64,000 nt of DNA. It comes from Candidatus Iainarchaeum sp. (GTDB taxonomy: Archaea > Iainarchaeota > Iainarchaeia > Iainarchaeales > JAZDDZ01). Positions 1 to 64,000 of the stretch are shown here, one piece after another. How positions within the stretch are numbered: the stretch's first letter is position 1; each line of letters starts with the position of its first letter. A model generated the notes under the pieces. It did no database searches, was not told the DNA's origin, and saw only the letters and a list, made by a program, of their open reading frames with translations. Location of the stretch: the NCBI GenBank assembly GCA_043809245.1, contig JAZDDZ010000007.1, positions 1 to 64,000 on the forward strand. The letters are read 5' to 3'. Both the position numbers and the translations under genes were made by a program.

Positions 1-290
1 GATAGAACTGAAAAGTTAGGTTTAAAACCACGAAACTCATATAAACTTTTAAGTGGCAATAAATTACGGTAGCCCATGTTTATCGCCTCCAAAACGATAA
101 CTGGGCAACCAATTTTTATCCTAAATCAGCAGAAGAGGGAAAAAAATAAGGGATGGAAAAAAATCAAACCCTGAAGAAAAGACTTTGCTGTTATCAACAG
201 AAGATGGATTCGCCCATGCACTATTAGAGGGAAATTTTATCGCAATGTTCCTAGAAGATTTGGAAAAATTAAAATTTTAAAGGCAAAAAA

Positions 291-1463
291 ATGAGCCGAA
301 AAAAAATCGTTCTCGCGTTAACCGGTTCGGTTGCGGTTGTCAGAAGCTTTGACTTGGTTAAGCAGCTGCAGGCGAAAGGCTTTGAGGTGGAGATTTGCGC
401 GAGTGACGGGGCTCTGGAGTTAATCGGGTTGAAAACATTGGAGCACTTGATTGAAGGAAAGGTTTTGACTGAAGCCAGCGGAAAAGTGGAATACCTTAAA
501 TTGTTTGGGAAAAAGGGAAGCGCGGATTTGCTTTTGATTGCGCCGGCGACAGCGAACACGCTTGGGAAGATTGCGAACGGAGTAAGCGATTCAATTGTAA
601 CTCTTTGCGCTGCAACCGCCCTTGGCTCTGGAAAAAAGATTCTGGCAGCGCCGGCAATGCACCTGGACCTATGGAATAACCCTGTGATGCAGGAAAATTT
701 GGGAAAGCTGAAAAAACTGGATGTGCAAATGATTGCCCCGAAAATAGAGGAAGGAAAGGCAAAGGCTGCGGAAAATGAAAGGATTGTGCTTGAAGCGGAG
801 AAAATTTTAACGGAGCAGGCGCTTAAAGGAAAAAAGTTTTTAGTGACTGCGGGGGCAACGGTTGAAGAACTGGACCCGGTTAGAATTTTAACGAATAAGA
901 GTTCTGGCAAAATGGGTTTGGAGATAGCGAAAGAGTTATACCGCAAAGGCGGAGAAGTGAAACTTATACATAACCTTGTTCCCGCGCTCGCAAATCCCCT
1001 CCCCGCAGAAAACTGCTATCCGTTCAAAAGCTTTGCAGAGCTGGAGAATGCGCTGCTTTCCAACGGAGCAAAGGCAGATGCGTTATTCCACGCGGCTGCT
1101 GTCGGGGACTTTGAGGTGAAGAAAAGCAGGGGAAAGATTTCTTCCACGGAAAAACTCGCGCTTGAATTGCAGCCAAGGGGGAAGCTGGTTGAAGCCATGC
1201 GAAAAAAGTTTCCGCGAATGAAAATTGTAGGGTTCAAGGCGGAAACCAATTTGGCGGGAAATGCGCTGGAGAAAAAATGTGCGGAGTTTTTGAAGCGCAC
1301 AGGATTGCAGTTGTGCGTTGGAAATGATGTTGCAAAAAACGAAATGGGCGGGGAAGAAAACGAGGTTGTAATTGTTTCCGCGAAAGGAAAAACAGCGAGA
1401 GCGAAAGGAAGAAAAGGGCTTGTCGCCCAAAGGATTGTTGCGGAATTTGAAAAAATTGCTTGA
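291..1463 (+). CDS. coaBC: Bifunctional phosphopantothenoylcysteine decarboxylase/synthase (archaeal type)
   Basis: N-terminal flavoprotein motifs TGSVA, APATANTLGKIANG, PAMH and archaeal PKIEEGKAK; C-terminal VTAG-T-E-LDPVR-LTNKSSGKMG, HAAAVGDF, VGFKAET, GNDV. Confidence 0.95.
   Translation: MSRKKIVLALTGSVAVVRSFDLVKQLQAKGFEVEICASDGALELIGLKTLEHLIEGKVLTEASGKVEYLKLFGKKGSADLLLIAPATANTLGKIANGVSDSIVTLCAATALGSGKKILAAPAMHLDLWNNPVMQENLGKLKKLDVQMIAPKIEEGKAKAAENERIVLEAEKILTEQALKGKKFLVTAGATVEELDPVRILTNKSSGKMGLEIAKELYRKGGEVKLIHNLVPALANPLPAENCYPFKSFAELENALLSNGAKADALFHAAAVGDFEVKKSRGKISSTEKLALELQPRGKLVEAMRKKFPRMKIVGFKAETNLAGNALEKKCAEFLKRTGLQLCVGNDVAKNEMGGEENEVVIVSAKGKTARAKGRKGLVAQRIVAEFEKIA
1395..1463 (+). 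repeat. Direct repeat copy 1 (last 69 bp of coaBC)
   Basis: Matches 2212-2280 at 65/69 positions; first 44 bp identical. Confidence 0.95.
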
Positions 1464-1476
1464 GAAAAAACCAATA

Positions 1477-1499
1477 TTTAAAAACTGTGCTAACACAGT
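1477..1499 (+). promoter_or_regulatory. TATA box plus palindromic operator of the RHH/PIN TA operon
   Basis: TTTAAAAA at 1477-1484 followed by perfect inverted repeat ACTGTG-N4-CACAGT (1484-1499), then SD-like GAGGTGA at 1509-1515. Confidence 0.6.
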
Positions 1500-1511
1500 A
1501 TTTAATTAGAG

Positions 1512-1745
1512 GTGATGGTTTTGGCTTCGATAACTTTATCGGTTCCGGAAGAGCTTAAGAGGGAAATGTCTATGTTTCCAGAACTCAACTGGTCTGCGGT
1601 CGCAAGGAAGGCCATCGTGGAAAAAATAAGGCTGCTTGAGAAACTTGACAAGGCGCTTTCCAAAAGCAGGCTTTCAGAGGAGGACACAATTGCACTTGGC
1701 AGAAAGGTGAAACGGGCCGTATCAAAGAAATTCTCGAAGGGCTGA
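1512..1745 (+). CDS. Ribbon-helix-helix antitoxin (VapB-like); true start probably TTG 1521
   Basis: ASITLSVPEELKREM...LNWSAVARKAI RHH signature; small gene directly upstream of a PIN gene. Confidence 0.85.
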   Translation: MMVLASITLSVPEELKREMSMFPELNWSAVARKAIVEKIRLLEKLDKALSKSRLSEEDTIALGRKVKRAVSKKFSKG

Positions 1746-1747
1746 TT

Positions 1748-2167
1748 TTGTTGATTCTTGTTGTGGACGCCAATATTCTTTTCGCTGCCTTAATCAAGGA
1801 AGGCATAACGCGAAAAATATTGCTGCTTTCAGGGTACGACTTTTATTGCCCTGAATTCACAATCCAGGAGGCAGAGAAGCATTCGGCTGAACTGAAAAGA
1901 AAAACAGGCCTTGAAGAGAACGAAATCACAGAATTGATAAACTGAATTATTGAATCAGCAAATATTATTCTGGTGCCTTTCGAGGAATTCAAAGGGCTGA
2001 GGGTTAATGCTGAAAAAATTTCACCCGACCCAAATGATTCGGCTTATTTTGCGCTGGCAATGCATTTGGGCTGCGCAATTTGGTCTAATGACGCGGCCCT
2101 TAAAAAACAGGCAAAGGTCAAAATCTTAACAACAGGGGAATTAATCAGCTATATTATGAAGGAATGA
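1748..2167 (+). pseudogene. PIN-domain (VapC-like) toxin interrupted by a single in-frame TGA at 1943-1945
   Basis: ORFs 1748-1945 and 1973-2167 are in the same frame; reads ...ELIN*IIESANIILVPFEEF...; PIN acidic motifs VVDANILF, QE, DPND and WSND all present. Confidence 0.85.
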
Positions 2168-2211
2168 AGTGAACTCACTGTGCTGGTTGTTTCAGGAAAA
2201 AAAGGAAACCC

Positions 2212-2280
2212 GCGAGAGCGAAAGGAAGAAAAGGGCTTGTCGCCCAAAGGATTGTGGCGGAATTTGAGAAAACCGCTTGA
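2212..2280 (+). repeat. Direct repeat copy 2 (displaced coaBC 3' end)
   Basis: GCGAGAGCGAAAGGAAGAAAAGGGCTTGTCGCCCAAAGGATTGT...GCTTGA, 4 mismatches versus 1395-1463; degenerate similarity extends upstream to about 2180. Confidence 0.95.
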
Positions 2281-2298
2281 AACAAAGGAGGTATTGAA

Positions 2299-2799
2299 AT
2301 GAGAACTTTTAGAAGGCGCGATAATATTCCGCGAAGGCGCGGGTCAAAGGTTATACCTGAAGCAGAGGCGGCAGGAATGATGCCTGCTCACCGAATGAAA
2401 AATCTTAAAGAAAGGAATGCAAAAATTTTAAGTGTAATGAGAGAGTTGAATGAGCTTCAAAAGTTGGATGTGAAAGCGGACCCTATTAACAAAGAATACG
2501 ACGACATTCGCAGTACACAGCCATTGAGCACGCTGTCAACAAAGAACCCTGCCTTTGAGCGGGTTAGAAAACAAATGCATGATATAACGCAATCGCGGAG
2601 TAAAATTTACCTAAGCATCCCTCCAAAAATTAAGCACTTATTAGAGCATTCAAGCAAGTATGGCATTACCGGGAAAGCTTATGGGCTGCTTAAAGAGATT
2701 GACGCGTTGGTGGATTCAGCCACAGTAATTCTTAATCAGAAGAACGTGCTTCGGAAGTTAAAAGAATTAATGCAAGAACTGCAGCGCAGGGGAGAATAG
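2299..2799 (+). CDS. Hypothetical helical protein with Arg-rich N-terminus
   Basis: 166-aa ORF with strong SD (AGGAGGT) upstream; no recognisable motif. Confidence 0.7.
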   Translation: MRTFRRRDNIPRRRGSKVIPEAEAAGMMPAHRMKNLKERNAKILSVMRELNELQKLDVKADPINKEYDDIRSTQPLSTLSTKNPAFERVRKQMHDITQSRSKIYLSIPPKIKHLLEHSSKYGITGKAYGLLKEIDALVDSATVILNQKNVLRKLKELMQELQRRGE

Positions 2800-2801
2800 T
2801 T

Positions 2802-3515
2802 TTGCCTGAAGTCGATATCTCAGTTGTCGTTCCGGCTTTGAATGAGGAGAAGCGAATTGCGCGCTGCCTTGAAAGCATTAAGGCGCAGAAGTTTTCCGGC
2901 AGCTATGAATTGATTGTGTGCGACGGCAACAGCGAGGACAAGACAAGGGAGATAGCCGCAAAGTTAGCGGACAAGGTTGTTGTGGAGAAAAAGCGGAGCA
3001 TTGCAGCGGAAAGGCAGGGCGGAGCAAAAGAAGCAATCGGGGAAGTGATAGCATTCACTGACGCGGATGCCGTGGTTCCGGAAAACTGGCTTGAAGAAAT
3101 AAAAAAAGAGTTTGGAAAAGAAAAAGGCATTGCAATGGTTTACGGCAATGTTTTTCTGCTTGATTCAGGGGGCTTTGGAAAAAAGGTTTCATATTTTTTG
3201 ATGCCCAAGTTTTTAAGCGCGTTCGTTTTCTTCGGATTGCATAACCCGATTGGCTCAAACATGGCAGTGAAAAGGGAAGCTTTCCTGAAAGTAGGCGGCT
3301 TTGACACAAGCATTGTTACTTGCGAGGATTTAGACCTGGCAAAAAAAATAAAGGGAATAGGCAAAGTGAAGTACGCGGGGGGCTGCAAAGTGTTTGTTTC
3401 AGCGAGGCGAATAAAAAAAATGGGTTACCCCTCATACGTTTTCTTTCATTTATCCAATGCAGTGAAGTTTTTTCTGACCGGAAAGGGAAAAAATGAATAC
3501 GAGCCAGTTAGGTAG
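2802..3515 (+). CDS. Glycosyltransferase family 2
   Basis: ISVVVPALNEE, CDGNSED, FTDAD, GGFD...CEDLDL. Confidence 0.92.
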   Translation: MPEVDISVVVPALNEEKRIARCLESIKAQKFSGSYELIVCDGNSEDKTREIAAKLADKVVVEKKRSIAAERQGGAKEAIGEVIAFTDADAVVPENWLEEIKKEFGKEKGIAMVYGNVFLLDSGGFGKKVSYFLMPKFLSAFVFFGLHNPIGSNMAVKREAFLKVGGFDTSIVTCEDLDLAKKIKGIGKVKYAGGCKVFVSARRIKKMGYPSYVFFHLSNAVKFFLTGKGKNEYEPVR

Positions 3516-3577
3516 GATAGAGTGGCAGAATACACGCCATTAGAAAAGTTTTTAAATAAGAGAAGCATTATTACATT

Positions 3578-4825
3578 ATGCTTTCAAAAAAGGCACTGGC
3601 TGTCTTTTTGGTTTTATGTTTCGCGGCATTTGCTGCGGCTGACACATATCAGATTACCATAACTCCAACAGCTGGGGACACGACTCCGCCGGTTATTTCA
3701 GGCATTGCACCAGCTAAAATTGACAGCAATTCCGCTACTATTGCATGGGCAACGGATGAGGCATCGGATTCAAAGGTTTTTTACGGAACTTCAAGCGGGC
3801 ATGAAGCCCAAAGCAGGCAGAACACGAATCTTGGAACAGCGCACTCCATGGAATTGACTGGCTTGGCAAGTGAAACAACTTACTATTATTACGTTTCAAG
3901 CTGCGATGCAAGCAATAACTGCTCGCAGTCATCTGAAACCTCTTTCAGGACACTTTCAGCATACCAGCCGCCAAGCTGCCTTCCAGGGCAAATGCTTTGC
4001 GGCAATACATGCATTGTGCCTGTTTGCACTGGAAATTCCCAATGCCCAAGCGACGGCAATCCCCTTACAAACGAGGTATGCCAAAACCCCGCAACCTGTT
4101 CCGCGGCATGCGTTTCAGTTCCAGTGACAAATTGCTCCAATGGCCCTGTTTCACAGGCATGCCAGTGCGGCGGCACATTGGTCACTAGCGGCTTGTGCTG
4201 CAATAATGCGATTACAACTCCTGTGTGCACTAGCGCAAGCCAGTGCAATGACAATCTTGGCTGCACAAGCGATGCCTGCAACAACCCCAACACCTGCACA
4301 GCTGTTTGCGCCCACACAACAATGCCGCGGTGCAGGGAATGCGGCAACGGAAGATGCGAAAAAGGCGAAAGCAATAGCAACTGCCCTCAGGACTGCCCAA
4401 AAAAGGGAGGCGGAAAGCATTCATTGGGATTATCAGGCATTATTGACACAGGGGAAATTCAAGTGGTGAAAGTGGAGTACCCTGAAACCACTGCAACAGA
4501 GGAATTCTTTGTGGATGTTTTTTCCCCGAGCGGAGGAAAGGTTGCGACCCAGACAGAAGACGGCTCAGTGGCTTTCCCGGTAAACGAGAAAGGCGAGTAC
4601 ATTGTAAAGGCATACAACGAGGGTTTAACGATTGAACAGATGTTCACTGCAAAAAGCGTTGATGAAATAGCCCTGCCGTCCTTAAACCCGAATAGCCCGA
4701 TTACAATTGTTTCACTCTGGCTCTTTGTCATACCCGTGCTTTGCTCTGCGCTGTTTTCAGTGTTTGTGTTCAAATTTGTCATAAGGAAAAAGAATGGCGC
4801 CGAAAAAAATAAGCCAACCGCTTGA
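3578..4825 (+). CDS. Secreted, membrane-anchored surface protein (FN3-like domain plus Cys-rich repeats)
   Basis: Signal peptide; DTTPPVIS...ATIAWATDEASDSKVFYG...LTGLASETTYYYYVSSCDASNN FN3 pattern; CGNGRCEKGE...CPQDC; C-terminal TM helix with basic tail. Confidence 0.85.
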   Translation: MLSKKALAVFLVLCFAAFAAADTYQITITPTAGDTTPPVISGIAPAKIDSNSATIAWATDEASDSKVFYGTSSGHEAQSRQNTNLGTAHSMELTGLASETTYYYYVSSCDASNNCSQSSETSFRTLSAYQPPSCLPGQMLCGNTCIVPVCTGNSQCPSDGNPLTNEVCQNPATCSAACVSVPVTNCSNGPVSQACQCGGTLVTSGLCCNNAITTPVCTSASQCNDNLGCTSDACNNPNTCTAVCAHTTMPRCRECGNGRCEKGESNSNCPQDCPKKGGGKHSLGLSGIIDTGEIQVVKVEYPETTATEEFFVDVFSPSGGKVATQTEDGSVAFPVNEKGEYIVKAYNEGLTIEQMFTAKSVDEIALPSLNPNSPITIVSLWLFVIPVLCSALFSVFVFKFVIRKKNGAEKNKPTA

Positions 4826-4898
4826 TTCTGCCGTTTGAATGCTTATTAATTTTAATTGTTGCCTATTTATATGCGGTTTAACTCTTGGCGGTGCAAAA

Positions 4899-6053
4899 AT
4901 GAATATAGCAATTTTTTCAGACACTTTTCTGCCGCAGATTAACGGAGTAAGCGTTGCGATTGGGACAACAGCAAGAGGCCTGCAAAGAAAAGGGCACAAA
5001 GTTGTTTTGTTTGCGCCTTCTCCCGCAAAAAAAATCGAGGTGCAGGGCATTGAAGTGGTTTGGCTTAAATCAAAGGGGCTTCCCACTTACAAGGAGTACC
5101 GCGTGGTTTTGCCTTCAAGGGGAAAAACAGTTGAGGCAAAATTAAGGGAATTCAAGGCGGAAATTGTTTTATGCGAAACTCCCTTCGGCGCTGGGTGGTT
5201 AGGCCTGAAAATTGCAAGGAAATTAAAGCTGCCCGCAATAGGCTTTTACCACACGCTTTTGCCCGATTTTTTGAAATACCTTCCATTGCCTTTGTTGAGG
5301 GGCCTTGGCGTAATGAAGTCGGCTGCTTGGGCTTACTCTAATTCGTTTTACAACAAGTGTGATTTGATTGTTACGCCGAGTGATGCGATGAAGAAAGAGC
5401 TTGAAGCCCACGGCGCAAAAAAAGAGGTAATGGTTTTGCCTAACCCCATCAGGCGGGAGTGGTTTGAGGCAAAAAAAGTGAAACGTGATGGCCGATTATT
5501 CTGGTTTGTTTTTGTGGGAAGGGTGAGCTATGAAAAGAATTTGCATGAAGTGATTGACGCGTTTGAAATTGCGGCAAAAAAACTGCCTTCGCTGCGATTG
5601 AAAATAATCGGCGACGGGCCTGAGAGAAAAAAGCTTGAAAAAATGGCTGCGGAGAAAGGTTTGGGGGAAAGGATTGTTTTCACGGGCGCTCTGCGGGAAA
5701 AAGAATTGATTGAAGCTGTTGCTGCATGCGATGCTTTTGTGATTGCGTCAACGATTGAAACGCAGGGAATGGCTGTGATTGAGGCAATGGCTTTGGGTTT
5801 GCCTGCGGTTGCAGCGGATTTCCTTGCGCTTAAGGAAATAGTCATCGAGGGGCAGACTGGCCTGCTATTTGAAGCGCATAAAGTTGAGGAGCTTGCAGAG
5901 CGCATGGCTGAATTGGCTGAATCGCGGGAAATAATCGGCGTGCTTGGGGCAAATGCCTTGAAGAAAGCGGAGGAGTTTTCCGAGGAAAGGCTGTTGGGGA
6001 AGGCAGAGAAAGCGTTGGTTTCTGTTTCAAGCGGTTATGGCGAAAAAAGCTGA
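4899..6053 (+). CDS. Glycosyltransferase family 4 (UGDG/monoglucosyl-lipid synthase-like)
   Basis: MNIAIFSDTFLPQINGV, VGRVSYEKN, ETQGMAVIEAMALGLP; start moved from 4839 to ATG 4899. Confidence 0.9.
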   Translation: MNIAIFSDTFLPQINGVSVAIGTTARGLQRKGHKVVLFAPSPAKKIEVQGIEVVWLKSKGLPTYKEYRVVLPSRGKTVEAKLREFKAEIVLCETPFGAGWLGLKIARKLKLPAIGFYHTLLPDFLKYLPLPLLRGLGVMKSAAWAYSNSFYNKCDLIVTPSDAMKKELEAHGAKKEVMVLPNPIRREWFEAKKVKRDGRLFWFVFVGRVSYEKNLHEVIDAFEIAAKKLPSLRLKIIGDGPERKKLEKMAAEKGLGERIVFTGALREKELIEAVAACDAFVIASTIETQGMAVIEAMALGLPAVAADFLALKEIVIEGQTGLLFEAHKVEELAERMAELAESREIIGVLGANALKKAEEFSEERLLGKAEKALVSVSSGYGEKS

Positions 6054-6173
6054 TTATTCATTTAAATAACTTTTGATGGTTAATTCCATTAGTTTGCGGC
6101 TAAATGCCTTTATCCCCCGTATTGCGATTACTTTCGGCATTTTGCTGTAATGGTGAGCTTAAAGGTGATTTTT

Positions 6174-6503
6174 TTGGCGAATAATGCGGATTTTTCCGAC
6201 GAGATAGCGGCGCTCAAGAAAGCGGAAGAGGATGCCTCTAAAACACTGGAGAAAGCCCAAAAGGACAGGGAGAAAAGGGTTTCAGAGGCAAAGGCGAAAG
6301 GCCAGGAGATAGTGGAAGAGGGCAGGAAAAAGTCCACTGAAATGAAGCAGAAAATGCTTGAGGAAGCGAAAAAACAGCTTGAGGAACAGGCTGCGAAGAT
6401 AATTGAGGAAGCGGAAAAAGAGGCGTCAGCACTCAAAGGGAAAAAAATTTCCAGTGCAAAGGCAAAGGAATTGGCTGAACTGATTCTTGCAAGGGATGGG
6501 TGA
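6174..6503 (+). CDS. atpH: A1Ao ATP synthase subunit H (G-like stalk)
   Basis: K/E/A-rich coiled coil, first gene of the operon; SD AGGTGA precedes TTG 6174 (ORF is open from 6150). Confidence 0.8.
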   Translation: MANNADFSDEIAALKKAEEDASKTLEKAQKDREKRVSEAKAKGQEIVEEGRKKSTEMKQKMLEEAKKQLEEQAAKIIEEAEKEASALKGKKISSAKAKELAELILARDG

Positions 6504-6509
6504 GCAAAA

Positions 6510-8354
6510 GTGTTGAGGCCTGAAAAAATGGTGAAAGTCAAGGCAATAGGCCTGAACGCGGATGTTGATGAGGTAACTGCCTTCCTTCAGGAAAAAGGAA
6601 TCGCGGAAATAAAGAAGTCAAGCGATGTAAGGCTTGAAAGCGGGAAAATTCCCGCAATGGCTGGCGCTGCATCTGAACAGCTTGTTAGAATGAAGGCAAT
6701 TGAAGGCGAATTGGAAAAAGGGGAAGCGGCTCAGGCAAAAAAATTGCCGCTCAACGAATTGCTGGAGAAAAGCAAAAGCATAATTATTGACAAAGAGTTA
6801 AACGCATTGAATGAGGAGAAAAGGGAGTTGGAGGAAGAGAAGGCAACGCTCTCCGGCTCGAAAAAGGTTTTGGAGCAGTTAGGCAAAACAGGCATTGACC
6901 TGTCGCTTTTACAGCAGAACAGGCTTGCATTTTTTGTCGGAAAGCTGCAGACGCAGAAAATTCCAGAATTGCGAAGCGCAGTGGAGCATGCAACTAACCG
7001 TTTTGTGCTGCAGGCAAGGGAATTGAACAAGTTTGAAAGCATTGTTGTTTTGGCGGTTGACAAAAAAGCGGAATCAGAGGCAGAGGCGATTGCGGGCAAA
7101 ACAGGCTTCACGAAAATACTGCTTCCTGCAAACGCAAAAGAGCCTGAAAAAATGCTTGAATCAGTTGAAAAAAGGCTATGGGAAATAGGCGTAAAAGAAA
7201 AAGCAATTCAGGAAAAAAAGGCATCGCTTTCAATGAAATTTTACCCGGAAATCGCGTCATTAAGGGAAATGCTTGAAATTGAATCCGAAAGGTTTGAGGC
7301 GCAGACAAAGTATGGTTTTACGGGAAAAACATTCGCGCTTGAGGCATGGATTGAGGCAAAAAAATTCAGCGAGTTAAAGGAAAGCCTTGGCCAGAGGTTC
7401 AATAAAAGGATTCACTTGGCGGAAGTAAAGACAGACGAGGCGCCCCCTTCGCTGCTGAAAAACCCGAAGTTTTTCCTTCCATTCCAGCATTTGATTGAAT
7501 TCATGTCTGTTCCGGGCTCAAGGGAATTTGACCCAACAGTAATTGTGGCAATCATTTTCCCGATTTTTTACGGAATGATGTTAGGCGATGCGGGTTACGG
7601 AATTCTTTCGCTTTTTTTGGGTTTGCTGATTGCAAAGAAAACAAAGGGAATTTTAAGCGATTTGGGAATGGTCTGGGCTTACGCCGCAATTCCGACAATC
7701 CTTTTTGGAATTCTTTTTGATGAATACCTTGGCTTCAGTTTTTTGCAGTTAACCGGAATGGAGCTGCCGTTCCACGCGGTTGAAAGGCTTGCAAATGTCC
7801 AGTTCCTTTTGCTTGTGACAGTGTTAATGGGCATAACGCATGTGACGCTCGGCTTTGTTTTGGGTTTCCTCAAGGAATTGGAGCACCATAACATGAACCA
7901 CGCGCTTGGAAAGCTTGGCTGGATTGCGGTTGAATTGGGCGCAGTGTCACTTGTGGCATTGTTTTTGATGGGCGGGCTTGACATGCTTGTGGTTGGGGGA
8001 ATAGGCATTGCAATTCTTGTCGGGCTTGTGCTTATTTGGCGGGCAGAGGGATTGATTGGAGTCGTTGAATTACCTTCGCTTGCAAGCAATTTGCTCAGCT
8101 ATTCAAGGATTTTGGCAATTGGATTAAGCAGCCTTGCGATTGCAATGGTGATAAACCTGCTGCTGAATCCAGCGGACAACATTATTTTCCTTCCTTTCTT
8201 CCTTGTCGGGCACGCATTCAACCTTGTGCTTGGAATGTTCGAGTCATTCATCCAGGGGGGCAGGTTAAACTTGGTGGAATTTTTTTCAAAGTTTTACAAG
8301 GGAACAGGGCAGAGGTTTTCGCCCTTTAAGCTGAAAAAGAAATTAGTTGCATAG
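6510..8354 (+). CDS. atpI: A1Ao ATP synthase subunit I (a)
   Basis: MLRPEKM start, PPSLLKNP, EFDPT, FYGMMLGDAGYG, SYSRILA, RL..VEFFSKFY.G.G..F.PF. Confidence 0.95.
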   Translation: MLRPEKMVKVKAIGLNADVDEVTAFLQEKGIAEIKKSSDVRLESGKIPAMAGAASEQLVRMKAIEGELEKGEAAQAKKLPLNELLEKSKSIIIDKELNALNEEKRELEEEKATLSGSKKVLEQLGKTGIDLSLLQQNRLAFFVGKLQTQKIPELRSAVEHATNRFVLQARELNKFESIVVLAVDKKAESEAEAIAGKTGFTKILLPANAKEPEKMLESVEKRLWEIGVKEKAIQEKKASLSMKFYPEIASLREMLEIESERFEAQTKYGFTGKTFALEAWIEAKKFSELKESLGQRFNKRIHLAEVKTDEAPPSLLKNPKFFLPFQHLIEFMSVPGSREFDPTVIVAIIFPIFYGMMLGDAGYGILSLFLGLLIAKKTKGILSDLGMVWAYAAIPTILFGILFDEYLGFSFLQLTGMELPFHAVERLANVQFLLLVTVLMGITHVTLGFVLGFLKELEHHNMNHALGKLGWIAVELGAVSLVALFLMGGLDMLVVGGIGIAILVGLVLIWRAEGLIGVVELPSLASNLLSYSRILAIGLSSLAIAMVINLLLNPADNIIFLPFFLVGHAFNLVLGMFESFIQGGRLNLVEFFSKFYKGTGQRFSPFKLKKKLVA

Positions 8355-8436
8355 GCATGGTGAACGGATGAAAATTAATGGTAAAAAATATTTATTTGTT
8401 CAACATGCATAAACGTAATTGGAGGTGTGAAAGAAA

Positions 8437-8694
8437 ATGGCAGACGCAGCAACAGCAGTTGCACTCAGTTCCGATACAGGGCTGATCGCGCTCGGAGCCG
8501 GACTTGCGATAGCGGGAGGCGCTATCGGGACAGGGCTGGCGCAGGCAGCAATCGGTTCAGCGGGAATGGGAGTAATAGCGGAAAAGCCCGAAGCAGCAGG
8601 AAACGTATTGTTTTACCTGGTGATACCGGAAACATTGGTCATATTCGGGTTCGTGATAGCAATCATACTCATAATGGGAGCAGGGCTGCTCTGA
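8437..8694 (+). CDS. atpK: A1Ao ATP synthase proteolipid subunit K (c), single hairpin
   Basis: Gly/Ala-rich two-TM hairpin, AEKPE loop, IPETLVIFG carrying the ion-binding Glu; SD GGAGGTG. Confidence 0.95.
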   Translation: MADAATAVALSSDTGLIALGAGLAIAGGAIGTGLAQAAIGSAGMGVIAEKPEAAGNVLFYLVIPETLVIFGFVIAIILIMGAGLL

Positions 8695-8712
8695 CGGCTT
8701 TTTTTTAAGCCG
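8695..8712 (+). terminator. Hairpin/oligo-T element directly after atpK
   Basis: CGGCTT-TTTTTT-AAGCCG, perfect 6-bp stem containing a T8 run. Confidence 0.45.
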
Positions 8713-8745
8713 CAGCAGCTTTTCCCCAAAAAAGGAGAGGAAAGA

Positions 8746-9444
8746 ATGGCACTCCGAGAATTGGTTCAGGAGATAGAAGAAGAAGCGCAACAGGAAGCGA
8801 AAAAGCTCAGAAGCGAGGCAAAGGAAGCCAATGCCTTGCTCGAGGAAGCCGAAAGGCAGAAAGAGCAGATACTTGCAAAGGCGAAAAGCGAAGCCGCAAG
8901 GCTCATTGAAGCGGAACAAAACCAGCGCATTGCAGCGGCAAGGCTCAAGGCAAGGCAGATTCAGGCGGAAGCAGTTGAGCACGCGATAAATGCTTCGCTG
9001 GACGAGGCATGGGAAGCGCTTCTTGAAATGCGAAAAGAAAAAGAATACAGGGATTCACTGCACGCAAACATCTCCGAAGCAAAAAAAGAACTGGGCGAAA
9101 ACGCTACAGTCGAAGTCAACAAGGACGACAGGAAATTGGTCGCCGGGCACAAGGTCGAGGAAATAGAATGCGCCGGCGGAGCGATAATCAAAAGCGCTGA
9201 CGGAAAAATAAGGATTGACGCAACGCTTGAAGAGCTTTTCGCGCAGAAAAAAGGGGTTATGAGGAAAAAAATCTTCGATGCCCTGTTCGCCGGAGCGCTG
9301 AAAAAGCCTGAAGCGAAAATGGAGCCTTTGAAAGTCAAGGAAGCGAAAACCGCGGTGACTAAAAAAGCGAACAGCAATGGCAATAGCAGGAAAAAAGCAA
9401 ACTCAAATGGAAATAAAAAAAAGGGAAAGGGAAAAAAGAGATGA
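8746..9444 (+). CDS. atpE: A1Ao ATP synthase subunit E
   Basis: N-terminal coiled coil, GGAIIKSADGKIRIDATLE motif; operon position. Confidence 0.92.
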   Translation: MALRELVQEIEEEAQQEAKKLRSEAKEANALLEEAERQKEQILAKAKSEAARLIEAEQNQRIAAARLKARQIQAEAVEHAINASLDEAWEALLEMRKEKEYRDSLHANISEAKKELGENATVEVNKDDRKLVAGHKVEEIECAGGAIIKSADGKIRIDATLEELFAQKKGVMRKKIFDALFAGALKKPEAKMEPLKVKEAKTAVTKKANSNGNSRKKANSNGNKKKGKGKKR

Positions 9445-10475
9445 TCGGGAAAACTTTTGCGTACAGTTACGCGAATGCGCGCGTGAAGGCAATGAAGACA
9501 CTGCTTTTGGACAAGTCATTGCTTGAGGAAATGGTCAAGGCCGCGGGGATTCCTGAAATAATTTCCGTTCTTGAGCGAACAAATTACAGGCAGGATTTGA
9601 GCGCTTTGGGCGTGAAGCACGCAGGCGCCGAGCTTGTGGAGTTTGCCCTTGGGAGAAGCTTTGCAAGGGACGCGAGGAAAATTATTGACATTACCCCCAA
9701 ACAGGGAAAGCAAAGCGTTCTGGCTTTGCTTGAACAATGGGATGTGCAGAACCTTAAGACGATTATTCTTGCGAAAAGCCTGCAGAAAGGCGACATAGAG
9801 AAGTATTTGGTGCCTGCTGCTTCGCTGAAGGAAAAGGATTTGAAGAGGCTGTTGGAGCAGAGGGATGTGGATGAACTGGTTTCATTTCTGCAGGGAACAA
9901 GGTACGGAGCTGCTTTGCAGAGAAGCCTTGATGAGTTCAGGAAGTCAAAGGATGTAACGCCTTTGCTTAACGCATTGGACCTTAACTATCTTAACAGGCT
10001 TGGGAAATCAATCGTGCCAAAGTACGAGGATGAGAAAGCTGTTAAAAAAATGGTGCGGGAAAAAATTGACGCGAAAAACATAATGCTTGTGCTGCGCGCA
10101 AAAAAACAGGGCTTGGAGAACGTGGAGAAGTTCCTTGTATCCGGCGGAACAATAACAAAGGATGGCTTGCAGGAACTTGCAGCGGCAAAAGACGCGGAGG
10201 CAGTTGTGATGAAAGTTAAGGACAAGTTTGACCTTTCCAAGGAACTGGAGGAATTCAGGAAAGACGGGAGCCTTTCGCACTTTGAGTCAATGCTTGAAAG
10301 GGCTGTGGCGGAAAAGGCAATGCAGAGAATGAGGACAGCTGTCCAGAGCCTTGCAGTGATTGCAGCATACTTGGTGATGAAGGAAAACGAGACAAGCAAC
10401 ATAAGGAAGATTGTGAGGGGAAAGGAATTCCTTTTGCCCGAGGAAAAAATAAGGGAGATGCTTTTGCTTAACTAA
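9441..10475 (+). CDS. atpC: A1Ao ATP synthase subunit C
   Basis: YSYANARVKAMK..LL, WDVQNLKTI, KENETSNIRKI. Confidence 0.93.
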   Translation: MIGKTFAYSYANARVKAMKTLLLDKSLLEEMVKAAGIPEIISVLERTNYRQDLSALGVKHAGAELVEFALGRSFARDARKIIDITPKQGKQSVLALLEQWDVQNLKTIILAKSLQKGDIEKYLVPAASLKEKDLKRLLEQRDVDELVSFLQGTRYGAALQRSLDEFRKSKDVTPLLNALDLNYLNRLGKSIVPKYEDEKAVKKMVREKIDAKNIMLVLRAKKQGLENVEKFLVSGGTITKDGLQELAAAKDAEAVVMKVKDKFDLSKELEEFRKDGSLSHFESMLERAVAEKAMQRMRTAVQSLAVIAAYLVMKENETSNIRKIVRGKEFLLPEEKIREMLLLN

Positions 10476-10492
10476 AGCGGATGTGAAGAGTT

Positions 10493-10849
10493 ATGGCTGA
10501 CGAGCAGAAAAGTTTTGGCGCGGTTGCGGTTATAGGTGATGAGGCAATGTGCACTGGCTTCAAAATGGCGGGAATAGAGAAGTGCTTTGAATTGGAGGGC
10601 GCGCAGGCGGAGAATAAGTTAAGGGAATTCGTTGAGGGAAAGAACGCGAACATTGTTATAGTTGATGAAAAAATTTTATTCGATGCGGACTGGCGGTTGA
10701 GGAAGAGGATTGAAATCAGCGCGAGGCCAGTGGTTGTTGCAATTCCCGGCAAAAGGGGGCCTGTAAAGGAAAAGGAAGCCGCTTCATTAAGGGAATTGGT
10801 GAAGAGAGCGCTTGGATTTGATTTGATGAAGGAAGGAAAAAAGGCATAG
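10493..10849 (+). CDS. atpF: A1Ao ATP synthase subunit F
   Basis: VAVIGDEAMCTGFKMAG, PVVVAIP, LRELVKRALGFD. Confidence 0.93.
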   Translation: MADEQKSFGAVAVIGDEAMCTGFKMAGIEKCFELEGAQAENKLREFVEGKNANIVIVDEKILFDADWRLRKRIEISARPVVVAIPGKRGPVKEKEAASLRELVKRALGFDLMKEGKKA

Positions 10850-10859
10850 GTGATGAAAA

Positions 10860-13800
10860 ATGGCGGGAGTTTTAAGCAAGATTTCAGGGCCGGTTGTTGA
10901 AGCCGAGAAAATGCTCGGTGCAAAAATGTACAACGTGGTCAAGGTCGGAAAAGAAAAGCTTATTGGAGAGATAATCAGGATTAACGCTGATGTCGCAACA
11001 ATTCAGGTTTACGAGGACACCTCAGGCCTGACTCCCGGAGAGCCTGTTGAGGACACAGGCAAAGCGCTTTCAGTGCAGCTTGCGCCCGGCATACTGAAAT
11101 CCATTTATGACGGAATACAGAGGCCGTTGGAAGTCATCCGGGAGCAGAGCGGTGACTTCATTGCAAGGGGAATAACAACCAACGCAATTGATTTGAAAAA
11201 GAAATGGGATTTCGTGCCTGTAGCAAAGAAAGGCGAAGACGTTGTTTTAGGGGAGGTTATAGGCGAGGTTCAGGAAACAGAGTTGATTGTGCACAAAATA
11301 ATGTCGCAGGCAGAGGGAAAGCTTGTTGAAGTGAAGGAAGGGAAATTCACTGTTGAGGAAAACATTTACACCATTGAATCGCATGGAAAAAAAACCTCTT
11401 ACCCAATGCTGCAGTACTGGGAAGTGAGAAAGCCGAGGCCATACAAGGAAAAATTCGCGCCAAACATTCCCCTCATCACAGGGCAGAGGGTCATTGACAC
11501 TTTCTTTCCGATTGCAAAGGGAGGCACTGCGTGCATTCCAGGGCCTTTTGGGAGCGGAAAATGCGTGAGCGGTGAAACGCCAATACTCGCAAACGGAGAA
11601 ATAAAAGAAATAAAAATGGTTTTTGACGAAGCAGTGGAGAGAGGAGAAGGCAGGGTAGAGGAAAACAAAGCTCTTAATGAAACAATAATTGAATTGAATC
11701 AGCCGATTGAAGTGCAGACTTTTGACGGAAAAGAGATAAGGAAAGGCAATGCAACGCATCTTTACAAGGGAAAAACAAGCCAATTGGTTGAGGTTAAAAC
11801 AAGGTCCGGCAAAAAGGTTAAGCTTACGCCAATCCACAAGCTGTTCAGGCTGAACGAAGAACTGTGCATTGAAGAAACCGAAGCAATGAATTTGAAAGAA
11901 TGCGACTTCATTGTTTCCCCGAGAAAAATTGAATTAAACGAAGAATACCAGAAGATAGATATAGGCTTTGAATGCAGAGTTACAGACAATTTTGTGCTGG
12001 GCAAAATGCCTGTGCTGATTAACAGGCTGGTGAAGGAAAAAGGCATTACAAGAAAACAGCTTGCAAAAGAAATGGGCGAAAAGGAGCATACCTTGAGCAA
12101 TGTTTATTCAAAGGCAAACAAGCCAACCGTTGCGCTTGCAAGGAAAATTTTTGCGCTCGCAAACGAGAAACTTGAAATTAATAAAATAAAGACGGAAAGG
12201 CATTCGCACGAAATGAATGTTCCTGCGTACCTTGATGAAGAGCTGGCCGAATTCATTGGCTTTCTTTTTTCGGAGGGAAGCATTAAGGCTAAGAGGGCAG
12301 TGCATTTCTATAACAATGATGAAACGCTAAGAAGCAGGGTTAAAGAGCTTGGAATAAAATTGTTCGGCCTTGAAGGAAAAGAGTATTATGCAAGGACAGT
12401 CCACGCGGTTAGCTTTGAAAGCAACGCACTGGCAAGATTGCTTAATTCGCTTGGAATGCCTTTCAACAAAAAGTCAAGGAATGTTGAAGTGCCAAAGGAA
12501 CTTCTTAAATCGCCTGAAAGCGCAATCAAGAGTTTCCTCAAGGCATACATTGCTGGCGATGGTCATGTCGGCAAGAGGGGAATGGAGATAACGAGCGCAA
12601 GCAAGAAAATGCAAATGGGCTTGGGATATTTGCTGCTAAGGTTAGGCGCATTATTCAAGACCGCAGAGAAAAAAGTTAATGGAACAACTTATTACAGGGT
12701 ATTCATCGCGCCAAAAGAGGCAATAAAAATAGATGCAGCGTATTACGGAAACGGATTCCGCTTCAATTCCACCGACATTGTTCCAATGACTCCGGAGCTG
12801 TTCAAAAAAATGCTCGGTGCAAAAAAACCATTCGAACTGGAAAAAAGGGGAATTACAACCGCAGCGTATTACAATAAGGCGAATTTCACTGCAGGGACAT
12901 TTGAAAAAATAATTGGATTGATTGAAACCGCGCCGCAATTCACTGCATTGGCTGACGCGCTGGAATATGTTTTCTGCGACAAAATAGTTGAAATACGGAA
13001 ACTGGAGGGAGAAGCTGATGTGTATGATTTGACTGTGCCTGAAACGCATAATTTCATCGGTGGCTTTTCTCCAATGATACTGCACAATACAGTCACGCAG
13101 CAAGCCTTGGCTAAGTGGAGTGACACGGAGATAGTTGTTTACATCGGTTGTGGTGAACGAGGAAACGAAATGACTGAAGTGTTAACGGAGTTCCCACAGC
13201 TTGTTGACCCAAAAAGCGGAAAGCCGCTGATGGAAAGGACGATTTTGATTGCGAACACTTCCAACATGCCTGTTGCTGCAAGGGAGGCAAGCGTTTACAC
13301 GGGAATAACAATCGCGGAGTATTACCGTGACATGGGTTATGCGGTTGGATTAATGGCTGACTCAACTTCGCGTTGGGCTGAAGCGATGAGGGAAATTGGC
13401 GGAAGGTTAGAGGAAATGCCTGGAGAAGAGGGATACCCTGCTTACCTTGCGAGAAGGTTAGCGGAGTTTTATGAAAGGGCTGGAAGAATTGAGTGCCTTG
13501 GAAAAGACAAAAGGATTGGATCAGTTACAGTCATTGGTGCAGTCAGCCCCCCTGGCGGAGATTTAAGTGAGCCGGTCAGCCAGAACACTTTGCGCGTTAC
13601 AAAGGTTTTTTTGGCGCTTGACGCGGATTTGGCGCATAGAAGGCATTTTCCCGCAATCCACTGGCTGAAAAGCTATTCACTTTACCTGGATAACCTGGAG
13701 AATTGGTTTGATGAGAATGTTTCCCCTGAATGGATTGAAATGAGGAAAGAGGCAATGGCTTTATTGCAGAAGGAAGCAGAACTGCAGGAAATAGTGCAGC

Positions 13801-14135
13801 TTGTGGGGCCTGATGCTTTGCCTGAAAAAGAACAGGCAGTGCTGATGGCTTCAAGGATGTTAAGGGAGGACTTTTTGCAGCAGAGCGCATTCCACGAAGT
13901 TGACACTTACGCGAGCCTGAAAAAGCAGGCGCTGATGATGAAAACCATTCTGCACTTCTACCACAAGGCAATGGGTTCACTGGAGCTTGGGGTTCAGCTG
14001 AAAAAAATAAACGAGTTAAAGGTAAGGCACGACATTGCGAGAATGAAGGAAATTCCTGAAAAAGAACTGAACAAGCTTGAGGCAATTGAAGGGGAAATTG
14101 AAAGGCAGTTCTCGCAGTTAAAGGGAGGCGCTTGA
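10860..14135 (+). CDS. atpA: A1Ao ATP synthase catalytic subunit A, intein-containing (582-aa extein)
   Basis: ISGPVV, QVYEDT, Walker A GPFGSGK/T split by an intein, [18 protein letters not shown]. Confidence 0.97.
11562..13088 (+). mobile_element. Intein with LAGLIDADG homing endonuclease in atpA (509 aa, P-loop site)
   Basis: GSGK|CVSGETPI...LTPIHKLF...[20 protein letters not shown]|TVTQ; endonuclease motifs [13 protein letters not shown] and [10 protein letters not shown]; XRE-like HTH insert. Confidence 0.95.
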
Positions 14136-14136
14136 A

Positions 14137-17100
14137 ATGATCAAGGAATACCAGACTGTTAATGCAATTGAAGGGCCGCTTGTATTCGTTGAAGGCGTTC
14201 AGGGCGTTGGATACAACGAACTTGTTGAAGTCATACTGCCCAGTGGAGAAAGAAAAAAAGGACAGGTGCTGGAGACAAGCAAAGGCCTTGCCGTTGTCCA
14301 GTTATTCGGCCCAACCGGAGGACTTGACGCAAAGGATACAAGGGTAAAATTTTTGGGCGAAACAATGAAGTTAAGCGTTTCAGATGAAATGCTTGGAAGG
14401 ATTTTCAACGGATTGGGTGAGCCAAAAGACAAGGGCGCGCCGATAATTGCTGAGGCCAGGCTTGACATTAACGGCGCTGCAATAAACCCTTATGCAAGGG
14501 CGCAGCCGCGTGACTTCATCCAGACAGGGGTAAGCTCAATTGACGCGATGAACACGCTTGTAAGGGGCCAGAAGCTTCCTATTTTTTCGGGAAGCGGTTT
14601 GCCGCACAATGACCTCGCGGTGCAGATTGCAAGGCAGGCAAAAGTTTTAGGCAAAGAAGAGCAGTTCGCTGTCATTTTTGCAGCTGTTGGAATAACGCAC
14701 GAAGAGGCAAGCTTTTTCATGCAGGACTTTGAAAGGACTGGGGCGCTTGAAAGGGCAGTGCTGTTCTTGAATTTGGCTGATGACCCAAGCGTTGAAAGGC
14801 TTATTACGCCGAGGCTTGCATTGACTACAGCCGAGTATCTTGCTTTTGAAAAGGGAATGCAGGTGCTTGTGGTAATAACTGATATGACGAATTACTGTCT
14901 AGATTCTGGTACGGAGATGATACTTTCAAACGGTGAAATAATAGACATCGGATCATATGTTAACTCAAATTTAAAAGAAACCCCCAATACATTTTTCTTA
15001 AAACAACCAGTAGCTGTTGCTGGCAAAGGTACGCTACAATTGGAGGCTATCACTGCAAACAGCCAGCCAAATAAAATCAAAGTTCTTTCATGGGGCGAAA
15101 ATAAAACTAGGCCCATGAATGTTTTGGCATTCCAAAAGATTAAAGCGCCGGCAAAAATGGTGGAACTAAAAACTCGCTCTGGACAAAAAATATTGCTAAC
15201 CGAAGACCACAAAGTGTGCGTTGATACAATAAATGGCCCGGCAATGGTTGAGGCGGGGAAGATAAGCAAAGGAGACGAAATATTAGCGGCTTCAAAGATT
15301 TCACTTGAAAGCGAATGGGCGCCAAGCATACTGGAACTTATTTGCAGCGATAACGCGCCAAAATTATTCGTACACCTAAACAAAGACACAAAAGAAAAGT
15401 TGAAAGAAGCGCTCAAGGAAAAATTTGAAAGCTTAAATAAAGCTTGTAAAATGCTGGAATTAAACTATGATTCAATAACGAACCCAAAGTGCGGCATAGA
15501 ATCAAGAGAGTTAAGTAAAATTTGCAGAGAAACGGACTTCACATTAAGCTATTTATCCAGCCGCATAGAGCGAATAGCCTCAGAAAAAAGCAAAAGCGTT
15601 AGAATTGGGTTTGACAAAGTGAATGCAGATCTACTGTATTTATTCGGTTTAATTGCGTCTGATGGAAGTGTTATTGTAAATGAAAGAAGCGGCATATATA
15701 GAGTTGACTTTTCAAACAAAAATGAAAAATTAATTAGCACATATGTTGAAAAGATGCATAAATTGTTTCCGCAGCTGAAAATAAGCCTGTTCAGCTCAAA
15801 AAGCGGCGTAATAATAGCCAGAATAAATTCAATCTTCTTGGCTCATGTTGCTAATATGCTTGGCATTGTTGACATGAATCTTAAACCAGTGTTCAAGCTA
15901 TCTGAGCAAAACATTGCTTGCTTTTTGAAAGGCTACTTTGACGGTGACGGCACAATTACTGGCTTGAAGCGTTCTCTGAAAGTGGCTTACACAACTGTAA
16001 ACAGGCTGACTGCAAAAAGAATTCAGTTGCTCTTGAAGAGACTGGGCATCAGAAGTGTAATCGTTGAGAGAAAACCAACAAAAACATCATTTGGAAGAAG
16101 TAATGTGTTCGACATTGTTGTAAGAGGAAAAAAAGATATGCTGAACTTTATCAGCAAAGTAGGCAGTAACCACCCCCAAAAATTGGAAAAAATGGGATTC
16201 GCGGCTAAAAACAGGTTTATTGGCGGAAAAAACTGTTATTCAAATGATTTTGACAAAGTTCCAAAAGCATGTTCCGCAATTTTTAAAAATTTAAGAAAGC
16301 GGAATAAAATTTCACAAACCATGATTTGCCAGGGCGGATTTATAAGTGAGTTCGAAAACAATAAGAAGAGAATATCCAAGGAGCAGTTATGTTCCTGGAT
16401 ATCTAAATTAAAAAAGCTAATAGCAGTTGATGAATCTAACAAAAAAGCGTTGCAGATATTAGATGGCTATACCTCGGAAGAATTCTATTTTGACAAAGTT
16501 ATTAGCACAGCCACTATAGATTACGCTAAAGAATTTGTGTACGACATAACTGTTGAAGGTACGCACAAATTCATAATAGAAAATGGTTTAATAGTTTCAA
16601 ACTGCGAGGCATTGAGGGAGATTTCAAGCGCAAGGGAAGAGGTGCCTGGAAGAAGGGGCTACCCAGGATACCTTTACACTGACTTAGCGTCAATTTACGA
16701 GCGTGCTGGAGTGATTAAGGGAAAAAATGGGTCAGTGACACAATTCTCAATTCTTTCAATGCCAGGGGATGACATAACGCACCCGATTCCAGACTTAACT
16801 GGCTACATAACGGAGGGCCAGATTGTTTTAAGCCGCGATATTCACAGGAAAGGCATTTATCCTGCAATTGATGTTTTGCCCTGTCTTTCAAGGCTGATGA
16901 ATCTCGGCATAGGCGAGGGAAAAACAAGGTCTGACCACCGCGGGGTCGCAGACCAGCTTTACTCTGGTTACGCGGAAGGAAGGGATTTGAGGGCTTTGAG
17001 CGCTGTTGTGGGGGAAGAGGCCTTAAGCGAAACAGACAAGAATTATCTGCGCTTTGCGGATGCGTTTGAGCAGAAATTTGTCCAGCAGGGAAAACACGAG

Positions 17101-17223
17101 AACAGGAGCTTAGAGCAGACTTTTGAAATTGCCTGGGATTTGCTGTCAACCCTGCCGAAAGAAGAGCTAAAGAGGGTCAAAGAAAAATTCATTGACCAAT
17201 ATTATAAGCCAAAAAAAGAGTGA
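14137..17223 (+). CDS. atpB: A1Ao ATP synthase subunit B, intein-containing (459-aa extein)
   Basis: [66 protein letters not shown]. Confidence 0.97.
14896..16602 (+). mobile_element. Intein with LAGLIDADG homing endonuclease in atpB (569 aa)
   Basis: TNY|CLDSGTEM...LTEDHKV...[22 protein letters not shown]|CEAL; motifs [10 protein letters not shown] and [10 protein letters not shown]; visibly more AT-rich than its exteins. Confidence 0.95.
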
Positions 17224-17858
17224 CTTTTGTGGCGGAACAATTCAATCCCACGAGAATGGAACTGATTAAGGCAAGGCAGCGGGCAAAGCTTGCGGCAAAA
17301 GGCCACCAGCTTCTCAAGCAAAAGCGTGATGCGCTTGTAATGGAGTTCTTCAAAATAATGTCAAAGGCAAAGGACTTGCGCGGGGAATTAGAGGAACAAA
17401 TGGCGCGCTCTTATGCCTCTCTTGGAGTTGCACAGGCATTCCATGGAATTTTTGAGGTAGAGCACGTTGCGCTTGCAACCCCGAACATTTCAGGCGTGAA
17501 TTTGGAAGTGAAAAACGTGATGGGAGTCAAGATTCCCTCGCTTGAAGAGGTGCAGGTGAAAAAAGGAGTGCTTGAAAGGGGCTATAGTTTTGTTGGCTCC
17601 AGCGCAAAAATAGACGAGGCAACTGAAGCGTTTGAGAATTCCTTGCATCTTGTATTGAAGCTCGCGGAAACCGAGAACGCAATGAAAAAACTGATTACTG
17701 AAATAGAGAAAACCAAGCGCAGAGTGAACGCGCTTGAATACGTTGTCATCCCACGCCTGAAATCGCAGGCAAAGGCAATCTCTTTCCGCCTTGACGAAAT
17801 GGAAAGGGATAATTTTTTCACGCTGAAAATGATGAAGGGAAAACTGAAGGCGAAATGA
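17220..17858 (+). CDS. atpD: A1Ao ATP synthase subunit D
   Basis: [45 protein letters not shown]. Confidence 0.96.
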
Positions 17859-17859
17859 A

Positions 17860-18276
17860 TCACATCAGCCTATGCGGCCTGCGCTGCAATGGTTTGGGTT
17901 TTCTTTTTTCCCTTGCCCCAAGTGCGAGTTTGTAAAAATCCAGTTCAAGTTTCTTTTTTCTTTGCCTTCCTTTTAGAAAATCTATTTCTTCAAATTCGTT
18001 GCAAATAACTGAATCATTCATCCGGTTCTGCCCGTGATGTACTCTGATTACATTCTCTTGCCGAAGAACCGCTAATCTGGCTTTTTGCATAGCTTTTTTT
18101 GTTATTTCAAGATTTGCTTTGCAAGCAGTTATTGGAATAAACTCCTTGCTTTTGTTTTCAATTGAAAAAACAGCCTTCAATTGGCTGGGTTCTTTAAAAA
18201 GCTTAAGCCAGTTATTGACGCACTTTAAAAGTTCAGCCTGCATTTGGCGGTCTATTTCGAGTTCTTTTTCACCCAT
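17860..18276 (-). CDS. Hypothetical protein, third gene of the RelE TA operon
   Basis: ATG at 18276 overlaps the end of relE; basic C-terminus RKPKPLQRRPHRLM; no known motif. Confidence 0.6.
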   Translation of the reverse strand: MGEKELEIDRQMQAELLKCVNNWLKLFKEPSQLKAVFSIENKSKEFIPITACKANLEITKKAMQKARLAVLRQENVIRVHHGQNRMNDSVICNEFEEIDFLKGRQRKKKLELDFYKLALGAREKRKPKPLQRRPHRLM

Positions 18277-18517
18277 ACGCGTGCCCTCTGCCGTCAATCC
18301 ATGCAAATTTCACTGTTTTGCCCTGAACTGTGTAGATTATTCTTAGCTTTTCAATTCTTTCACTTTTGAAGTTCTGCAAAGGGTAATGCAATGGTTTTCC
18401 CGCTTCAGGGTTTTCTGCAATTTTTATTATTTTCTTTTTGACCAGTTCCTGCAGCCGGGAATCAAGCTTTTTGTACGCTTTTTTGAATTTGCCAGAATAA
18501 GAAGAAAGATAATCCAT
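18269..18517 (-). CDS. RelE/ParE family toxin
   Basis: YSGKFKKAYKKL...KIAENPEAGKPL...SERIEKLRIIY...GRGHAY RelE pattern. Confidence 0.85.
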   Translation of the reverse strand: MDYLSSYSGKFKKAYKKLDSRLQELVKKKIIKIAENPEAGKPLHYPLQNFKSERIEKLRIIYTVQGKTVKFAWIDGRGHAYG

Positions 18518-18729
18518 CAGGCATCAAGCTCTGCAAGCATTTCTTTAACGGATTCAAATTTCTTTAATTTGCCCTGCTGCACTTCTTCAACTGCATTCCA
18601 AAATTCTGGGTCGCTAAATAATTCCAAGTCTTCAAGGTAATCCTTAAAATCCGCTTTCAGCCTTGAGGCTTCTGCAATCATTCCCTTAACTGCCTTTTTT
18701 TGGATTAAAACAGTTTTGCCATTAGCCAT
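18517..18729 (-). CDS. Putative antitoxin
   Basis: 70-aa protein with acidic C-terminal half (EDLELFSDPEF...GKLKKFESVKEML), coupled to the toxin by a 1-nt overlap. Confidence 0.8.
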   Translation of the reverse strand: MANGKTVLIQKKAVKGMIAEASRLKADFKDYLEDLELFSDPEFWNAVEEVQQGKLKKFESVKEMLAELDA

Positions 18730-18753
18730 AATTTTTCTCCTAAAATATTCATT

Positions 18754-18773
18754 GGGCTAAAGCCCTATAAAAA
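18754..18773 (-). promoter_or_regulatory. TATA box plus palindrome upstream of the RelE TA operon
   Basis: Minus-strand TTTTTATA (18773-18766) immediately followed by inverted repeat GGGCT-N2-AGCCC (18754-18765). Confidence 0.45.
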
Positions 18774-18792
18774 GCTTGTGCACGTACTGATT

Positions 18793-20013
18793 TCACTTTT
18801 TCCCGAGTATTTCCAGCCCTGGAAGGGTTCCATCGGAAAGGTATTGGAGCAATGCTTTTCCCGCCAGGCTCATGTGCTGAAAGTCAGAGGGAAGCAAACC
18901 CAAATCGCTTAAAGCCCTTTCAGTGTCCCCGCCCCCCAAAATGGAGTAAGTGCGGGAGAATGCAAGGCATTCAAGTATCTTCTTGGTGCCTAGGCGGAAC
19001 GCGGTTTCCTCGTAAACCCCCATTGGGCCGTTAAAAACAGCCAGGTTTGAGGCCTTAATTTTTGACTTGAAGAGCTCAACAGTGTCATAACCTATGTCCA
19101 TTGTGTCGAATTCCGTTGGCAAATCCTCTGCCTTTAACTCCTTTCTTTTATGCTTATTCGTGCTTCCATTGGCTTTAAACGCCAAATCCACGGGCAAAAC
19201 AATCTTTTCCCCGAATTCCTGGAGGATTTTTTTGGCTTCAGGCAAAAGCCTGTCATGGCCTTTCATTTCAAAAAAACCGTCTTTTTTGCCCAATTCAAAG
19301 CCCTTGGCTTTTAGGAAAAGTTCGCCAAACAAGCCCCCCAGACAGGCCTCATCTGCTTTGCCTGATTTAAGCATTTTATGCAAAAGCTTAATCGAATCAG
19401 CGAGTTTTGAACCGCCCAAAACCAATAGCTTTTTGTCCTTTATTTCCTCAAGCTTGTGCAGTGCCTCCAATTCCTTTGAAAGAAATGGGCCTGCAACGCA
19501 AGGCAAGTGGTGCGCGAAGCCGACAACAGTTGCGTGCGAGCGGTGGCAAATACTTAAGGCGTCCTGCACAAACAAGTCGCCTAAAGGCGCGAGTTTTTTC
19601 ACCATCTCGCACTGGGCGTGCTCCGAGGAAACGAGTTCCTTGTGTTCGTCTGAAACCATTCGCGTGTTCTCAAGCACGAGAATTTCACCGTTGCTTAAGC
19701 CCTTAATTGACTGCGTATAATTGTCCTCCCATGTGTTGAAGCCAACAGGCCTGTCAAGCAGCTTTTTTATGAGCTTTGCATGGCGGTAAAGGGAAACGAA
19801 ATCGTCATCCCCGGGCCTTCCCTGGTGCGAGAGTACAGCCACTTTTGCGCCTTCCTCAACGAGATAGTAAATGCTTTTCGCGTGCTCCCTTATGCGCGAG
19901 GAAAGCACCACGCGCCCCTCAACCACTGAACTGTTGAGGTCTGCGCGCAGAAAAACGGTTTTTCCCTTCAAGTCCGGAACATCGTAAACAGATTTAAAAT
20001 GCAATAAGCCCAC
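18793..20013 (-). CDS. pgk: Phosphoglycerate kinase (archaeal type)
   Basis: RADLNS, SHQGRPG, LENTR, HRSHAT, LGGSK, MDIG, NGPMGVYE, GGGDT. Confidence 0.95.
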   Translation of the reverse strand: MGLLHFKSVYDVPDLKGKTVFLRADLNSSVVEGRVVLSSRIREHAKSIYYLVEEGAKVAVLSHQGRPGDDDFVSLYRHAKLIKKLLDRPVGFNTWEDNYTQSIKGLSNGEILVLENTRMVSDEHKELVSSEHAQCEMVKKLAPLGDLFVQDALSICHRSHATVVGFAHHLPCVAGPFLSKELEALHKLEEIKDKKLLVLGGSKLADSIKLLHKMLKSGKADEACLGGLFGELFLKAKGFELGKKDGFFEMKGHDRLLPEAKKILQEFGEKIVLPVDLAFKANGSTNKHKRKELKAEDLPTEFDTMDIGYDTVELFKSKIKASNLAVFNGPMGVYEETAFRLGTKKILECLAFSRTYSILGGGDTERALSDLGLLPSDFQHMSLAGKALLQYLSDGTLPGLEILGKK

Positions 20014-20084
20014 CGAATAAAAGGGGTTCGGATAAAAATAAATATATAAGCATTCGAATTTAAGGGTTTAATAAGGCGGAAAAA

Positions 20085-21878
<1,794 letters not shown>

Positions 21879-21958
21879 TCAAGCCAATAGAATTGGAGGG
21901 GGAATTATTTTAAAGCGAACCGCGGATTCATAATAGTACCGAACGCACAGGTGTTTTT

Positions 21959-23422
21959 TTGGACATGCCTAAACTTGATTTCTTCAAGCGCCCATATACA
22001 ATCATTAATTTTTTCCTTCTGGTGCTTTTATTTGTCCTTATTTTTAATGTGTTTGCGGTTTTCAGCGATTTTCCCGGGCAGGATTACTCTTCGCACCTTG
22101 CTTACACGCATTTTTTTGGGAAATACGGGTATGCTGGTTTTGTGCCTAATTGGTACAATGGGTTCACAATGTTCGCGGAGTATCCCCCCGGCTTTTTCTA
22201 TTACGAATCATTATTTATGCAGGCAGTCCAGCAGCCTGTGTTAGCTATGTTAATAGCACTTGCAGTCATTGTTTCTCTTATTTTTGCATTGGCTTTCATT
22301 ATAGGCGACGAACTTGGATTTGAAATTGAAAAAAAACTGTTTTTAGGGCTTATTGCAATCTCCAGTTTTCCAACAGCAACCAATATTTTTTATGGGCGGA
22401 TGCCCGAGCTGTTTGGCTGGATTTTCTTTTTATTGGGAACTTGGCTGTTTTTAAGGTATTTAAACAAAAAGATTGATTTGTTTTTTTCAGCTTGCCTATC
22501 ACTCATACTTTTCATGCTAATACTTTCCTACGTCAAAGTTTTTCTCCTGTTTATTTTTTTATTTGCAGGCTTTTTTCTTGTAAAAAGCTGGGCTGAAAAG
22601 CTAAAACTCGGGGCAATCGCATTGGCTGCTACAATAATGGCTAGTTTTTGGCTTTTGCCGGCAATTATGAATTTCGGCAAGATTCGCATATTGGCAGAAA
22701 ATGTTTTGTTAGCATCAATTCTGCAGAAGATTGATTTTGCTATTGTTAACTTGTTTTTGTTTACGTATTTTTTTGCATTTATCACTTTTTCATTGCTTGC
22801 ATTAAAAAAACTTTTTGATTTACGGCATGAACAATTTTTGCAGCCGGCCTTTTTATTGTCTTTTTTCTGTTCATCATTACTTGTAGTTTTTATCCCTTTT
22901 TTAATTTATGTCGACCCTCATTCTTTTGCATTTTTTTTCATAATTATACTCTCAATCATTTTCCTAAAAGAAAAGAATGGCGAAAGAAGCATTCTTTTCA
23001 GCATATTTATTTTTCTTTTATTTTTATTTTCAGTAGTCGCTGTTTTTGGTTTTCCATTTTCAACTGTTGATACCTCTACACCGCCATTCGGCCTTTTGCC
23101 GGACGTTAATGAAAAATTCGTGCTAATGGAGCACTATTCTTCCGGTTTTTCCTCGAACTTTTATGCATACAGCGCTATTTTTTATGACGCCAATACTTCT
23201 TTTGGCTGGAGACCAGTTCTGCAAAGCAGGGAGAGCGAGCAGATAATGCATTCTTTCGGGGGTCTACTGGAAGAAAAGAACTGCGCCCAAATTAAGGAAA
23301 ACCTTGAAAAAGTGCAGGCAAAACAGGTTATTGCTGAGGAAAATGACTGCAACGTGCTATTGGAATGTGGTTTTTCTTTGAAGAAAAAAATTGAAAATTA
23401 CTGCCTGTTAAATAAAACTTAA
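21959..23422 (+). CDS. Multi-pass membrane protein, probable GT-C-fold glycosyltransferase
   Basis: About 11 TM segments; first external loop with D..SH and W..GF..F..YPP motif; C-terminal soluble domain. Confidence 0.6.
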   Translation: MDMPKLDFFKRPYTIINFFLLVLLFVLIFNVFAVFSDFPGQDYSSHLAYTHFFGKYGYAGFVPNWYNGFTMFAEYPPGFFYYESLFMQAVQQPVLAMLIALAVIVSLIFALAFIIGDELGFEIEKKLFLGLIAISSFPTATNIFYGRMPELFGWIFFLLGTWLFLRYLNKKIDLFFSACLSLILFMLILSYVKVFLLFIFLFAGFFLVKSWAEKLKLGAIALAATIMASFWLLPAIMNFGKIRILAENVLLASILQKIDFAIVNLFLFTYFFAFITFSLLALKKLFDLRHEQFLQPAFLLSFFCSSLLVVFIPFLIYVDPHSFAFFFIIILSIIFLKEKNGERSILFSIFIFLLFLFSVVAVFGFPFSTVDTSTPPFGLLPDVNEKFVLMEHYSSGFSSNFYAYSAIFYDANTSFGWRPVLQSRESEQIMHSFGGLLEEKNCAQIKENLEKVQAKQVIAEENDCNVLLECGFSLKKKIENYCLLNKT

Positions 23423-23521
23423 CCAGCCCCATTATGCGCCCGGCAGAATTAAAAAAAACAACGTGCCTTAAATGATGTGTGTCTTTAATAGGCAAAAACC
23501 ATTGGCTTTCGGTGGGATTTA

Positions 23522-24292
23522 GTGCAGCAAGAAAAAGAGCGTAGCGCAATAAAAAAAGGGCATTATCCAGAGCCGGGGATTTCATTGGTGCTCGCTTGCT
23601 ATAACGAGGCTGAAATTTTCAAGGATTCCTCGAAAAAAATTGAGGAATTCATGGAATCCCAGGGCTACTCTTACGAACTGGTTTTTGTTGAGGATAAGAG
23701 CGTTGACAACACCGTGGAACTAATAAGGGAATTCGCGAGCAACCATAAAAAGGTGAAAACAATTTTCCACGAACACAATATGGGCCGCGGCAGGACAGTT
23801 GCAGACGGCATTCGCGCCGCAAAAGGAGAAATAGTCGGATTCATTGACATTGACCTGGAAGTCCCGATAAGCCAGATTGCGCCACTGGTGAATGAAATAA
23901 GGGGTGGCGCGGATGCTGCAATAGGAAAAAGGGTATATTTCACGGGAATAAGAACAATTCACCGGCACATTCTAAGCAGGGCTTATTCACTGCTTAGCAG
24001 GGTTATGCTGAACCACGACTTTTCCGACACAGAAGCAGGCTGCAAATTTTTTAAAAGGGAAAAAATTCTCTCTTTCCTTTCCCAGATAAAGGAGAACCAC
24101 TGGTTTTGGGACACCGAGATAGTGCTTAGGCCCTATTTTGCAGGGCTGAAAGTGAAAGAGGTTCCAGTGCTATTCATAAAGAATCGAAATGCGTCCAGCA
24201 CAGTTAAAATCTTTTCAGACGCGGCATACTATCTCAAAATGCTTTGGAAGTATGCCCCGGAATTCCAGGAGCTTTCACGAAAAATGCTTTAA
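23522..24292 (+). CDS. Polyprenol-phosphate glycosyltransferase (GT2, DPM/DPG synthase-like)
   Basis: ISLVLACYNE, EDKSVDNT, NMGRG, FIDIDLE, DTEAGCKFF, WFWDTE. Confidence 0.88.
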   Translation: MQQEKERSAIKKGHYPEPGISLVLACYNEAEIFKDSSKKIEEFMESQGYSYELVFVEDKSVDNTVELIREFASNHKKVKTIFHEHNMGRGRTVADGIRAAKGEIVGFIDIDLEVPISQIAPLVNEIRGGADAAIGKRVYFTGIRTIHRHILSRAYSLLSRVMLNHDFSDTEAGCKFFKREKILSFLSQIKENHWFWDTEIVLRPYFAGLKVKEVPVLFIKNRNASSTVKIFSDAAYYLKMLWKYAPEFQELSRKML

Positions 24293-24814
24293 GGTTTTCG
24301 CGGGAACGCCTGCAAGAATTTCGTTGCCACTGTTGTTTTCCACAACTACTGCGCCAGCGGCGACGGCTGTTTTCTCCGCAAGAACAGTTACTCCTACTAT
24401 TATGCCGCCGAAACCGATGAATGAGTTTTTCCTTATAGTAATAGGGTTTGTTTTCTTTGGGAGGAATTTTTGGAGCGCATGGTCGACATAACCGACATTT
24501 GTGTGTGTAATCAGCGCGGAGCGCGAGGCGAGGGTGACATTTTCTTCAAGGGTTATTTTGTCGGACAAATCAAGTAGGCATTCCTGCCCCAGATAGCAGT
24601 TGTCGCCTATGGATAAAGCAGAAAAGCCCTTTTTGTGCGCATTGATGAACTTAACGTTTTCAATTACAACATTTTTACCGATCCTTGCGCCAAAAATCGA
24701 AAGAAAAAAAACCCTGAACGGAGAAACAAAGAGAAGGGAAAAAAGTCCGCAGGCAATTGAATAAAAAGCATATTTCAGCGCTTGGCCCCACCCTATCTCA
24801 GTTATTGCATTCAT
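24275..24814 (-). CDS. Hexapeptide-repeat (left-handed beta-helix) acyltransferase
   Basis: GARIGKNVVI, LSIGDNCYLG, ITHT, AVAAGAVV, AGVPAK; start placed at ATG 24814. Confidence 0.85.
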   Translation of the reverse strand: MNAITEIGWGQALKYAFYSIACGLFSLLFVSPFRVFFLSIFGARIGKNVVIENVKFINAHKKGFSALSIGDNCYLGQECLLDLSDKITLEENVTLASRSALITHTNVGYVDHALQKFLPKKTNPITIRKNSFIGFGGIIVGVTVLAEKTAVAAGAVVVENNSGNEILAGVPAKTLKHFS

Positions 24815-24907
24815 CCACAGAGAAATAGCCCCCGATAAACTAATATAAATAACCTTGATGTGTGGATAAAATGAATGGCGCAATTAGTGGCAAAAAAGGA
24901 AGTTCAG

Positions 24908-26086
24908 CTATTTTTTCAGGTTTTTTTTCAAAATGCGCTTCACATTTGTAATTATATGTTCCACTTCCTGTTCTTTCAACGCAGGTGATAAAGGAAGCGA
25001 GATTGTCCTGTCTGAAATGAATTTGGCGTTTGGAAAATCATTTTCACCATAATTAAAGTTTTCTTTGTAGTACGGGTGCAAATGAAGTGAAATGAAATGA
25101 ATGCCTGTGCCTATGCCCCTTTTATGAAGCATCTGCTGAAATTCGTCCCTTGAAATGCCCAGCATATCAATGTCAAGCAGAGGCGTGTATAGGTGAAATG
25201 AATGCTTGCTGTCCTCCTCGGGTTCTTTTGGCAAAATAAGCGGCAAACCGCTTAATTGCTCTTGATAGCTTTCCCAAATCTTCTTTCGGATTTTCCAGTT
25301 TTTTTCTATTCTTTTAAGCTGATGAATGCCCAACGCCGCCTGGAGGTCAGTCATGTTGTATTTGAAGCCAGGGTAAAGAACTTGATAATGCTTAAACCCG
25401 TTCCACGAATATCTTTCCCAGGCATCGGCGCTTATTCCATGCAGACTCATCACCCTGATTTTTTCAGCCCATTCGTCATTGTTGGTTGTAACCATGCCGC
25501 CTTCACCTGTAGTTATATTTTTCGTCACATAAAAGCTGAAACACGCAGAAGCCCCCACATTTCCAATTTTTTTCCCGTTTTTTGTTGACTCAATGGCATG
25601 CGCTGCATCACCGATGACGTTTAAGCCGTGCTTTTCTGCAATCTCAATAATCCGGTCCATCTCACAGGGCCTTCCAGCGAAGTGAACAGGCAGGATTGCC
25701 TTTGTTTTTTTTGTAATTGCCGATTCGATTGCGTCTTCGTCAATGTTCATTGAATCCTTATTCACATCAACAAAAATTGGTTTGGCTCCAACATGAACTA
25801 TCGTGTTGGCTGTTGCAGCAAAAGTTATGGGGGAAGTTATTACTTCGTCACCATTTCCTACGCCCGCCGCAATAAGTGAAAGGTGCATTGCCGCAGTGCA
25901 GGAATTAACCGCAATAGCGTGCCTGCAGCCTATATATTCCCTGAATTTTTTCTCAAAGGCCTGCGTTTTGGGTCCAGTGCCAAGCCAGCCTGTCTTAAGG
26001 CTATCGACAACTTCTTCGATTTCGTCATCCTCGATTTTGGGCTTGCCAAAAACAATGTAATCGCTTGCATTTTTGCTTATCATCAA
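24908..26086 (-). CDS. DegT/DnrJ/EryC1/StrS nucleotide-sugar aminotransferase
   Basis: NSCTAAMHL, DAAHA, FSFYVTKNITTGEGGM with PLP Lys, GFKYNMTDLQAALG. Confidence 0.95.
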   Translation of the reverse strand: MMISKNASDYIVFGKPKIEDDEIEEVVDSLKTGWLGTGPKTQAFEKKFREYIGCRHAIAVNSCTAAMHLSLIAAGVGNGDEVITSPITFAATANTIVHVGAKPIFVDVNKDSMNIDEDAIESAITKKTKAILPVHFAGRPCEMDRIIEIAEKHGLNVIGDAAHAIESTKNGKKIGNVGASACFSFYVTKNITTGEGGMVTTNNDEWAEKIRVMSLHGISADAWERYSWNGFKHYQVLYPGFKYNMTDLQAALGIHQLKRIEKNWKIRKKIWESYQEQLSGLPLILPKEPEEDSKHSFHLYTPLLDIDMLGISRDEFQQMLHKRGIGTGIHFISLHLHPYYKENFNYGENDFPNAKFISDRTISLPLSPALKEQEVEHIITNVKRILKKNLKK

Positions 26087-26185
26087 ACCACTGAATATGC
26101 ATTAACTATAGTCAGAAAGCTATTTATTCAATTATAGCAGATGCCCTAGGTTGATACGCCAAATAAACAGAAAAATCTTTTCCGC

Positions 26186-28864
26186 TTAAACCCTTATCGC
26201 TTTTCTTCTCGTGAGCTGTTTTATGAGGTAGTTGAGCAATAATAGGAGCACGACTTCAGCCAAGGCAATGATTATTGCAATGGTTGCATTTGAAAGCCTG
26301 TTGACCAAAAGGGGCAATGCGAAGAAGGCGATTGCAATGCTTAAGCGTGAAAGGAGCTCTTTTCTTTTCTCGGAAGTGCTTTTGGCTTTCCTGCGCATCA
26401 TTGAAGCTGACTTGTTGTATGCGAGCACTGCCGCGGCAATGCTTAACGCGAGCAGCAGCAGCAAAAGCAGCGGCGTCTTTAGGATTGCCTCGCCGAAAAT
26501 CGCAAGAATGCCTTTCCCAAGGAAGCCGAACACTGCCTCAACTCCGCCCGAGACCTCTACTTTTGCTTCAAGCGCTTTCACGCCGTTCCTTGAAACGACA
26601 ATCGTGTTCGTTCCCCCGCTTGAAAATTTGAGCAGAATATTTCCCTGCGCACTGGAAGTGAAATTAGAGGAAAGCCCGAAATCAGGGGTAACGGAAATAT
26701 CCGCGTTTGGAACTGTTTTTCCGCTGGCTGTCTTAAGGGTCACGGCTGCCTCATCCCCTGCATTTGCTGTCTGCGGCAATCCCTCCAATACAAACCTTTG
26801 GATGAAGAAGGAGCCCGAGTAGGATTCAAATCCTGTCTTTGAGGCAAAAACCGAGTAGTTGCCTGGCTCGCTTAAAACGAATTCAACAGCGCCCGCGGCA
26901 TCGGATGAAAAGTTAAGTGTTTTTCCCGAGGGAAAGACGGCTTCCACGAACGCCCCTTCAACAGGGTTTCCCCTTGAATCCATTACAATCATCTGCCTTG
27001 AATCCCCGATCAACTCGGTTTCATTGGCGTTCAGCCTGACTTCAAGGTAAGGCATTCTAACAGTGAAAGGCCTTTCAGCAGCGTTGTTTTCTTCGTTTGT
27101 TTCCTGAACAGAGTTATCGGGATCGGCAATTATTTTAAGCGAGTAAACCCCCAATGGCTTGTCTGCCTTGAATGAAAAATCAATGAGCTTTATCTGGTCC
27201 TGGCTTAATGTTCCAATTGTCTTTGCATCCATTTCCTCGTCATCAAGGTTCAGGGCCATTTTAAAGAAAGCGGATTTGCTTAAGCCAACGTTTTTCAGCT
27301 GGACAACAACCGAAACGTCAACTATTTCCCCGACAACCGCATTAGCCGGAGCGTCAACTGACTGGATCATTATGTCAGGCAGGAAAACGCAGTCCTCATC
27401 AACGTAACCGTCTCCATCGTCATCGATTTTGTTGTTGCATATTTCAGGGCAGCCTAAGACGCCCTTTGGAATTAACTTGAACCAACGGTAATGCGTGTTC
27501 TCCGAATCCGCGTTGCCCAGAACATCGGTTGCCGTGACCCTTGAAGAAAGCATTGCGAATTCGCCTTGAAGCGGGCCGAGCATGCCCTTATAGGTTCCAT
27601 CCGCCTGTTTTTGCAGTGGAAGTGAATGGCTGTAATCGTTTTGCGTTAAGCCGTAAAAGAGCGTAACTGATGACACTGCGTTCAATGCATTAATGTCAGC
27701 CAAAACATCGATGAAGAAAGCGGTCTTGTCATCGTTTAGCCTTGCGCTCATTGAGGCGCTTTTAACTGTTATCTGCGCAGGGCCTTGTTCTGGCGGCGGA
27801 ACAGGGGGAGTGTAAGGCAGTATTTGCTGCAGGAACTGGACATTGACAATGCTTCCATCATTGTCCATGAAATTGTAATAGGCATCGGCGTTCGCAGGAA
27901 GCGTTATCCCCAGATTCTGGCCTTTCACTACATTTGTGAATGAATGCTGCTGGTAAGAGCCCCCCACAAGCACAAACACATCCAGTGAGCCGATGCTTGC
28001 GTCGTCATCGTATAGGTCGGAAACGAAAAGCGAGCGGTCTGTTGTGCGCATTGAAACAGTTATTGTTGAAAAGCCAGTGAAATCAAACAGGGCAATGTCT
28101 TTCTGCTCTCGCAGAACCTGCGATTCCGCGGGGGAAAGGCTTGCAGTTGAACCTGAAGCGCATTCTGTGAGGTCAGGAGTCAAAAGGCTGAAATAGTGAG
28201 GCAATAAAAGCACGGTTTCCTTCCTTCCGGTTAAGTCAGTTGCAGTGATTTTTCCGTCAAAAATTATTTCGTTGGTGAACGGGCCGAGGATTTCCTTGTA
28301 GGAGCCGTCAGGCTGCTTTGACATTTCAAATTGCTCGGAGAAATCCCCTTCCGCAAAGCCGAAGAAAAGCACGATGTTGGAGTAAGGGTGCAAGTTGTTT
28401 ACGTCCACGGAAACGTTTACGTAAAAGGAACGCAAGTTGTCGGATACATCGGGTTCAACTGAAAACGAGTAAATCATTTTAGGCGGTGTCTCCGGAGGCG
28501 GGCAGTTAGGGCAGGGCTCTGGAGGCGCCTGATAATCGGTGATGTAACGCATGTATTGAACGTTTTGAACCGTGCCATCGTTGTCCATGAAGTTATAGTA
28601 CGCGCTTTCCCCCGCATTAATTGTTGCGCCTGAAAGGATTTGCCCTTCAATTACTCCTGAGTAGCTGTAGCGCTGCAGCCCTGCTGCCTTTGAAATGAAT
28701 ACATCCGCAAAAGCAATGCTGCCATCGTCGTCAAAAACATCTGATGCCAGGACTGAGCCGTCGGCTTGCTTTACTAAAATCAATTCCGAGTACTCGGCCG
28801 CCGCTGCGATTGAGGAAAGGAAAAGCATTGCGCAAAGCAAAAGCAGGATTTTTTTGCCCATCAT
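26186..28864 (-). CDS. Secreted, membrane-anchored protein with a duplicated N-terminal module, CARDB and Ig-like domains
   Basis: Signal peptide MMGKKILLLLCAML; two YYNFMDNDG modules; EICNNKIDDDGDGYVDEDC; CARDB ADPDNSVQETNEENN; several C-terminal TM helices; ATGA overlap with the giant gene. Confidence 0.85.
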   Translation of the reverse strand: MMGKKILLLLCAMLFLSSIAAAAEYSELILVKQADGSVLASDVFDDDGSIAFADVFISKAAGLQRYSYSGVIEGQILSGATINAGESAYYNFMDNDGTVQNVQYMRYITDYQAPPEPCPNCPPPETPPKMIYSFSVEPDVSDNLRSFYVNVSVDVNNLHPYSNIVLFFGFAEGDFSEQFEMSKQPDGSYKEILGPFTNEIIFDGKITATDLTGRKETVLLLPHYFSLLTPDLTECASGSTASLSPAESQVLREQKDIALFDFTGFSTITVSMRTTDRSLFVSDLYDDDASIGSLDVFVLVGGSYQQHSFTNVVKGQNLGITLPANADAYYNFMDNDGSIVNVQFLQQILPYTPPVPPPEQGPAQITVKSASMSARLNDDKTAFFIDVLADINALNAVSSVTLFYGLTQNDYSHSLPLQKQADGTYKGMLGPLQGEFAMLSSRVTATDVLGNADSENTHYRWFKLIPKGVLGCPEICNNKIDDDGDGYVDEDCVFLPDIMIQSVDAPANAVVGEIVDVSVVVQLKNVGLSKSAFFKMALNLDDEEMDAKTIGTLSQDQIKLIDFSFKADKPLGVYSLKIIADPDNSVQETNEENNAAERPFTVRMPYLEVRLNANETELIGDSRQMIVMDSRGNPVEGAFVEAVFPSGKTLNFSSDAAGAVEFVLSEPGNYSVFASKTGFESYSGSFFIQRFVLEGLPQTANAGDEAAVTLKTASGKTVPNADISVTPDFGLSSNFTSSAQGNILLKFSSGGTNTIVVSRNGVKALEAKVEVSGGVEAVFGFLGKGILAIFGEAILKTPLLLLLLLALSIAAAVLAYNKSASMMRRKAKSTSEKRKELLSRLSIAIAFFALPLLVNRLSNATIAIIIALAEVVLLLLLNYLIKQLTRRKAIRV

Positions 28865-31800
28865 GCCCCGCCCCCAAGGAATTGCTGCCACCAAATCATG
28901 CTCAAATTGTTAATCCTTTCATAATGCATTCTCTTTAAGAACACAGGGTCAAGCCACCATGAAACGCTTGTGCCGTTAATCTGCGAATATGCGGCTGACA
29001 TGTTTTTGTCAATGATTGAGAAGTCATGCGAGCCGAAAGACACTGCGTTCTTTGAAATATTCAAAGTGTAAGGCGCATTTGTGGAAAGGCTTGAGTTAAG
29101 GTAATTGGAGCTGAAGGAATAATCGGGATTGTATTGTGTTTCGCTTATCTCCCTTGAAACCGCAAGGGAGTTTCCCTGCACGCTGAAAGCGTAAGCGCTT
29201 GAATCAGCCAAGGGCTTCCAGAATCCCGCGACAATCTGCTCCTGCTGCAAAAACTTTGCATAGGAGTAAATCAGCTCGGTTCCGGCTTCAACGAAAACAA
29301 GGTGGAATTTGTTGTTGTTAGTTTCATCACTCTCGGCTATAAGGTTTGAGGGGTCAATGAGTATGTTTATGTCATGGGCTCCGGAAATGCTTCCCGAATT
29401 CACGGAGAAGTGCACATTGGCTTTTGCACCTGGCGCAAGAGAGGGCACATTGCCTGATGCAACGGTCTGCTTGTCAAGCAGAACTGAAACCGCGAATGCC
29501 CCTGAATCAGCCTGCGAATTGTTTGCAATCACAGCATTAACATCTATCCTCTGGCCCTGGAAAACCGTTGCGGGAACAGATGAACTTTCAAAGGAAAGGT
29601 CAGTGATCAAAGAGCCTATGTCAACCTCCATTATGTTGTCCTGCTCGTTTGATTCCGTCACGACTTCAGTTGAGTCAACGAAGACGTAAAAAGTGCTTGC
29701 CGTGCCCTCTGACTGGAAAAGCGCTGTTGCCGCTGGCTGCTTTACCGCGCCCGCGGTGTTGATTGTTATCACCTGCGCCACTGGCTCCTCGTAATAGAAG
29801 AGCATGATTACATCCTTGTCTTTTTTCAGTGAGCCGATGAAAGTGACTGCGATTCCCTGTGAAGCCAGGGTGTTCTCGAAGAATGAAACGTAAAAGTTGT
29901 TGGAGTCAAAGTCCTCTGAGCTTATCAGGACATTAAAGTCAACTCTTACAAGGTCTCCTGCAACAAAGACTGGCTTGCCCACGTCAATGCGCTTGAAGAA
30001 GAGGTTTGGAATGCAGCCCTCATCAACCAATCCGTTCAGGTTGTCGTCGAACAGGTTTCCGCACAGCTCAGGGCCTGCGAAGTAAACTGTTGTCGACGCA
30101 TTGTTGTTTGCCTCGTTTGACTCTGCCACGGAGTTGTCAGGGTCAACGACTTCATAGAATGAAATTGTTTTTCCCTGCCATGAAGCCATTGCCGCGTCGT
30201 TTGCGTCGTAAGTGAATTCAAAGAGCAGGCTTGTTCCGTCGCTTCCCGCAAGGCTGTTCACGGTTCTGCTTGCGATTTCCCTTCCTGAAGGGCTTCCTTC
30301 CCTTAACGAAACCCTGAAGCTTGTGGCGGAAGTTGAGCCAAGATTGTATACTGCTGCAGCAAATGAAACCTTTGAATTGTTCTGCGCGATTCCACTGCTT
30401 GTAAGCGTTGCTGTAAGGTCTGCCTGGACTGAAGTGCAGCTTCCGTCGGTGTTGCAGGTGTCCCCTGAATTAGGGCAGCCGCAGTCAGAGCAATCGTTCA
30501 CCAAAGAGCCATTTGAGCAGAACAATGGCTTTGCCGCAGAGCAGGCGTTATATGCCGTGCCATCAGAGCAGGATTGCGCCGGGCAGTCGCCTGCACAATT
30601 TGCGCTTGATTCATATGGCGAGTCGCAAAAGCTATCGCCGCAAACCCAGCAGTCAGCAGGGCAGTTTGCCCTGGTTTCAGATGTGGTGCAGGAACCGTTG
30701 CCGCAGACCTCGCCCCCGGTTGGCCCCCCGCCTGAAGTTACTGTAATGGTAACGCTTTCAGTTGAGCTGTTCTGGTCAAGGTTGTCAGTTGCAATAACTG
30801 AATAGGCGTGTTCTCCCAATTCCTGCAAATCGAATGAATAGGAAGTATTGGTTGAATTGTTTATCCAAGCGCTGCTGTCCACTTTGACCCAATAATTTTT
30901 GATGCCCGCGCCTGAATCAGATCCAGTGTAAACAATTTCAACTGTTGATGAGGACTGCGAGGCGCCGTCGCTTGGGAAAGTGATTGAAAGCGTTGGCGCG
31001 GTTGAATCGTAATAAGTTGAATCGCTTAAAGCGCTTGACCAGTTGCCAGAATCATCTGAAACCTTAACGTAAACAGTTGCCGCCCCGTCAGTTGAACCGC
31101 AGCCGTAAGAGCCGGAGGCAATGTCAAAGTTTGTTACGCTTGAAGTATATGCTTGGTTTAGCCAGGGCCCTGAAGCGGAACAGCTGATGTTCATGTCAGA
31201 GGCATCAGCGCTTGCGACAAGCGTGATTGTGGGAGTTGAATCGCTTGTGCAGCCCTGTGCCTGATTGCATGTGCTGTCTGAAATCGTTGCGGATGCAAGC
31301 GTTGGCGCATTAGTGTCCTCTCCGTAACCCCAGGGCGAGAAGTGGTTCATGTCAGCGGTGATTTTGTTGTTCACGGTGTCAACTGTTGATTGCATTGCAA
31401 TCCAGTCATTGGAGTCAACATCCCAGCGGTAAATCTTGAGCTTCTGCTCGTCAGCGGTTGAGCAGGTTGGGGCGCAGCTTAGTTCGCCTTCGCTGTATGT
31501 GAGTGTGAGCTTTGCGGGCTTGTCGCTCAGGAAAGTAAGCGTTCCTTCGGGTGCGTCAAAGTTGAACGCGGCATACAGCCTTCCCCTCTGGAACGTTGGC
31601 GGAGAGCTGTTGTAGTCAATGCTTATGTTCGTGTCAGCGCCTGAAGCCATTCCGGTTGAGGGAATGAAGAGGTTGTAATCTCCGTAAGATGTGCTTCTCA
31701 CGATTGCCCTTCCGTTTGTGTATGGAACCTGGAAAGGCGATTCCTTGTCGATTGTGCATCTCTTTGTTGTGGAGTTCGCCTTGTTGCCGACGCTGTCGTA

Positions 31801-34800
31801 TGTTTCCACGCGGTAGTACATGAATCCGTCAAGCGAGCCCTGGAATGCGTTAAAGCTTTTTCCGCCTGAAAGCGCAGAGGTGTCATTTGTCGGCACGCAG
31901 CCGTTAATGCATGCATTTCCGACTTCACAGGAACTATTGTCCGTTATGCAGTTCTCGCCTATGTCACAAGTGCCATCTCCGCAGACGTAATTGACTGTGG
32001 TGGTTTGAACGCAGCCGTCAACTCCCGCGCCTCCCTTGCATACCCAGTCAGAACCATAGGCATCATAGCAGTAAGAGTTGTCGTAAATGCAGTACTCGCC
32101 TGTGCTGCAGGTTCCGTTGCCGCATGGGTTTGTGGGGTCATTGATTATCGTGTTCTGGTCAGGCTGGCAGCCGCTTCTGCAGAAGAATCCTGCTGCGCAA
32201 CCATTTAAAGTGTCTGTCGGGCAGTATTCCCCTGGCGAGCATATTCCGTCACCGCAGGAATAATTAGTTGTTGTTCCTGTCTGCGGCCTGCAGCCGCTTG
32301 TGCATGCAGTGCCTATCGGGCAGTTAAGGCTGTCATTTGGGCAGTTTTCGCCGGGATTGCATTTTCCGTCACCGCAGACTCCATTGAGGTCAACTGCAAG
32401 GAAGTTAAAGTCATAAGTGGTTTCACCAGCAGTTGAGGTCTGGTGCAGTTCCTGCCATGCCTGGCCGTTCGGGGAAATGAATATCTTGAAGTATGCAAGT
32501 GAATTGCTGTCTGATGCCCCAGCCCATGCAAGTGAAACATTTTCGCTTTCAATGAAGTCAGGGCAGTCCTCTAACTCTGCCGCGGAATCAATGTTCATGT
32601 CCACATAGATTGTGTCAAAGAAGAAATGCGACAAGTTGTCAAGCGAATCCCTGAATTGGACGTAAACTTCCCTGAAGCCCTGGCCTGCAATGCAACCTCC
32701 AATTGTTGTGTCAAATATGTTGAAGTCAGAGTAAGTTGTTGCGTAATTCACATACTGCGCCCATGTGTAGCTGTCGCAGCTGAAGCGCATGTCCTTGAGG
32801 CCAATGCCTCCGTTGTCTGCCGCGGAAAGCGTTAGGGTTGGAGTGTCATTGTTTGTTGTCTGGCTTCCCCCTTCAATCTGTATTGTGCCGCTTGGAGCTG
32901 CCCTGTCAAGTGTTGTTGTGTCAGAGTAAGAGGAGGAAATGTTTCCGGCTGAGTCCCTGAATTGCACGTAAACTGTCTTTGAGCCGTCTGATGAAGTGCA
33001 GCCCGCTGTTGAATCAATGAGGCTTAAGCCAGAGTAGCGTGAAGAGAAAGCGGCCCAGCCTGTCCAGTTGCTGTTGTCGCAGCTGAAGCGCATGGATTCA
33101 ACGGAACTGGTTGAATCAGTGGCTGAAAGGTTTAAGTCGGGGTTAGTGCTTCTCGTGTAGCCGTTCGTGTCAAGCACAGCAATTGAGCCTGTTGGATTGG
33201 AATTGTCTACTATGAAATAAGTTGTTGCACTGCTGTGATTTGCGGCTGTGTCCTGTGCCTGCGCTTCAACCCAGAAAATCGTGCCGTCTGAATAGGCTGA
33301 AAGGTTTGCTGTTGTGCCAAGGTATTTTGAGGTTGTGGCTGTTGCCGCAAGGCCGCTTGCTGACTGCGTGCTTATAACTGAATTGCCGTCGGAATTGTTT
33401 TTCACCTGCACGTTGGCGTCGTCAAGCAGGAAATGCTGGAAGTAAACATTGTAGTCAATTGAGCCGCTGTAATACCTGTTGTTCGGGTTTGGCACAAGGA
33501 ACTGTATTGTCGGAGCCGCCCTGCTTACCGCAAAGCTGCGCTGTGCTGTTGAGGTGTTGCCTGCCCTGTCAACAGCGTAAACCGAAAGGGCGTAGAGATC
33601 CTCTGCAACAGGGGAATCTGAATTCCAGTCAGCATCCCAGCTTTGCGCGGAGGAGAGATTCACGTCAAATGGATAGCCTGCTGTTGTTCCCTCCGGGCCG
33701 GCAGCGGAGTTAATTGTAAGCCAGGCGCTGCTTATGCCTGAGCCGCTGTCTGAAATTGTGTTGTAAAGGAGCACGTTTCCGCTCACAAACTGGTTTTCCC
33801 CTGGCGCATCAATTGAGACGCTTGGCACAACAGTGTCAACATAGAATGAGTCAGCGCCAATGCCTGAATTGCTTACAACCGAGAAAACCCCTGCCTTGTC
33901 CATTACTTCAACGTAAATTGTCTTGTTTCCGTCCTCTGCAGCGCAGCCGTTGAATCCGCTTTTTACGTCAAAGTCGTTTGTTGAGGAATTGTATGTGTCG
34001 CTTCCGTCAAATGCAAACCAGTCAGTGAAGCCAAAGCCGTTGCAGCTGAACCTTGCCTTGCTCAGGCCTGAGATAGTGTCATCTGCGGTCAGCAGGAACT
34101 CCGGCGTGCTGTCATTTGTGTATCCGCCTAAGCCAGTGAAAACTTCAATTGATATTGAAAGGTTAAGGGGTGCATTCTGGTCCAAAATCCAATAGCCTGT
34201 GTTTGCTTCGCCTGAAACATTGTATGCCCTGTCCCTGAACCTGACGTAAATTATTTTCTGCCCCTGGCCTGTTGTGCAGCCATATTGTTGTGCTGCGGGC
34301 CTTGCGTCAAAGGTTGAGTACCTGTAAGAGTATACAATCCAGGGGTAAGTCCAGTCAGAGTTGTCGCAACTGTACTGCATTTCGTATACGCCTGATGTTG
34401 CATCCGTTGCAGCCATTACAAGCGGTGGCGCATCATCAAAAGTGTAGCCTGATTCTCCTGTCCAACGCTCTATAAAGATTGACGGGTTTTGCGGTGCCTG
34501 AGTGTCAACAATAAGTGAGCGCGCTGCGCTTGCGCTGACATTGTATGCCCTGTCCCTTGCCCTCGCGTAAACAGTTGTGCTTCCGTCAGTTGAACCGCAG
34601 CCGTAAGAGCCTGATTCAAGGTTGAAGTTGGATTTTGTTGAAGCGAAAGCCTCCCAGCCTGTCCAATCGCTTGCATTGCAGGAGAACTGCATTCCGGACA
34701 ATCCGGATAAACCGTCTGTTGCCGATAAAGCCAGTGCCGGGGTTGCAGTGTTAATGTATCCGTCCAGGCCGCTGTAAGTTGTTGAAAGCGCTAAGCTTGT

Positions 34801-37800
34801 CGGAGGGGCAGTGTCAAGAACAAATGAAGCCGTGTTTACCGCTGCGGCAGAGTTGCCAGCGTAATCCAAGTAAATTGCGTAAACAGTCCTGTTGCCGTCT
34901 GAAGTTGGGCAGCCGTAAGCTGTTGCCTGTGGCTTGATGTTGAAAGAATTGTATGTTTCGGAATAAATTGCGGGGTTAGTGTAAGTTATGCCGTTGCAGC
35001 TTAGCCTAACCCGGTTTGCGCCTGTGCTTGAAAGCGCAAATGTGGGAAGCGCGGTATTTACATAGCCTGTTGCGCCGGTGTAATTAACAGCAATCGAATT
35101 GCCTGTCGGGGGCACTGTGTCATAAGTGGTTGAATCGCTTGCGACATAGCCCCATGTGCCTACAGAGTCCTTGAATTGCACGTAAACTGTTTTTGAGCCG
35201 TTTGCAGTGGAGCAGCCGTTTGAGCCTGAGGCAATGTTAAAGGACGAGTATGTTGTGTTGTATGGAACCTCGGCTGCCCATGCGCTGTTGTCGCAGCTGA
35301 AGCGCATGTGAGTAAGCGTTGTTCCGCTTACATTTGTTGAAATGTTCATTTGCGGAGTTGCATTGTTTGTGTAGCCGAAATTATCGATTATTGTAATGGA
35401 GTTTCCACCGGTTATCGGCGTCCAGTTGAGGATGATTGAATCTGATGCAGCTTCGCCTATGTTGCCAAGCGTGTCCCTAAGCCTTACGAAAACATATTTT
35501 GTGCCCGCGGCGTAAGTGCAGCCGCCCAATGCAGAGTTTATAATATTGAAGTCGGAATATGCTGCGGAGAAGTTAACCCATGCCGCGTTCCATGTGCTTC
35601 CATTGCAGGAGAACTGCATTTGTGAAACCCCTATTCCCGTGCCGTCGTTTCCGGTTATTGAAAGCGCAGGGGTATAGTCTGATGTTGTTTCTGCGCCGCC
35701 TTCAATTGAAATCGTTGCAGTAGGACCAGTGGTGTCAACGTACACTGAATCGCTTCTTATTTCATTGCTGATGTTGTATGCCTTGTCCCTTAGTTGCGCG
35801 TAAAGCGTTACGTTGCCGTCAACGCTGTTAAGGCAGCCGTTAAAGCCATACCTTAAATTAATGTTTGGAACCATTGAAGAGGAATAGCTTGCCCAGGCGC
35901 CCCATGATGTGCCGTTGCAGCTGAACCTTGCCTCATGGACGCCTGAAGTTGCATCTGAAGCGCTTAAGGTGGCTGAAGGAGTGGTGTCACTGGTGTAACC
36001 GCTTGTTTTTGTTATGCTTAAGCTGTTTAGTGCTGGCTTGCTTCTGTCAAGGTAGAAGTAGCCGCCGTTCGCGTAAGTGCTCACAGGGGCAGAGGAATTG
36101 TTTGTGTCATCCTCGAATATTGCGTAAACCTGTTTTGCGCCGTCAGTGTTTGAACAGCCTGCGCCTGTCGCAATGTCAAAGGAACTGTAACTGCTTGAAT
36201 AAGGCGTGTTGCCTGAAAAGCTTGAGGGATTGCTTGAGCAGCTGAAGCGCATATAGCTTGCGCCGTTGCTGGAAATTGCAAGCGGCGGTGTTGTGCTGCT
36301 TGTATACCTTGGAGTTCCTGTAAAGCCAGTTACGGATATTGAATTGTTCACAGGCGGGCCTAAGTCAACAAGGATTAAATCCGAAGCGCTCGGGCCTACA
36401 TTTCCCACTTTATCCCTGAACCTTACGTAAATTCTCCTTAAGCCGTCAGACAGGCTGCAGCCGTAAGAGGTGGTGTAAATGTTGAAAGCCGAATAGCTTG
36501 TCGCATAAGGCACCCAGCCACTCCAGCTGCTTGCATTGCAGGAGAACTGCATTTCCGTAACGCCTGAAGCAGCATCAGAAGCTGAAAGGGACAGCAATGG
36601 GGTTGAATCGTTTGTTGACGCAGCGCCGTTTTCAATTATAATTGTTCCTGTCGGGGCAGCAGTATCATAGTATGTTGAATCGGAAACAACTGCACTTTCA
36701 TTTCCGGCAAGGTCAACGAGCTTTGCGTAAACATTTACTGAACCGTTTGCGCCGCTTAGGCAGCCATAGCCTGCCTGTGAAACGTCAAATGATGCAATTG
36801 AGCCCTGTGAGATTTTGTAGGAGAATGCCTGCCATGTGCTGCTGTTGTTGCAGTTGAATTTAATGTATGATGCATCCCCTGTTGCGCTTACAAATATTGC
36901 TGGCTTGCTGCTGTTGGTGTAGCCGCCTATATCCGATATTGTTATTGAGTTAAGCGTTGGCTGAATTGCGTCAATTGATGCTGTCTTTGACTTCAATGAT
37001 TCAGTGTTGCCTGCATTGTCAAGCGAGTAATAGTACACTGTGTTTATTCCCTCAAGGTTCAGCACAAAAGGCGATGAATAGAAAACCCATCCCCCTGAAT
37101 TTATTTTATAGTATGTTCTCTGGCACCCTGATGGGCCGTTTGCGTCAGAGCATGTTAAGGTAACAGTTATTGATGTCTGCCAGCCTGAGGGAATGTCGTC
37201 TGTTGTGGTTGGCGCGGTTTTGTCTAATCCCAAATAATATGCATAGTCATAAACCGAGTAGTTTGCCGCATTGTCCTTGTATCTGCATCTTATCGCAAAG
37301 TTCAAGTCGTTTGCGGGCGTAACCCATGCATAGCTTCCGTCTGTGTCCCCTGTTGCCAGTTCAGTCCATCCTGTTCCGTCATCGCTTAAAGTGTAGTCGA
37401 AATCATATGATGCGACATCGCTTGCGGTTGCAGTGCAGGTAAGGGTTACGGTTGCTCCTCTAACCCATGAGTTCTTTGCATAGCCGTCAATTCCAACTGA
37501 TGGAGTTGTTGTTGCGGAAGTATCGAATATGATGTCGTCAAACTGAACCTCGCTTTGGTTGTACGCCTTGTCCCTTACAACCGCGTAAACCCTTCTTCCT
37601 CCCTCGCCATTAGTGCAGCCATAGACAGGAGAGAGGATATTGAAGTCCGAAATTATTGACGAATAAGAGTAGGTTCTCCATGGGCCGCTTGAGCCGCAAC
37701 TCATGTTGAGGTCGTAAAGCCCTGAAACAAGGTCATAGGCACTTATTGAAATGGCTGGCGCGGAGTCAGCGGTTGTGTTGTTCATTGAGGAGTCAACCAA

Positions 37801-40800
37801 AACCGATGAAAGCGTTGGGTTTTCAGTGTCAAGCCACCACACGCCTGTGTCAGCGGAGCCGACAACAGCGTTTCCTGCGCGGTCCGTGATTCTGATGTAA
37901 ACTTTTCTCTGGCCGTCACGCGTAGTGCAGCCATACTGTGTGGAATTGGGCTTCACGTCAAAGTTGGAATAATATTTTGTGTATTGCCCTTTTGGGCTGA
38001 AGTCAACGCCATTGCAGCTGAAAGCCATGTCATGCAATCCCGCGATTAAGTCTTTTCCGTTCACAACCAATGGAGGCGCATCATCGTTCGTGTAGCCTAA
38101 TGTGCCGCTCCACTGCGCCACATCAAGCTCCACATTCACATCATATGGGTTTGTTGTGTCTATTACAAATGAATCGCCGTCATCGAAAAAGATAAGGCCG
38201 CCGAAATCAGTTTTATCTCCCTGCAAGGTAAGCACTGTGTCATTGCTTGAGTTGGCGAGAATCTGGTTGCCTGCCTTGTCCTTGAATTTAACGTAAACAG
38301 TCTTGTTTCCGTCAGTGTTGGAGCAGCCTCCCTGCGAATCGTCCAATAAGTTGAAGTCAAAGTACTGCGACTTGTATACAACCCATCCAGTGAAGTTGTT
38401 TGCATCGCAGCTGAAGGACATTTCATGCAATCCCGAGAGGGCATCTGAAGCGGTTGTGTTAAGCAGGGGCGTTGTATCGCTTGTATAGCCTGTTACATAG
38501 TAGGCAGCGGCATTGATTGCAACGCTTCCGGAAGGCACTGTCGCATCATATGTTGTTGAATCCGATGCGGTGTAAGCCCAGCTTCCTAATGAAGGGGAAT
38601 AGAACTGCGCGTAAATTGTTTTTGCGCCCTCTGATGCGCTGCAGCCCGCGCCGGAGGTAATGTTGAAACCGTTGTAGTCGCTTTGCATTACCGCTTCAGC
38701 GCCCCAGGTGCTGTTGTCGCAGCTGAAGCGGATTGCATTCACATCAAGTGATGCTCCCGCCTGTATTCTCATTTGCGGGTTTGCGTTGTTTGTGTAGCCT
38801 GAATTGTCTATAATGTCAATGTCTACTTCGCTTGGGCCGATTGGCAAGTCAAGCGTTGCAGTTGTGTAAACCGTGACCGTGTTGTTCAAATTGTCCCTGG
38901 CCTTGGCGTAAATTATTATTGCGCCGTCGTTGTTGGAGCAGCCTGCGCCGGAAAGGGCATTGAAGTCAATCAAGGCAGCCCTGTTTTCATCAACATAGTA
39001 ACTGTTATAGTCATACCAGGAGCTGTAAGAGGAATTGTCACAGCTTAGGGCGAAATCTTTTACTCCCGAGCCGTCATCGTATGCCGAGATTACAAGCAAT
39101 AAGTTTGCATCGGTTAGAACAGGCGCATTGCTTGCAATTGAAACGCTTGCATTCGGGGGATTGATGTCATAGTAGGTTGTGTCCGAAATTATTTCGCTTT
39201 CATTGAATGCCTTGTCCCTGGCTTTCGCATAAACCGTTACAAGCCCGCTCTCATATCCCGGGCAGCCGAGATTATAGTCGCCTATGTTGAAGTCATCTGT
39301 TGAAGCATTCAAAGTGGCTGAATAATTGAACCAGTTGCTCCAGTCCTTTCCATTGCAGGAGAACTTCATTGAATCCAAGCCGCTGCTGCCAGTGTCAGTT
39401 GCGGTTATGTCAAATTGCGGGGAAGTGTCATTTGTGTAGCCGCTGGAATCTGTTATTGTGAAAGAGGAAACTATCGGGATTGTGCGGTCCAAGTACAGGG
39501 AATTCGCGGGCGAAATCTGGACCGCTGATGCGCTGTTGCCTATGCTGTCGGAGTAAATCGCGTAAACAGTCCTGTTGCTGTCGGATGAAGAGCAGCCGTT
39601 TGCTATAAGGGTCACGTCAAATGCGCTGTAGGCAGAGGCATAGCTTGCATTGGATGAATAAGTCGCATTGTCGCAGGAGAACTTCATGTAATATGCAAGG
39701 GTTGAGGTTGTAGACATCGGGGGCGTGATGTTGTTTGTGTATCCGTTTCTTCCGCTGAAAGTTGAAATGTTCACTGAGTTGCCTGTTGGAGCGCCTGCGT
39801 CATCGTAAAAGATTGTGTCATAGGCGCTTGAGCCGTTGTTGTCTTCCGCGTCCTGGAACCTGGCGTAAACTGTTTTTGAGCCGTAGCCGCTGCTTGCCTC
39901 CGCATCGCAGCCCACTGCGCTGTTGTCAGCGCTTAAAATGCTGAAAGACTTTGTGCTGGAAACCGATTCCCATGCAGTCCACGCTGTTCCATTGCAGCTG
40001 AATGACATGTTTGCAACGCCTGAAGCGTCATCGGAATATGTGAGGGATAGGTCAAGCGTTGTGCTTGTCGTGCCAATGTCTCCGCTGTTAATCAGTATCG
40101 AGCCAGTTGGGCCTGTTGTGTCGGCAAAATTTGAAATAATGAGTTTTGCGGGTGAAGAAATTGTTTTGCTTTTTCCCTGGTCGTCAAAGATGTTTATGTC
40201 AATGTAGTATTCGCCTGTTGCAATTGCTGAAAGGTTCCAGTCATAGCCGCAGTCAGCCTGGTTTGAGAAGTTAACGTCAGAGCAGGGCTGCGGGAACGCG
40301 AAAAGTTTTTCCCTTAACAGCTCGCCTTTTGAAAGCGCGCGGTTGTAGAGCTTTATTTCGTCAATGCTTAACATTCCCGGGTAATTGGGCAGGGTGCCTG
40401 TGTTGGTCATCCTCATTCCGAAATAGGTTGTATTAGTGTAATTTGGATAAATGCAGGGCACGCTGGCAGGCAGTGTTGCGCTTGAATCAGCGTAACCGTT
40501 AACGTAAAGGCTGATTGCACTGTTTTCCTGAGAGCAGGTAACTGAAAGATGGTTCCAAACATTGTAAGTGAAATTGGATGTGGATGTGATTGTGGTCAAG
40601 TAATTTGGAGTGGACTCTACACTGCGACTGTATGAGACTGTTCCTCCACTGTTCCTTGTAAGCACACCCAACCAATCTGACAGCGCCCAGGTCTGCGCAG
40701 AGCCTGAATCCTTAGGGTATACCCACATTGAAAGCGTGAGCGCGTTGGTTAAAGTTGAAAAAGTGAAATCATTGGCGATTCTCAGCTTTTCAATTGTGTT

Positions 40801-43800
40801 TAAGTCAACTGCCCATTGCCCCATTTTTCCCGCAACCCAGTGGGAGCCCACATTGGTGTATGTAGAGCCGCTGCTTGCGAATATGAGCCCTAAATTAGTG
40901 CCGACTCCCCCTTTATCGTGGGCTGTGTACCCGCTGCCTTCGTCCAAGGGCCAGTAACCAATAAGGCTTGGGTTTGCAAGAGAATTCAGGTCAAAGTTCT
41001 GCACTAGGGAATTGGAGAACTGCCCTGGAGAAGAGGAATAGTAAATGCTTGCGTGGAGGTTTCCGCTGAAAACATTGAAGTCAGCGTCAGTCACATTGAA
41101 GTCTATGAGGAAATTGCTGTTGTATCTTGCGTTAATTGTTGTGTCCTGCAACAGGACATTGAAGTTTGCGTCGGGCGCAACAGGAGTTCCGATTACAGCG
41201 TGCATTGTATTGGTTGGCTCTGTTTTGCCTAAATTGTCAATGCTGTAAAACTGGATTGCATAATTTCCGTCAGCGCTGAATGCAATTGCCGAATTGTAGT
41301 CAGCCCAGGAACCGTATGACACTGCGTTTGAGGCATCAGAGTCAAGCCTGTATTTTGTGGAAGCGCAGGCTGAATTGTTTTGCGAATAGATTTCCTCGCC
41401 TCCAAGCAAGTATGATGGGGGCGTGGCAATGTCTTTTTTTACGCTTAAATTGTCAAAGGAAGCGGCAACGCTGCCTGAATAAACCTGTGAAAACAAGCCA
41501 AAGTAAGGCGCACTCGCGGATAAAGGCGCTGAATTAAGGGAAACATAGGAGCCTATTTGCGTCCAGTCAGTTCCGTTAAATGAGATAAGGTAAAGGTTAT
41601 AGCCGCCCCTCCGTATAATTCTCAGCCACGCAGGCAGGGTCGTGGAGGCATAGCTTGGCATGCTTCCCACATAACACCCGTCAGGATAGCGCCTTACTAC
41701 TTGGAAATTATCTCCTTCCCCTATAGCTTCCTCCCCACAGTATACGCTCCTACTTGCATACTTATACCTTCCAAAATAGTCTGCAGCTATACCGCTGGTG
41801 CCAACCGATAAATTGCCAACATATATGCCTGTATGCGTGTCATTGTTAACAGTATAGCTGTTCAGCTTTGCAGTCAAAGCCCAGTCACCTGAATTGCCTA
41901 TATTGAAAGCCAGAATCTCATAATCATTAGTGGAGTTAAACAACAGCCTTCCGCTTGTTTCCACAAGTATGTTTGCGTCACTGCCATTATTTGTTCTGAA
42001 ACCCCTTGCTGGAAGCGTTTTAAGGCTGTTGTCGTTGAAGTTGTCCCCTAAGTAAAAAATGTCAGGGTAATTGTTCGGCGGCGACCCAGCGCTTGGGTTT
42101 CCGTAAAAAAGGAAGTAATTGTAGTCAATTGTTCCCGCAGAAATCGTGTTTTGCAGCTTGAATTGGATTACAGTATTTGTTGTATTGCAGCCGATTACTT
42201 CCCTGCTTAACTCTGTTGTGCCGTTATAGGCAACCCTTAAGTCACTGCAGTTGCTTTTCATTTTTCCCGCGGCAATAAGCGCTGCAGTGTCAATTGCGTT
42301 GACGTCAAGGGTATACGTGTTGTTAAGCGTGGTTGCTGACGCGGAATTGTCAATTGTTATGATTTTCCTGTAAGCGTAATCCGAGTCAAGCCAGCCGCGC
42401 GGCGAAGAGCAGAAAAGGCTCGCGCTAAAGCCGCTTGGAATGAAACCGCTGTTTATGTCGCTTGAAGTAACAGGGCCAAGCGCGTTAACAAGGAATGAAA
42501 CCATGCCAGTGCTTGAGGTGTTAAGCAGTGCATCCCTGCACGCATAATAGCGGGTATAATTTCCGTCGGCAAGATTGCCTAAATCGCATGAGAATTGGCT
42601 GGCGCTTCGCGTGCAGGAATTGGGGAGAGAGGCAAATGAAAGGTTTGCTGTTCCCCAGCTGCAGGAAACACTCGCGGCATTAAAGTCAGTTATGTCAAGC
42701 ACAATGCCTGTTGAAGAATCATTGGTTGAATCAAGGTATGGAGCGGTTGAATCTCCGCCAATGTTGTTGATTGCAATAACTGGAGCAGTGTTATCCAATT
42801 CAAAGAATGCATCAGAGGAATCAACTGCGTTATTGTCCTGCGGGTCAAAGGCATTCAGGTCAATGAAGTAATTGCCGTCTGCCACGCCATTGATTGTTTT
42901 CCACAGGTAAACGCATTTTGTTGAATCAGAGAAATCGCGGTCAGCGCACCATGAAATCCTGCTTGCCTCAGCTGCGCTTAAAGCCCTTCTGATGAAGAAG
43001 GGCTCGTCAATCGTGCCGGCAAAGCCCTTGCCAATGTCTATTTCTTCGCTGTTGTTCATGTTTGCAGTGGAATTGTCTGTTCCAGTGCAGGCAAGTGCGC
43101 CGTCAACGTAAAGATAACAACTGTTAGTTGAAACATTCCTAACGCCTATGATGTGGTGCCAGTGGTTGTCGGCAATGCGTGAGCCATAGCATACACAGGA
43201 TAAGCCGTTCCAAAGATTGTTTCCGACAGAAAATGTGGCTAGTCCATAAGGAACGCTAATAGCCCAGCCTGCAATGGGCAAAGCATAATAAGTAGAGTAT
43301 TTGCTGATTAGGTCCCCTGACAAATCAGTTGTTTTGACCCACATTCCAACGCTGAAACTGTCAGCCAATTTAATGTCAAAGTCAGGGTCATCGCCTCTTG
43401 TGGCGTAAGAGTCAGGGCTGTCCGAAAAAGTTATTGCCTTGTCAAAAACCCCTGAAACCCAGCTTACGGAGCCTGAGAGCGCTAGATTATTTGCAGCCGT
43501 GGTGTTTGCGTCGCGCAGTGTTGTTCCACTGCCTTCACCGAACTTCCACCAGGACTGGTAAGTGGCGGGCACAGTAAAAGCATTGGCAAGATTTACATTG
43601 TCAGCAATTTGGTTCTGGAAAGCGCCAGCTGCACTGGAATAATAAATGTCTGCGTATAACACGCTGCTGTCTGAATCCAAAACATTGAAGTCAAGTAAAT
43701 AGTTTCCGTCATTCGGGTAAGAGATTTGCTCTCCGCCATTCGGAAGCGCGAGCACAACTGTTGGAGCTGCACCGCTGTTGTTTATGCGGAAGTTCTGGTC

Positions 43801-46800
43801 AGAGGAATCAACCGCGTTATTGTCCTGAGGGTCAAAAACGTTGATGTCAATGAAGTAATTGCCGTCAGGAAGAGCGGAGTAATTCCAATCGTAAGTGCAT
43901 CGCCTTGAAACCGAAAAATTGGAGCTGGCACACCTTCCCGGAACGGAAAGATTATAGTCGTTAAGTATTTGGTTCTCAAAAGCGCCGGGTGTTGAAGAAT
44001 AATAAATGTCGGCAAACAACTGGTTGCTGTCTGCATCAGATACATTGAAGTCAAGGGTTTTGTTTCCCTGCAGGAAATACGTCCATGTTTGGTTTCCGTT
44101 GGGGGAATTAACCAAAGCGGTTGGCGCAGCGCCTTGTACAGTGAATGAAACCGCGGCAGCGGTTGAAGCATTCAATGCATTATCCCTGCAAGAATAATAA
44201 TAAGTATAAGAGCCGCCAGTCAAGTTTGTGAAATCGCAGGTTACTTGGCTGCCGGAAATCGCGCCGCAGGCATTGGCCATGCTAGCATAGGCAACATTCG
44301 TTGAATCCCATTTGCAGGAAACACCATTTGAATTGAAATCCGAAATTGAAAGCAAAAGATTGGTGTCATTGTCAGAAACACTGTCAAGATAAGGCTCTTC
44401 GGTGTCCCCTGCCAAAGAAACAACCGAAAGTACAGGCGCTGAATTGTCAAGCGAGAAATACGCATCAGAGGAATCAACGCTGTTGTTGTCCTGAGGGTCA
44501 AAAACATTTATATCAAGGAAATAATTGCCGTCGGAAACAGCGATAATGTTCCAATCGTAAGTGCATCTCCTTGAAACCGAGAAATTTGAGCTGGCGCACC
44601 TTCCGACAACAGACAAATTCCAGTCATTCACAATCTGTGTGGTAAAAGCGCCAGCGGAAGAAGAATAATAAATGTCGGCAAACAACTGGTTGCTGTCCGC
44701 GTCTGAAATGTTAAAATCAAGCACCGCATTCTTATCTCTAACATAAGAATTCGTGTCACCGCCATTAGGGGAATTTACCCGAATTGTTGGCGCAGCGCCT
44801 TGTACAGTGAAGGAAATCGCTTCTGCGGTTGAAGCATTCAATGCGTTGTCACTACAGGAATAATAATAATCGTAAGTTCCTGCGGCAACACTTCCGAATG
44901 CGCAAGTTATTTGATTGCCATCAATGGCGGAACAATCATTCGCCATGCTCGCATAGGCGACATTCGTTGAATCCCATTTGCAGGAAACACCCGCAAGATT
45001 GAAATCCGAAACCGAAAGAAGGAGATTGGAGTCGTTGTCAGAAACACTGTCAAGATAAGGCGCCTCAATGTCGCCAGCCAAAGAAACAACGGAAAGAATT
45101 GGCGCATTATTGTCAACAGTGAAAAACGCATCGGATGAATCTGCTGTTGCGGCGTTTGATGGGTCAAACACGTTTATGTCAATGAAGTAATTGCCGTCGC
45201 CCAAAGAAGAAAGCATTGTCCAGCCGTAATTGCAGTCAGTGGAGTCAAGGAAATTGGTGTCAGCGCATTGCCCCAAAGCATTTAGGTTCAAGTCATCAAC
45301 TATCTGCGTGGTGAAAGCGCCTTGGCTGTCTGAATAATAAATGTCAGCGTAAAGCCAGTCGTTGTCAGCGTCCATTACATTGAAGTCAATCGCATAATTG
45401 CCGTCCTTTGCGTAAGAAATTGTTTCACCGCCATTGGGTGCGTTTACGTTTGCATCAGGCGCAGTGTTTGCAACGTTGACTGTGAAGGAAAGCGTGGTGA
45501 TTGCGGAGTTGTTGTCCATTGCGTCGCCGCAGACGTAAAAGCGGTTGTAATCGTTGTTCATCAGGTAGCCGAAATCGCAGGCGTAAAGATTGCTGTTCTT
45601 GGCGCATTCTGTTGGCGAAGCCATTTGGGAATCGGAACTCCACCAGCATTTCACTCCAGCAAGCTCAAAGTCGTTGACGTCAAGGATTGCGTTTGTGTCA
45701 AAGTCCTTGAGTGTGTCCTCCCAAGGCGCGGAAGCGTCATTGGCTAAGCTTGACACGGAAATTGTTGGCGCAAAATTGTGCACCAAAAAGTTGTAATCGC
45801 TTGAATCCGTGGCGGGCGTGTTCTCTCCGTCGGAGACATTCAAGTCAATGAAGAAATTGCCGTCAGGGACAGCGGAAAGATTCCAGTTATACCAGCATTT
45901 TGTTGAGGAAGCAAAGGAATTGTTAGTGCAGGAAATTTTGTACAACTGCATTATTTCATCCGCGGAAAGCGCGCGGCTGAATATGCGGAGGTCGTCTGCT
46001 TTTCCTGTTGAGTAGGCGCCGCCAGTGGGGTCATAGCCTAAATACAGTGCGCCGCTGGAATCGTTGACGTCGCCTGAAGCTGAAGCGGAATTGCATTCCC
46101 CGCCGTTAACGAAAATTTTCCTGTCAGAGCCGTCAAGAGTGCAGGAAACCATATACCATTTGTTTGCGTCAAAGGTTCTCGTGCAGGAAATTGAGTCGCC
46201 GCTGGAAGCGGTTGCAAGATAGCATGTGGCGGAAGTGGTTGTAAGGCTTAAGCCCTTGTCTTCAGCGCCTGAAACCCATTTCCTTAACATCATGCTAGGC
46301 GTAGCCCACATGGAAATCGTCGCACTGGTTCCGAGTGCAAGTGAAGTCGGGCCGCTTGCATACTTGTTTGTTGCTGCCTGCAAGCCCGGGCCGAATTTTC
46401 CTGAAACCCAGCTCATTCCTCCATAAGTTGTTCCATTGCCTCCATTGCCGCTAAGGTCATTCACAGTGCTGCCGTTGTTTTCATCAATTGGCCACCAGAG
46501 CAGAAGCGAGGCGTCGCTTAGGATTCCGAGGTTTGCGTCCAAAAGTTTTGTGCCATATGCTGCTGGAGACATTGAATAGTAAATTGATACATTTAAGTCA
46601 GTTGAATCTGCATCGCTTACGTTGAAGTCAATTGAGATGTTTCCGTCGCGGTTATAGCTGTAGCGCTCGTAGCCAAGGGGCGAGAAAAGTGTTGCGTAAG
46701 TCGGCTGGGTTGACAGAACTTGGAAGGAAATTGAAGCGGTTGCAGAGGTATTAAGGCCAAGGTCTTTGCAGGCATAATAGCGGTCGTAAGCGCCTGAGCT

Positions 46801-48993
46801 TAAGTTTCCGAACGAACAGGTTTTAAGGCCTGTTGAACCAGAGCAATCGTTTGCCATGCTCGCATAAGCCACATTGCTTGAATCCCATTTGCAGGAAACC
46901 CCATTGGCGTTCAAATCGGAAATTGAAAGGGCAAGGTTTGTGTTGGAATCAACTAGAGAATCAGTGTAAGGTGCAGTGCTGTCGCCGTCAAGGTTGTTAA
47001 TTGAAACTACTGGCGCATTGTTGTCAAGCTGGAATAAAGCGTTGGAGGAATCTGTTCCAATGTTCTGCATGCTGTCAAACAGGTTTATGTCAATGAAGTA
47101 ATTGCCGTCGCCTAAGCCCATTAGGTTCCAGTCGTAATAGCATTCTGTTGATGCGGCGAAGCTGGTGTCGCGGCAGCTTGTAAGGTAAAGTGCCTGTATC
47201 TCCGAGGAAGTTAGTGCGGTTTTTGTGAAAAAGGGGTCGTCTATTAAGCCGTTGAAGTGCCCTCCGCAAGTTCCAAGCGAACAAGTTATACAAGCAGGGT
47301 AAGCTCCGATTGCCAATGGTTGAGTGTTATTCATGTTTGCATTGCTGTTATCCGTTCCCTGCCCTTCTAATGCTCCGTCAACGTAAATATAGCATTTGTC
47401 GTCTGCAACGCTTCTTACACCTATTACATTGTGCCATTGGTTGTCGTTTAAATCCGTTGTGCCTGTTGCTTGGCAAAACTTTGTTCCGTCACCCCAATCG
47501 CCAATGTAAACGTTTGCCTTTGCATTTGGGGCCACATTTATTCGGTAACCAATTACTGTGCAAATTGTTTTCGCAATTATTGCTTCCCCGCCCCCTCCAA
47601 GTGTTCGCACTTGTTCTATCGGGTGCTTTATCCACGCTCCCATTGAAAAACTTGTCGTTAAAAGCACGTTAAAGTCTACATCGTCGTTTCTGTATAGGTA
47701 TTGGTTTTGGTCTGGATTAAAGGATATTGCTGAACCATATCTCCCGTTTGCAGTCCAAGTTGGCGCATAGTTTCCTGTGCCGAATGAAAGATTGTTGGCG
47801 CCCGATGTGCTGTCAAGAGTTGTGGTGCCTGAGCCCTCGGAAAAATGCCACAGGCCTTTCAGGAGACCTGAGCCGTAAACTGAAAGGTTTAAGTCGTCTG
47901 CAATTTGCTTTGTGAAGGCGCCTGCAGTTGAAGAATAATATATGTCTGCGTAAATGGAATTGCTGTCTGAATCCGTTACATTGAAGTCGATTGAAATGTT
48001 TTTGTCGCTGTTGTAAGAGAATGACTGGCCTCCATTGGGGTAATTGACCAAAGCGGTTGGCGCGTTGCCTGAAACAGTGAAGTCAACTGAAGCGGTTGAA
48101 GAGGCGTTTGCAACCGCGTCCTGGCAGGCATAGTAAATTGTGTAAGAGCCTTTGAGCCCAGTGGCCTTGCACGATGACTTTCCTCCGGAAATTGCACTGC
48201 AGGAATTCGGAAGCGAAGCGTATGCAACGTTTGTTGTTCCCCACTTGCATGCCGCCGGGCTTCCCACGCCTGCATTTGAGTCGGAAACATTCAGTAGCAC
48301 GTTTGTGCTGCCGTTGTCAATCGTGTCCTCATATGGGCCTGTTGTGTCGCCTTCCACGCTGTTCAAGGAAACCGTTGGCGCGATTAAATCTGTTGTGTAA
48401 TTGCCTGTAATTGGATTGTTTGTTGCTGCAAGCGTGTTGTCGAAAAGGAAAGCAAACCAATTGTGCGTTGCGTTGTCTGATTCTGAAGTGAAGGAACAGG
48501 AGGGGTTTGCGGCGTAACTGCTTTGGCTGACTGAGCAATAGGTGCCTGCGCCGCAGCCGGAAATTGTTGCGCTGTTTGTCTGGCAGACGAATAGCTTCAA
48601 GGGATTGCTTTCGGAATCCGTCGCGCTTGTGCAGATGTAAACAGTTGAGCCGCCCTTTATTGTTGTCGCGGCTGTGCCGCAGCCCGCAACTTTTCCATCG
48701 GAAGCTGAAGTGAATGTCGGAGCGTAAGTGCCGAAGTAAATTATGTCTTCAACTGTCTTGTCGCTTACTTCCGCTTCAACTGCAGGGAATAAAAGGGTTT
48801 CCTGCGCGGCGGAGAGATTGTCCTTGAAAACCGTTGAGTCAAGCTCTTCCTGCGTGAAGGCATTGCGCCAGTCAAGGAAAGAGAAGGCATCGGAGCCTTT
48901 TGAAAAATCACCGAATGCGTTAACAAGAAGGGAAAGGCATACAATGCAGAGAATTAACGCTAAAGCTAACCTGATTCTGCCGCTTTCATTCAT
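28861..48993 (-). CDS. Giant secreted surface/adhesin protein, 6710 aa (Ig-like repeats, 4 LamG-like domains, DUF2341-like domain, Cys-rich repeats, CARDB)
   Basis: Uninterrupted 20.1-kb ORF; signal peptide; W.F.EGSG...IDD/DE LamG patterns; about 21 FSC..W...GC..DG..VY...D..GN repeats; three D..N.(V/I).ESNE.NN-type CARDB motifs. Confidence 0.92.
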   Translation of the reverse strand: MNESGRIRLALALILCIVCLSLLVNAFGDFSKGSDAFSFLDWRNAFTQEELDSTVFKDNLSAAQETLLFPAVEAEVSDKTVEDIIYFGTYAPTFTSASDGKVAGCGTAATTIKGGSTVYICTSATDSESNPLKLFVCQTNSATISGCGAGTYCSVSQSSYAANPSCSFTSESDNATHNWFAFLFDNTLAATNNPITGNYTTDLIAPTVSLNSVEGDTTGPYEDTIDNGSTNVLLNVSDSNAGVGSPAACKWGTTNVAYASLPNSCSAISGGKSSCKATGLKGSYTIYYACQDAVANASSTASVDFTVSGNAPTALVNYPNGGQSFSYNSDKNISIDFNVTDSDSNSIYADIYYSSTAGAFTKQIADDLNLSVYGSGLLKGLWHFSEGSGTTTLDSTSGANNLSFGTGNYAPTWTANGRYGSAISFNPDQNQYLYRNDDVDFNVLLTTSFSMGAWIKHPIEQVRTLGGGGEAIIAKTICTVIGYRINVAPNAKANVYIGDWGDGTKFCQATGTTDLNDNQWHNVIGVRSVADDKCYIYVDGALEGQGTDNSNANMNNTQPLAIGAYPACITCSLGTCGGHFNGLIDDPFFTKTALTSSEIQALYLTSCRDTSFAASTECYYDWNLMGLGDGNYFIDINLFDSMQNIGTDSSNALFQLDNNAPVVSINNLDGDSTAPYTDSLVDSNTNLALSISDLNANGVSCKWDSSNVAYASMANDCSGSTGLKTCSFGNLSSGAYDRYYACKDLGLNTSATASISFQVLSTQPTYATLFSPLGYERYSYNRDGNISIDFNVSDADSTDLNVSIYYSMSPAAYGTKLLDANLGILSDASLLLWWPIDENNGSTVNDLSGNGGNGTTYGGMSWVSGKFGPGLQAATNKYASGPTSLALGTSATISMWATPSMMLRKWVSGAEDKGLSLTTTSATCYLATASSGDSISCTRTFDANKWYMVSCTLDGSDRKIFVNGGECNSASASGDVNDSSGALYLGYDPTGGAYSTGKADDLRIFSRALSADEIMQLYKISCTNNSFASSTKCWYNWNLSAVPDGNFFIDLNVSDGENTPATDSSDYNFLVHNFAPTISVSSLANDASAPWEDTLKDFDTNAILDVNDFELAGVKCWWSSDSQMASPTECAKNSNLYACDFGYLMNNDYNRFYVCGDAMDNNSAITTLSFTVNVANTAPDANVNAPNGGETISYAKDGNYAIDFNVMDADNDWLYADIYYSDSQGAFTTQIVDDLNLNALGQCADTNFLDSTDCNYGWTMLSSLGDGNYFIDINVFDPSNAATADSSDAFFTVDNNAPILSVVSLAGDIEAPYLDSVSDNDSNLLLSVSDFNLAGVSCKWDSTNVAYASMANDCSAIDGNQITCAFGSVAAGTYDYYYSCSDNALNASTAEAISFTVQGAAPTIRVNSPNGGDTNSYVRDKNAVLDFNISDADSNQLFADIYYSSSAGAFTTQIVNDWNLSVVGRCASSNFSVSRRCTYDWNIIAVSDGNYFLDINVFDPQDNNSVDSSDAYFSLDNSAPVLSVVSLAGDTEEPYLDSVSDNDTNLLLSISDFNSNGVSCKWDSTNVAYASMANACGAISGSQVTCDFTNLTGGSYTYYYSCRDNALNASTAAAVSFTVQGAAPTALVNSPNGNQTWTYFLQGNKTLDFNVSDADSNQLFADIYYSSTPGAFENQILNDYNLSVPGRCASSNFSVSRRCTYDWNYSALPDGNYFIDINVFDPQDNNAVDSSDQNFRINNSGAAPTVVLALPNGGEQISYPNDGNYLLDFNVLDSDSSVLYADIYYSSAAGAFQNQIADNVNLANAFTVPATYQSWWKFGEGSGTTLRDANTTAANNLALSGSVSWVSGVFDKAITFSDSPDSYATRGDDPDFDIKLADSFSVGMWVKTTDLSGDLISKYSTYYALPIAGWAISVPYGLATFSVGNNLWNGLSCVCYGSRIADNHWHHIIGVRNVSTNSCYLYVDGALACTGTDNSTANMNNSEEIDIGKGFAGTIDEPFFIRRALSAAEASRISWCADRDFSDSTKCVYLWKTINGVADGNYFIDLNAFDPQDNNAVDSSDAFFELDNTAPVIAINNIGGDSTAPYLDSTNDSSTGIVLDITDFNAASVSCSWGTANLSFASLPNSCTRSASQFSCDLGNLADGNYTRYYACRDALLNTSSTGMVSFLVNALGPVTSSDINSGFIPSGFSASLFCSSPRGWLDSDYAYRKIITIDNSASATTLNNTYTLDVNAIDTAALIAAGKMKSNCSDLRVAYNGTTELSREVIGCNTTNTVIQFKLQNTISAGTIDYNYFLFYGNPSAGSPPNNYPDIFYLGDNFNDNSLKTLPARGFRTNNGSDANILVETSGRLLFNSTNDYEILAFNIGNSGDWALTAKLNSYTVNNDTHTGIYVGNLSVGTSGIAADYFGRYKYASRSVYCGEEAIGEGDNFQVVRRYPDGCYVGSMPSYASTTLPAWLRIIRRGGYNLYLISFNGTDWTQIGSYVSLNSAPLSASAPYFGLFSQVYSGSVAASFDNLSVKKDIATPPSYLLGGEEIYSQNNSACASTKYRLDSDASNAVSYGSWADYNSAIAFSADGNYAIQFYSIDNLGKTEPTNTMHAVIGTPVAPDANFNVLLQDTTINARYNSNFLIDFNVTDADFNVFSGNLHASIYYSSSPGQFSNSLVQNFDLNSLANPSLIGYWPLDEGSGYTAHDKGGVGTNLGLIFASSGSTYTNVGSHWVAGKMGQWAVDLNTIEKLRIANDFTFSTLTNALTLSMWVYPKDSGSAQTWALSDWLGVLTRNSGGTVSYSRSVESTPNYLTTITSTSNFTYNVWNHLSVTCSQENSAISLYVNGYADSSATLPASVPCIYPNYTNTTYFGMRMTNTGTLPNYPGMLSIDEIKLYNRALSKGELLREKLFAFPQPCSDVNFSNQADCGYDWNLSAIATGEYYIDINIFDDQGKSKTISSPAKLIISNFADTTGPTGSILINSGDIGTTSTTLDLSLTYSDDASGVANMSFSCNGTAWTAWESVSSTKSFSILSADNSAVGCDAEASSGYGSKTVYARFQDAEDNNGSSAYDTIFYDDAGAPTGNSVNISTFSGRNGYTNNITPPMSTTSTLAYYMKFSCDNATYSSNASYASAYSAFDVTLIANGCSSSDSNRTVYAIYSDSIGNSASAVQISPANSLYLDRTIPIVSSFTITDSSGYTNDTSPQFDITATDTGSSGLDSMKFSCNGKDWSNWFNYSATLNASTDDFNIGDYNLGCPGYESGLVTVYAKARDKAFNESEIISDTTYYDINPPNASVSIASNAPVLTDANLLLVISAYDDGSGVKDFALSCDNSSYSSWYDYNSYYVDENRAALIDFNALSGAGCSNNDGAIIIYAKARDNLNNTVTVYTTATLDLPIGPSEVDIDIIDNSGYTNNANPQMRIQAGASLDVNAIRFSCDNSTWGAEAVMQSDYNGFNITSGAGCSASEGAKTIYAQFYSPSLGSWAYTASDSTTYDATVPSGSVAINAAAYYVTGYTSDTTPLLNTTASDALSGLHEMSFSCDANNFTGWVVYKSQYFDFNLLDDSQGGCSNTDGNKTVYVKFKDKAGNQILANSSNDTVLTLQGDKTDFGGLIFFDDGDSFVIDTTNPYDVNVELDVAQWSGTLGYTNDDAPPLVVNGKDLIAGLHDMAFSCNGVDFSPKGQYTKYYSNFDVKPNSTQYGCTTRDGQRKVYIRITDRAGNAVVGSADTGVWWLDTENPTLSSVLVDSSMNNTTADSAPAISISAYDLVSGLYDLNMSCGSSGPWRTYSYSSIISDFNILSPVYGCTNGEGGRRVYAVVRDKAYNQSEVQFDDIIFDTSATTTPSVGIDGYAKNSWVRGATVTLTCTATASDVASYDFDYTLSDDGTGWTELATGDTDGSYAWVTPANDLNFAIRCRYKDNAANYSVYDYAYYLGLDKTAPTTTDDIPSGWQTSITVTLTCSDANGPSGCQRTYYKINSGGWVFYSSPFVLNLEGINTVYYYSLDNAGNTESLKSKTASIDAIQPTLNSITISDIGGYTNSSKPAIFVSATGDASYIKFNCNNSSTWQAFSYKISQGSIASFDVSQAGYGCLSGANGSVNVYAKLVDLAGNESAVVSDSTYYDTAAPTGTIIIENGAASTNDSTPLLSLSASDAASGVTEMQFSCNASSWSGWVPYATSYSAFNIYTTSYGCSLSDGLRRIYVRFRDKVGNVGPSASDLILVDLGPPVNNSISVTGFTGTPRYTSSTTPPLAISSNGASYMRFSCSSNPSSFSGNTPYSSSYSSFDIATGAGCSNTDGAKQVYAIFEDDTNNSSAPVSTYANGGYFYLDRSKPALNSLSITKTSGYTSDTTPSATLSASDATSGVHEARFSCNGTSWGAWASYSSSMVPNINLRYGFNGCLNSVDGNVTLYAQLRDKAYNISNEIRSDSVYVDTTGPTATISIEGGAETTSDYTPALSITGNDGTGIGVSQMQFSCNGSTWNAAWVNFSAAYSDFNIINSALGGCTYAAGTKYVFVRLRDTLGNIGEAASDSIILNWTPITGGNSITIIDNFGYTNNATPQMNISTNVSGTTLTHMRFSCDNSAWAAEVPYNTTYSSFNIASGSNGCSTANGSKTVYVQFKDSVGTWGYVASDSTTYDTVPPTGNSIAVNYTGATGYVNTALPTFALSSTGANRVRLSCNGITYTNPAIYSETYNSFNIKPQATAYGCPTSDGNRTVYAIYLDYAGNSAAAVNTASFVLDTAPPTSLALSTTYSGLDGYINTATPALALSATDGLSGLSGMQFSCNASDWTGWEAFASTKSNFNLESGSYGCGSTDGSTTVYARARDRAYNVSASAARSLIVDTQAPQNPSIFIERWTGESGYTFDDAPPLVMAATDATSGVYEMQYSCDNSDWTYPWIVYSYRYSTFDARPAAQQYGCTTGQGQKIIYVRFRDRAYNVSGEANTGYWILDQNAPLNLSISIEVFTGLGGYTNDSTPEFLLTADDTISGLSKARFSCNGFGFTDWFAFDGSDTYNSSTNDFDVKSGFNGCAAEDGNKTIYVEVMDKAGVFSVVSNSGIGADSFYVDTVVPSVSIDAPGENQFVSGNVLLYNTISDSGSGISSAWLTINSAAGPEGTTAGYPFDVNLSSAQSWDADWNSDSPVAEDLYALSVYAVDRAGNTSTAQRSFAVSRAAPTIQFLVPNPNNRYYSGSIDYNVYFQHFLLDDANVQVKNNSDGNSVISTQSASGLAATATTSKYLGTTANLSAYSDGTIFWVEAQAQDTAANHSSATTYFIVDNSNPTGSIAVLDTNGYTRSTNPDLNLSATDSTSSVESMRFSCDNSNWTGWAAFSSRYSGLSLIDSTAGCTSSDGSKTVYVQFRDSAGNISSSYSDTTTLDRAAPSGTIQIEGGSQTTNNDTPTLTLSAADNGGIGLKDMRFSCDSYTWAQYVNYATTYSDFNIFDTTIGGCIAGQGFREVYVQFRDSLDNLSHFFFDTIYVDMNIDSAAELEDCPDFIESENVSLAWAGASDSNSLAYFKIFISPNGQAWQELHQTSTAGETTYDFNFLAVDLNGVCGDGKCNPGENCPNDSLNCPIGTACTSGCRPQTGTTTNYSCGDGICSPGEYCPTDTLNGCAAGFFCRSGCQPDQNTIINDPTNPCGNGTCSTGEYCIYDNSYCYDAYGSDWVCKGGAGVDGCVQTTTVNYVCGDGTCDIGENCITDNSSCEVGNACINGCVPTNDTSALSGGKSFNAFQGSLDGFMYYRVETYDSVGNKANSTTKRCTIDKESPFQVPYTNGRAIVRSTSYGDYNLFIPSTGMASGADTNISIDYNSSPPTFQRGRLYAAFNFDAPEGTLTFLSDKPAKLTLTYSEGELSCAPTCSTADEQKLKIYRWDVDSNDWIAMQSTVDTVNNKITADMNHFSPWGYGEDTNAPTLASATISDSTCNQAQGCTSDSTPTITLVASADASDMNISCSASGPWLNQAYTSSVTNFDIASGSYGCGSTDGAATVYVKVSDDSGNWSSALSDSTYYDSTAPTLSITFPSDGASQSSSTVEIVYTGSDSGAGIKNYWVKVDSSAWINNSTNTSYSFDLQELGEHAYSVIATDNLDQNSSTESVTITVTSGGGPTGGEVCGNGSCTTSETRANCPADCWVCGDSFCDSPYESSANCAGDCPAQSCSDGTAYNACSAAKPLFCSNGSLVNDCSDCGCPNSGDTCNTDGSCTSVQADLTATLTSSGIAQNNSKVSFAAAVYNLGSTSATSFRVSLREGSPSGREIASRTVNSLAGSDGTSLLFEFTYDANDAAMASWQGKTISFYEVVDPDNSVAESNEANNNASTTVYFAGPELCGNLFDDNLNGLVDEGCIPNLFFKRIDVGKPVFVAGDLVRVDFNVLISSEDFDSNNFYVSFFENTLASQGIAVTFIGSLKKDKDVIMLFYYEEPVAQVITINTAGAVKQPAATALFQSEGTASTFYVFVDSTEVVTESNEQDNIMEVDIGSLITDLSFESSSVPATVFQGQRIDVNAVIANNSQADSGAFAVSVLLDKQTVASGNVPSLAPGAKANVHFSVNSGSISGAHDINILIDPSNLIAESDETNNNKFHLVFVEAGTELIYSYAKFLQQEQIVAGFWKPLADSSAYAFSVQGNSLAVSREISETQYNPDYSFSSNYLNSSLSTNAPYTLNISKNAVSFGSHDFSIIDKNMSAAYSQINGTSVSWWLDPVFLKRMHYERINNLSMIWWQQFLGGGA
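43790..45140 (-). repeat. Tandem intragenic duplication, 666-bp (222-aa) period
   Basis: Shared anchors offset by exactly 666 bp: TTCCAATCGTAAGTGCATC (43883/44549), GGTTGAAGCATTCAATGC (44161/44827), GTCAGAAACACTGTCAAGATAAGGC (44371/45037). Confidence 0.9.
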
Positions 48994-49051
48994 GAAATTA
49001 CGCCTACCGTTAAAGCGATTTTCGCTGTGATGCCCCTGTGTGGTTTTATTG

Positions 49052-49092
49052 CTTAATATATCTCTTAATATATCATCTCTAATATTTATAAA
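49052..49092 (-). promoter_or_regulatory. Promoter of the giant gene with tandem direct repeats
   Basis: TTTATAAA at 49085-49092; CTTAATATATC repeated at 49052-49062 and 49064-49074, with a degenerate third copy at about 49077-49087. Confidence 0.55.
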
Positions 49093-49136
49093 TTTTGGCT
49101 AAAAGGAGGCTGGAAAATGCTTGTTTTTTGAAAAAA

Positions 49137-50753
49137 TCAGCTGCTTGGAGTGAATTCGTAAATTAATGCGTTGCCTGAATTGAACCGTTCAACAAGGAAA
49201 GGGCATTGCTGCAGGGGGATTGAAACTGTTTCTCCGCCTAGCACCATTGCCTTTGGCTGCAGCAAAAAATTGGCGCCATAATCTTCTAAAAGCTTTTTCT
49301 TTGAATCGCATGAAGCGAAAAAAAGCTTTACGAATGCCTCGCTTAATTCAGGCGTGCACTGGAAGCGCGTTGGGGAAGTGCATAACGCTTTTCTGCCTGT
49401 GTAAATGGCCACTGGCTTTGCCAGAGCCGGCGGCAGGATAACAAAAACACTTTCCTTAGAAGTGTTCGAGGAAATCCATTCAAGCAGCGGAAGGCTTTGC
49501 CCGTCAATGGATTTGTAAAAGCTTGAGTCAAAGGAAAACGGGAGGAAAAACAGCAAAAAAATTGTGGCTGCAAAAAAAGCCGCGGGGAAAAATTTTTCCG
49601 GAGCGCCTTTCGCATCAGCGGAAATTTTTTTGAACAAAAGGCAAAAGCCCGCGCCGGAAAACGCAAGGCAGAAAAGCAGAAAGAAATTCAGCGCGCGCTC
49701 AAATGGAACCATGAGATTGAAGCCCAATGCAAACGGGAAGAAAAGGAAGAAAGCGAGCGAAAGGAAAACCGGGAGGAAAAATTTTTCATTTCCGGTTTTT
49801 TCTGAAAAAATTTTCTTCAGCAGGAAAATGAATGGAATTGCCACAACTGCAAGCGACAGGAGCAGCAGCGCGGGGTTGAATGGCTGCAGGGAAAAATTTT
49901 CAAAACTTGCGGGCGCGGACAAAAGGAAATTTTCAATGACCGCCGCGGGACCCCAGATGAATATCATGGGAAAGGAAGCCAAAAGTTTTTCCACGCCAAA
50001 GCCGCCGGAAAAAGAATAGTAAATGCTGAACAGGACCGTGGCAATTTCAATTGAAAGCAGGCCGGCGAAAAAGGCGGTTAACTTTTTTCTCAGCGTGGAA
50101 CGGGTGAAAACAAAAAACAGGAAAAATGAAAGCGCTGCGAAAATAAATGCGGGGGGATAGGCTGCCGCGGAAAAAAGCATGAGAATCAGAAAAATGGAAA
50201 GGTATTTTTTTGAGCTGAATGATTTTTCCATGAAAAAAAGCAGGGGAAAAAAAAGCGCCAAGCCAAGGGAAGATGGAACCATTAGCTGCATGCCGAGAAG
50301 CCATACGCTGGAGGGAAGGAACAGCGAGAAAATTGCCGCGGAGAATGCCGCGTTTTTTTCTGGAAAAAATTTTCGGAACAAAACAAACGCGGAAAGCGAG
50401 AGAATGAACAGAAGCAGTGCGGGAAGGAAAAAAATCAGCTGTTCTGCGGGAATTCCTGAAAAAATTGAAATGAATGAAATGAGTGAAGTGAAGCCGTTCT
50501 CCAGGCCCGGCTGTTCCGGGAGGATTGCGGAAAGGCTTTCAGGAATGTACGGGTCTTTGCCTGAAAGCACGCCTGAACTGATCGTGCCTTGCGCTGCGGC
50601 GATTGAATCGTATTCGTCTCCGTGAAGCGGGAACAAGTAGCCGAGCCTTGGAAGCGCTGCAATGAAAACAGATGCCAGCAGAAGCGCAAGCAAAATTAAT
50701 TTTGGGTTTAATGCCTTTTGCAAGCCAAGCATATGAAAGTGAAAGTGCTGCAT
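49137..50753 (-). CDS. Multi-pass membrane protein, probable GT-C/STT3-like glycosyltransferase
   Basis: TM1 followed by PLHGDEY acidic loop motif; many TMs; C-terminal LEWISSNT...TGR domain typical of archaeal GT-C proteins. Confidence 0.6.
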   Translation of the reverse strand: MQHFHFHMLGLQKALNPKLILLALLLASVFIAALPRLGYLFPLHGDEYDSIAAAQGTISSGVLSGKDPYIPESLSAILPEQPGLENGFTSLISFISIFSGIPAEQLIFFLPALLLFILSLSAFVLFRKFFPEKNAAFSAAIFSLFLPSSVWLLGMQLMVPSSLGLALFFPLLFFMEKSFSSKKYLSIFLILMLFSAAAYPPAFIFAALSFFLFFVFTRSTLRKKLTAFFAGLLSIEIATVLFSIYYSFSGGFGVEKLLASFPMIFIWGPAAVIENFLLSAPASFENFSLQPFNPALLLLSLAVVAIPFIFLLKKIFSEKTGNEKFFLPVFLSLAFFLFFPFALGFNLMVPFERALNFFLLFCLAFSGAGFCLLFKKISADAKGAPEKFFPAAFFAATIFLLFFLPFSFDSSFYKSIDGQSLPLLEWISSNTSKESVFVILPPALAKPVAIYTGRKALCTSPTRFQCTPELSEAFVKLFFASCDSKKKLLEDYGANFLLQPKAMVLGGETVSIPLQQCPFLVERFNSGNALIYEFTPSS

Positions 50754-50784
50754 TATGGTTAAAAGAATTCCTTAAACTGCGCTT

Positions 50785-51813
50785 TCAAAGCTCCAGGAAT
50801 TTCGCGGTTGTTTTCTCCCTGTATTCCGGAAAGTTAACCATGCACTGGCCGGTGCAGTAAGGGAATCTTTTGAAGTCTTTCTCTATTTTTTTGTGGATTT
50901 CTTTGATGTCTTCATTCCAGATGTTGCCGTAAGAGTAAGGCACCGGGGGGCAGGGGGTTACTTCGCCGTTTGGAAGGATGTTTACGTGAAGGTTTCCCAT
51001 TCCCCTGCATAAGCCTGATTCCTTTTTGAATTCCACGGCAAGCTTGTCTGAAGCATTGAACCTGTTTCTCAGTTCATTCCTTTCCTTTGGCGAAAGGTTT
51101 TTTTCAAATGAATTGAATAGCCTTCCTGAAAGGATTGGAAGGAAAACAAAAACCCTTTTAACGCCAAGCCTTTGCCCAAGGGATTCAAGCTTTTCCAGCT
51201 TGTTTTTTTCGCCTTTCATTGCAAAACTCCATATCTCGGTGTTCAAGCCGAGCGCAGCCGAGGACTTAATTCCTGAAACAGCCTTTTCAAACAAGCCGGG
51301 CATTCCCCTGTTTGAATCATGCTCTTTGCTTTCCGCGCTGTCAAGGGAAAAAATCATGAGGAAAATTCCCGCCTTTTTCAGGCTTTCAAGGGTTTCGGGG
51401 GAAACAGTTGAGCCGTTGGTTACTATTGCCGGAAGCAGGCCCAAAGATTTTGCGTATGAGACAAGTTCAAGGGCGTCAGGCCGTAAAAGGAATTCCCCGC
51501 TGCAGAACACGACAATGCATGCGTGAAGCCGCAGGATTTTTTGCATGGCTTCCTTTGCCTGTGCAGTTGCCATATAGTCCTGCATTTTTTCCCTTTCGGG
51601 GAAAAGCTCATAGCAGTGCATGCACTTCAGGTTGCATTGCCTTGAAGGGGAAAGGAACACTGAGAAAAGACGCTGCATTCCGAGGAATTTCGCGGCATTG
51701 AATTTCAGTACGCGCGTTTTTTGCCTTGAATCAAGGCCCTTTAAGAAAAGCGCCTGCAACGCGGTTATTGTGTCGCCTGGAAAGCTGTCTTCCTTGGAAT
51801 TGAAAAAGCCCAT
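50785..51813 (-). CDS. Radical SAM enzyme with SPASM/twitch-like C-terminal domain
   Basis: CNLKCMHC, GEFLLR, TNG, SLDS...HD..RG, C-terminal CRGMG...NGEVTPCP...GNI. Confidence 0.92.
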   Translation of the reverse strand: MGFFNSKEDSFPGDTITALQALFLKGLDSRQKTRVLKFNAAKFLGMQRLFSVFLSPSRQCNLKCMHCYELFPEREKMQDYMATAQAKEAMQKILRLHACIVVFCSGEFLLRPDALELVSYAKSLGLLPAIVTNGSTVSPETLESLKKAGIFLMIFSLDSAESKEHDSNRGMPGLFEKAVSGIKSSAALGLNTEIWSFAMKGEKNKLEKLESLGQRLGVKRVFVFLPILSGRLFNSFEKNLSPKERNELRNRFNASDKLAVEFKKESGLCRGMGNLHVNILPNGEVTPCPPVPYSYGNIWNEDIKEIHKKIEKDFKRFPYCTGQCMVNFPEYREKTTAKFLEL

Positions 51814-51883
51814 TTTCCTGCCTTAGATAGTTTTCTTTAAGAAATCAATTTAAATTATTGCAACCATAGTTCATCTTGGTTGG

Positions 51884-52648
51884 ATGGGGTTCAGGACTTT
51901 ATTGTACGAGGCCATTGGAAGCACTGGCTTGGTTTACTTCAACAGGCCTGAAAAGATGAATTCGTTCAACAGCCTTATGGTAAGGGAAACAAGGGAGCTT
52001 GCAGAAAAGCTGAAAGCGGATGAAAGCATAAGGTCTGTTGTAATCAGCGGAAAAGGCAGGGCTTTTTCAACAGGAATTGACCTAAAGGAAATGAGTGGAT
52101 TGGGCAGGAAAGATTTCGGCAAATTAGTCAAAAGCGCAACAACCGCGTTCCTTGATTTCATGGGAATGCACAAGCCCGTAATCGCGGCTGTGAATGGCTA
52201 TGCGTACGGTGGCGGCGCGGAAATAGCGATAAACTGCGATTACGTTATAGCGGCAAGCAATGCCTCGCTTTGTTTTCCGGAAATAAATTTTGGATACGTG
52301 CCTTTTCTGGGCTCAATCCACAAGCTGCATGAATTGGCAGGAAAGCAGAGGGCAAATGAACTGGTCATGCTTGGAAAAAAAATCAATGCGAAAAAAATGC
52401 GTGAAATGGGAATTGCAAACGAAGTTACAGGGAAAAAAAACCTAATCAGGCGCGCGCTTCAGGTCGCCCAGGAAATGAACAAAAAGCCTTTGGGGGCAAT
52501 GAGCGGCGTTAAAAGGCTTGTGAGAAAAAGGGAAAGGAAAAAAATTTCAGCTGCGATAGCGGAAGAGCAGATGCTTTTCTGGGAATGCTATGAAAGCAAT
52601 GAGTGGAAAAAGGAAGCGGAAAAATTTCTGGGAAGGGAAAAAAAATGA
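51884..52648 (+). CDS. Enoyl-CoA hydratase/isomerase (crotonase family)
   Basis: NRPEKMNSF, FSTGIDL, KPVIAAVNGYAYGGGAE, CD, PEINFG (both catalytic Glu present). Confidence 0.92.
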   Translation: MGFRTLLYEAIGSTGLVYFNRPEKMNSFNSLMVRETRELAEKLKADESIRSVVISGKGRAFSTGIDLKEMSGLGRKDFGKLVKSATTAFLDFMGMHKPVIAAVNGYAYGGGAEIAINCDYVIAASNASLCFPEINFGYVPFLGSIHKLHELAGKQRANELVMLGKKINAKKMREMGIANEVTGKKNLIRRALQVAQEMNKKPLGAMSGVKRLVRKRERKKISAAIAEEQMLFWECYESNEWKKEAEKFLGREKK

Positions 52649-53625
52649 AGGCAGCGGGAATTTCCGGAACAGGCTCTTATCTCCCGGAAAGAATTGTTTC
52701 AAACAAGGAGCTTGAAAAATCGCTTGACACAAGCGATGAATGGATTTGGAAGCACATAGGCATAAGGGAAAGGAGGTTCGCGGAAAAAAACCAGCCGACA
52801 TCGCATCTCTCGCTTAAGGCCGCTGAAAAGGCATTGAAGGCAGCGGGAACAAGCGCGGAAGAGCTTGACCTGATAATAGTTGCAACCGCATCCCCGGACA
52901 TGCCCACGCCGAGCACTGCATGCATTCTGCAGGACAAGCTCAAGGCAAACAAGGCAGGGGCATTTGACTTGAACAATGCATGCACTGGATTTGTTTACGG
53001 ATTGGCTGCTGGAGCCAAATTCATTGCGGATGAAAGCTGCAAAAAAGTTTTATTGGTGGGAGCGGAAACACCGCACGCGTTCATGGACCCAAAGGACCGC
53101 GGAACATATGTTTTTTTCGGTGACGGCGCAGGAGCGGTTGTGTTAAGCGAAACAGAGAAAGGAAGGGGCGTGCTTGGAAGCTATCTGAGAAGCGACGGCT
53201 CAGGCGCAATGGATTTGGGCGTGCCCGGGGGAGGCACAATGATGCCGCCGTCAATTGAAACAATCAAGAACAGGCAGCACTTCATTAAAATGAACGCGCA
53301 AAAAATAAAGGAATTTGTAATAAAAGCGTTTCCGGATTCAGTGCACGGAACCCTGCGCAATGCGGGTTTAAAGCTGGAGGACGTGGACATGATTATTCCG
53401 CACCAGGCGAACGCGCGGCTCATAGAATACGGAATGAAAGCATTGGGATTGCCAATGGAGAAAGCCTTCATTAACATGCACAAGTACGGCAACACAATTG
53501 GAGCTTCAATTCCCATTGCATTGGATGAAGCCGTTCACGAAGGAAAGATAAGCAAGGGGGACCTTGTTTTGCTTGTGGGATTCGGAGGAGGCTTAAGCTG
53601 GGGCGGAGTAGCATTAAGGTGGTAG
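52645..53625 (+). CDS. fabH: 3-oxoacyl-ACP synthase III (KAS III)
   Basis: GTGSYLP, DTSDEWI, NACTGF (Cys), FGDGAGA, PHQAN (His), GNT (Asn), GFGGGLSWG; ATGA overlap with the crotonase. Confidence 0.93.
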   Translation: MKAAGISGTGSYLPERIVSNKELEKSLDTSDEWIWKHIGIRERRFAEKNQPTSHLSLKAAEKALKAAGTSAEELDLIIVATASPDMPTPSTACILQDKLKANKAGAFDLNNACTGFVYGLAAGAKFIADESCKKVLLVGAETPHAFMDPKDRGTYVFFGDGAGAVVLSETEKGRGVLGSYLRSDGSGAMDLGVPGGGTMMPPSIETIKNRQHFIKMNAQKIKEFVIKAFPDSVHGTLRNAGLKLEDVDMIIPHQANARLIEYGMKALGLPMEKAFINMHKYGNTIGASIPIALDEAVHEGKISKGDLVLLVGFGGGLSWGGVALRW

Positions 53626-53626
53626 G

Positions 53627-54370
53627 ATGAATGAATTCTCTGGAAAGGTTGCAATAGTCACAGGAGCTTCTGGCGGAATAGGGAAAGCGATTGCCGTGGC
53701 TTTAGGGGAACAAAAGGCAAAAGTAGTGGTGAATTACAACGGCAATGCATTGGGGGCAAATGAAACAAAGGCGGAAATAGAAAAGCTTGGGGGAAAGGCA
53801 ATTGCGGTTAAAGCTGATGTAAGCAAGCCGGCTGAAGTTGAAAAAATGGTTGAAGCCGCGGTAAAGGAATTCGGCGGCATTGATTTTTTGGTGAACAATG
53901 CGGGAATCACCGCGGATGCAACTCTGAAAAACATGCGCGCGGAGCAATGGAACAGGGTAATGGAAACAAACTTGAACGGCACATTTAACTGCACCAAGGC
54001 AGTGCTTCCGTTAATGCTGGGAAAAGGAAAGGGAAGCATTGTAAACATTTCATCAATAAGCGGCAGCAGGGGAAGCTTCGGGCAATGCAATTATTCCGCG
54101 GCAAAGGCCGCGGTCATTGGCTTCACGAAATCGGTTTCAAGGGAAACCGCGGGAAAAGGCGTTAGGGTCAACGCCATATGCCCCGGCTATGTCAAGACAA
54201 AAATGACTGAATCGGTTCCAAAAGAATTGATTGAAAAATTTGTGGAAATGATTCCAATGAAAAGGCCAGGAACAACCGGGGAAATCGCGGAAGCAGTTCT
54301 ATTTTTTCTTTCAGAAAAATCAAGCTACATCAGCGGGCAGGCGCTGAATGTCGACGGCGGATTCATGTAA
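53627..54370 (+). CDS. fabG: 3-oxoacyl-(ACP/CoA) reductase, FabG/PhaB-like SDR
   Basis: VTGASGGIG, NNAGITAD, NISS, GQCNYSAAK, VNAICPGY, GQALNVDGG. Confidence 0.88.
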   Translation: MNEFSGKVAIVTGASGGIGKAIAVALGEQKAKVVVNYNGNALGANETKAEIEKLGGKAIAVKADVSKPAEVEKMVEAAVKEFGGIDFLVNNAGITADATLKNMRAEQWNRVMETNLNGTFNCTKAVLPLMLGKGKGSIVNISSISGSRGSFGQCNYSAAKAAVIGFTKSVSRETAGKGVRVNAICPGYVKTKMTESVPKELIEKFVEMIPMKRPGTTGEIAEAVLFFLSEKSSYISGQALNVDGGFM

Positions 54371-54382
54371 AGGTGCAATGAA

Positions 54383-54994
54383 ATGCCAAAGGTCGTTGGA
54401 ATAAACGGAAGCGCAAACAAAAAAGGCAACACTTTTTTCCTGTTGAATGAATGCATTGAGTCGGCAAAGGAAAACGGCATGGAAACAGAACTGCTTCAGC
54501 TAGCTGAATTCAATGTAAAGCCATGCGACCACTGCCTTGAATGCGTTAAGGGAAAAAAATGCCCAATAAAAGACGATTTTGCAAAAATTGAAAAAAAAAT
54601 GATTGAAGCTGATGCGATAATTTTTGCAACGCCTGTTTACTCCGCGGGAATCTCACAGGCAATGAAGAATATAATGGAGAGAAGCTATCCCTTAAGGCTC
54701 GGGGGGCTAAAGCTTAAGGACAAATTCGCTTCATTCATATGCATGGGCGGCCTTGTGCATGGCTTCCAGGAGCTGGCGGCACTTGAACTCAATGCGTTCG
54801 CGCTATACCATGGAATGCTTGTATTCGGAAACGCTGCATTCGAAGACCCCTTGAAGCCTTATTCAATGGGGCCTTTTGTAATCGGCTCACAGCAAAGGGA
54901 CGACGGCCTGATGCATTTCGTGAAAAAAGACAATTATGCGGTTGAAGGCGCGAAAGCGCTTGGAAAAAGGGCCGCGGAGCTTTTGAAAAAATAA
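54383..54994 (+). CDS. Iron-sulfur flavoprotein / multimeric flavodoxin
   Basis: GINGS...GNT, CDHCLECVKGKKCPIKDD (CX2CX2CX5C), ADAIIFATPVY. Confidence 0.88.
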   Translation: MPKVVGINGSANKKGNTFFLLNECIESAKENGMETELLQLAEFNVKPCDHCLECVKGKKCPIKDDFAKIEKKMIEADAIIFATPVYSAGISQAMKNIMERSYPLRLGGLKLKDKFASFICMGGLVHGFQELAALELNAFALYHGMLVFGNAAFEDPLKPYSMGPFVIGSQQRDDGLMHFVKKDNYAVEGAKALGKRAAELLKK

Positions 54995-55414
54995 TCAGCC
55001 GATGAACTTGTCGGTTGAAGTTTCCACAAGAACAGTTTCCCCAAACTGGTTCCTGAATTCTGTTGAAAAAACAGCAATCCTTTTTTTCCCTATCTTTTCA
55101 ATGCACTCAATTGTCGCGGTGATTGTGTCGCCTGCCTTAACCGGCTTTAAGAACCTGACCTTTTGCTTCATGTAAACATAGCCTGAACCGGGGAGCTTTG
55201 AGGAAGCAAGGTCGCTTAACAATGCAATTAGAAGAGCTCCGGGCACAATCGTTTCCCGGAAAATTGTTTTTTTGGCAAAAGCCAAGTCATTATGGATCGG
55301 GTTGCTGTCGCCTAGAAGGCGGTTTGATTCACGCACATCCTTTTCAGTGAAAGTGCGGGTGGTTGAAGCGGTTTGCCCTATCTTGAGCTCATCAAAAGGA
55401 ATTTCCGCATTCAT
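54995..55414 (-). CDS. MaoC/PhaJ-type (R)-specific enoyl hydratase (hotdog fold)
   Basis: GDSNPIHND..FAKKTIF...IVPG, LPG.G.VY, FLKPVKAGDTI. Confidence 0.9.
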   Translation of the reverse strand: MNAEIPFDELKIGQTASTTRTFTEKDVRESNRLLGDSNPIHNDLAFAKKTIFRETIVPGALLIALLSDLASSKLPGSGYVYMKQKVRFLKPVKAGDTITATIECIEKIGKKRIAVFSTEFRNQFGETVLVETSTDKFIG

Positions 55415-55858
55415 TCATTTCACCATCAGATCGCTTAACAGCTTTTCAGTGGAAGAAATCGAAACCAGCAGTTCGCCCCTGCTATTTCTTATCTCTGTTT
55501 TGTCACTGAAGCGCCTTTTTTCAAGGTCAACTGAAACAATTTCACGGGTGATTAACAGCTCATCATCAATCCTTGCGGGTTTCAAAAAATTCGCCTCATA
55601 GCTTAAGGCAACTGAGTTTACGCCGTTAAGCGGATACGCGCTTGCCGCAATGCCAAGCAAATGCATTCCGTGAAGGATTCTTGAGCGAAAAATTGTTTTG
55701 GAGCAATAAGCTTCATCCAAATGCAGCCTGTTGAAATCACGGCTTAATTCCGCGTAACGCCTTACCCCGCTTTCGCTGACCTTTTTCTTCAGGGAAAATT
55801 TTTGGCGGGGCTTCAGCTGCTCAAGCGACAGAATATGCGAAGTGCTTTCTCCAGCCAT
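55415..55858 (-). CDS. MaoC/PhaJ-type (R)-specific enoyl hydratase (hotdog fold)
   Basis: SRDFNRLHLDEAY...IF..RILHGM, FLKPARIDDEL; start placed at ATG 55858. Confidence 0.88.
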   Translation of the reverse strand: MAGESTSHILSLEQLKPRQKFSLKKKVSESGVRRYAELSRDFNRLHLDEAYCSKTIFRSRILHGMHLLGIAASAYPLNGVNSVALSYEANFLKPARIDDELLITREIVSVDLEKRRFSDKTEIRNSRGELLVSISSTEKLLSDLMVK

Positions 55859-55911
55859 AATTAAACTTGCGCCCAAAAATTCTTTTAATAAGAATGCACG
55901 AATCTCAGCTT

Positions 55912-56949
55912 ATGGGAAGCCTGAAAGAAGGTTACAGTTATTGCCGCTACGAAAAAGGAGACGGGAAAGGAATAAACCGGCTAATAAATGAAGCGTTTAA
56001 AGGGAAAAGGGAGAAGGGCTACTTTGAATGGCAGTATTTGGAAAATCCAGCGGGAAAGCCTGAGATAAGGCTGTTGAAGGAAAGCCACAACGAAACAGTA
56101 GGGCACGCCGCGGCAATTCCCCTGGCATTCAGTTTTTTCGGTGAAAGGAAAAAATTTTTACAGGGAATGGACGGCGCGCTTGCAGCCAATGCGAGGGGAA
56201 AAGGGCAATCAAGGCCTTTCTTTGAAAAATTCATGGAAGAGGTTTCAGGCAAAACCGAAGTCTACTTTCTTTTTCCCAACAAGGCACACTTTGAGAGGAT
56301 AAAAAATCAGCAGGGCTTCAGGCACAAGCCGCTTTATAGGCTGGTTAAGCCATTGGATTCAACCGCAATTTTGGGAAAAATTTCCAGAAACAAAAGTTTC
56401 ACCAGGCTTATGAAGCCTTTGGGGGATGTGCTGTTTAAAGTTTTTTTTCCGCTGAAAAAAGCAGCGCTTGAAGAAGGCGAGGAAATAAAAAAAATTGAAA
56501 AATTTGATGAACGGGCTGATGTGCTGTGGGAAAAAACCAAAAGCGGGAAAAAAATAATTGCTGAAAGGAAAAAGGATTTTCTCAACTGGAGGTATTTCGG
56601 CGGAGTGAAGAAATACGAAGCGTTTTCTTTGGAAAATGCGGGCGCAATGGAAGGGTACATTGTTTTCGCACAGGACGGAAAAACAGGGAACTTTGCTGAC
56701 CTCGCTGCAACAGGCAAAAAAGCAGGGGAAAAACTTCTCTCGCATGCGCTTGAATATCTCGCGGGAAAAGGGTGTGAAGCGGCTTTCTTTTACACGCTTG
56801 ACGATGCGCTAAAGGAAAGACTGAAGAAAGCAAGTTTCATTGAAACAAAAACAGACGCCTATTTTTCTTTCATTAAAACAGGCGGAATTGAAAGGGAAAT
56901 AAGCGCAGATGACTGGTTCATTAACCTCGGGGACAGCAACCAGGTTTAA
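55912..56949 (+). CDS. Tandem GNAT-family N-acyltransferase
   Basis: FEWQYLENPAG, VGH, ARGKG CoA-binding motif, FPN, FLNWRY, EGYIV, W....GD; start placed at ATG 55912. Confidence 0.78.
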   Translation: MGSLKEGYSYCRYEKGDGKGINRLINEAFKGKREKGYFEWQYLENPAGKPEIRLLKESHNETVGHAAAIPLAFSFFGERKKFLQGMDGALAANARGKGQSRPFFEKFMEEVSGKTEVYFLFPNKAHFERIKNQQGFRHKPLYRLVKPLDSTAILGKISRNKSFTRLMKPLGDVLFKVFFPLKKAALEEGEEIKKIEKFDERADVLWEKTKSGKKIIAERKKDFLNWRYFGGVKKYEAFSLENAGAMEGYIVFAQDGKTGNFADLAATGKKAGEKLLSHALEYLAGKGCEAAFFYTLDDALKERLKKASFIETKTDAYFSFIKTGGIEREISADDWFINLGDSNQV

Positions 56950-56958
56950 GGTGAAAAA

Positions 56959-57774
56959 ATGTGCGCAAAAATCATTGACACTATGGCTTCCTGGATTTAC
57001 TCCAAGCCATTGCTGAGAAAAAAATGGTACGGTTATCTTTCAAGGCTTGACCGTGAAGGGCAGGTTACCTTCATGAACCTAGGCTATGCAGGCATCGGCG
57101 CGGAAAAAGGAATGCCCGTGGAAAAAAAAGGAGAACATGAAAGCTACGGAGAGCTGCTGTACAATCGCGTTGCAGGCAACGCAAAACTTTGTGGGCTTGA
57201 TGTTTTGGAGATTGGCTGCGGAAGGGGCGGAGGCGCAGCATACACAATGAAAAAATTCATGCCAAAAAAAATGGTTGCAGCAGACCTTTGCAAAGAGGCA
57301 ATTGATTTCTGCAAAAAAAATTATGAAATTAAAGGGCTTTCATTTGAAAGGGAGGACGCGCAGAAATTAAGCTTTGCAAACAGCTCTTTTGATTCGGTTC
57401 TAAGCGTTGAATCATCGCACGGCTATGCGTCAATGGAAAAATTTCTCAGGGAAGTTAACAGGGTGCTGAAGCAAGATGGGTGCTTTTTGTTCGCTGATTT
57501 CAGGGGAAAAAATGAATTGAAAAAACTGCACGCGCAAATGGAGCGCGCGGGATTTGAATTTGAAAAACAGGAAATGATAACAGAGAATGTAGCCAAAGCG
57601 ATTGAACTTGACAGCGAAAGGAAACAGGCGCTGATTGAAAGGCTTGTGCCAAAGCGGCTGAGAAAGCCTTTCGTGCTGTTTGCGGGAATAAAGGGCACGC
57701 CAATGCATGAAGCACTGGTTAAAGGCGAAATTGAATACGTGAGCGCAGTTCTGCGGAAAACAGAAGCGCCCTGA
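56959..57774 (+). CDS. Class I SAM methyltransferase, resembling mycobacterial lipid O-methyltransferases (Rv2952-like)
   Basis: FMNLGY, LY, VLEIGCGRGGGA, DAQKL.F...SFD.V.SVESSHGY, FADFR. Confidence 0.75.
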   Translation: MCAKIIDTMASWIYSKPLLRKKWYGYLSRLDREGQVTFMNLGYAGIGAEKGMPVEKKGEHESYGELLYNRVAGNAKLCGLDVLEIGCGRGGGAAYTMKKFMPKKMVAADLCKEAIDFCKKNYEIKGLSFEREDAQKLSFANSSFDSVLSVESSHGYASMEKFLREVNRVLKQDGCFLFADFRGKNELKKLHAQMERAGFEFEKQEMITENVAKAIELDSERKQALIERLVPKRLRKPFVLFAGIKGTPMHEALVKGEIEYVSAVLRKTEAP

Positions 57775-58828
57775 GAAAAAAATCCTTCAAACCGCTGCCT
57801 GAAAAAAGCATTGTTTTCCTCTGCGTTGTTTTTGCGCCCCGCAGTTTTTTTGTTTCAATGTCTGATGAAAGCAAATTTAGTTTGCTAAAGCCGTTGTCGA
57901 ACGCAAAGCGAAGCGGCGCATAATAGCTTGTCTCGAAAAAAGCGAAGTTTCCGCCAGGCAAAGCCCCGGAGCCGCTTGAAAAAAAGGTGAGCTCCCTGTT
58001 CCCTGCGAAATAAAGCGAAAAACACAAAATCGAGCCGTTTTTTTCAGCCAAAAAGAAACGCGCTTTTTCCCCCATGTTTCCCTGTATTGAACGGAAAAAT
58101 GATTCAGTGAAGGGGCTTTTGCAGCCGTTGTGCTTAAAGAATGTGTTGTCCGCGAGTGATGAAAGCAGGCCGCTGCCCTCGAAGGAAATGGAAGAAAAGA
58201 ACCTTGTTCCAGAGGCCTTGTTTGCATTCATCTCCTTTATTACTTTCTGCCTGCGATTTTTAGAAAGGCTTGAAAGAAACGCATCAAAAGAAGCCGCACT
58301 GCAGTCTATCTCAGCGCAGTCAAATGCTCCCTTTGAATAAAAGCCGTTATTTGAAAGCAGGGATTCAAGCAGAGCGCCTTTACCTGAAACATAAGGCGCT
58401 GCAATGAACTGGTTTTTTTTGCGTGCCTTTTCCTTAATTGCTTCAAGCGCAAGGGAAAAAAGTTTTTCACGGTCTGCCGAAAATGCCGAGTTGACCAAGA
58501 ATCGCGATTCAAGGCAGTAAGGGGAAAAAACGCTTAAGTAAGAGTTGTCTTTGAATCCGAGAAAGCGGAAAAAAGGGGAAAGGGTTCCGAGTGTTTTTGA
58601 AAAGGGAATGAATTCCGCGCCATGCATTTCATAGCAGGGAAGGAACGCGGCAAGGGTTTTGCCTGAGAAAACCGCGGCATGCATTGGCTTGGCTGGAAGG
58701 CACGCCGCTTCCTCTATTGCCTTGAACCATTCAAATGAAAAAAAAAGGGAATCGCTTAAAGGGTTAAGCTCTTTACTTTCCAGTTCGCTTATTGAAGCCA
58801 AAAGCCTTACTGAAAAATTTTTTTCCAT
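57719..58828 (-). CDS. FemAB-like/GNAT fold acyl- or aminoacyl-transferase
   Basis: FF..EWF..IE, SFDAFLSSLSKNRRQKVIKE, F..FF, YYAPL..A, KKLRGA. Confidence 0.7.
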   Translation of the reverse strand: MEKNFSVRLLASISELESKELNPLSDSLFFSFEWFKAIEEAACLPAKPMHAAVFSGKTLAAFLPCYEMHGAEFIPFSKTLGTLSPFFRFLGFKDNSYLSVFSPYCLESRFLVNSAFSADREKLFSLALEAIKEKARKKNQFIAAPYVSGKGALLESLLSNNGFYSKGAFDCAEIDCSAASFDAFLSSLSKNRRQKVIKEMNANKASGTRFFSSISFEGSGLLSSLADNTFFKHNGCKSPFTESFFRSIQGNMGEKARFFLAEKNGSILCFSLYFAGNRELTFFSSGSGALPGGNFAFFETSYYAPLRFAFDNGFSKLNLLSSDIETKKLRGAKTTQRKTMLFSGSGLKDFFLRALLFSAELRSRIQFRL

Positions 58829-58831
58829 AAA

Positions 58832-59731
58832 TCATTTCCCCGCGGATTTAACTTTTTCAAAAAACGCTTTTCTTTTTTTCAGCATTTTCGGCAGCAATGG
58901 AAGCGCGGAAAATTTTCCCTTGATGAATGGAATGCCTTCCCCAAAGTAAAAGTTTCCAGCCAACTCTGAAAAAAAATCAGCCAAAATGAACGGCAGCCTT
59001 GAAAAAAATTCCCCCGCGCGCAAATTCTTGAAAATAACAAGAAGGCTGTTCCTTGAAATAAGAAAGGGGCGCATTGACCCCATTCCGCGCGTTGTTGCAG
59101 ACCCTTCATGGACCGCAACCGCTTTTTCTGCAAAAGCACAGCGCCAGCCCAAGCGCCTTGCCCTCAAGCCGATGTCGCAGTCCTCGTGGTAAATGAAAAA
59201 ATCATTGTCATAGATTTCGCCTGAAACGCTTATTTCTTCAAGCATTTTTTTGCGCCACAGGCACGCGCCGTCATCAGGGCAGAAAACCTTTGAGGCATCA
59301 TACGTTGGAACAAGCCTGAAGCCACGGAGCAATTCAAGGCCAACACACTCAATTTTTCCTGAAGAAAAAAAACGCGTGCATGAAACCATTCCAATGCGTT
59401 CATCTGACCCTGCCGCATTAAGCATATGCCTAAGATAATCTTTATGCAGCACAACGTCGTTGTTAACTGTTGCAATGAATTCGCCTTTGGATGCCGCGAT
59501 TGCCTGGTTGTTTGCAGCGCAGAAACCCAGATTTGATTTGTTTTTTATGAGCCTGGCTGATGGAAAATTTTTTTCAATGAATTCAGCAGAGCCGTCGCTT
59601 GAGCCGTTGTCCACAGCAATTACTTCAAAATCACTGAATGACTGCGCTTGAATCGCTTCAAGGCATTTGCCAATCCGTCCAATGCCATTAAGGTTAACGA
59701 CAACGAATGAAACAAGCGGGTCCACTGTCAA
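58832..59731 (-). CDS. Glycosyltransferase family 2
   Basis: VSFVVVNLNG, VDNGSSDGS, NLGFCAANN, NND, FFIYHEDCD. Confidence 0.92.
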   Translation of the reverse strand: MTVDPLVSFVVVNLNGIGRIGKCLEAIQAQSFSDFEVIAVDNGSSDGSAEFIEKNFPSARLIKNKSNLGFCAANNQAIAASKGEFIATVNNDVVLHKDYLRHMLNAAGSDERIGMVSCTRFFSSGKIECVGLELLRGFRLVPTYDASKVFCPDDGACLWRKKMLEEISVSGEIYDNDFFIYHEDCDIGLRARRLGWRCAFAEKAVAVHEGSATTRGMGSMRPFLISRNSLLVIFKNLRAGEFFSRLPFILADFFSELAGNFYFGEGIPFIKGKFSALPLLPKMLKKRKAFFEKVKSAGK

Positions 59732-60732
59732 AAAAGCACTCTCCTGAATTTAATGGCAGCCAAAAAAGTGAAAAAAAGCTCTGCAAAGGCGACAAGCCAA
59801 ACCACGAAAAAAGACGAGGCAAGTGAAAAGGGATGGAAAAAAACTCTTTTCATAGAAGCGCCCTGCTTGAGCCTAGTGTTAAGAAAAACCGAGAGAGAGT
59901 AGAATGCAAGCAAAACCAATGCCCTTAAAAAAAACGGGTAAGGGAAAAAAAGAAAAAATGCAAGGGAAAAATAAAAGGGGTAATTCGGCACTAGAACAGG
60001 GTTGAATAAGCCAAGGAAAGCGCGCTCCTTTGCATAAACTAAAGGGTGTTTTGCCGCGAGCAAAACATTCCAGTAAGAGGTTTTCAGGTTAAGGCGCTTT
60101 GAAAGGAATGAGAATGCATTGGAGGGAATAACGGAATGGAAAACAAGCGAGCCGGGGGAAAATTTTATGATGAATTTTTTTTCTTTTGCACGCCAGGCAA
60201 GGTCAGTGTCCTCGCACATCGGAGAGGAAAAAACAGGGTCAAAGCCCCCAAGCGAATCAAAGCAGGGCTTTGAATAAAAAATATTGCAGGTAAGAAAGTT
60301 TCCGCCTGAAAGGTTCTCGCACTGGAAGGAAATTGCGCAGACTTTTTCGGGAGAAGCAATTTTTGTAGCGCCCTCAACGATGTCAACTTTTTCTTTCAAA
60401 AAGATTTTTTTTGCGGAGGAAAGCCATTCAGAATCCGCAGTGCAGTCGTCATCAATGAACGCGAGAATTTTCCCTTTTGCGGCTGCAGCGCCCGCGTTGC
60501 GCGCTGCCGCGGGCCCCTTGTTTTCCTGCCTGAGAAAAGCCAGGGAAAAGCGCGGTGAAAAAGAGGCAAGGGATTCATGCAATGGTTTTCTTGAGCCGTC
60601 ATCAACAACAATCACTTCAAATTCATTTGGAGGAATGCTTTGCCTTTCAAGCGATGAAAGGCAGTTGAAGAGAAGCTCGGCGCGGTCCTTTGAGGGAATC
60701 ACCACGCTGAAAAAAGGCGCTTTTTCAGGCAT
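59728..60732 (-). CDS. Glycosyltransferase family 2 with C-terminal TM helices
   Basis: SVVIP, VVDDGS, GPAAARN, FIDDD, GGFD...EDTDL. Confidence 0.92.
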   Translation of the reverse strand: MPEKAPFFSVVIPSKDRAELLFNCLSSLERQSIPPNEFEVIVVDDGSRKPLHESLASFSPRFSLAFLRQENKGPAAARNAGAAAAKGKILAFIDDDCTADSEWLSSAKKIFLKEKVDIVEGATKIASPEKVCAISFQCENLSGGNFLTCNIFYSKPCFDSLGGFDPVFSSPMCEDTDLAWRAKEKKFIIKFSPGSLVFHSVIPSNAFSFLSKRLNLKTSYWNVLLAAKHPLVYAKERAFLGLFNPVLVPNYPFYFSLAFFLFFPYPFFLRALVLLAFYSLSVFLNTRLKQGASMKRVFFHPFSLASSFFVVWLVAFAELFFTFLAAIKFRRVLF

Positions 60733-61884
60733 TCAGTTTTCACCCAAAATTTTTTCGTAAAAGGAAAGTGTTTTCTGGGAAATTTTGCCCCAATCAAATT
60801 CTTCCAGGCCAGAGGAAGCGCTTATTGAAAGCCTTTTCCTCAAGGCGCTGTCTTCCGCGAGCAGGGAAATTTTTTCCGCAATCGCTTCAGCGGTTAAAGG
60901 GACAACAAAGCCGTTTTCGCCTTCGCGCACCAAATCAGAGGCAGCATTGCCAGCGTGAGCAACAGTTATCAGCGGCAGCCCACAGGCAAGGGATTCAAGC
61001 GAGGAAATGCTGAAGCCCTCGCGAGTTGAAGGAAGAACTGAAACACCGCAGGATTTAAGGAAAGAGAACAACTGCAGCTTTTCTGGAAAAAAATCAAGAA
61101 AGGAAACACTGTTGGAAATGTTTAGGGAAGATGCGAGTTTCACCAGTTTTTCCTTTTCAGGGCCATTGCCTATTATCGCCGCGGTCTGCGTTATCCCTTT
61201 TTCTTTCAGTATGGCTACTGCTTTCAAAAGCAAATCAAGGTTTTTGTGCTTCGCAAGGCGGCCGAAAAAAACCAGGTCAGCGCCTTTGCCGGAAGGCAAT
61301 GCCTCTTTTACCGCCGTGAAGTCAAATCCGTTCTCCATAAGCTCGATTTTTTCAGGGGGAATTCCGAGAGTGGAAAGATTCGATGCAACGCGTTTTGAGC
61401 CGGCCATGTTGTGTTCCGAGAAAGCCGCTGCAAGCCTTTCCGTTGCGGATCCGGCAAAGCCAGCCGGGCCGAGATAGCTGAGCCAGTATCGCAGGCCCCA
61501 GACCTCCTGCCACATCACGGCAAGAGGAACTGAATTCTTATCCGCAAAGCGTTTCGCGGGAAAAAAGGGAAGGAATGGAAAGGCATTGCAGTCAATCACG
61601 TCAAACTTTTTTCCATTAAGTGCGCTGCGGAGTGCGAGGGAAAATTTTAACGGCTCCACAATTGTCCTTTTCCCGGAAAAATTGTAAATTCCGCGGTAAG
61701 AGCAGATGCCATGATAATTGATGCCGTCAAGAAAAAGGTCTTTTTCGCCTTGCCAGCACTTGGATGAAAAAAAATGAATCTCGTGCCCTTGTGCTGCAAG
61801 GCGTTTTCCGATTTCATAGTTGCGCAATTCCCCGCCCCCCACAACAAAGGGATATGCGAGGTCGTAAATGAATGCGATTTTCAT
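60733..61884 (-). CDS. Glycosyltransferase family 4
   Basis: YPFVVGGGE, GRLAKHKN, PSTREGFSISSLESLACGLP. Confidence 0.92.
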   Translation of the reverse strand: MKIAFIYDLAYPFVVGGGELRNYEIGKRLAAQGHEIHFFSSKCWQGEKDLFLDGINYHGICSYRGIYNFSGKRTIVEPLKFSLALRSALNGKKFDVIDCNAFPFLPFFPAKRFADKNSVPLAVMWQEVWGLRYWLSYLGPAGFAGSATERLAAAFSEHNMAGSKRVASNLSTLGIPPEKIELMENGFDFTAVKEALPSGKGADLVFFGRLAKHKNLDLLLKAVAILKEKGITQTAAIIGNGPEKEKLVKLASSLNISNSVSFLDFFPEKLQLFSFLKSCGVSVLPSTREGFSISSLESLACGLPLITVAHAGNAASDLVREGENGFVVPLTAEAIAEKISLLAEDSALRKRLSISASSGLEEFDWGKISQKTLSFYEKILGEN

Positions 61885-62570
61885 GAAAAGCGCGCCCCCA
61901 AAATAAAGAAAAAATGCTTTAAGCCGTCCCGCAAGGAATTCATTTTTGAAACCCCTGAACGCGCGGAATAAGTGATTGGAACCTCTGAGATTTCAAGTTT
62001 TTGCTTTTTAGCATTCACAAGCATTTCCAATGCGAACTGCATTCCCAACTGCCTGAACTCGGCTTTCTCCAGAAAAGACTTTTTGAACGCGCGGAAGCCG
62101 GAGTGGGTGTCGGAAAGTGAAGAGGAAAAAAAAAGATTGAAAACAAATGTGAGCAAAGGGTTGCCAATGAATTGGTGCAGGGGCTTCATTGCGCCTGGCG
62201 CAATTTTTCCCTTGAAGCGCGAGCCGATTACAAAATCAGCAGAGCCGGAGTCAATTGGCGAGAGAAGCGATGGAATTTCGGAAAAATCGTAAGTGCCGTC
62301 TGAGTCGGCCATCACAATTGTTTCACCTTTCGCTTCATTGAAGCCAAGGAGATATGCCGCGCCGTAGCCGCGCACGTTCTGGTGCAAAACCTTGACGCCC
62401 AAAGCGCGCGCTATTTCAGCCGAGCCATCATTTGAGCCGTTGTCCACGACAATGATTTCGCCGTTGATTGCATTGGCCCGTAAAACGGATTTTATTTTCT
62501 CAATGCAGCGGGAAATGGTTGGCTGTTCGTTAAGGCAGGGAAGAACGACTGAGACAAATTTTTGGTTCAT
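61881..62570 (-). CDS. Dolichol/polyprenol-phosphate glycosyltransferase (GT2, DPM1-like)
   Basis: VSVVLPCLNE, RGYGAA, DSDGTY, VIGSRF, SDTHSGFRAF, EVPITYSAR.G.SKM. Confidence 0.9.
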   Translation of the reverse strand: MNQKFVSVVLPCLNEQPTISRCIEKIKSVLRANAINGEIIVVDNGSNDGSAEIARALGVKVLHQNVRGYGAAYLLGFNEAKGETIVMADSDGTYDFSEIPSLLSPIDSGSADFVIGSRFKGKIAPGAMKPLHQFIGNPLLTFVFNLFFSSSLSDTHSGFRAFKKSFLEKAEFRQLGMQFALEMLVNAKKQKLEISEVPITYSARSGVSKMNSLRDGLKHFFFILGARFS

Positions 62571-62572
62571 GC

Positions 62573-63673
62573 TTAATGGAATTTTTTCCCGAAAAGCTTA
62601 ACTGCATTAATAACGCGTGAAACCTCGGCAGCGGAAAGGGCGGGGTGCAGGGGAAGCGAGAGAATGCGCTTCCATTCGCGCATTGCCACAGGAAGGTTTG
62701 CGTGCGGAAATTTTTTGTAAAAAGAGAAAAGCGGCAGGGGCTTGTAGTAAACAGTGGATTCTATTTCCTTGGAGCGCAGGAATTCGGATAATGCATCGCG
62801 CTTTCCGTTCAAAACCTTTAAAGTGTAACAGTAATTTGAACTTTTAACGTGTTTTCTCTGCTCCAATGGTTCAAGCCAGCCAAGCGAAGAAAAAGCCTCA
62901 TCGTATTGGCGCGCTATTTCCGCGCGCCTTTTGTTCATGAATTTGAGCTTTTTCAGCTGCTCTAAGCAGATTGAGGCGTCAATGTCGTTCATCTGAGCCT
63001 TGAAGCCTAACTGCTTCACATTGTAAGATAAAAAATCCTTTTCGCGCTCAACGCCCAGAAAGCGAAGCCGTTCAAGCGCAGGCTTTAGCGAAGCGCGGCT
63101 GAAGCATATTGCCCCTGCATCGCCGGCTGAAATGTTTTTTCCGCCGCGAAAAGAAAAACAGGAAGCCGCGCCAAAAGAACCTGCTTTTTTTCCACGGAAC
63201 TCTGCGCCGGTGGCGTGCGCGCAGTCCTCAACCAATGGAATTCCATTGCGCTTTGCGATTTTTTTGAATTCATTCATCTCGCAGCAGTGGCCGCGGTAAT
63301 GCACCAAAAGAATCGCCTTTGTGCGGGGGGAAATTTTTTCCTCAACCGCGGAAGGGGAAAGGTTTAATGTGCCGGGCTCAACGTCAGCGAAAACAGGCTT
63401 TGCACCCGCAAAAATAATCGCGTGCGCAGTTGAAACAAAAGTCATTGGAGTGGTTATCACCTCTGAGCCTTTAACGCCCCGGGCTTCAAGCGATAAATGC
63501 AGCGCGGAAGTGCATGAATCGGTTCCCAAGGCAAAGCGCGTGCCGATAAAGCTTGAGAATTTTTTTTCGAATTCCCTTGTTTTAGGGCCGGAGATGATGT
63601 AACGGCTTTTCAGCACGCGTGCGACTGCCTTTGCTTCCCTTGAATCGAAAAACGGCTCTGAAAGGCGGATCAT
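62573..63673 (-). CDS. DegT/DnrJ/EryC1/StrS nucleotide-sugar aminotransferase
   Basis: DSCTSALHL, EDCAHA, FSFRGGKNI with PLP Lys, GFKAQMNDI, SLPLHP. Confidence 0.93.
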   Translation of the reverse strand: MIRLSEPFFDSREAKAVARVLKSRYIISGPKTREFEKKFSSFIGTRFALGTDSCTSALHLSLEARGVKGSEVITTPMTFVSTAHAIIFAGAKPVFADVEPGTLNLSPSAVEEKISPRTKAILLVHYRGHCCEMNEFKKIAKRNGIPLVEDCAHATGAEFRGKKAGSFGAASCFSFRGGKNISAGDAGAICFSRASLKPALERLRFLGVEREKDFLSYNVKQLGFKAQMNDIDASICLEQLKKLKFMNKRRAEIARQYDEAFSSLGWLEPLEQRKHVKSSNYCYTLKVLNGKRDALSEFLRSKEIESTVYYKPLPLFSFYKKFPHANLPVAMREWKRILSLPLHPALSAAEVSRVINAVKLFGKKFH

Positions 63674-63733
63674 GAAATGAATGGGAAGCGATAATTATAA
63701 GTGGGTTTCCGTGAAAAAAATTGTTGTGGAAAA

Positions 63734-64000
63734 ATGTTTTCGGAAATAAAAGGCATCGGGGCGCATTTGCCCGGGAAGGAATTGGACAACGAGGAAGTAA
63801 TTGCAATAAAGGGCATTGACACCTCTGACAAATTCATCAGGGAAAGGTTCGGCGTGCAAAAGAGAAGGGTTATTGAAGGCGGTGAAAAGAATTCTGATTT
63901 GGGCGCGGAAGCGCTGAAAAAAGCAGCAGAGAAAGCGGGAATCACGCTGAAAGAAATTGACGCGATTGTCTGCGCGACAATGACTCCTGAAAAGCCCTCG
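63734..64000 (+). CDS. fabH: Second KAS III (FabH-like), truncated by the window edge
   Basis: Translated manually (not in the ORF track): MFSEIKGIGAHLPGKELDNEEV...DTSDKFIRERFGVQKRR...SDLGAEA...IDAIVCATMTPEKPS, matching the FabH N-terminus. Confidence 0.85.
   Translation, partial: MFSEIKGIGAHLPGKELDNEEVIAIKGIDTSDKFIRERFGVQKRRVIEGGEKNSDLGAEALKKAAEKAGITLKEIDAIVCATMTPEKPS

What the first reader, a model, noticed from the sequence alone, without database searches (positions are those of the whole stretch)
28861..48993. 6710-aa secreted disulfide-rich filamentous protein
A 20.1-kb gene is a large investment for a probably small genome. Lectin-like domains cluster in the N-terminal 45%, about 21 two-Cys Ig-like repeats form a stalk, and Cys-rich and CARDB domains form the base. 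If extended it could be on the order of 100-200 nm long (inference), enough to reach a host cell.
Basis: partly seen in the sequence, partly recalled or inferred. Interest (0 to 1): 0.75.

Follow-up and report, generated by a model that had tools for sequence, protein, structure and literature searches.

The report
Giant archaeal filament with breakable joint
A small-genome DPANN archaeon encodes a real 6,710-residue exported protein built of about 47 Ig-like modules with lectin-like side branches; it likely cuts itself near its base and is likely held on the cell by a separate membrane protein, and in a related lineage the gene is split into two at exactly that predicted cut site.

Summary
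The ORF is real. It has 6,710 codons without a stop, and an orthologue in another family is colinear (53% identity, 21 of 21 repeats in register, 99 of 100 Cys kept). The host is most likely Iainarchaeota (DPANN). (1) All four LamG domains are inserted into one loop of Ig modules. (2) Residues 5748-5894 fold like ZU5/GAIN and carry HF|S, matching the self-cleaving MAIN domain of a 2026 preprint; this scan had already noted MAIN domains in other archaeal giants. (3) The protein has no membrane anchor; it ends in a conserved domain, and a 3-TM gene follows directly in 12 of 15 genomes. New here: in one derived lineage the gene is split at the HF|S position, and the second gene has its own signal peptide followed by the missing strand. 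Best reading: a roughly 165-200 nm glycan-binding tether with a non-covalent release joint, anchored in trans. Cleavage, partner binding, expression and any host target are untested. New variant of a known kind.

The parts
28861..48993 (-). Giant gene, 6,710 aa
   Evidence: orthologue check
48916..48993 (-). Predicted cleavable Sec signal peptide (aa 1-26, ends V-N-A)
   Evidence: sequence; only hydrophobic segment; no signal-peptide predictor was run
48385..48729 (-). Six-Cys module X1 (aa 89-203), also in G016, G036, G138 and others
42481..48387 (-). Alternating four-Cys (A, 6 copies) and two-Cys (B, 6 of the 7 copies) Ig-like modules, aa 203-2171
   Evidence: self-BLAST
47179..47877 (-). 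LamG 1, inserted between model positions ~65/66 of module B1
   Evidence: Pfam PF13385 E 2.9e-17; insertion test
45931..46518 (-). LamG 2, inserted in B2
   Evidence: E 6e-21
42952..43578 (-). LamG 3, inserted in B6
   Evidence: E 1.3e-13
41428..42396 (-). Two-domain insert (aa 2200-2522) inside an OmpL47-type module; the second domain is probably ConA-like
   Evidence: no Pfam or PDB hit for the window's copy; the G045 copy hits GH43_C2 at E 1.8e-4, below cut-off; split halves
40294..40980 (-). LamG 4, inserted in B7
   Evidence: E 1.3e-16
32596..40122 (-). Stalk of 20 two-Cys FN3-like repeats (D1-D20), interrupted by four other Ig-like modules
   Evidence: alignment A1; fold of D21; NF047446 for the OmpL47-type module
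31879..32388 (-). Four CGDG-type Cys-rich repeats (24 Cys), probably inserted in an FN3-like module
   Evidence: the split-module match is weak
31312..31752 (-). ZU5/GAIN-like (MAIN-type) domain, aa 5748-5894
   Evidence: AlphaFold2 pLDDT 94.6; ankyrin ZU5 Z 11.7, GAIN Z 8-9; Foldseek
31336..31344 (-). H5884-F5885-S5886; predicted scissile bond between F and S (window 31339|31338)
   Evidence: register against GAIN/FIIND chains; split relatives
29284..31314 (-). After the joint: repeat D21, Ig module, 16-Cys region, three CARDB domains and a MopE-like CGN..DDN..G..DEGC motif
   Evidence: the motif label is by resemblance to PF11617, which hit only homologues
28864..29286 (-). Conserved C-terminal domain: beta-sandwich plus two helices (WWxDPxFLxRMHYxRI); no transmembrane helix
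   Evidence: alignments; model pLDDT 95; 15 of 215 genomes
26186..28864 (-). Partner gene, 892 aa: signal peptide, two novel repeats, CARDB, two CarboxypepD_reg-like domains, three C-terminal TM helices, ends in IxV; its ATG overlaps the giant's TGA

Best explanation
This gene encodes a 6,710-residue chain of about 47 Ig-like modules with four LamG domains inserted as side branches; it is likely exported as a glycosylated, disulfide-braced surface filament that is predicted to cut itself at HF|S (residue 5885/5886) and is likely held on the cell by the membrane protein encoded next door. Steps: (1) Sec export and signal-peptide removal (inferred from sequence). (2) Module-by-module folding with one or two disulfides per module and N-glycosylation (inferred; AglB and two DsbA-like genes are present). 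(3) The MAIN/ZU5 domain cleaves its own chain, but the last strand stays in the sheet, so a 5,859-residue distal piece hangs non-covalently on an 825-residue basal piece (fold and motif shown; cleavage inferred from the tested bacterial MAIN domains). (4) The conserved last domain docks on the 3-TM partner (inferred from gene coupling only). (5) LamG/ConA branches 100-200 nm out bind glycans on other cells or surfaces, and pulling force would release the distal piece (inferred by analogy).
For: Real, conserved ORF. Fold: ankyrin ZU5 Z 11.7 (rmsd 2.7, 124-129 aligned), CD97 and BAI3 GAIN Z 9.1. Five GAIN/FIIND chains (6v55, 8hc0, 5kvm, 7qu8, 7crv) align up to model residue 138 = F5885 and no further; that these chains end at their cleavage site is recalled. 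All 11 distinct intact family members keep H-[F/L]-S. B. subtilis MAIN is cut between F and S of HFS and its halves stay together (bioRxiv 10.64898/2026.05.12.724683). Natural split: in G043 the gene stops at ...DLNRIG, then two stop codons and a GAGGT ribosome-site-like motif precede a new ORF in the same frame with its own signal peptide and the missing strand. P0126 also ends at NRI; P0272 and P0273 also start with a signal peptide plus that strand, and by eye their mature ends fall between 4 residues before and 1 after the Ser position. The split forms nest among intact forms (AU test p 0.029). Anchor: no TM in the giant; ATGA overlap with the partner; partner directly downstream in 12 of 15 genomes with the C-terminal domain. 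The partner's 3-TM end occurs in 46 of 215 genomes, and in G022 it is fused directly to a LamG/PKD/CARDB ectodomain. AglB and DsbA-like genes are present.
Against: The best fold matches are ankyrin ZU5 domains, which are not known to self-cleave (recalled), so the fold alone does not prove cleavage. Pfam ZU5 does not match by sequence, and the preprint says 'nearly all', not all, tested MAIN domains cleaved. The MAIN domain was found in only 7 of the 15 genomes with the C-terminal domain, so it is dispensable. In G034 and G019 the partner is not next to the C-terminal-domain gene, and in G043 only a divergent homologue lies two genes away. G027 has a frameshift in the last domain. Only one DNA locus (G043) shows both halves of the split side by side; its upstream gene is cut off by the contig start. 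Release under physiological force has not been shown even for bacterial MAIN (only SDS and heat). No VKOR was found in the 91.8%-complete genome. No ligand or host evidence exists.
Confidence: 0.55

Rival explanations
1. It is an uncleaved giant adhesin: the ZU5-like domain is only a structural spacer.
For: Top structural matches are ankyrin/UNC5 ZU5 domains. 8 of 15 family genomes gave no MAIN match. 23 of 150 library relatives lack H-x-S/T/C.
Against: H-[F/L]-S is kept in 11 of 11 intact members. The lineage that lost it broke the gene at that very position. Bacterial HFS-type MAIN domains cleave.
Confidence: 0.15
2. It is a protective or spacing coat (halomucin- or glycocalyx-like brush, or a shed decoy against viruses and predators) and not an attachment tether.
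For: 154 sequons, acidic and Ser/Thr-rich composition. It lies in a glycosylation island. Distal parts vary widely between relatives, 570-6,710 aa. A release joint also fits shedding.
Against: Four LamG domains are displayed in the distal half, and LamG-bearing DPANN surface proteins have been proposed to mediate host recognition (PMC10266531). The stalk is ordered and conserved repeat by repeat, not mucin-like.
Confidence: 0.18
3. The last domain anchors the protein by itself (amphipathic Trp-rich helices in the membrane or S-layer, or self-oligomerisation), and the downstream membrane protein has a separate job.
For: The terminal helices are moderately amphipathic with conserved WW pairs (moment 0.39-0.62). 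The partner is not adjacent in 3 of 15 genomes.
Against: Stop/start overlap, and adjacency in 12 of 15 genomes across cargo sizes from 570 to 6,710 aa. A strong partner match is present in 14 of 15.
Confidence: 0.1
4. The length is an assembly artefact (collapsed or duplicated repeats).
For: Short-read-type assembly in 55 contigs; no long read spans the gene.
Against: The two-Cys repeats are only 30-48% identical to the reference repeat. An orthologue in another family has the same 21 repeats in the same order. Giants of 4,814-6,320 aa occur in four further genomes, one of them a single-contig genome.
Confidence: 0.02

Closest known systems
MAIN (Microbial Autoproteolysis INducing) domain proteins, prototype B. 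subtilis YfkN (Brogan and Rudner, bioRxiv 10.64898/2026.05.12.724683; parts 1-3 of 7 read)
   Same: Order signal peptide, adhesion domains, GAIN-like domain with HFS before the last strand; large size; archaea are said to have them.
   Different: Typical MAIN proteins end in a sortase, wall-binding or SLH anchor next to the domain. Here 825 residues follow, with no anchor in the chain and a separate 3-TM gene. A natural two-gene split at the cut site is not mentioned in the main text (0 hits for 'split', 'two genes', 'DPANN', 'Iainarch').
GAIN/GPS domain of adhesion GPCRs; ZU5 of PIDD, NLRP1/CARD8 and Nup98 (PMC3321182, PMC3210808, PMC11697300, passages read)
   Same: Fold (Z 8-11.7), H-x-S turn before the last strand; lectin/Ig ectodomain on the N-terminal side.
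   Different: No 7TM or signalling domain, no GAIN-A helical subdomain; prokaryotic; the strand after the cut leads into further Ig/CARDB modules.
ZU5 autopeptidases in bacterial polymorphic toxins and surface proteins (Zhang et al. 2012, PMC3482391, section 8 read)
   Same: Proposed cleavage at the base of a filamentous surface protein.
   Different: No RHS repeats, SpvB or toxin domain detected here; archaeal.
Giant surface proteins of Nanohaloarchaeota (SPEARE; SVXNc_0300, 9,409 aa; PMC10266531, passages read)
   Same: DPANN host, Sec signal, very long Ig/FN3 ectodomain.
   Different: Those are membrane-anchored with a cytoplasmic VirB4-like ATPase. This protein has no TM and no ATPase, and has LamG inserts, two-Cys repeats and a MAIN domain.
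Giant Ig-repeat bacterial adhesins such as Salmonella SiiE (Foldseek top hit) and Omnitrophota giant proteins (bioRxiv 10.1101/2023.11.21.568195, passages read)
   Same: Long beads-on-a-string Ig stalk.
   Different: Here Sec-type signal and disulfide-rich modules; none of the hydrolase, peptidase or transferase domains of the Omnitrophota proteins were detected.

Membership tests
MAIN/GAIN-B/ZU5 autoproteolytic domain | ZU5/GAIN-B beta-sandwich fold | tested here: met
   model pLDDT 94.6; Z 11.7 to ankyrin ZU5, 9.1 to CD97 and BAI3 GAIN
MAIN/GAIN-B/ZU5 autoproteolytic domain | H-x-(S/T) in the turn before the last strand | tested here: met
   H5884-F-S5886 between strands at model 130-135 and 140-146; 11 of 11 intact members
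MAIN/GAIN-B/ZU5 autoproteolytic domain | Actual self-cleavage with associated fragments | not testable with these tools
   indirect only: natural gene split at the site
MAIN/GAIN-B/ZU5 autoproteolytic domain | Sequence homology to YfkN MAIN or Pfam ZU5 | tested here: inconclusive
   PF00791 no match; Atlas ZU5 cluster at 0.84, a lead only; YfkN itself was not compared
MAIN-type surface protein (architecture) | Signal peptide, then adhesion domains, then MAIN | tested here: met
MAIN-type surface protein (architecture) | C-terminal cell-surface anchor in the same chain | tested here: not met
   no TM segment after residue 40 (maximum 19-residue hydropathy 1.46); no anchor family hit for the last 141 aa in Pfam or NCBIfam
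SPEARE-type nanohaloarchaeal giant protein | TM anchor and cytoplasmic VirB4/TraG-like ATPase | tested here: not met
Adhesion GPCR / PKD1-like receptor | Multi-pass membrane domain directly after GAIN | tested here: not met
ZU5-bearing polymorphic toxin | RHS repeats and a C-terminal toxin domain | tested here: not met
   no RHS or toxin family over cut-off in the C-terminal part; the last domain models as a sandwich plus two helices
Lectin-type adhesin | LamG/ConA domains present | tested here: met
   four PF13385 hits over cut-off
Lectin-type adhesin | Glycan or cell binding | not testable with these tools
   needs a glycan array or binding assay

The most novel reading that the evidence does not exclude
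Iainarchaeota use a two-stage, wholly non-covalent display system. A conserved C-terminal docking domain clips interchangeable cargoes (570-6,710 aa) onto a dedicated 3-TM membrane anchor, and a MAIN joint acts as a mechanical fuse further out. One lineage replaced self-cleavage with two separately exported genes, so the MAIN domain would assemble in trans by strand donation. That would show that the breakable joint, not the cut, is what selection keeps, and it supplies a natural split GAIN-like tag/catcher pair.
Probability: 0.4. Interest if true: 0.78.

Novelty: new variant of a known kind. Interest (0 to 1): 0.62.

Why it matters
How DPANN archaea attach to and let go of cells or surfaces is open, and no Iainarchaeota surface tether turned up in my ten literature searches. 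This locus gives a concrete candidate with small, expressible parts. The natural split at the HF|S site is evolutionary evidence on a debated point in GAIN/MAIN biology: whether the two fragments can find each other in trans, and whether the non-covalent joint is the function. It can be tested with two short proteins. The anchorless-cargo plus separate-anchor cassette would be an undescribed way to display very large archaeal surface proteins.

Tried and rejected
Expression: no RNA holder listed; one DNA run held only short scattered pieces (8 records laid), which is uninformative. The search for related loci with the C-terminal 521 aa in genome contigs gave only 7 weak, CARDB-level loci. A protein search with the partner alignment found nothing at E<=1e-20 among 7,992 candidates scored, so the range outside the phylum is unresolved. 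DUF2341 (my first guess from recall for aa 2200-2305) was not matched and is dropped. PDB sequence searches gave nothing significant. Fold searches for the last domain were filled by the CARDB part, so its fold family is untested. The Atlas gave no match for the partner's N-terminal half (best 0.78). Weak Pfam hits to Toxin_R_bind_N (a LamG relative) and CNF1 (E 0.017) are treated as fold-level or chance. The NCBIfam TafC hit (E 3e-10, far below cut-off) reflects only the LamG domain. A fourth own-genome 'Ct3' hit on C43 came from Ig columns of the alignment and was rejected. G031, G019 (C1), G053 and G059 carry two-Cys repeats in other proteins without the last domain and were not counted as family members. 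Liao et al. 2014 was not held; I saw only its reference entry.
Full report
Observation. The window holds one ORF of 6,710 codons at 28861-48993 on the minus strand. It is rich in Ser, Ala, Thr, Asn, Gly and Asp, with 162 Cys and 154 N-glycosylation sequons, and takes 1.36% of a 1.48-Mb, 91.8%-complete genome. The named best hits of the neighbouring PGK are mostly 'Candidatus Diapherotrites', and two family proteins carry the same label, so the host is most likely Iainarchaeota (DPANN). The next longest open frame in the genome is 2,782 aa.

It is not an artefact. G045, from another family of the same order, has a 5,969-aa frame cut off by its contig end. It aligns at 53% over 4,563 columns, and each of the 21 two-Cys repeats best matches the repeat at the same position. 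In the aligned part 99 of 100 Cys are kept, and 1,253 of 2,433 identical residues use another codon. Related giants are G016 (5,464 aa, single-contig genome), G130 (4,814) and G138 (6,320), plus library proteins P0131 (5,073) and P0132 (5,169). GAPDH/GPI/PGK genes lie beside the locus in G000 and in the fetched regions of G045, G016, G051, G003, G027, G130 and G138, which points to vertical inheritance.

Anatomy. After a 26-residue signal peptide come a six-Cys module, then six four-Cys (A) and seven two-Cys (B) Ig-like modules. Three B modules are plain. In the other four a LamG_3 domain (E 1e-13 to 6e-21) sits between positions ~65 and 66 of the 119-position B profile, so the lectin-like domains would branch off the backbone. 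A two-domain insert interrupts an OmpL47-type module in the same way; its second domain is probably ConA-like (G045 copy, E 1.8e-4). Twenty two-Cys repeats follow, then four Cys-rich repeats, a 147-residue domain, a 21st repeat, an Ig module, a 16-Cys region, three CARDB domains and a 141-residue last domain. The two-Cys repeat models as an FN3-like sandwich (Z 8.5). I count 47 backbone modules, or 165-197 nm at a recalled 3.5-4.2 nm each. The genome has AglB/STT3 and two DsbA-like genes; VKOR was not found.

The joint. The 147-residue domain (aa 5748-5894) has no significant Pfam match. Its AlphaFold2 model (with D21, mean pLDDT 94.6) matches ankyrin ZU5 (Z 11.7) and the GAIN domains of CD97 and BAI3 (Z 9.1). 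H5884-F5885-S5886 lies in the turn before the last strand. Five GAIN/FIIND chains align up to model residue 138, which is F5885; that these chains end at their cut site is recalled. All 11 distinct intact family members keep H-[F/L]-S. Of the 150 best library hits, 127 have H-x-[S/T/C] and 23 do not; the profile itself favours the motif. PIDD and Nup98 use HF/S (PMC3210808, passages), GAIN uses HL|T/S and its halves stay bound (PMC11697300 and PMC3321182, passages). A 2026 preprint shows that bacterial MAIN domains cleave between F and S of HFS and stay associated, and reports them in archaea (10.64898/2026.05.12.724683, parts 1-3 of 7). I reached that preprint through earlier notes of this scan, which had flagged MAIN domains in other archaeal giants; I had identified the fold and motif before that look-up. 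So the domain type is known.

The split. In G043 the gene ends at ...DLNRIG where intact members read ...DMNHF. Two in-frame stops and a GAGGT motif follow, then a new ORF (P0121, 372 aa) with a signal peptide, the missing strand, an Ig module, Cys-rich repeats and the conserved last domain. P0126 also ends at NRI, and P0272 and P0273 begin with a signal peptide plus the strand. On the G-x-G-x-D register, the Ser-equivalent is residue 30, 26 and 20 of P0121, P0272 and P0273. The signal-peptidase sites, judged by eye, would place the mature ends between four residues before and one after it; in P0272 exactly at it. With the motif columns removed, the two split domains group with intact P0131/P0132 (95/97), and a single clade of the 11 intact forms is rejected (p-AU 0.029, 20 rows; three long-branch outgroup rows left out). 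The split therefore looks derived. P0121 and P0272 are close relatives, and only G043 shows both halves on one contig.

The anchor. The giant has no hydrophobic segment beyond the signal peptide. Its last domain models as a beta-sandwich with two terminal helices that carry the conserved WWxDPxFLxRMHYxRI motif; its fold family was not resolved. This domain was found in 15 of 215 genomes of the phylum, on proteins from 292 to 6,710 aa. The MAIN domain of this family was found in 7 of those 15; five other genomes have more distant MAIN domains in unrelated smaller proteins. The giant's TGA overlaps the ATG of an 892-aa protein with CARDB, CarboxypepD_reg-like domains and three C-terminal TM helices. 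A strong partner match (E<1e-100) occurs in 18 of 215 genomes, including 14 of the 15. It lies directly downstream in 12 of 15. In G043 a divergent copy lies two genes away; in G034 and G019 it lies elsewhere. Matches at E<=1e-15, most of the weaker ones to the membrane end, occur in 46 of 215 genomes, and in G022 that end is fused to a 2,150-aa LamG/PKD/CARDB protein. This fits a general anchor module used here in trans. Binding itself is untested.

Mechanism. Shown: the ORF, its modules, the LamG insertions, the ZU5/GAIN fold with HFS, the lack of an anchor, the coupled membrane gene and the split in relatives. Inferred: export, disulfides and glycosylation; self-cleavage with the strand retained; docking on the partner; glycan binding; release under force. 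I put the whole chain at 0.55. The individual steps are likelier: filament about 0.9, cleavage about 0.8, partner as anchor about 0.65, adhesion as the purpose about 0.7 (my estimates). Host contact is one option only, because some Diapherotrites may live independently (PMC6349945, passages).

Comparison and novelty. Giant Ig-rich surface proteins are known in DPANN (9,409 aa in a nanohaloarchaeon, TM-anchored with a VirB4-like ATPase; PMC10266531, passages), and ZU5 domains in bacterial surface proteins were noted in 2012 (PMC3482391, section 8). This protein works like a MAIN-type releasable adhesin but fails the in-chain-anchor feature. In the listings of my ten paper searches I saw no description of this family, of its partner or of a naturally split MAIN/GAIN domain. 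The preprint's main text has no hit for 'split', 'two genes', 'DPANN' or 'Iainarch', but its supplementary tables were closed, and Liao et al. 2014 was not held. Scan look-ups by sequence and relatives returned nothing; a word look-up for a split MAIN domain returned only other kinds of split domains. Verdict: new variant of a known kind, interest 0.62.

Noticed in passing
window 10860-17223 (+): Both A/V-type ATPase catalytic subunit genes (A, 1,091 aa; B, 1,028 aa) carry inteins; the B intein has a LAGLIDADG domain.
   Followed up: no
window 50785-55876; L099 (G138): The radical SAM/FabH/FabG/MaoC module and the 538-aa membrane gene upstream of the giant have homologues directly upstream of the giant gene in G138 as well. 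Earlier notes read it as an ACP-less acyl module in a glycan island.
   Followed up: partly
window 49137-50753 (-) and 21959-23422 (+): Two multi-TM proteins without a Pfam match flank the cassette. They resemble GT-C glycosyltransferases by eye (recalled), and similar-looking ~510-aa genes lie near the cassette in G103 and G104. Candidates for modifying the giant protein.
   Followed up: partly
G000:C3 3008-36188 and C8 16452-23171: Five paralogous-looking 2,240-2,782-aa ORFs with a shared N-terminal motif (…YY.LEDKYY..LD…), four of them in tandem on C3.
   Followed up: no
G000:C20, C37, C44, C16, C54, C49: A family of about eight 840-1,070-aa Cys-rich secreted proteins starting 'MKKALLLALLL…IIFQD.F'.
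   Followed up: no
L074, L075, L076, L077, L079: More distant MAIN-like domains with HFT/HFS/HLT in other Iainarchaeota surface proteins, one fused to a subtilase (G114).
   Followed up: partly
L045 (G031) and L047 (G019): Other 3,200-4,200-aa proteins built from 14-17 of the same two-Cys repeats but with a different end, each followed by a ~650-680-aa membrane-anchored protein: possibly a second anchor-in-trans cassette.
   Followed up: no
L103:5345-6508 (G055): A 388-aa protein directly upstream of a partner gene ends in a sequence that resembles the conserved last helix by eye but did not score with the profile.
   Followed up: partly
L053 (G027:C63 ~2845-3238): The family gene is frameshifted inside its last domain; assembly error or decay not resolved.
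   Followed up: no

Follow-up and report, generated by a model that had tools for sequence, protein, structure and literature searches.

LamG-like domains nested in one loop of a repeated Ig-like scaffold in a giant, putatively secreted archaeal protein

The window, i.e. the entire 64,000-nucleotide stretch of Candidatus Iainarchaeum sp. contig JAZDDZ010000007.1 that was analysed, contains a giant ORF with a reading frame open across 20 kb, which by itself houses all seven copies of the scaffold described below (Table 1). The encoded protein starts with a signal-peptide-like N-terminus followed by a region of Ig-like A and B modules bearing LamG inserts, and continues with Ig-like repeats of ~100 aa each that together span about 2000 aa, after which come Cys-rich repeats and CARDB domains. 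Its homologues carry the name Candidatus Diapherotrites archaeon, and the sequence suggests that the protein is secreted to the cell surface of a Diapherotrites-like archaeon of DPANN type. The N-terminal third is a chain of two Ig-like domain types, A alternating with B. The A domains may be related to Big_3_3 (PF13750), which matched with an E-value of 2.1e-17 for the protein as a whole, no single stretch passing the cut-off alone, and a lone A domain compared with Pfam yields only an E-value of 0.11, to Big_13. Also present is a second, different split Ig-like domain, with its N-part at residues 2174-2197 and its C-part at residues 2541-2601. The insert of ~343 aa between them looks by eye like a DUF2341-like plus a ConA-like module, and gave no match when scanned against Pfam; the same domain type occurs in uninterrupted form at residues 3926-4010.

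The scaffold proper, B, is an Ig-like domain of ~120 aa present in seven copies, three of them whole and four interrupted. The motif of its N-half, DFN[VI].D.D, is located at residues 336, 789, 1203, 1426, 1648, 1768 and 2631, and the DGNYFID-like motif of its C-half at residues 629, 1044, 1266, 1488, 1710, 2039 and 2926. Five residues separate the halves in copies 3, 4 and 5, and in copies 1, 2, 6 and 7 the halves are 236, 199, 213 and 234 residues apart, respectively. When a profile built from the three whole copies was searched against the whole genome, the N-halves of the four filled copies matched up to profile positions 63-66 and the C-halves from positions 61-66, i.e. the interruption is found at a common point, positions 61-66 of 121, in all four. 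Pfam Laminin_G_3 (PF13385) was detected in residues 1-3000 with an E-value of 4.5e-59 in four stretches (199.4 bits against a cut-off of 27.6), all four matches inside the giant gene being above the cut-off. An earlier note, made from the letters of the window, had claimed seven scaffold copies, three of them empty with a join of about five residues and four with LamG-like domains inserted at the same point, and had proposed aligning the scaffolds as a check. Indeed, all seven copies were recovered in one ORF through both motifs, the half-matches of the filled copies meet at the common point, and the insert coordinates given in that note agree with ours at the lower bounds, our upper bounds lying ~20 bases further. 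B5 together with its A domain follows B4 with a period of 666 bp, at a DNA identity of 79%, and B6 adjoins B5 directly, with no A domain between them; Tandem Repeats Finder, operating with a period limit of 500, returned no rows for this gene, the unit period being 666 bp.

Table 1. Coordinates of the giant gene and of its modules in the window, with the basis for each assignment.
Feature	Coordinates	Strand	Basis
Giant ORF, 6710 aa	28861..48993	-	ORF call, Pfam scans
A1, Big_3_3-like Ig domain before B1	48067..48375	-	Pfam; 67% identity to A1 of G152
B1 N-half, residues 310-370	47884..48066	-	motif + profile 2-66
B1 insert, LamG / ConA-like, 236 aa	47176..47883	-	Pfam
B1 C-half, residues 607-661	47011..47175	-	profile 64-121
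B2 N-half, residues 763-822	46528..46707	-	profile
B2 insert, LamG, 199 aa	45931..46527	-	Pfam
B2 C-half, residues 1022-1076	45766..45930	-	profile
A3, Ig domain with CWW...MASP signature before B3	45472..45765	-	sequence comparison
B3 uninterrupted, residues 1177-1298	45100..45465	-	profile
B4 uninterrupted, residues 1400-1520	44434..44796	-	profile; structure model
B5 uninterrupted, residues 1622-1742	43768..44130	-	profile
B6 N-half, residues 1742-1802	43588..43770	-	profile
B6 insert, LamG, 213 aa	42949..43587	-	Pfam; structure model
B6 C-half, residues 2016-2071	42781..42948	-	profile
Second, different split Ig-like domain	41191..42474	-	two HSPs, E 1.7e-4 and 1.1e-8
B7 N-half, residues 2605-2669	40987..41181	-	profile
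B7 insert, LamG, 234 aa	40285..40986	-	Pfam
B7 C-half, residues 2904-2958	40120..40284	-	profile

The AF2 model of the empty copy B4 (pLDDT 93.9, pTM 0.86) is a beta-sandwich with strands at residues 4-9, 23-31, 39-45, 53-60, 76-83, 90-99, 105-109 and 114-116, and the break point (residues 61-66) falls inside the 61-75 loop. The model of the filled copy B6, built on 11 sequences, reached a pLDDT of 78.7 and a pTM of 0.75, with the linker residues 61-90 at pLDDT 55-60. Structure prediction had been named in the earlier note as another check. The scaffold strands of B6 (4-9, 24-31, 39-45 and 53-60, then 284-290, 299-308, 314-318 and 323-325) keep the order seen in B4 around an insert (model residues 62-292) which is a ConA-like jelly roll. 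For solved ConA-like lectin-type domains the alignment with the insert reaches Z 22.0 (rmsd 2.4, 198 aligned), and for domain four of the arabinanase AbnA, in a structure with bound arabino-sugar, Z 21.8 (rmsd 2.1, 183 aligned). Both insert ends must join one loop. The scaffold is supported as a real, self-standing Ig-like domain, in which the same loop region takes complete domains, and the fold of the LamG heads suggests that their ligand is probably a glycan. A Foldseek search of PDB with the scaffold yielded generic Ig-like neighbours, the sole match at E <= 0.001 being the S-layer protein 8cka_B (TMq 0.57). The best Pfam match to the scaffold has an E-value of 0.051, and NCBIfam gave no match; the family is uncatalogued in both collections.

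Searches with the scaffold profile yielded 584 matching representative proteins at E <= 1e-3, and the family is present in 69 of the 196 genomes of the order, that of the window included. Half-profiles applied to the best 150 of the 584 matches plus P0002 (151 proteins) revealed 278 empty versus 26 filled scaffolds, of which 18 contain LamG-like domains. Other payloads include DUF2341 (PF10102) in P0002 (E 3e-22, residues 50-127 of a 305-aa insert), FG-GAP repeats in P0126 (E 1.6e-28, the strongest stretch lying within the insert, at residues 113-177), and propeller-like repeats in P0045. The presence of unrelated domains in the same loop region indicates that insertion occurred several times. 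On the family tree, filled scaffolds group together to some extent (15 changes versus a mean of 28.1 in shuffles), so that part of the pattern represents simple descent of filled units, and for 13 of 29 filled scaffolds the nearest scaffold is an empty one. A FastTree phylogeny of LamG domains, classified as nested or free, gave 12 changes versus a shuffled mean of 17.3 (minimum 13), with two truncated nested copies mislabelled as free, and is too weak to discriminate between single and multiple origins.

The 196 genomes of the order contain no other member of the genus or species of the window's genome (G000); the closest match outside it comes from G153, at 53% identity, and a protein search returned only P0002 at near length and 12 proteins at shorter length, the best of which, P0017, is 40% identical. 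G153 and G152 are congeneric relatives from a different family than G000; their giant genes are in pieces on 2-3 contigs, with the unit order in G152 partly inferred, and the gene upstream of the giant gene is conserved in both. A1 of G000 and A1 of G152 are each other's best match, at 67% identity, and the socket that follows is occupied by LamG in G000 and is an empty scaffold in G152. Similarly, A3 of G000 is 56% identical to the G153 A domain preceding a DUF2341 socket, with other A domains at or below 40% to G000 A3, and the socket after this orthologous domain is empty in G000 and contains the DUF2341 module (E 3e-22) in G153. Occupancy therefore differs between orthologous sockets 1 and 3; the genomes that were seen to differ belong to separate families or species rather than being strains. 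Units 2 and 7, in contrast, have inherited scaffold and insert together in three genomes, forming clades with support of 99/95 and 100/100, respectively; the insert of B2 is 60% identical to its orthologue in G153 and 54% to that in G152, and the corresponding values for B7 are 36% and 42%. The combination of identical occupancy and inserts co-evolving with the scaffold, which the earlier note had named as speaking against its own proposal, is what we see at units 2 and 7, but not at sockets 1 and 3.

Further comparison of the relatives suggests that the histories of scaffold and insert are partly decoupled. The G153 scaffolds a1, carrying LamG, and a3, carrying DUF2341, are 81%/67% identical and mutually closest, their inserts being unrelated, and the clade (a3,(a1,c3)) has 98/94 support. 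It should be noted that, since a tree uniting both DUF2341-bearing scaffolds (a3+c4) is left unrejected by the AU test (p 0.178), such decoupling is suggestive rather than proven. The C-halves of a1 and c3 share 91% aa and 89% nt identity, next to a flanking insert at 52% aa and a flanking A domain at 50% aa, and codons at conserved residues are identical in 41/50 cases in the C-half, versus 39/67 and 31/50, respectively, in the insert and the A domain that adjoin it.

Within the giant protein, LamG inserts display 26-44% mutual identity in local alignments, the corresponding ranges for the scaffold being 36-69% among N-halves and 37-76% among C-halves. The inserts are thus more divergent than the scaffold among paralogues, as had been claimed, but between orthologues the picture is mixed: in two of the four comparable G152/G153 units the insert is no less conserved than the scaffold. 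A comparison of codon usage, also suggested earlier, uncovered no compositional difference, GC3 being 0.501 in inserts and 0.512 in scaffolds, with RSCU correlations of 0.83-0.86, and a foreign origin of the inserts was rejected on these grounds.

We then consider the proposal of the earlier note that the scaffolds are conserved sockets for exchangeable ligand-binding cassettes. The socket is upheld inasmuch as the same loop takes LamG, DUF2341 and an FG-GAP propeller, but units 2 and 7 are co-inherited; exchange is partly supported over evolutionary time, with sockets 1 and 3 differing between genomes, but there is no sign of its being ongoing or programmed. Scaffold units are 60-79% identical in DNA, with unit-to-unit identity not exceeding 79% over 257-300 nt, apart from a single tract of 68 nt at 90%; B4 and B5 share the giant gene's longest exact repeat, of 38 nt. 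A scan of the genome, which is 91.8% complete, yielded no RVT_1 match at E <= 0.01, while control genomes gave matches, and a diversity-generating retroelement (DGR) target was rejected, no reverse transcriptase having been found. None of the recombinase families was found among the eight neighbouring genes scanned. The genome contains eight LamG matches, four in the giant gene and four elsewhere (contigs C22, C47 twice, and C44), and a silent cassette store was rejected because those contigs have no scaffold match. Variation in host range may be associated with such proteins, judging from the literature on DPANN lectin-like proteins. It appears doubtful that the scaffold halves would act as built-in homology arms, with gene conversion plugging in, removing or swapping heads at the loop, on population time scales too, and thereby changing the host surface recognised; if true, exchange through homology arms would be a cheap, enzyme-independent way of changing host recognition for genome-reduced symbiotic archaea.

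We consider it quite probable that the B domains are split domains carrying heads in one loop, and that the array has been remodelled over evolutionary time, with relatives showing different heads. B forms a seven- to eight-stranded beta-sandwich, and its loop between the fourth strand and the disulfide-bearing fifth strand can open to accommodate another entire domain. In four of the seven copies the accommodated domain is a lectin-type jelly roll of the LamG / ConA-like kind, and it would jut sideways off the stalk as a binding head for a glycan or a host. Remodelling may proceed by duplication of A-B units, by payloads being precisely gained, lost or replaced at the loop, and by gene conversion between similar scaffold halves, homologous recombination being the presumed route; as a result, related archaea show different head sets on a conserved frame. 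Alternatively, the nesting may be static, dating back to a single ancient LamG insertion, with filled and empty scaffolds representing old lineages subject only to duplication or deletion of whole units, and with the loop not a reusable socket. Such a history agrees with the retention of scaffold plus insert by units 2 and 7 in three genomes, with the clustering of filled scaffolds (15 versus 28.1 changes), with the low DNA identity of units (<= 79% over 257-300 nt) and with the unrejected a3+c4 clade, but seems rather unlikely in view of the unrelated payloads (LamG, DUF2341, FG-GAP propeller and others) in the same loop region, the 13/29 filled scaffolds that are closest to an empty one, the variable occupancy of sockets in an orthologous A-domain context, and the unrelated inserts in the closest scaffolds a1 and a3 of G153.

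Active cassette switching, with the scaffold halves serving as homology arms for short-term head swaps in populations, similar to pilin or surface-antigen variation, and altering host specificity, is in our opinion highly improbable. Although the sharp mosaic between congeneric relatives (C-half at 89% nt, with 41/50 identical codons versus 39/67 and 31/50) and the differing occupancy of genomes could be accounted for in this way, exact repeats do not exceed 38 nt and scaffold DNA is 60-79% identical, the genome lacks a reverse transcriptase at 91.8% completeness, the eight neighbouring genes scanned lack a recombinase family, the other four genomic LamG matches have no adjoining scaffold halves, inserts and scaffolds are equal in GC3, and the differences seen separate families or species rather than strains. 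It is scarcely credible that the order, number or emptiness of units was created by chimeric assembly of a repetitive gene in a metagenome bin: the gene is indeed repetitive, its counterparts in the relatives are split over several contigs, and the 38-nt exact repeat in B4 and B5 implies that one empty A-B unit too many or too few may have been counted, but the empty scaffolds possess their own 5-residue loop and match the 278 uninterrupted homologues, the frame is open over 20 kb, the units are only 60-79% identical in DNA, and of six short contigs in run X1, the one public run with part of the window (depth ~2, share 0.08), three match it with no difference, no joints being seen.

The DPANN archaea spend their lives attached to other cells. 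Looking for interrupted scaffolds is a simple way to find candidate binding heads in huge, otherwise featureless archaeal surface proteins, and, since orthologous sockets differ in occupancy, the idea that heads are swappable on a constant frame can be tested.

Domains inserted into other domains usually have adjacent N- and C-termini, as do jelly rolls and propellers, and LamG and the FG-GAP propeller, both present here as payloads, belong to this class; in contrast to nested domains in general, one loop region is reused for unrelated payloads, and both states occur in one protein. Nanohaloarchaea have large organism-specific LamG / ConA-like proteins with a predicted role in host attachment (PMC7443923), and for the LamG / ConA-like proteins of Mia14 attachment to the host is likewise predicted (PMC5498576). 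These are, similarly, large or giant secreted proteins of ultrasmall symbiotic archaea with at least one LamG / ConA-like domain; however, the sections of both papers devoted to them describe neither nesting of LamG in a repeated Ig-like scaffold nor a comparison of occupancy between relatives.

The closest likeness in design, going by the parts of the published accounts that deal with domain layout, is to bacterial RTX adhesins, such as AhLap of Aeromonas hydrophila, FrhA of Vibrio cholerae, and MpIBP. The Ig-like split domains of RTX adhesins were reportedly treated by Graham et al. 2024 (Proteins 92:933) and in PMC10865825. Ligand-binding domains of these adhesins, as presented in the relevant sections of PMC12077191, project from the Ig-like split domains. 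Both systems are fibrillar megaproteins in which a complete domain lies inside a small beta-sandwich of Ig-like type, after which the chain returns to finish the sandwich, and the interrupted domains are found among uninterrupted “extender” Ig domains; the payloads, such as lectin-like/carbohydrate-binding modules, vWA domains or propellers, are also alike. The adhesins, as portrayed there, use type I secretion, whereas the archaeal protein has a Sec-type signal-like N-terminus, and its scaffold comes from a family that is uncatalogued in Pfam and NCBIfam. In the AhLap crystal construct, as far as the same sections go, the chain exits after the first strand (PMC12077191), and here after the fourth; unlike the layouts portrayed there, one scaffold is used seven times per protein, filled and empty, and related genomes differ in occupancy. 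Because Pfam scans of the whole giant protein detected none of the RTX repeat families, and because its homologues bear the Diapherotrites name, the protein is not a member of the RTX adhesin family and shares with it the design alone. As this protein shows, archaea, too, make use of split domains, a design elucidated in bacterial RTX adhesins.

Each half of the scaffold motif is present seven times, the two series running in the same order, and the halves are separated by 5 residues in copies 3, 4 and 5 and by 236, 199, 213 and 234 residues in copies 1, 2, 6 and 7. A 121-position profile built from an alignment of the three whole copies was searched across the entire 1.48-Mb genome. It matched these copies over their full length, the four N-halves as far as profile positions 63-66, and the four C-halves starting at positions 61-66, so that the break lies at the same point in 4/4 filled copies. 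Motif positions and half-matches thus bear out the seven copies, three empty and four with inserts at one point, described in the earlier note. The profile also matched two more large frames, twice on contig C43 and once on C46, with 2/3 of these matches covering it almost entirely; the scaffold is therefore a self-standing domain. Another Ig-like domain of ~100 aa (A) precedes every scaffold (B) except copy 6. Pfam matches comprise Laminin_G_3 (E 4.5e-59, 4 stretches), Big_3_3 (E 2.1e-17) and Laminin_G_2 (E 5.1e-10) in residues 1-3000, and CARDB, Big_13 and Big_7 in residues 3001-6710. The N-terminus resembles a Sec signal peptide, with two arginines and a hydrophobic stretch followed by NAF/G.

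Features of the giant ORF and its surroundings in the window
Feature	Position	Strand	Remarks
Giant ORF, 6710 aa	28861..48993	minus	all seven scaffold copies inside
Residues ~2960-6710 of giant ORF	28861-40119		~2000 aa of ~100-aa Ig-like repeats following the module region, pattern 'SGYTN...FSC...W...GC...DG...VY...D.AGN'; then several 'CGDG.C..GE.C' Cys-rich repeats and CARDB domains near the C-terminus
Second, unrelated split Ig-like domain, residues 2174-2601	41191-42474	minus	N-part 2174-2197, C-part 2541-2601, ~343-aa insert between
Downstream ORF, 902 aa	26186-28894	minus	overlaps giant ORF end by 34 nt; CARDB + CarboxypepD_reg; may encode a partner surface protein
Upstream protein, 538 aa	49137-50753	minus	no Pfam family; homologue upstream in G152 and G153

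An AlphaFold2 model of the empty copy 4, from an alignment of 32 uninterrupted scaffolds (pLDDT 93.9, pTM 0.86), folds as a beta-sandwich whose strands span 4-9, 23-31, 39-45, 53-60, 76-83, 90-99, 105-109 and 114-116. The break point falls past NL at residues 60-61 and ahead of Cys67, within the long loop 61-75, which is flanked by the nearly invariant Cys67 and Cys78, a probable disulfide pair. Foldseek neighbours of this model are generic Ig-like only, the sole match with E <= 0.001 being S-layer protein 8cka_B (TMq 0.57), and neither Pfam nor NCBIfam holds a family for the scaffold (best Pfam match E 0.051, below cut-off). In the model of the filled copy 6, which rests on 11 sequences (pLDDT 78.7, pTM 0.75; linker residues 61-90 of low confidence), the scaffold strands keep their order either side of the insert. 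By structural alignment, the insert itself (model residues 62-292) matches ConA-like lectin-type jelly rolls of known structure (Z 22.0, rmsd 2.4, 198 aligned residues) and domain 4 of a GH43 arabinanase whose structure includes bound arabino-sugar (Z 21.8, rmsd 2.1, 183 aligned).

The sole large homologue is P0002 (5944 aa), on contig C40 of G153, a related genome of another family; P0017, on contig C97, continues it N-terminally with an overlap of 21 residues. In G152, congeneric with G153, the gene is in three pieces (C51, C66 and C72). The upstream gene is homologous across all three genomes (34-36% identity, with only the last 120 residues compared), so the neighbourhood is conserved. Identities between A domains fix two orthologous socket contexts: A1 of the window's genome, G000, is 67% identical to A1 of G152 (reciprocal best), and A3 is 56% identical to A3 of G153, while all other A domains reach <= 40% to G000 A3. 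After A1 the socket holds LamG in G000 versus an uninterrupted scaffold in G152, in which even the cysteine pair is lost; after A3 it is empty in G000 versus occupied by DUF2341 in G153, followed there by a ~170-residue region with no Pfam match that appears ConA-like by eye. Occupancy is therefore not conserved between genomes, and the identical occupancy that would have spoken against exchange is not seen after A1 and A3.

Order of units in the three genomes (scaffolds B, a and c; payload in brackets)
Genome	Unit order
G000	A1-B1[LamG]-A2-B2[LamG]-A3-B3[ ]-A4-B4[ ]-A5-B5[ ]-B6[LamG]-A7-(second split domain)-B7[LamG]
G153	X-a1[LamG]-A-a2[LamG]-A3-a3[DUF2341]-A-a4[LamG]-A7-(second split domain)-a5[LamG]
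G152	A1-c1[ ]-A2-c2[LamG]-A3... / ...c3[LamG]-A-c4[DUF2341]-A-c5[LamG]... / ...(second split domain)-c6[LamG]

The second split domain is likewise interrupted: its N-part and C-part each match one end of a whole copy located at residues 3926-4010 (E 1.7e-4 and 1.1e-8), and its insert, which has no Pfam match, appears by eye to be DUF2341-like plus ConA-like. In G153 (P0002 residues ~1400-1500) and G152 (L025, contig C72) this insert has an extra Cys-rich stretch of ~100 aa, absent in the window's protein, which by eye adds one more layer of nesting.

Whether scaffold and insert share their history received a mixed answer from sequence comparison. Between orthologues the insert is now more, now less conserved than the scaffold: less in unit 7 and a1/c3, more in unit 2 and a3/c4. 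In a careful tree of 18 scaffolds, the clades (B2,(a2,c2)) and (B7,(a5,c6)), with support of 99/95 and 100/100, agree with the insert groupings, which points to plain co-inheritance of units 2 and 7. The DUF2341-bearing a3 clusters with a1 and c3, which both carry LamG (98/94), and not with c4, the carrier of the orthologous insert; a1 and a3 are 81% identical in the N-half and 67% in the C-half, and the A domains that follow them share 65% identity. This decoupling is suggestive only, because an AU test did not reject the a3+c4 grouping (p 0.178). The C-half of a1/c3 forms a DNA island of 89% identity, with the same codon at 41/50 conserved residues, next to an insert of 62% (39/67) and an A domain of 59% (31/50), resembling a recombination mosaic whose edges coincide with the socket and the domain boundary.

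Identity of inserts and scaffold halves between genomes
Pair	Insert	Scaffold N-half	Scaffold C-half
Unit 2, B2 vs a2	60%	47%	45%
Unit 2, B2 vs c2	54%	50%	35%
Unit 2, a2 vs c2	82%	71%	80%
Unit 7, B7 vs a5 / B7 vs c6	36 / 42%	58-61%	50-60%
Unit 7, a5 vs c6	53%	82%	68%
DUF2341 unit, a3 vs c4	79%	64%	64%
LamG-1 unit, a1 vs c3	53%		91%

Among 1.84 billion proteins, the scaffold profile matched 584 representatives at E <= 1e-3, 247 at <= 1e-10 and 29 at <= 1e-30; those few members that have a name are annotated as Candidatus Diapherotrites archaeon, and 69/196 genomes of the order, G000 counted in, match an A3+B3 query at E <= 1e-10. Occupancy was counted with separate N-half and C-half profiles in 151 proteins, the best 150 of the 584 (P0001 among them) plus P0002. 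The halves lie <= 25 residues apart in 278 scaffolds, 26-60 in 2 and > 60 in 26, the last taken as filled; 17 N-halves, many at contig ends, have no subsequent C-half. A LamG-like match occupies 18/26 filled scaffolds, and the other eight hold something else: a DUF2341 module in P0002 (E 3e-22), FG-GAP repeats in P0126 (E 1.6e-28; four stretches, of which the best covers residues 113-177, within insert 85-451), two inserts of propeller-like repeats in P0045 (residues 419-693 and ~801-1002; arrays of the 'YDGSTWTNLGDKG' type in place of LamG), and inserts of no family in P0007, P0010, P0034 and P0088, where some pairings, based on partial half-matches, may be spurious. The site of entry also varies, lying between the two cysteines (profile position ~74) in P0117, P0102 and P0028, and after C.YDWN (position ~85) in P0099. 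The 563-aa insert of P0102 (residues 974-1536), within one scaffold, appears to be LamG + DUF2341-like + LamG, perhaps a single LamG domain that is in turn interrupted by other domains. LamG domains are not tied to the scaffold: 53/73 LamG-like matches (two of them truncated nested copies) lie outside filled scaffolds, several in tandem with linkers too short for a scaffold. On a FastTree tree of 310 scaffolds (308 labelled), a weak tree built on 110 columns that possibly overcounts changes, the filled/empty state changes 15 times versus 28.1 (minimum 25) for shuffled labels; the nearest scaffold by similarity is an empty one for 13/29 filled scaffolds.

Nothing observed points to ongoing exchange. 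The A4-B4 and A5-B5 units share 79% DNA identity over 257-300 nt, with a best short tract of 68 nt at 90%, and the longest exact repeat anywhere in the giant gene is 38 nt. The eight neighbouring genes scanned with Pfam (sugar-modifying enzymes, a radical-SAM protein, glycolytic enzymes, a CARDB protein and two with no match) include no recombinase family, and a search of the 91.8%-complete genome yielded no reverse transcriptase. Outside the giant gene there are four LamG matches, all on contigs with no scaffold matches; a Laminin_G_3 match (E 2.4e-13) at C44:20014-20448, in a 261-aa frame interrupted by a TAA stop, may represent a broken LamG gene. GC3 and codon usage agree between inserts and scaffold. 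The evidence argues for swapping of heads over evolutionary time and reveals no active switching mechanism, and the idea of exchangeable cassettes survives in the former sense only. The observation holds up and is well delimited; the original idea was half right.

The best reading is a split-domain stalk with lectin-type heads, remodelled over evolutionary time in what would be three ways: duplication of units (B4/B5), exact acquisition, loss or substitution of payloads in the loop, and conversion between scaffold halves. Every scaffold is homologous to the sequence on both sides of each payload. Ordinary homologous recombination with a copy that is empty or holds another payload could therefore delete or exchange a head precisely at this loop, a putative route that fits the mosaics. 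The fold, the putative export signal and published predictions for other DPANN archaea suggest attachment to a host or substrate glycan as the function; PMC7443923 and PMC5498576 predict such a role for LamG/ConA-like giant proteins of those archaea.

The giant ORF scaffold has its Ig-like split-domain design in common with RTX adhesins. Such domains of RTX adhesins are reportedly the subject of Graham et al. 2024, work that has been cited for a patescibacterium. According to PMC12077191, ligand-binding domains of RTX adhesins bud from Ig-like split domains with their termini adjacent, a feature by which budding domains can be recognised in models. Unlike these, the giant ORF protein has neither RTX repeats nor a type I signal and is archaeal; it is not an RTX adhesin. 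A literature search on split domains in archaeal adhesins brought up no description of an archaeal case, judged by titles and abstract openings. In this archaeal protein a known design thus takes a new form, built on an uncatalogued scaffold family.

What the first reader, a model, noticed from the sequence alone, without database searches (positions are those of the whole stretch)
51884..64000. Bacterial-type acyl-chain synthesis module (two FabH, FabG, crotonase, two MaoC) inside an archaeal glycosylation cluster
Seen: a coupled crotonase-fabH-fabG-flavoprotein operon with an intact Cys-His-Asn triad, two MaoC hydratases, two GNAT-fold transferases, a methyltransferase, four GTs, DegT and a second fabH at the edge. 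No ACP, FabD, FabF or enoyl reductase is in view. Known: archaea have isoprenoid lipids and generally lack FAS II; bacterial glycan loci use such enzymes for N-acyl amino sugars (e.g. anthrose uses a crotonase, aminotransferase and acyltransferase). Inference: an undescribed archaeal pathway making short hydroxy/methoxy-acyl groups for surface glycans or glycolipids, possibly CoA-based.
Basis: partly seen in the sequence, partly recalled or inferred. Interest (0 to 1): 0.85.

Follow-up and report, generated by a model that had tools for sequence, protein, structure and literature searches.

The report
ACP-less FabH acyl module in archaeal glycan cluster
A small-genome archaeon carries bacterial-type fatty-acid starter enzymes, apparently rewired to work on coenzyme A instead of a carrier protein, inside a conserved gene cluster that builds sugars for its cell surface, probably to hang an unusual acyl group on a surface glycan.

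Summary
Window 51884-64000 encodes crotonase, FabH, FabG, a 4-Cys FMN_red flavoprotein, two MaoC hot-dog proteins, a tandem-GNAT, a lipid-type O-methyltransferase, a FemAB_like protein, four glycosyltransferases and DegT. A second FabH runs past the window edge.

The contig is archaeal: it carries an A-type ATPase operon with inteins, and the genome has an archaeal rRNA operon. It shows no sign of being a chimera. The core (GT-C-like membrane protein, FabH, FabG, small flavoprotein, MaoC pair, tandem-GNAT, GTs, beside a giant surface protein) recurs in two other genera of the same DPANN-type phylum. FabH itself occurs in only 8 of 215 genomes there.

All 8 FabH-bearing genomes lack PP-binding (ACP) and carboxyltransferase (ACC). 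FabD and PPTase were not found in the three genomes searched.

Both FabH clades keep Cys-His-Asn but have lost basic surface residues (36, 214, 249) that are near-invariant in 223 bacterial FabH. FabG has lost R129.

Best reading (about 0.5): a CoA-based, ACP-independent module makes a beta-hydroxy, enoyl or methoxy acyl-CoA, and the tandem-GNAT puts it on a DegT-made amino sugar of a surface glycan.

The product, the chain length and the malonyl donor are unproven.

The parts
28861..48993 (-). Giant 6710-aa surface protein (context; inferred acceptor of the glycan or acyl group)
   Evidence: ORF. Laminin_G_3, Big_3_3, Big_13 and CARDB domains. A giant ORF next to the hyp~540 gene and FabH1 is also seen in G045, G027 and G138.
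49137..50732 (-). Polytopic membrane protein, GT-C-like (STT3/PMT_2/ArnT-like) candidate glycan transferase
   Evidence: No Pfam hit above threshold. Atlas structural neighbours at TM 0.70-0.78 include STT3 and PMT_2 clusters (a lead, not a test). Orthologues flank the module in G045, G027 and G138.
50785..51813 (-). Radical SAM / SPASM enzyme
   Evidence: Pfam Radical_SAM plus SPASM. NCBIfam best hits are NirJ2/AhbD-like, far below cut-offs. A 26-27% identical rSAM sits next to FabH in G138 and G140.
51884..52648 (+). Crotonase-fold enoyl-CoA hydratase
   Evidence: ECH_1 E 5e-51. Generic enoyl-CoA hydratase models, all below equivalog cut-offs. Orthologue in G027 (40%), not found in the G045 locus.
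52645..53625 (+). FabH1, KAS III-type condensing enzyme
   Evidence: NF006829 385 bits (cut-off 249) and TIGR00747 357 bits (cut-off 292). C112/H244/N274 intact. ATGA overlap with the crotonase stop. 62-65% identical to two 'Ca. Diapherotrites' proteins, then 55% or less to Bacillota FabH.
53627..54370 (+). FabG-type 3-oxoacyl reductase (SDR)
   Evidence: adh_short_C2 E 2e-71. FabG equivalog 285 bits (cut-off 296); subfamily NF009466 257 bits (cut-off 222). S138/Y151/K155 kept, R129 changed to G and R172 to K.
54383..54994 (+). FMN_red-family flavoprotein with a conserved 4-Cys motif
   Evidence: FMN_red E 6e-30. C48, C51, C54 and C60 invariant in 3 of 3 orthologues. In genus g68 the same slot holds a PNPOx-like 141-aa protein.
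54995..55414 (-). MaoC hot-dog (R)-hydratase/dehydratase subunit a
   Evidence: MaoC_dehydratas E 7e-19. The GD-x-NP-x-H motif is visible in the sequence. Orthologues in g28 and g68.
55415..55876 (-). MaoC hot-dog subunit b
   Evidence: MaoC_dehydratas E 8e-16. A second MaoC-like ORF lies beside the first in relatives.
55912..56949 (+). Tandem-GNAT acyl-CoA N-acyltransferase candidate
   Evidence: Weak Acetyltransf_9 hit. Family of 14610 representatives. AF2 model pLDDT 95.3. Best folds are N-myristoyltransferase (Z 24.3), tandem GNAT MAB_4324 (Z 23.0) and Eis-like proteins (Z 21-22). Orthologues in g28 and g68.
56959..57774 (+). SAM methyltransferase, closest to lipid O-methyltransferases
   Evidence: Methyltransf_11. 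NCBIfam phthiotriol/phenolphthiotriol dimycocerosates MT E 4e-58 and fatty-acid O-MT Mtf2 E 1.5e-53, both below cut-off. Not found in the relatives' loci.
57719..58828 (-). FemAB_like (PF04339) GNAT-fold protein
   Evidence: PF04339 E 1.6e-17 over residues 13-334. No NCBIfam hit. Not found in the relatives' loci.
58832..59731 (-). GT2 glycosyltransferase
   Evidence: Glycos_transf_2 E 6e-23. 37% orthologues in G045 and G027.
59728..60732 (-). GT2 glycosyltransferase
   Evidence: Glycos_transf_2 E 7e-25.
60733..61884 (-). GT4 glycosyltransferase
   Evidence: Glycos_transf_1 E 1e-35.
61881..62570 (-). GT2, AglJ / dolichyl-phosphate hexose transferase-like
   Evidence: Glycos_transf_2 E 8e-31. 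TIGR04182 AglJ 157 bits, below the 325 cut-off. 41-55% orthologues in g28 and g68.
62573..63673 (-). DegT-family sugar aminotransferase, closest to C4 aminotransferases
   Evidence: DegT_DnrJ_EryC1 E 5e-108. Best NCBIfam models are PseC, ArnB, WecE-type and LegC, all below cut-off. 45-47% orthologues in g28.
63734..64000 (+). FabH2, N-terminal part (gene ends at contig position 64672, outside the window)
   Evidence: Pfam and NCBIfam FabH: NF006829 344 bits, TIGR00747 322 bits. Triad intact. Clade of eight 54-63% identical relatives; the three that carry a name are named 'Ca. Diapherotrites'. Identity then drops to 46% or less.

Best explanation
This is a genuine archaeal (DPANN-type, 'Diapherotrites'-labelled) surface-glycosylation locus. 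It has captured the FabH-FabG pair of a bacterial fab operon, without fabD and acpP, and runs it on CoA thioesters.

Proposed route:
1. FabH1, and perhaps FabH2 with another primer or in a second round, condenses an acyl-CoA primer with a malonyl thioester to give a 3-oxoacyl-CoA.
2. FabG reduces it to (R)-3-hydroxyacyl-CoA.
3. The MaoC pair interconverts this with the 2-enoyl-CoA.
4. The crotonase can rehydrate the enoyl-CoA to the (S)-alcohol.
5. In this genome the lipid-type methyltransferase may O-methylate the product.
6. The tandem-GNAT transfers the acyl group from CoA to the amine that DegT puts on an NDP- or dolichol-linked keto-sugar.
7. The GT2 and GT4 enzymes build the glycan on a polyprenyl carrier.
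8. A GT-C-like membrane protein moves it to a surface acceptor, plausibly the adjacent giant protein.

What is shown: the gene content, intact catalytic residues, archaeal host, conserved linkage, absence of ACP/PPTase/FabD/ACC genes, and loss of conserved basic surface residues in FabH and FabG.

What is inferred: the substrates, chain length, acceptor, the order of steps, and the role of the 4-Cys flavoprotein (enoyl reduction, or electron supply to the neighbouring radical SAM enzyme).
For: Host and integrity:
- The archaeal 16S-tRNA-23S operon is on C42.
- The same contig carries CoaBC, an A-type ATPase operon with inteins in the A and B subunits, PGK, a cupin-type PGI and GAPDH.
- Tetranucleotide distance of the three 6-kb chunks covering 48-66 kb lies at the 84th-85th percentile of 207 background chunks.

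Linkage:
- G045 and G027 (genus g28) have the order hyp~550, [ECH], FabH1, FabG, FMN_red, MaoC, MaoC, GNAT, Wzx..., DegT, GT2, GT4, FabH2, GT4, GT2.
- G138, G140 and G141 (g68) have FabH1, FabG, a small flavoprotein, a MaoC pair, GNAT, Wzx and GTs, with an rSAM and hyp~530 alongside.

Enzyme identity:
- Both FabH pass the NCBIfam FabH subfamily cut-offs.
- The triad is invariant.
- The FabG catalytic Ser-Tyr-Lys is kept.

ACP independence:
- PP-binding and Carboxyl_trans were found in 0 of 8 FabH-bearing genomes.
- ACPS and Acyl_transf_1 were found in 0 of 3 genomes above threshold.
- tblastn with E. coli PlsX, FabD, AcpP and FabF finds nothing in G000. The same query finds AcpP in 13 of 19 and FabD in 14 of 19 bacterial control loci.
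- Basic residues at FabH positions 36, 214 and 249 occur in 222, 221 and 222 of 223 bacterial FabH, against 5, 0 and 3 of 11 archaeal ones.
- Only 10 of 101 bacterially conserved columns are lost in the archaeal sequences. They include 36, 211, 213 and 249.
- FabG R129 is R in 12 of 13 bacterial fab-operon FabG and G in 6 of 6 archaeal ones.
- The nearest non-archaeal FabH clade shares D214 and N249. In the two sister loci whose neighbours were scanned (L055, L062) it sits next to a family III CoA-transferase. None of the 9 sister loci has fab genes nearby.

Glycan link:
- DegT is closest to C4 sugar aminotransferases, one GT2 is closest to AglJ, and there is a GT-C-like neighbour.
- The acyltransferase candidate has a CoA-dependent tandem-GNAT fold.

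Not catabolic, not membrane lipid:
- No Acyl-CoA_dh_1 and no PlsC-type acyltransferase in 5 of 5 genomes.
- G000 has no paralogues of ECH, FabG, MaoC, FMN_red or the GNAT.
Against: - No source of malonyl-CoA is visible. Carboxyl_trans is absent from all 8 genomes, yet a Cys-His-Asn FabH is expected to need a malonyl thioester.
- No recognised enoyl reductase is conserved. An MDR protein occurs only in G000, elsewhere in the genome, and the NMO hits are weak partial matches. The chain cannot be shown to be reduced or extended.
- The acceptor of the tandem-GNAT is unknown. Its fold is as close to protein N-myristoyltransferase as to small-molecule or sugar acetyltransferases. As far as I recall, known sugar N-acyltransferases for hydroxyacyl groups are left-handed beta-helix enzymes, not GNATs.
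- No NDP-sugar 4,6-dehydratase lies in the cluster. Epimerase-family genes are on C50, C51 and C23.
- That positions 36, 214 and 249 of FabH and 129 and 172 of FabG are ACP-docking residues is recalled from the literature. I could not check it in a held paper. Some of these residues may also touch CoA.
- The window's own FabH1 keeps R249.
- Thr at position 87 is also found in 34 of 117 bacterial hits, so it says little.
- All genomes are 63-92% complete MAGs.
- There are no expression or chemical data.
Confidence: 0.5

Rival explanations
1. The module makes a medium- or long-chain acyl-CoA by repeated FabH, FabG, MaoC and flavoprotein cycles. The N-myristoyltransferase-like tandem-GNAT then uses it to lipidate a protein (for example the giant surface protein) or to make a glycolipid anchor. 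This would be an ACP-independent, FabH-driven archaeal fatty-acyl pathway.
For: - There are two FabH, two MaoC and a redox flavoprotein, which is more than one hydroxybutyryl unit needs.
- The top structural matches of the GNAT are N-myristoyltransferases: Foldseek E 3e-16 with TMq 0.60-0.65, and VIA Z 24.3.
- Position 87 is a small residue (T, S or C) in 11 of 11 archaeal FabH. This is a recalled lead for larger primers.
- The methyltransferase is nearest to the phthiotriol and fatty-acid O-methyltransferases of mycobacterial lipids.
- The module is conserved next to a giant surface protein.
Against: - FabH enzymes are initiating, not elongating, condensing enzymes. No FabF/FabB-type KS was found.
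- FMN_red and PNPOx-type proteins are not known enoyl reductases. The slot is not held by one family across genera.
- No malonyl-CoA source was found.
- The Z-scores for N-myristoyltransferase, MAB_4324 and Eis-type acetyltransferases are within 2-3 units of each other.
- DegT, Wzx and the GTs are co-conserved, which a pure protein-lipidation system would not need.
Confidence: 0.2
2. The acyl genes form an independent small-molecule pathway (a polyketide-like or hydroxyacid product, or a cofactor or signal). It merely sits beside glycosylation genes in a variable surface or accessory island.
For: - Stand-alone FabH variants with the same D214 and N249 changes occur outside any glycan context. 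In L055 and L062, the two sister loci scanned for this, they lie next to a CoA-transferase and an MFS transporter.
- In genus g61 FabH2 sits next to a thiolase and an AsnB-like gene on short contigs.
- In g68 an IOR-like 2-oxoacid:ferredoxin oxidoreductase adjoins the module.
- Content varies between genera: ECH, MT, FemAB_like and B12-rSAM come and go.
Against: In all three genera with FabH1 the module is embedded between the GT-C-like gene and the GNAT, Wzx and GT genes, in the same neighbourhood. No export, tailoring or regulatory genes typical of metabolite clusters were seen in the window.
Confidence: 0.12
3. The enzymes act in ordinary CoA-ester catabolism or fermentation, such as beta-oxidation or butyrate and hydroxybutyrate metabolism.
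For: Crotonase, a 3-hydroxyacyl-type SDR and MaoC hydratases are also beta-oxidation and butyrate-pathway activities. FabG scores nearly as well on acetoacetyl-CoA reductase models (262 bits, below the cut-off).
Against: - No acyl-CoA dehydrogenase in 5 of 5 genomes.
- No AMP-binding acyl-CoA synthetase in G000.
- The only thiolase lies next to HMG-CoA synthase.
- A biosynthetic FabH with an intact decarboxylating triad is translationally coupled to the crotonase.
- The genes sit inside a glycosylation locus.
Confidence: 0.04
4. The region is a bacterial fragment joined to an archaeal contig by mis-assembly or mis-binning.
For: FabH1 and FabG are 40-55% identical to bacterial fab-operon proteins. 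Only 8 of 215 genomes of the phylum have FabH.
Against: - Archaeal housekeeping genes lie on the same contig.
- A single 20-kb ORF and tightly packed genes bridge the two parts.
- The same arrangement appears in independent assemblies of two other genera.
- Composition is within the genome's range.
- The archaeal FabH1 and FabH2 each form their own clade (SH-aLRT 97 and 100).
- One GT2 is AglJ-like.
Confidence: 0.02

Closest known systems
Bacterial type II fatty-acid synthase initiation genes (plsX-fabH-fabD-fabG-acpP-fabF operon)
   Same: FabH1 and FabH2 pass the FabH subfamily models and keep Cys-His-Asn. FabG keeps Ser-Tyr-Lys. FabH1 is 50-55% identical to Bacillota FabH and nests among bacterial FabH in the tree.
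   Different: fabD, acpP, fabF and plsX are missing from the locus and the genome, while 13-14 of 19 bacterial control loci show them. FabH is followed directly by FabG. The conserved basic residues 36, 214 and 249 of FabH and R129 of FabG are lost. The context is glycosylation, not lipid synthesis.
ACP-independent archaeal fatty-acid synthase complex of Sulfolobus acidocaldarius (ketothiolase/DUF35, ketoacyl-CoA reductase, hydroxyacyl-CoA dehydratase, NADPH enoyl-CoA reductase; bioRxiv 10.1101/2024.07.05.601840, abstract and section 9 read)
   Same: It works on CoA thioesters without ACP, and it uses an SDR reductase and a MaoC-type dehydratase.
   Different: That system condenses with a non-decarboxylating thiolase held by a DUF35 protein and ends with an MDR enoyl-CoA reductase. 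Here the condensing enzymes are FabH-type. The genome's only thiolase sits with HMG-CoA synthase. No MDR reductase is conserved among cluster-bearing genomes.
Bacterial N-acyl amino-sugar pathways, for example the anthrose operon (enoyl-CoA hydratase, glycosyltransferase, aminotransferase, N-acyltransferase) and N-(3-hydroxybutanoyl) amino sugars of O-antigens and capsules. These are recalled; my searches found no held paper that describes them.
   Same: A DegT-family aminotransferase, a crotonase, an acyl-CoA-dependent transferase and glycosyltransferases lie in one locus.
   Different: The host is an archaeon. The acyl-CoA is apparently made de novo by FabH and FabG. The transferase is a tandem GNAT and not, as I recall for AntD-type enzymes, a left-handed beta-helix protein.
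KAS III-like enzymes that use malonyl-CoA instead of malonyl-ACP, such as the acetoacetyl-CoA synthase NphT7 (recalled)
   Same: A FabH fold with a decarboxylating triad working on CoA substrates is the behaviour proposed here.
   Different: No sequence comparison with NphT7 was made here. The archaeal proteins are much closer to housekeeping FabH and form their own clades.
Tandem-GNAT acyl-CoA N-acyltransferases (N-myristoyltransferase, Eis, MAB_4324, MshD)
   Same: The fold matches over the whole 345-residue protein: Z 24.3 to 2p6e, 23.0 to 7q3a and 22.3 to 2hv2.
   Different: Sequence identity is 8-16%. There is no family-level sequence match beyond a weak Acetyltransf_9 hit. It belongs to a large uncharacterised family of about 350-aa proteins that is mostly bacterial.

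Membership tests
FabH / KAS III (NCBIfam TIGR00747, NF006829) | Full-length match above the curated cut-offs | tested here: met
   FabH1 scores 385.1 (cut-off 249) and 357.3 (cut-off 292.1). FabH2 scores 344.4 and 321.9.
FabH / KAS III (NCBIfam TIGR00747, NF006829) | Cys-His-Asn catalytic triad (E. coli C112, H244, N274) | tested here: met
   Invariant in 11 of 11 archaeal sequences aligned to E. coli K-12 FabH from L054.
FabH / KAS III (NCBIfam TIGR00747, NF006829) | Works with malonyl-ACP: ACP, AcpS and FabD present in the genome | tested here: not met
   PP-binding found in 0 of 8 FabH-bearing genomes. ACPS and Acyl_transf_1 found in 0 of 3 above threshold. tblastn with E. coli AcpP and FabD finds nothing in G000. 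The genomes are 63-92% complete.
FabH / KAS III (NCBIfam TIGR00747, NF006829) | Conserved basic surface residues 36, 214 and 249 (recalled as the ACP-docking patch) | tested here: not met
   Basic in 222, 221 and 222 of 223 bacterial FabH, against 5, 0 and 3 of 11 archaeal ones. The functional meaning of the residues is recalled, not verified here.
Bacterial type II fatty-acid synthase system | Elongating condensing enzyme FabF/FabB | tested here: not met
   The ketoacyl-synt model hits only the thiolase beside HMG-CoA synthase, or gives weak sub-threshold matches. tblastn with E. coli FabF finds nothing in G000.
Bacterial type II fatty-acid synthase system | Acetyl-CoA carboxylase supplying malonyl units | tested here: not met
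   Carboxyl_trans found in 0 of 8 genomes; the control rings in 12 of 14 known genomes.
Bacterial type II fatty-acid synthase system | Enoyl reductase (FabI, FabK, FabL or FabV) | tested here: inconclusive
   NMO (FabK family) gives only weak partial hits in longer proteins. G000 has no second SDR similar to FabG. The role of the cluster flavoprotein is unknown.
Archaeal thiolase/DUF35-based fatty-acid synthase (S. acidocaldarius type) | Ketothiolase plus DUF35 as the condensing unit in the pathway | tested here: not met
   There is no thiolase in the cluster. The single thiolase of G000 (C9, about 40870) adjoins HMG-CoA synthase. DUF35 itself was not searched.
Archaeal thiolase/DUF35-based fatty-acid synthase (S. 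acidocaldarius type) | MDR-type NADPH enoyl-CoA reductase | tested here: not met
   ADH_zinc_N was found only in G000 (C8) and in 0 of 4 other cluster-bearing genomes searched.
N-acyl amino-sugar biosynthesis loci (anthrose-like) | DegT-family aminotransferase acting on an NDP-keto-sugar | tested here: met
   DegT_DnrJ_EryC1 E 5e-108. The closest models are the C4 aminotransferases PseC, ArnB and WecE, below equivalog cut-offs. The substrate was not tested.
N-acyl amino-sugar biosynthesis loci (anthrose-like) | Acyl-CoA-dependent N-acyltransferase specific for the amino sugar | tested here: inconclusive
   The tandem-GNAT fold is CoA-dependent by analogy, but the acceptor is unknown and the fold class differs from the recalled beta-helix N-acyltransferases.
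N-acyl amino-sugar biosynthesis loci (anthrose-like) | An acylated sugar in the mature glycan | not testable with these tools
   This needs mass spectrometry or NMR of the glycan.
Archaeal protein glycosylation (Agl-type) locus | Dolichyl-phosphate sugar synthase or GTs, a flippase and a GT-C transferase | tested here: inconclusive
   An AglJ-like GT2 scores 157 bits against a cut-off of 325. Wzx-type flippases lie in the relatives' clusters but not in this window. The GT-C-like assignment rests on Atlas structure neighbours only.

The most novel reading that the evidence does not exclude
A lineage of DPANN archaea has turned bacterial FabH and FabG into an ACP-free and biotin-carboxylase-free Claisen system. 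It takes its extender from an unrecognised malonyl-CoA source, for example a CoA-transferase or a 2-oxoacid:ferredoxin oxidoreductase acting on oxaloacetate. It builds medium-chain, beta-functionalised fatty-acyl groups, and an N-myristoyltransferase-like tandem GNAT attaches them to the giant surface adhesin or its glycan. Archaea with isoprenoid membranes would thus make their own fatty-acyl lipid anchor.
Probability: 0.12. Interest if true: 0.85.

Novelty: new variant of a known kind. Interest (0 to 1): 0.62.

Why it matters
Archaea are thought to lack FabH-type fatty-acid chemistry. The one characterised archaeal route uses thiolase and DUF35. Here a bacterial FabH-FabG pair has been domesticated in a reduced-genome archaeon that has no carrier protein, no PPTase, no FabD and no acetyl-CoA carboxylase. 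The sequence changes fall on the conserved basic surface residues, as expected if the enzymes switched from ACP to CoA.

This gives a natural, testable example of how FAS II enzymes can be uncoupled from ACP, which is useful for CoA-based pathway engineering. It points to an unknown acyl decoration on DPANN cell surfaces, the structures that mediate host contact. It also exposes an open question: where the malonyl unit comes from in organisms without ACC.

Tried and rejected
- Beta-oxidation was rejected. No Acyl-CoA_dh_1 in 5 of 5 genomes, and no paralogues of the module in G000.
- Membrane phospholipid synthesis is unlikely. No PlsC-type acyltransferase in 5 of 5 genomes, and tblastn with E. 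coli PlsX finds nothing in G000. PlsY was not searched.
- A chimera was rejected on synteny and composition.
- A hidden ACP in the cluster was rejected. The small ORF after FabH2 is regulator-like. ORF 63670-64017 (-) is antisense to FabH2.
- A bacterial donor cluster with the whole cassette was not found. All 19 genome-contig loci found with FabH1 are bacterial FabH loci, 14 of them with fabD beside fabH, and none has the other cluster genes. Nine metagenome loci of the sister FabH clade hold none of the other cluster genes.
- Position 87 of FabH as a marker of long primers was set aside. Thr also occurs in 34 of 117 bacterial hits.

Searches that gave nothing usable:
- The search for homologous proteins with the GNAT returned only the query itself.
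- For sequencing runs, none was listed and no RNA holder was listed, so neither coverage nor expression could be examined, and read laying was not used.
- Literature searches for FabH in DPANN, hydroxybutanoyl sugar loci, anthrose, PF04339 and the FabH ACP-docking residues found nothing that describes this cluster or verifies the recalled points (look-ups).
- 'Not described' therefore rests on searches only.
- The supplementary phylogenies of the 2024 preprint (Figs S32-36) could not be seen and might list related archaeal sequences.
- Complex prediction and the second structure job were not used.

Tree caveat: the tree used 11 archaeal rows plus 39 of the 117 FabH1-search hits, thinned to under 75% identity, so 78 rows were dropped. 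It was a quick search with SH-aLRT support only and has no outgroup.

Full report
**What is there**

The plus-strand operon runs as follows:
- Crotonase, 51884-52648.
- FabH1, 52645-53625.
- FabG-type SDR, 53627-54370.
- FMN_red flavoprotein, 54383-54994.

The crotonase stop and the FabH1 start overlap as ATGA. The next two junctions are 1 and 12 bases.

The remaining genes are:
- Two MaoC hot-dog genes on the minus strand (54995-55876).
- A GNAT-like gene (55912-56949) and a methyltransferase (56959-57774) on the plus strand.
- A minus-strand block of FemAB_like, GT2, GT2, GT4, GT2 and DegT (57719-63673).

The second FabH starts at 63734 and ends at 64672. I could read it because the contig (C7) is 78,726 bases long.

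Catalytic residues are intact:
- FabH Cys-His-Asn is present in both copies.
- FabG keeps Ser-Tyr-Lys.
- Both crotonase glutamates and the MaoC Asp/His motif are visible in the sequences (read by eye).

Upstream lie a radical SAM/SPASM gene (50785-51813) and a polytopic membrane protein (49137-50732). The Atlas structural neighbours of the membrane protein include STT3 and PMT_2 type GT-C enzymes (TM 0.70-0.78; a lead only). Beyond that lies a 6710-aa ORF with LamG, Ig-like and CARDB domains.

**Whose DNA it is**

- The genome (1.48 Mb, 55 contigs, 91.8% complete, 0.89% contamination) has an archaeal 16S-tRNA-23S operon.
- The window itself carries CoaBC, an A-type ATPase operon whose A and B subunits hold inteins, PGK, a cupin-type PGI and GAPDH.
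- The closest relatives of both FabH proteins that carry names are called 'Candidatus Diapherotrites archaeon'.
- The relatives' genomes are 0.5-1.5 Mb, so this is a DPANN-type archaeon.
- Tetranucleotide composition of 48-66 kb lies at the 84th-85th percentile of 207 genome chunks.
- GC content is within the range of the contigs.

**Conservation**

With FabH1 as query, 44 of 61 order-level genomes gave some match. Apart from G000 only two, G027 and G045 of one genus, gave a true FabH (62-64% identity). The remainder are matches at about 25% identity to proteins of roughly 350 aa, like the genome's own HMG-CoA-synthase-like gene on C9.

Across the phylum, 8 of 215 genomes (4 of 79 genera, counting G000) have a FabH at E <= 1e-30.

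In G045 and G027 the order is: giant ORF, hyp~550, [ECH in G027 only], FabH1, FabG, FMN_red, MaoC, MaoC, GNAT, Wzx flippase, Fer4 protein, B12-radical SAM, DegT, GT2, GT4, FabH2, GT4, GT2.

In genus g68 (G138, G140, G141) the module is FabH1, FabG, a PNPOx-like small flavoprotein, a MaoC pair, GNAT, Wzx and GTs. Beside it lie an rSAM, an IOR-like 2-oxoacid:ferredoxin oxidoreductase, hyp~530 and a long ORF.

Genus g61 has only FabH2, next to a thiolase.

The conserved core is therefore the GT-C-like protein, FabH1, FabG, a small flavoprotein, the MaoC pair, the tandem GNAT and the glycan genes. The methyltransferase and FemAB_like are additions private to this genome. The crotonase is optional.

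**Origin**

- FabH1 is 50-55% identical to housekeeping FabH of Bacillota and others.
- In 14 of the 19 bacterial loci fetched, fabH is followed by fabD. In 13 of those 14 fabG comes next (partial at a contig end in L040). Here FabG follows FabH directly.
- A quick tree (50 rows, SH-aLRT only) puts the 6 archaeal FabH1 in one clade (97). This clade is sister (84) to three unnamed metagenome proteins, among bacterial FabH.
- The 5 FabH2 form a separate long-branched clade (100).
- FabH2 has eight 54-63% identical relatives, after which identity drops to 46% or less.

**No carrier protein, no carboxylase**

- PP-binding and Carboxyl_trans were found in none of the 8 FabH-bearing genomes. The controls rang in 11 and 12 of 14 known genomes.
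- ACPS and Acyl_transf_1 gave nothing above threshold in G000, G027 and G045.
- The ketoacyl-synt model hit only the thiolase next to HMG-CoA synthase.
- Local tblastn with E. coli PlsX, FabD, AcpP and FabF found nothing in G000 or in the relatives' loci, apart from one weak FabF hit in L026, which I read as the neighbouring thiolase. The same query found AcpP in 13 and FabD in 14 of 19 bacterial control loci.

**Sequence signature**

I aligned the archaeal sequences to E. coli K-12 FabH, fetched as L054. The catalytic C112, H244 and N274, and also R151, are invariant.

| FabH position | Basic in bacterial FabH (of 223) | Basic in archaeal FabH (of 11) |
|---|---|---|
| 36 | 222 | 5 |
| 214 | 221 | 0 |
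| 249 | 222 | 3 |

Of 101 columns that are at least 90% conserved in bacteria, only 10 are lost in the archaeal set. They include 36, 211, 213 and 249.

In FabG, R129 is Arg in 12 of 13 bacterial fab-operon proteins and Gly in 6 of 6 archaeal ones. R172 becomes Lys in 5 and Ser in 1.

I recall these residues as the ACP-docking sites of FabH and FabG (Zhang et al., J Biol Chem 2001 and 2003). I could not verify this in a held paper, so the link to ACP is an inference.

The sister FabH proteins share D214 and N249. None of the 9 sister loci examined has fab genes. In L055 and L062, the two scanned for this, the FabH lies beside a family III CoA-transferase and an MFS transporter.

**The other enzymes**

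- The GNAT-like protein belongs to a large family of uncharacterised proteins of about 350 aa (14,610 representatives at E <= 1e-3). The Atlas clusters nearest to it are mostly bacterial.
- Its model is confident (pLDDT 95.3) and shows a tandem GNAT.
- It is closest to N-myristoyltransferases (Z 24.3, rmsd 4.4, 310 residues aligned), MAB_4324 (Z 23.0) and Eis-like proteins (Z 21-22). It is therefore a CoA-dependent N-acyltransferase by fold, with an unknown acceptor.
- The methyltransferase is nearest to the phthiotriol and fatty-acid O-methyltransferases, below cut-off.
- DegT is nearest to C4 sugar aminotransferases, and one GT2 is nearest to AglJ.
- The flavoprotein has an invariant 4-Cys motif. 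I recall such motifs from iron-sulfur flavoproteins. It may reduce the enoyl-CoA or feed electrons to the radical SAM enzyme.
- NDP-sugar epimerase or dehydratase genes lie elsewhere in the genome, on C50, C51 and C23.

**Interpretation**

The best-supported reading is a CoA-based acyl-supply module serving a surface-glycan pathway, as set out under Best explanation.

Its weakest points are these:
- The malonyl donor is missing.
- There is no recognised enoyl reductase.
- The acceptor of the GNAT is unknown.
- There is no chemistry or expression data.

The main rival is a longer acyl chain used as a lipid anchor. Catabolism and chimerism are poorly supported (23, 35, 84).

**Comparison with known systems**

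The proteins are members of the FabH and FabG sequence families, but the system fails the defining features of FAS II (ACP, FabD, FabF, ACC).

It differs from the characterised archaeal ACP-independent synthase, which uses thiolase/DUF35 and an MDR reductase. An earlier proposal of an ACP-independent archaeal pathway also assumed non-decarboxylating thiolases (PMC3533463, passages read).

It works like the bacterial N-acyl amino-sugar loci I recall, but it has a de novo FabH/FabG supply and a tandem-GNAT transferase.

My searches found no paper describing FabH in DPANN archaea in this context. One paper holds both terms but was seen only as a search listing. Searches also found nothing.

Noticed in passing
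window 28861-48993 (-): A single 6710-aa ORF with Laminin_G_3, Big_3_3, Big_13 and CARDB domains. Its middle third (2237 aa) has no Pfam match, and its tetranucleotide make-up is at the 95th-98th percentile of the genome. Long ORFs sit in the same position in relatives.
   Followed up: partly
window 10860-14135 and 14137-17223 (+): Both the A and the B subunit genes of the A-type ATPase carry an intein with a LAGLIDADG homing-endonuclease domain (1091 and 1028 aa).
   Followed up: no
window 23522-26086: A second sugar-modification set lies 25 kb upstream of the cluster: a GT2, a hexapeptide-repeat (WcaF-like) acetyltransferase and a second DegT (closest to ArnB and PseC).
   Followed up: partly
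L033 (G138:C13) 12500-15258: In genus g68 an indolepyruvate-type 2-oxoacid:ferredoxin oxidoreductase (a 602-aa TPP/Fer4 subunit plus a 189-aa POR-gamma subunit) lies directly beside the rSAM-FabH-FabG genes. It may supply the acyl-CoA primer or an extender. No counterpart was found in G000 by tblastn.
   Followed up: partly
L034 (G113:C82) 863-4710; L026 (G114:C9): In genus g61 the FabH2 orthologue stands without FabH1 or FabG. A 387-aa bacterial-type thiolase follows it, and in L034 a 498-aa AsnB-like amidotransferase precedes it.
   Followed up: no
L055 10001-13723; L062 7838-11719: The metagenomic sister clade of archaeal FabH1 (same D214 and N249 changes, GC 47-61%) is followed by a family III CoA-transferase and an MFS transporter. 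No fab genes lie within reach.
   Followed up: partly
G000 contigs C51 and C50: The genome holds at least seven paralogues of a B12-binding radical SAM enzyme (five on C51, two on C50). They sit among GT2, GT4, DegT and epimerase-family genes, so there are further large glycan-modification loci.
   Followed up: no
contig C7 68927-77972 (L001 8927-17972): Just beyond the window lie a 914-aa LVIVD-repeat/VWA protein and an archaeal type IV pilus-like set (one T2SSE ATPase and two T2SSF membrane proteins).
   Followed up: no
window 63670-64000 (-), continuing to 64017: A 115-aa ORF antisense to the start of FabH2. Its tblastn 'orthologues' in relatives only mirror FabH2 conservation, so it is probably not a gene.
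   Followed up: yes
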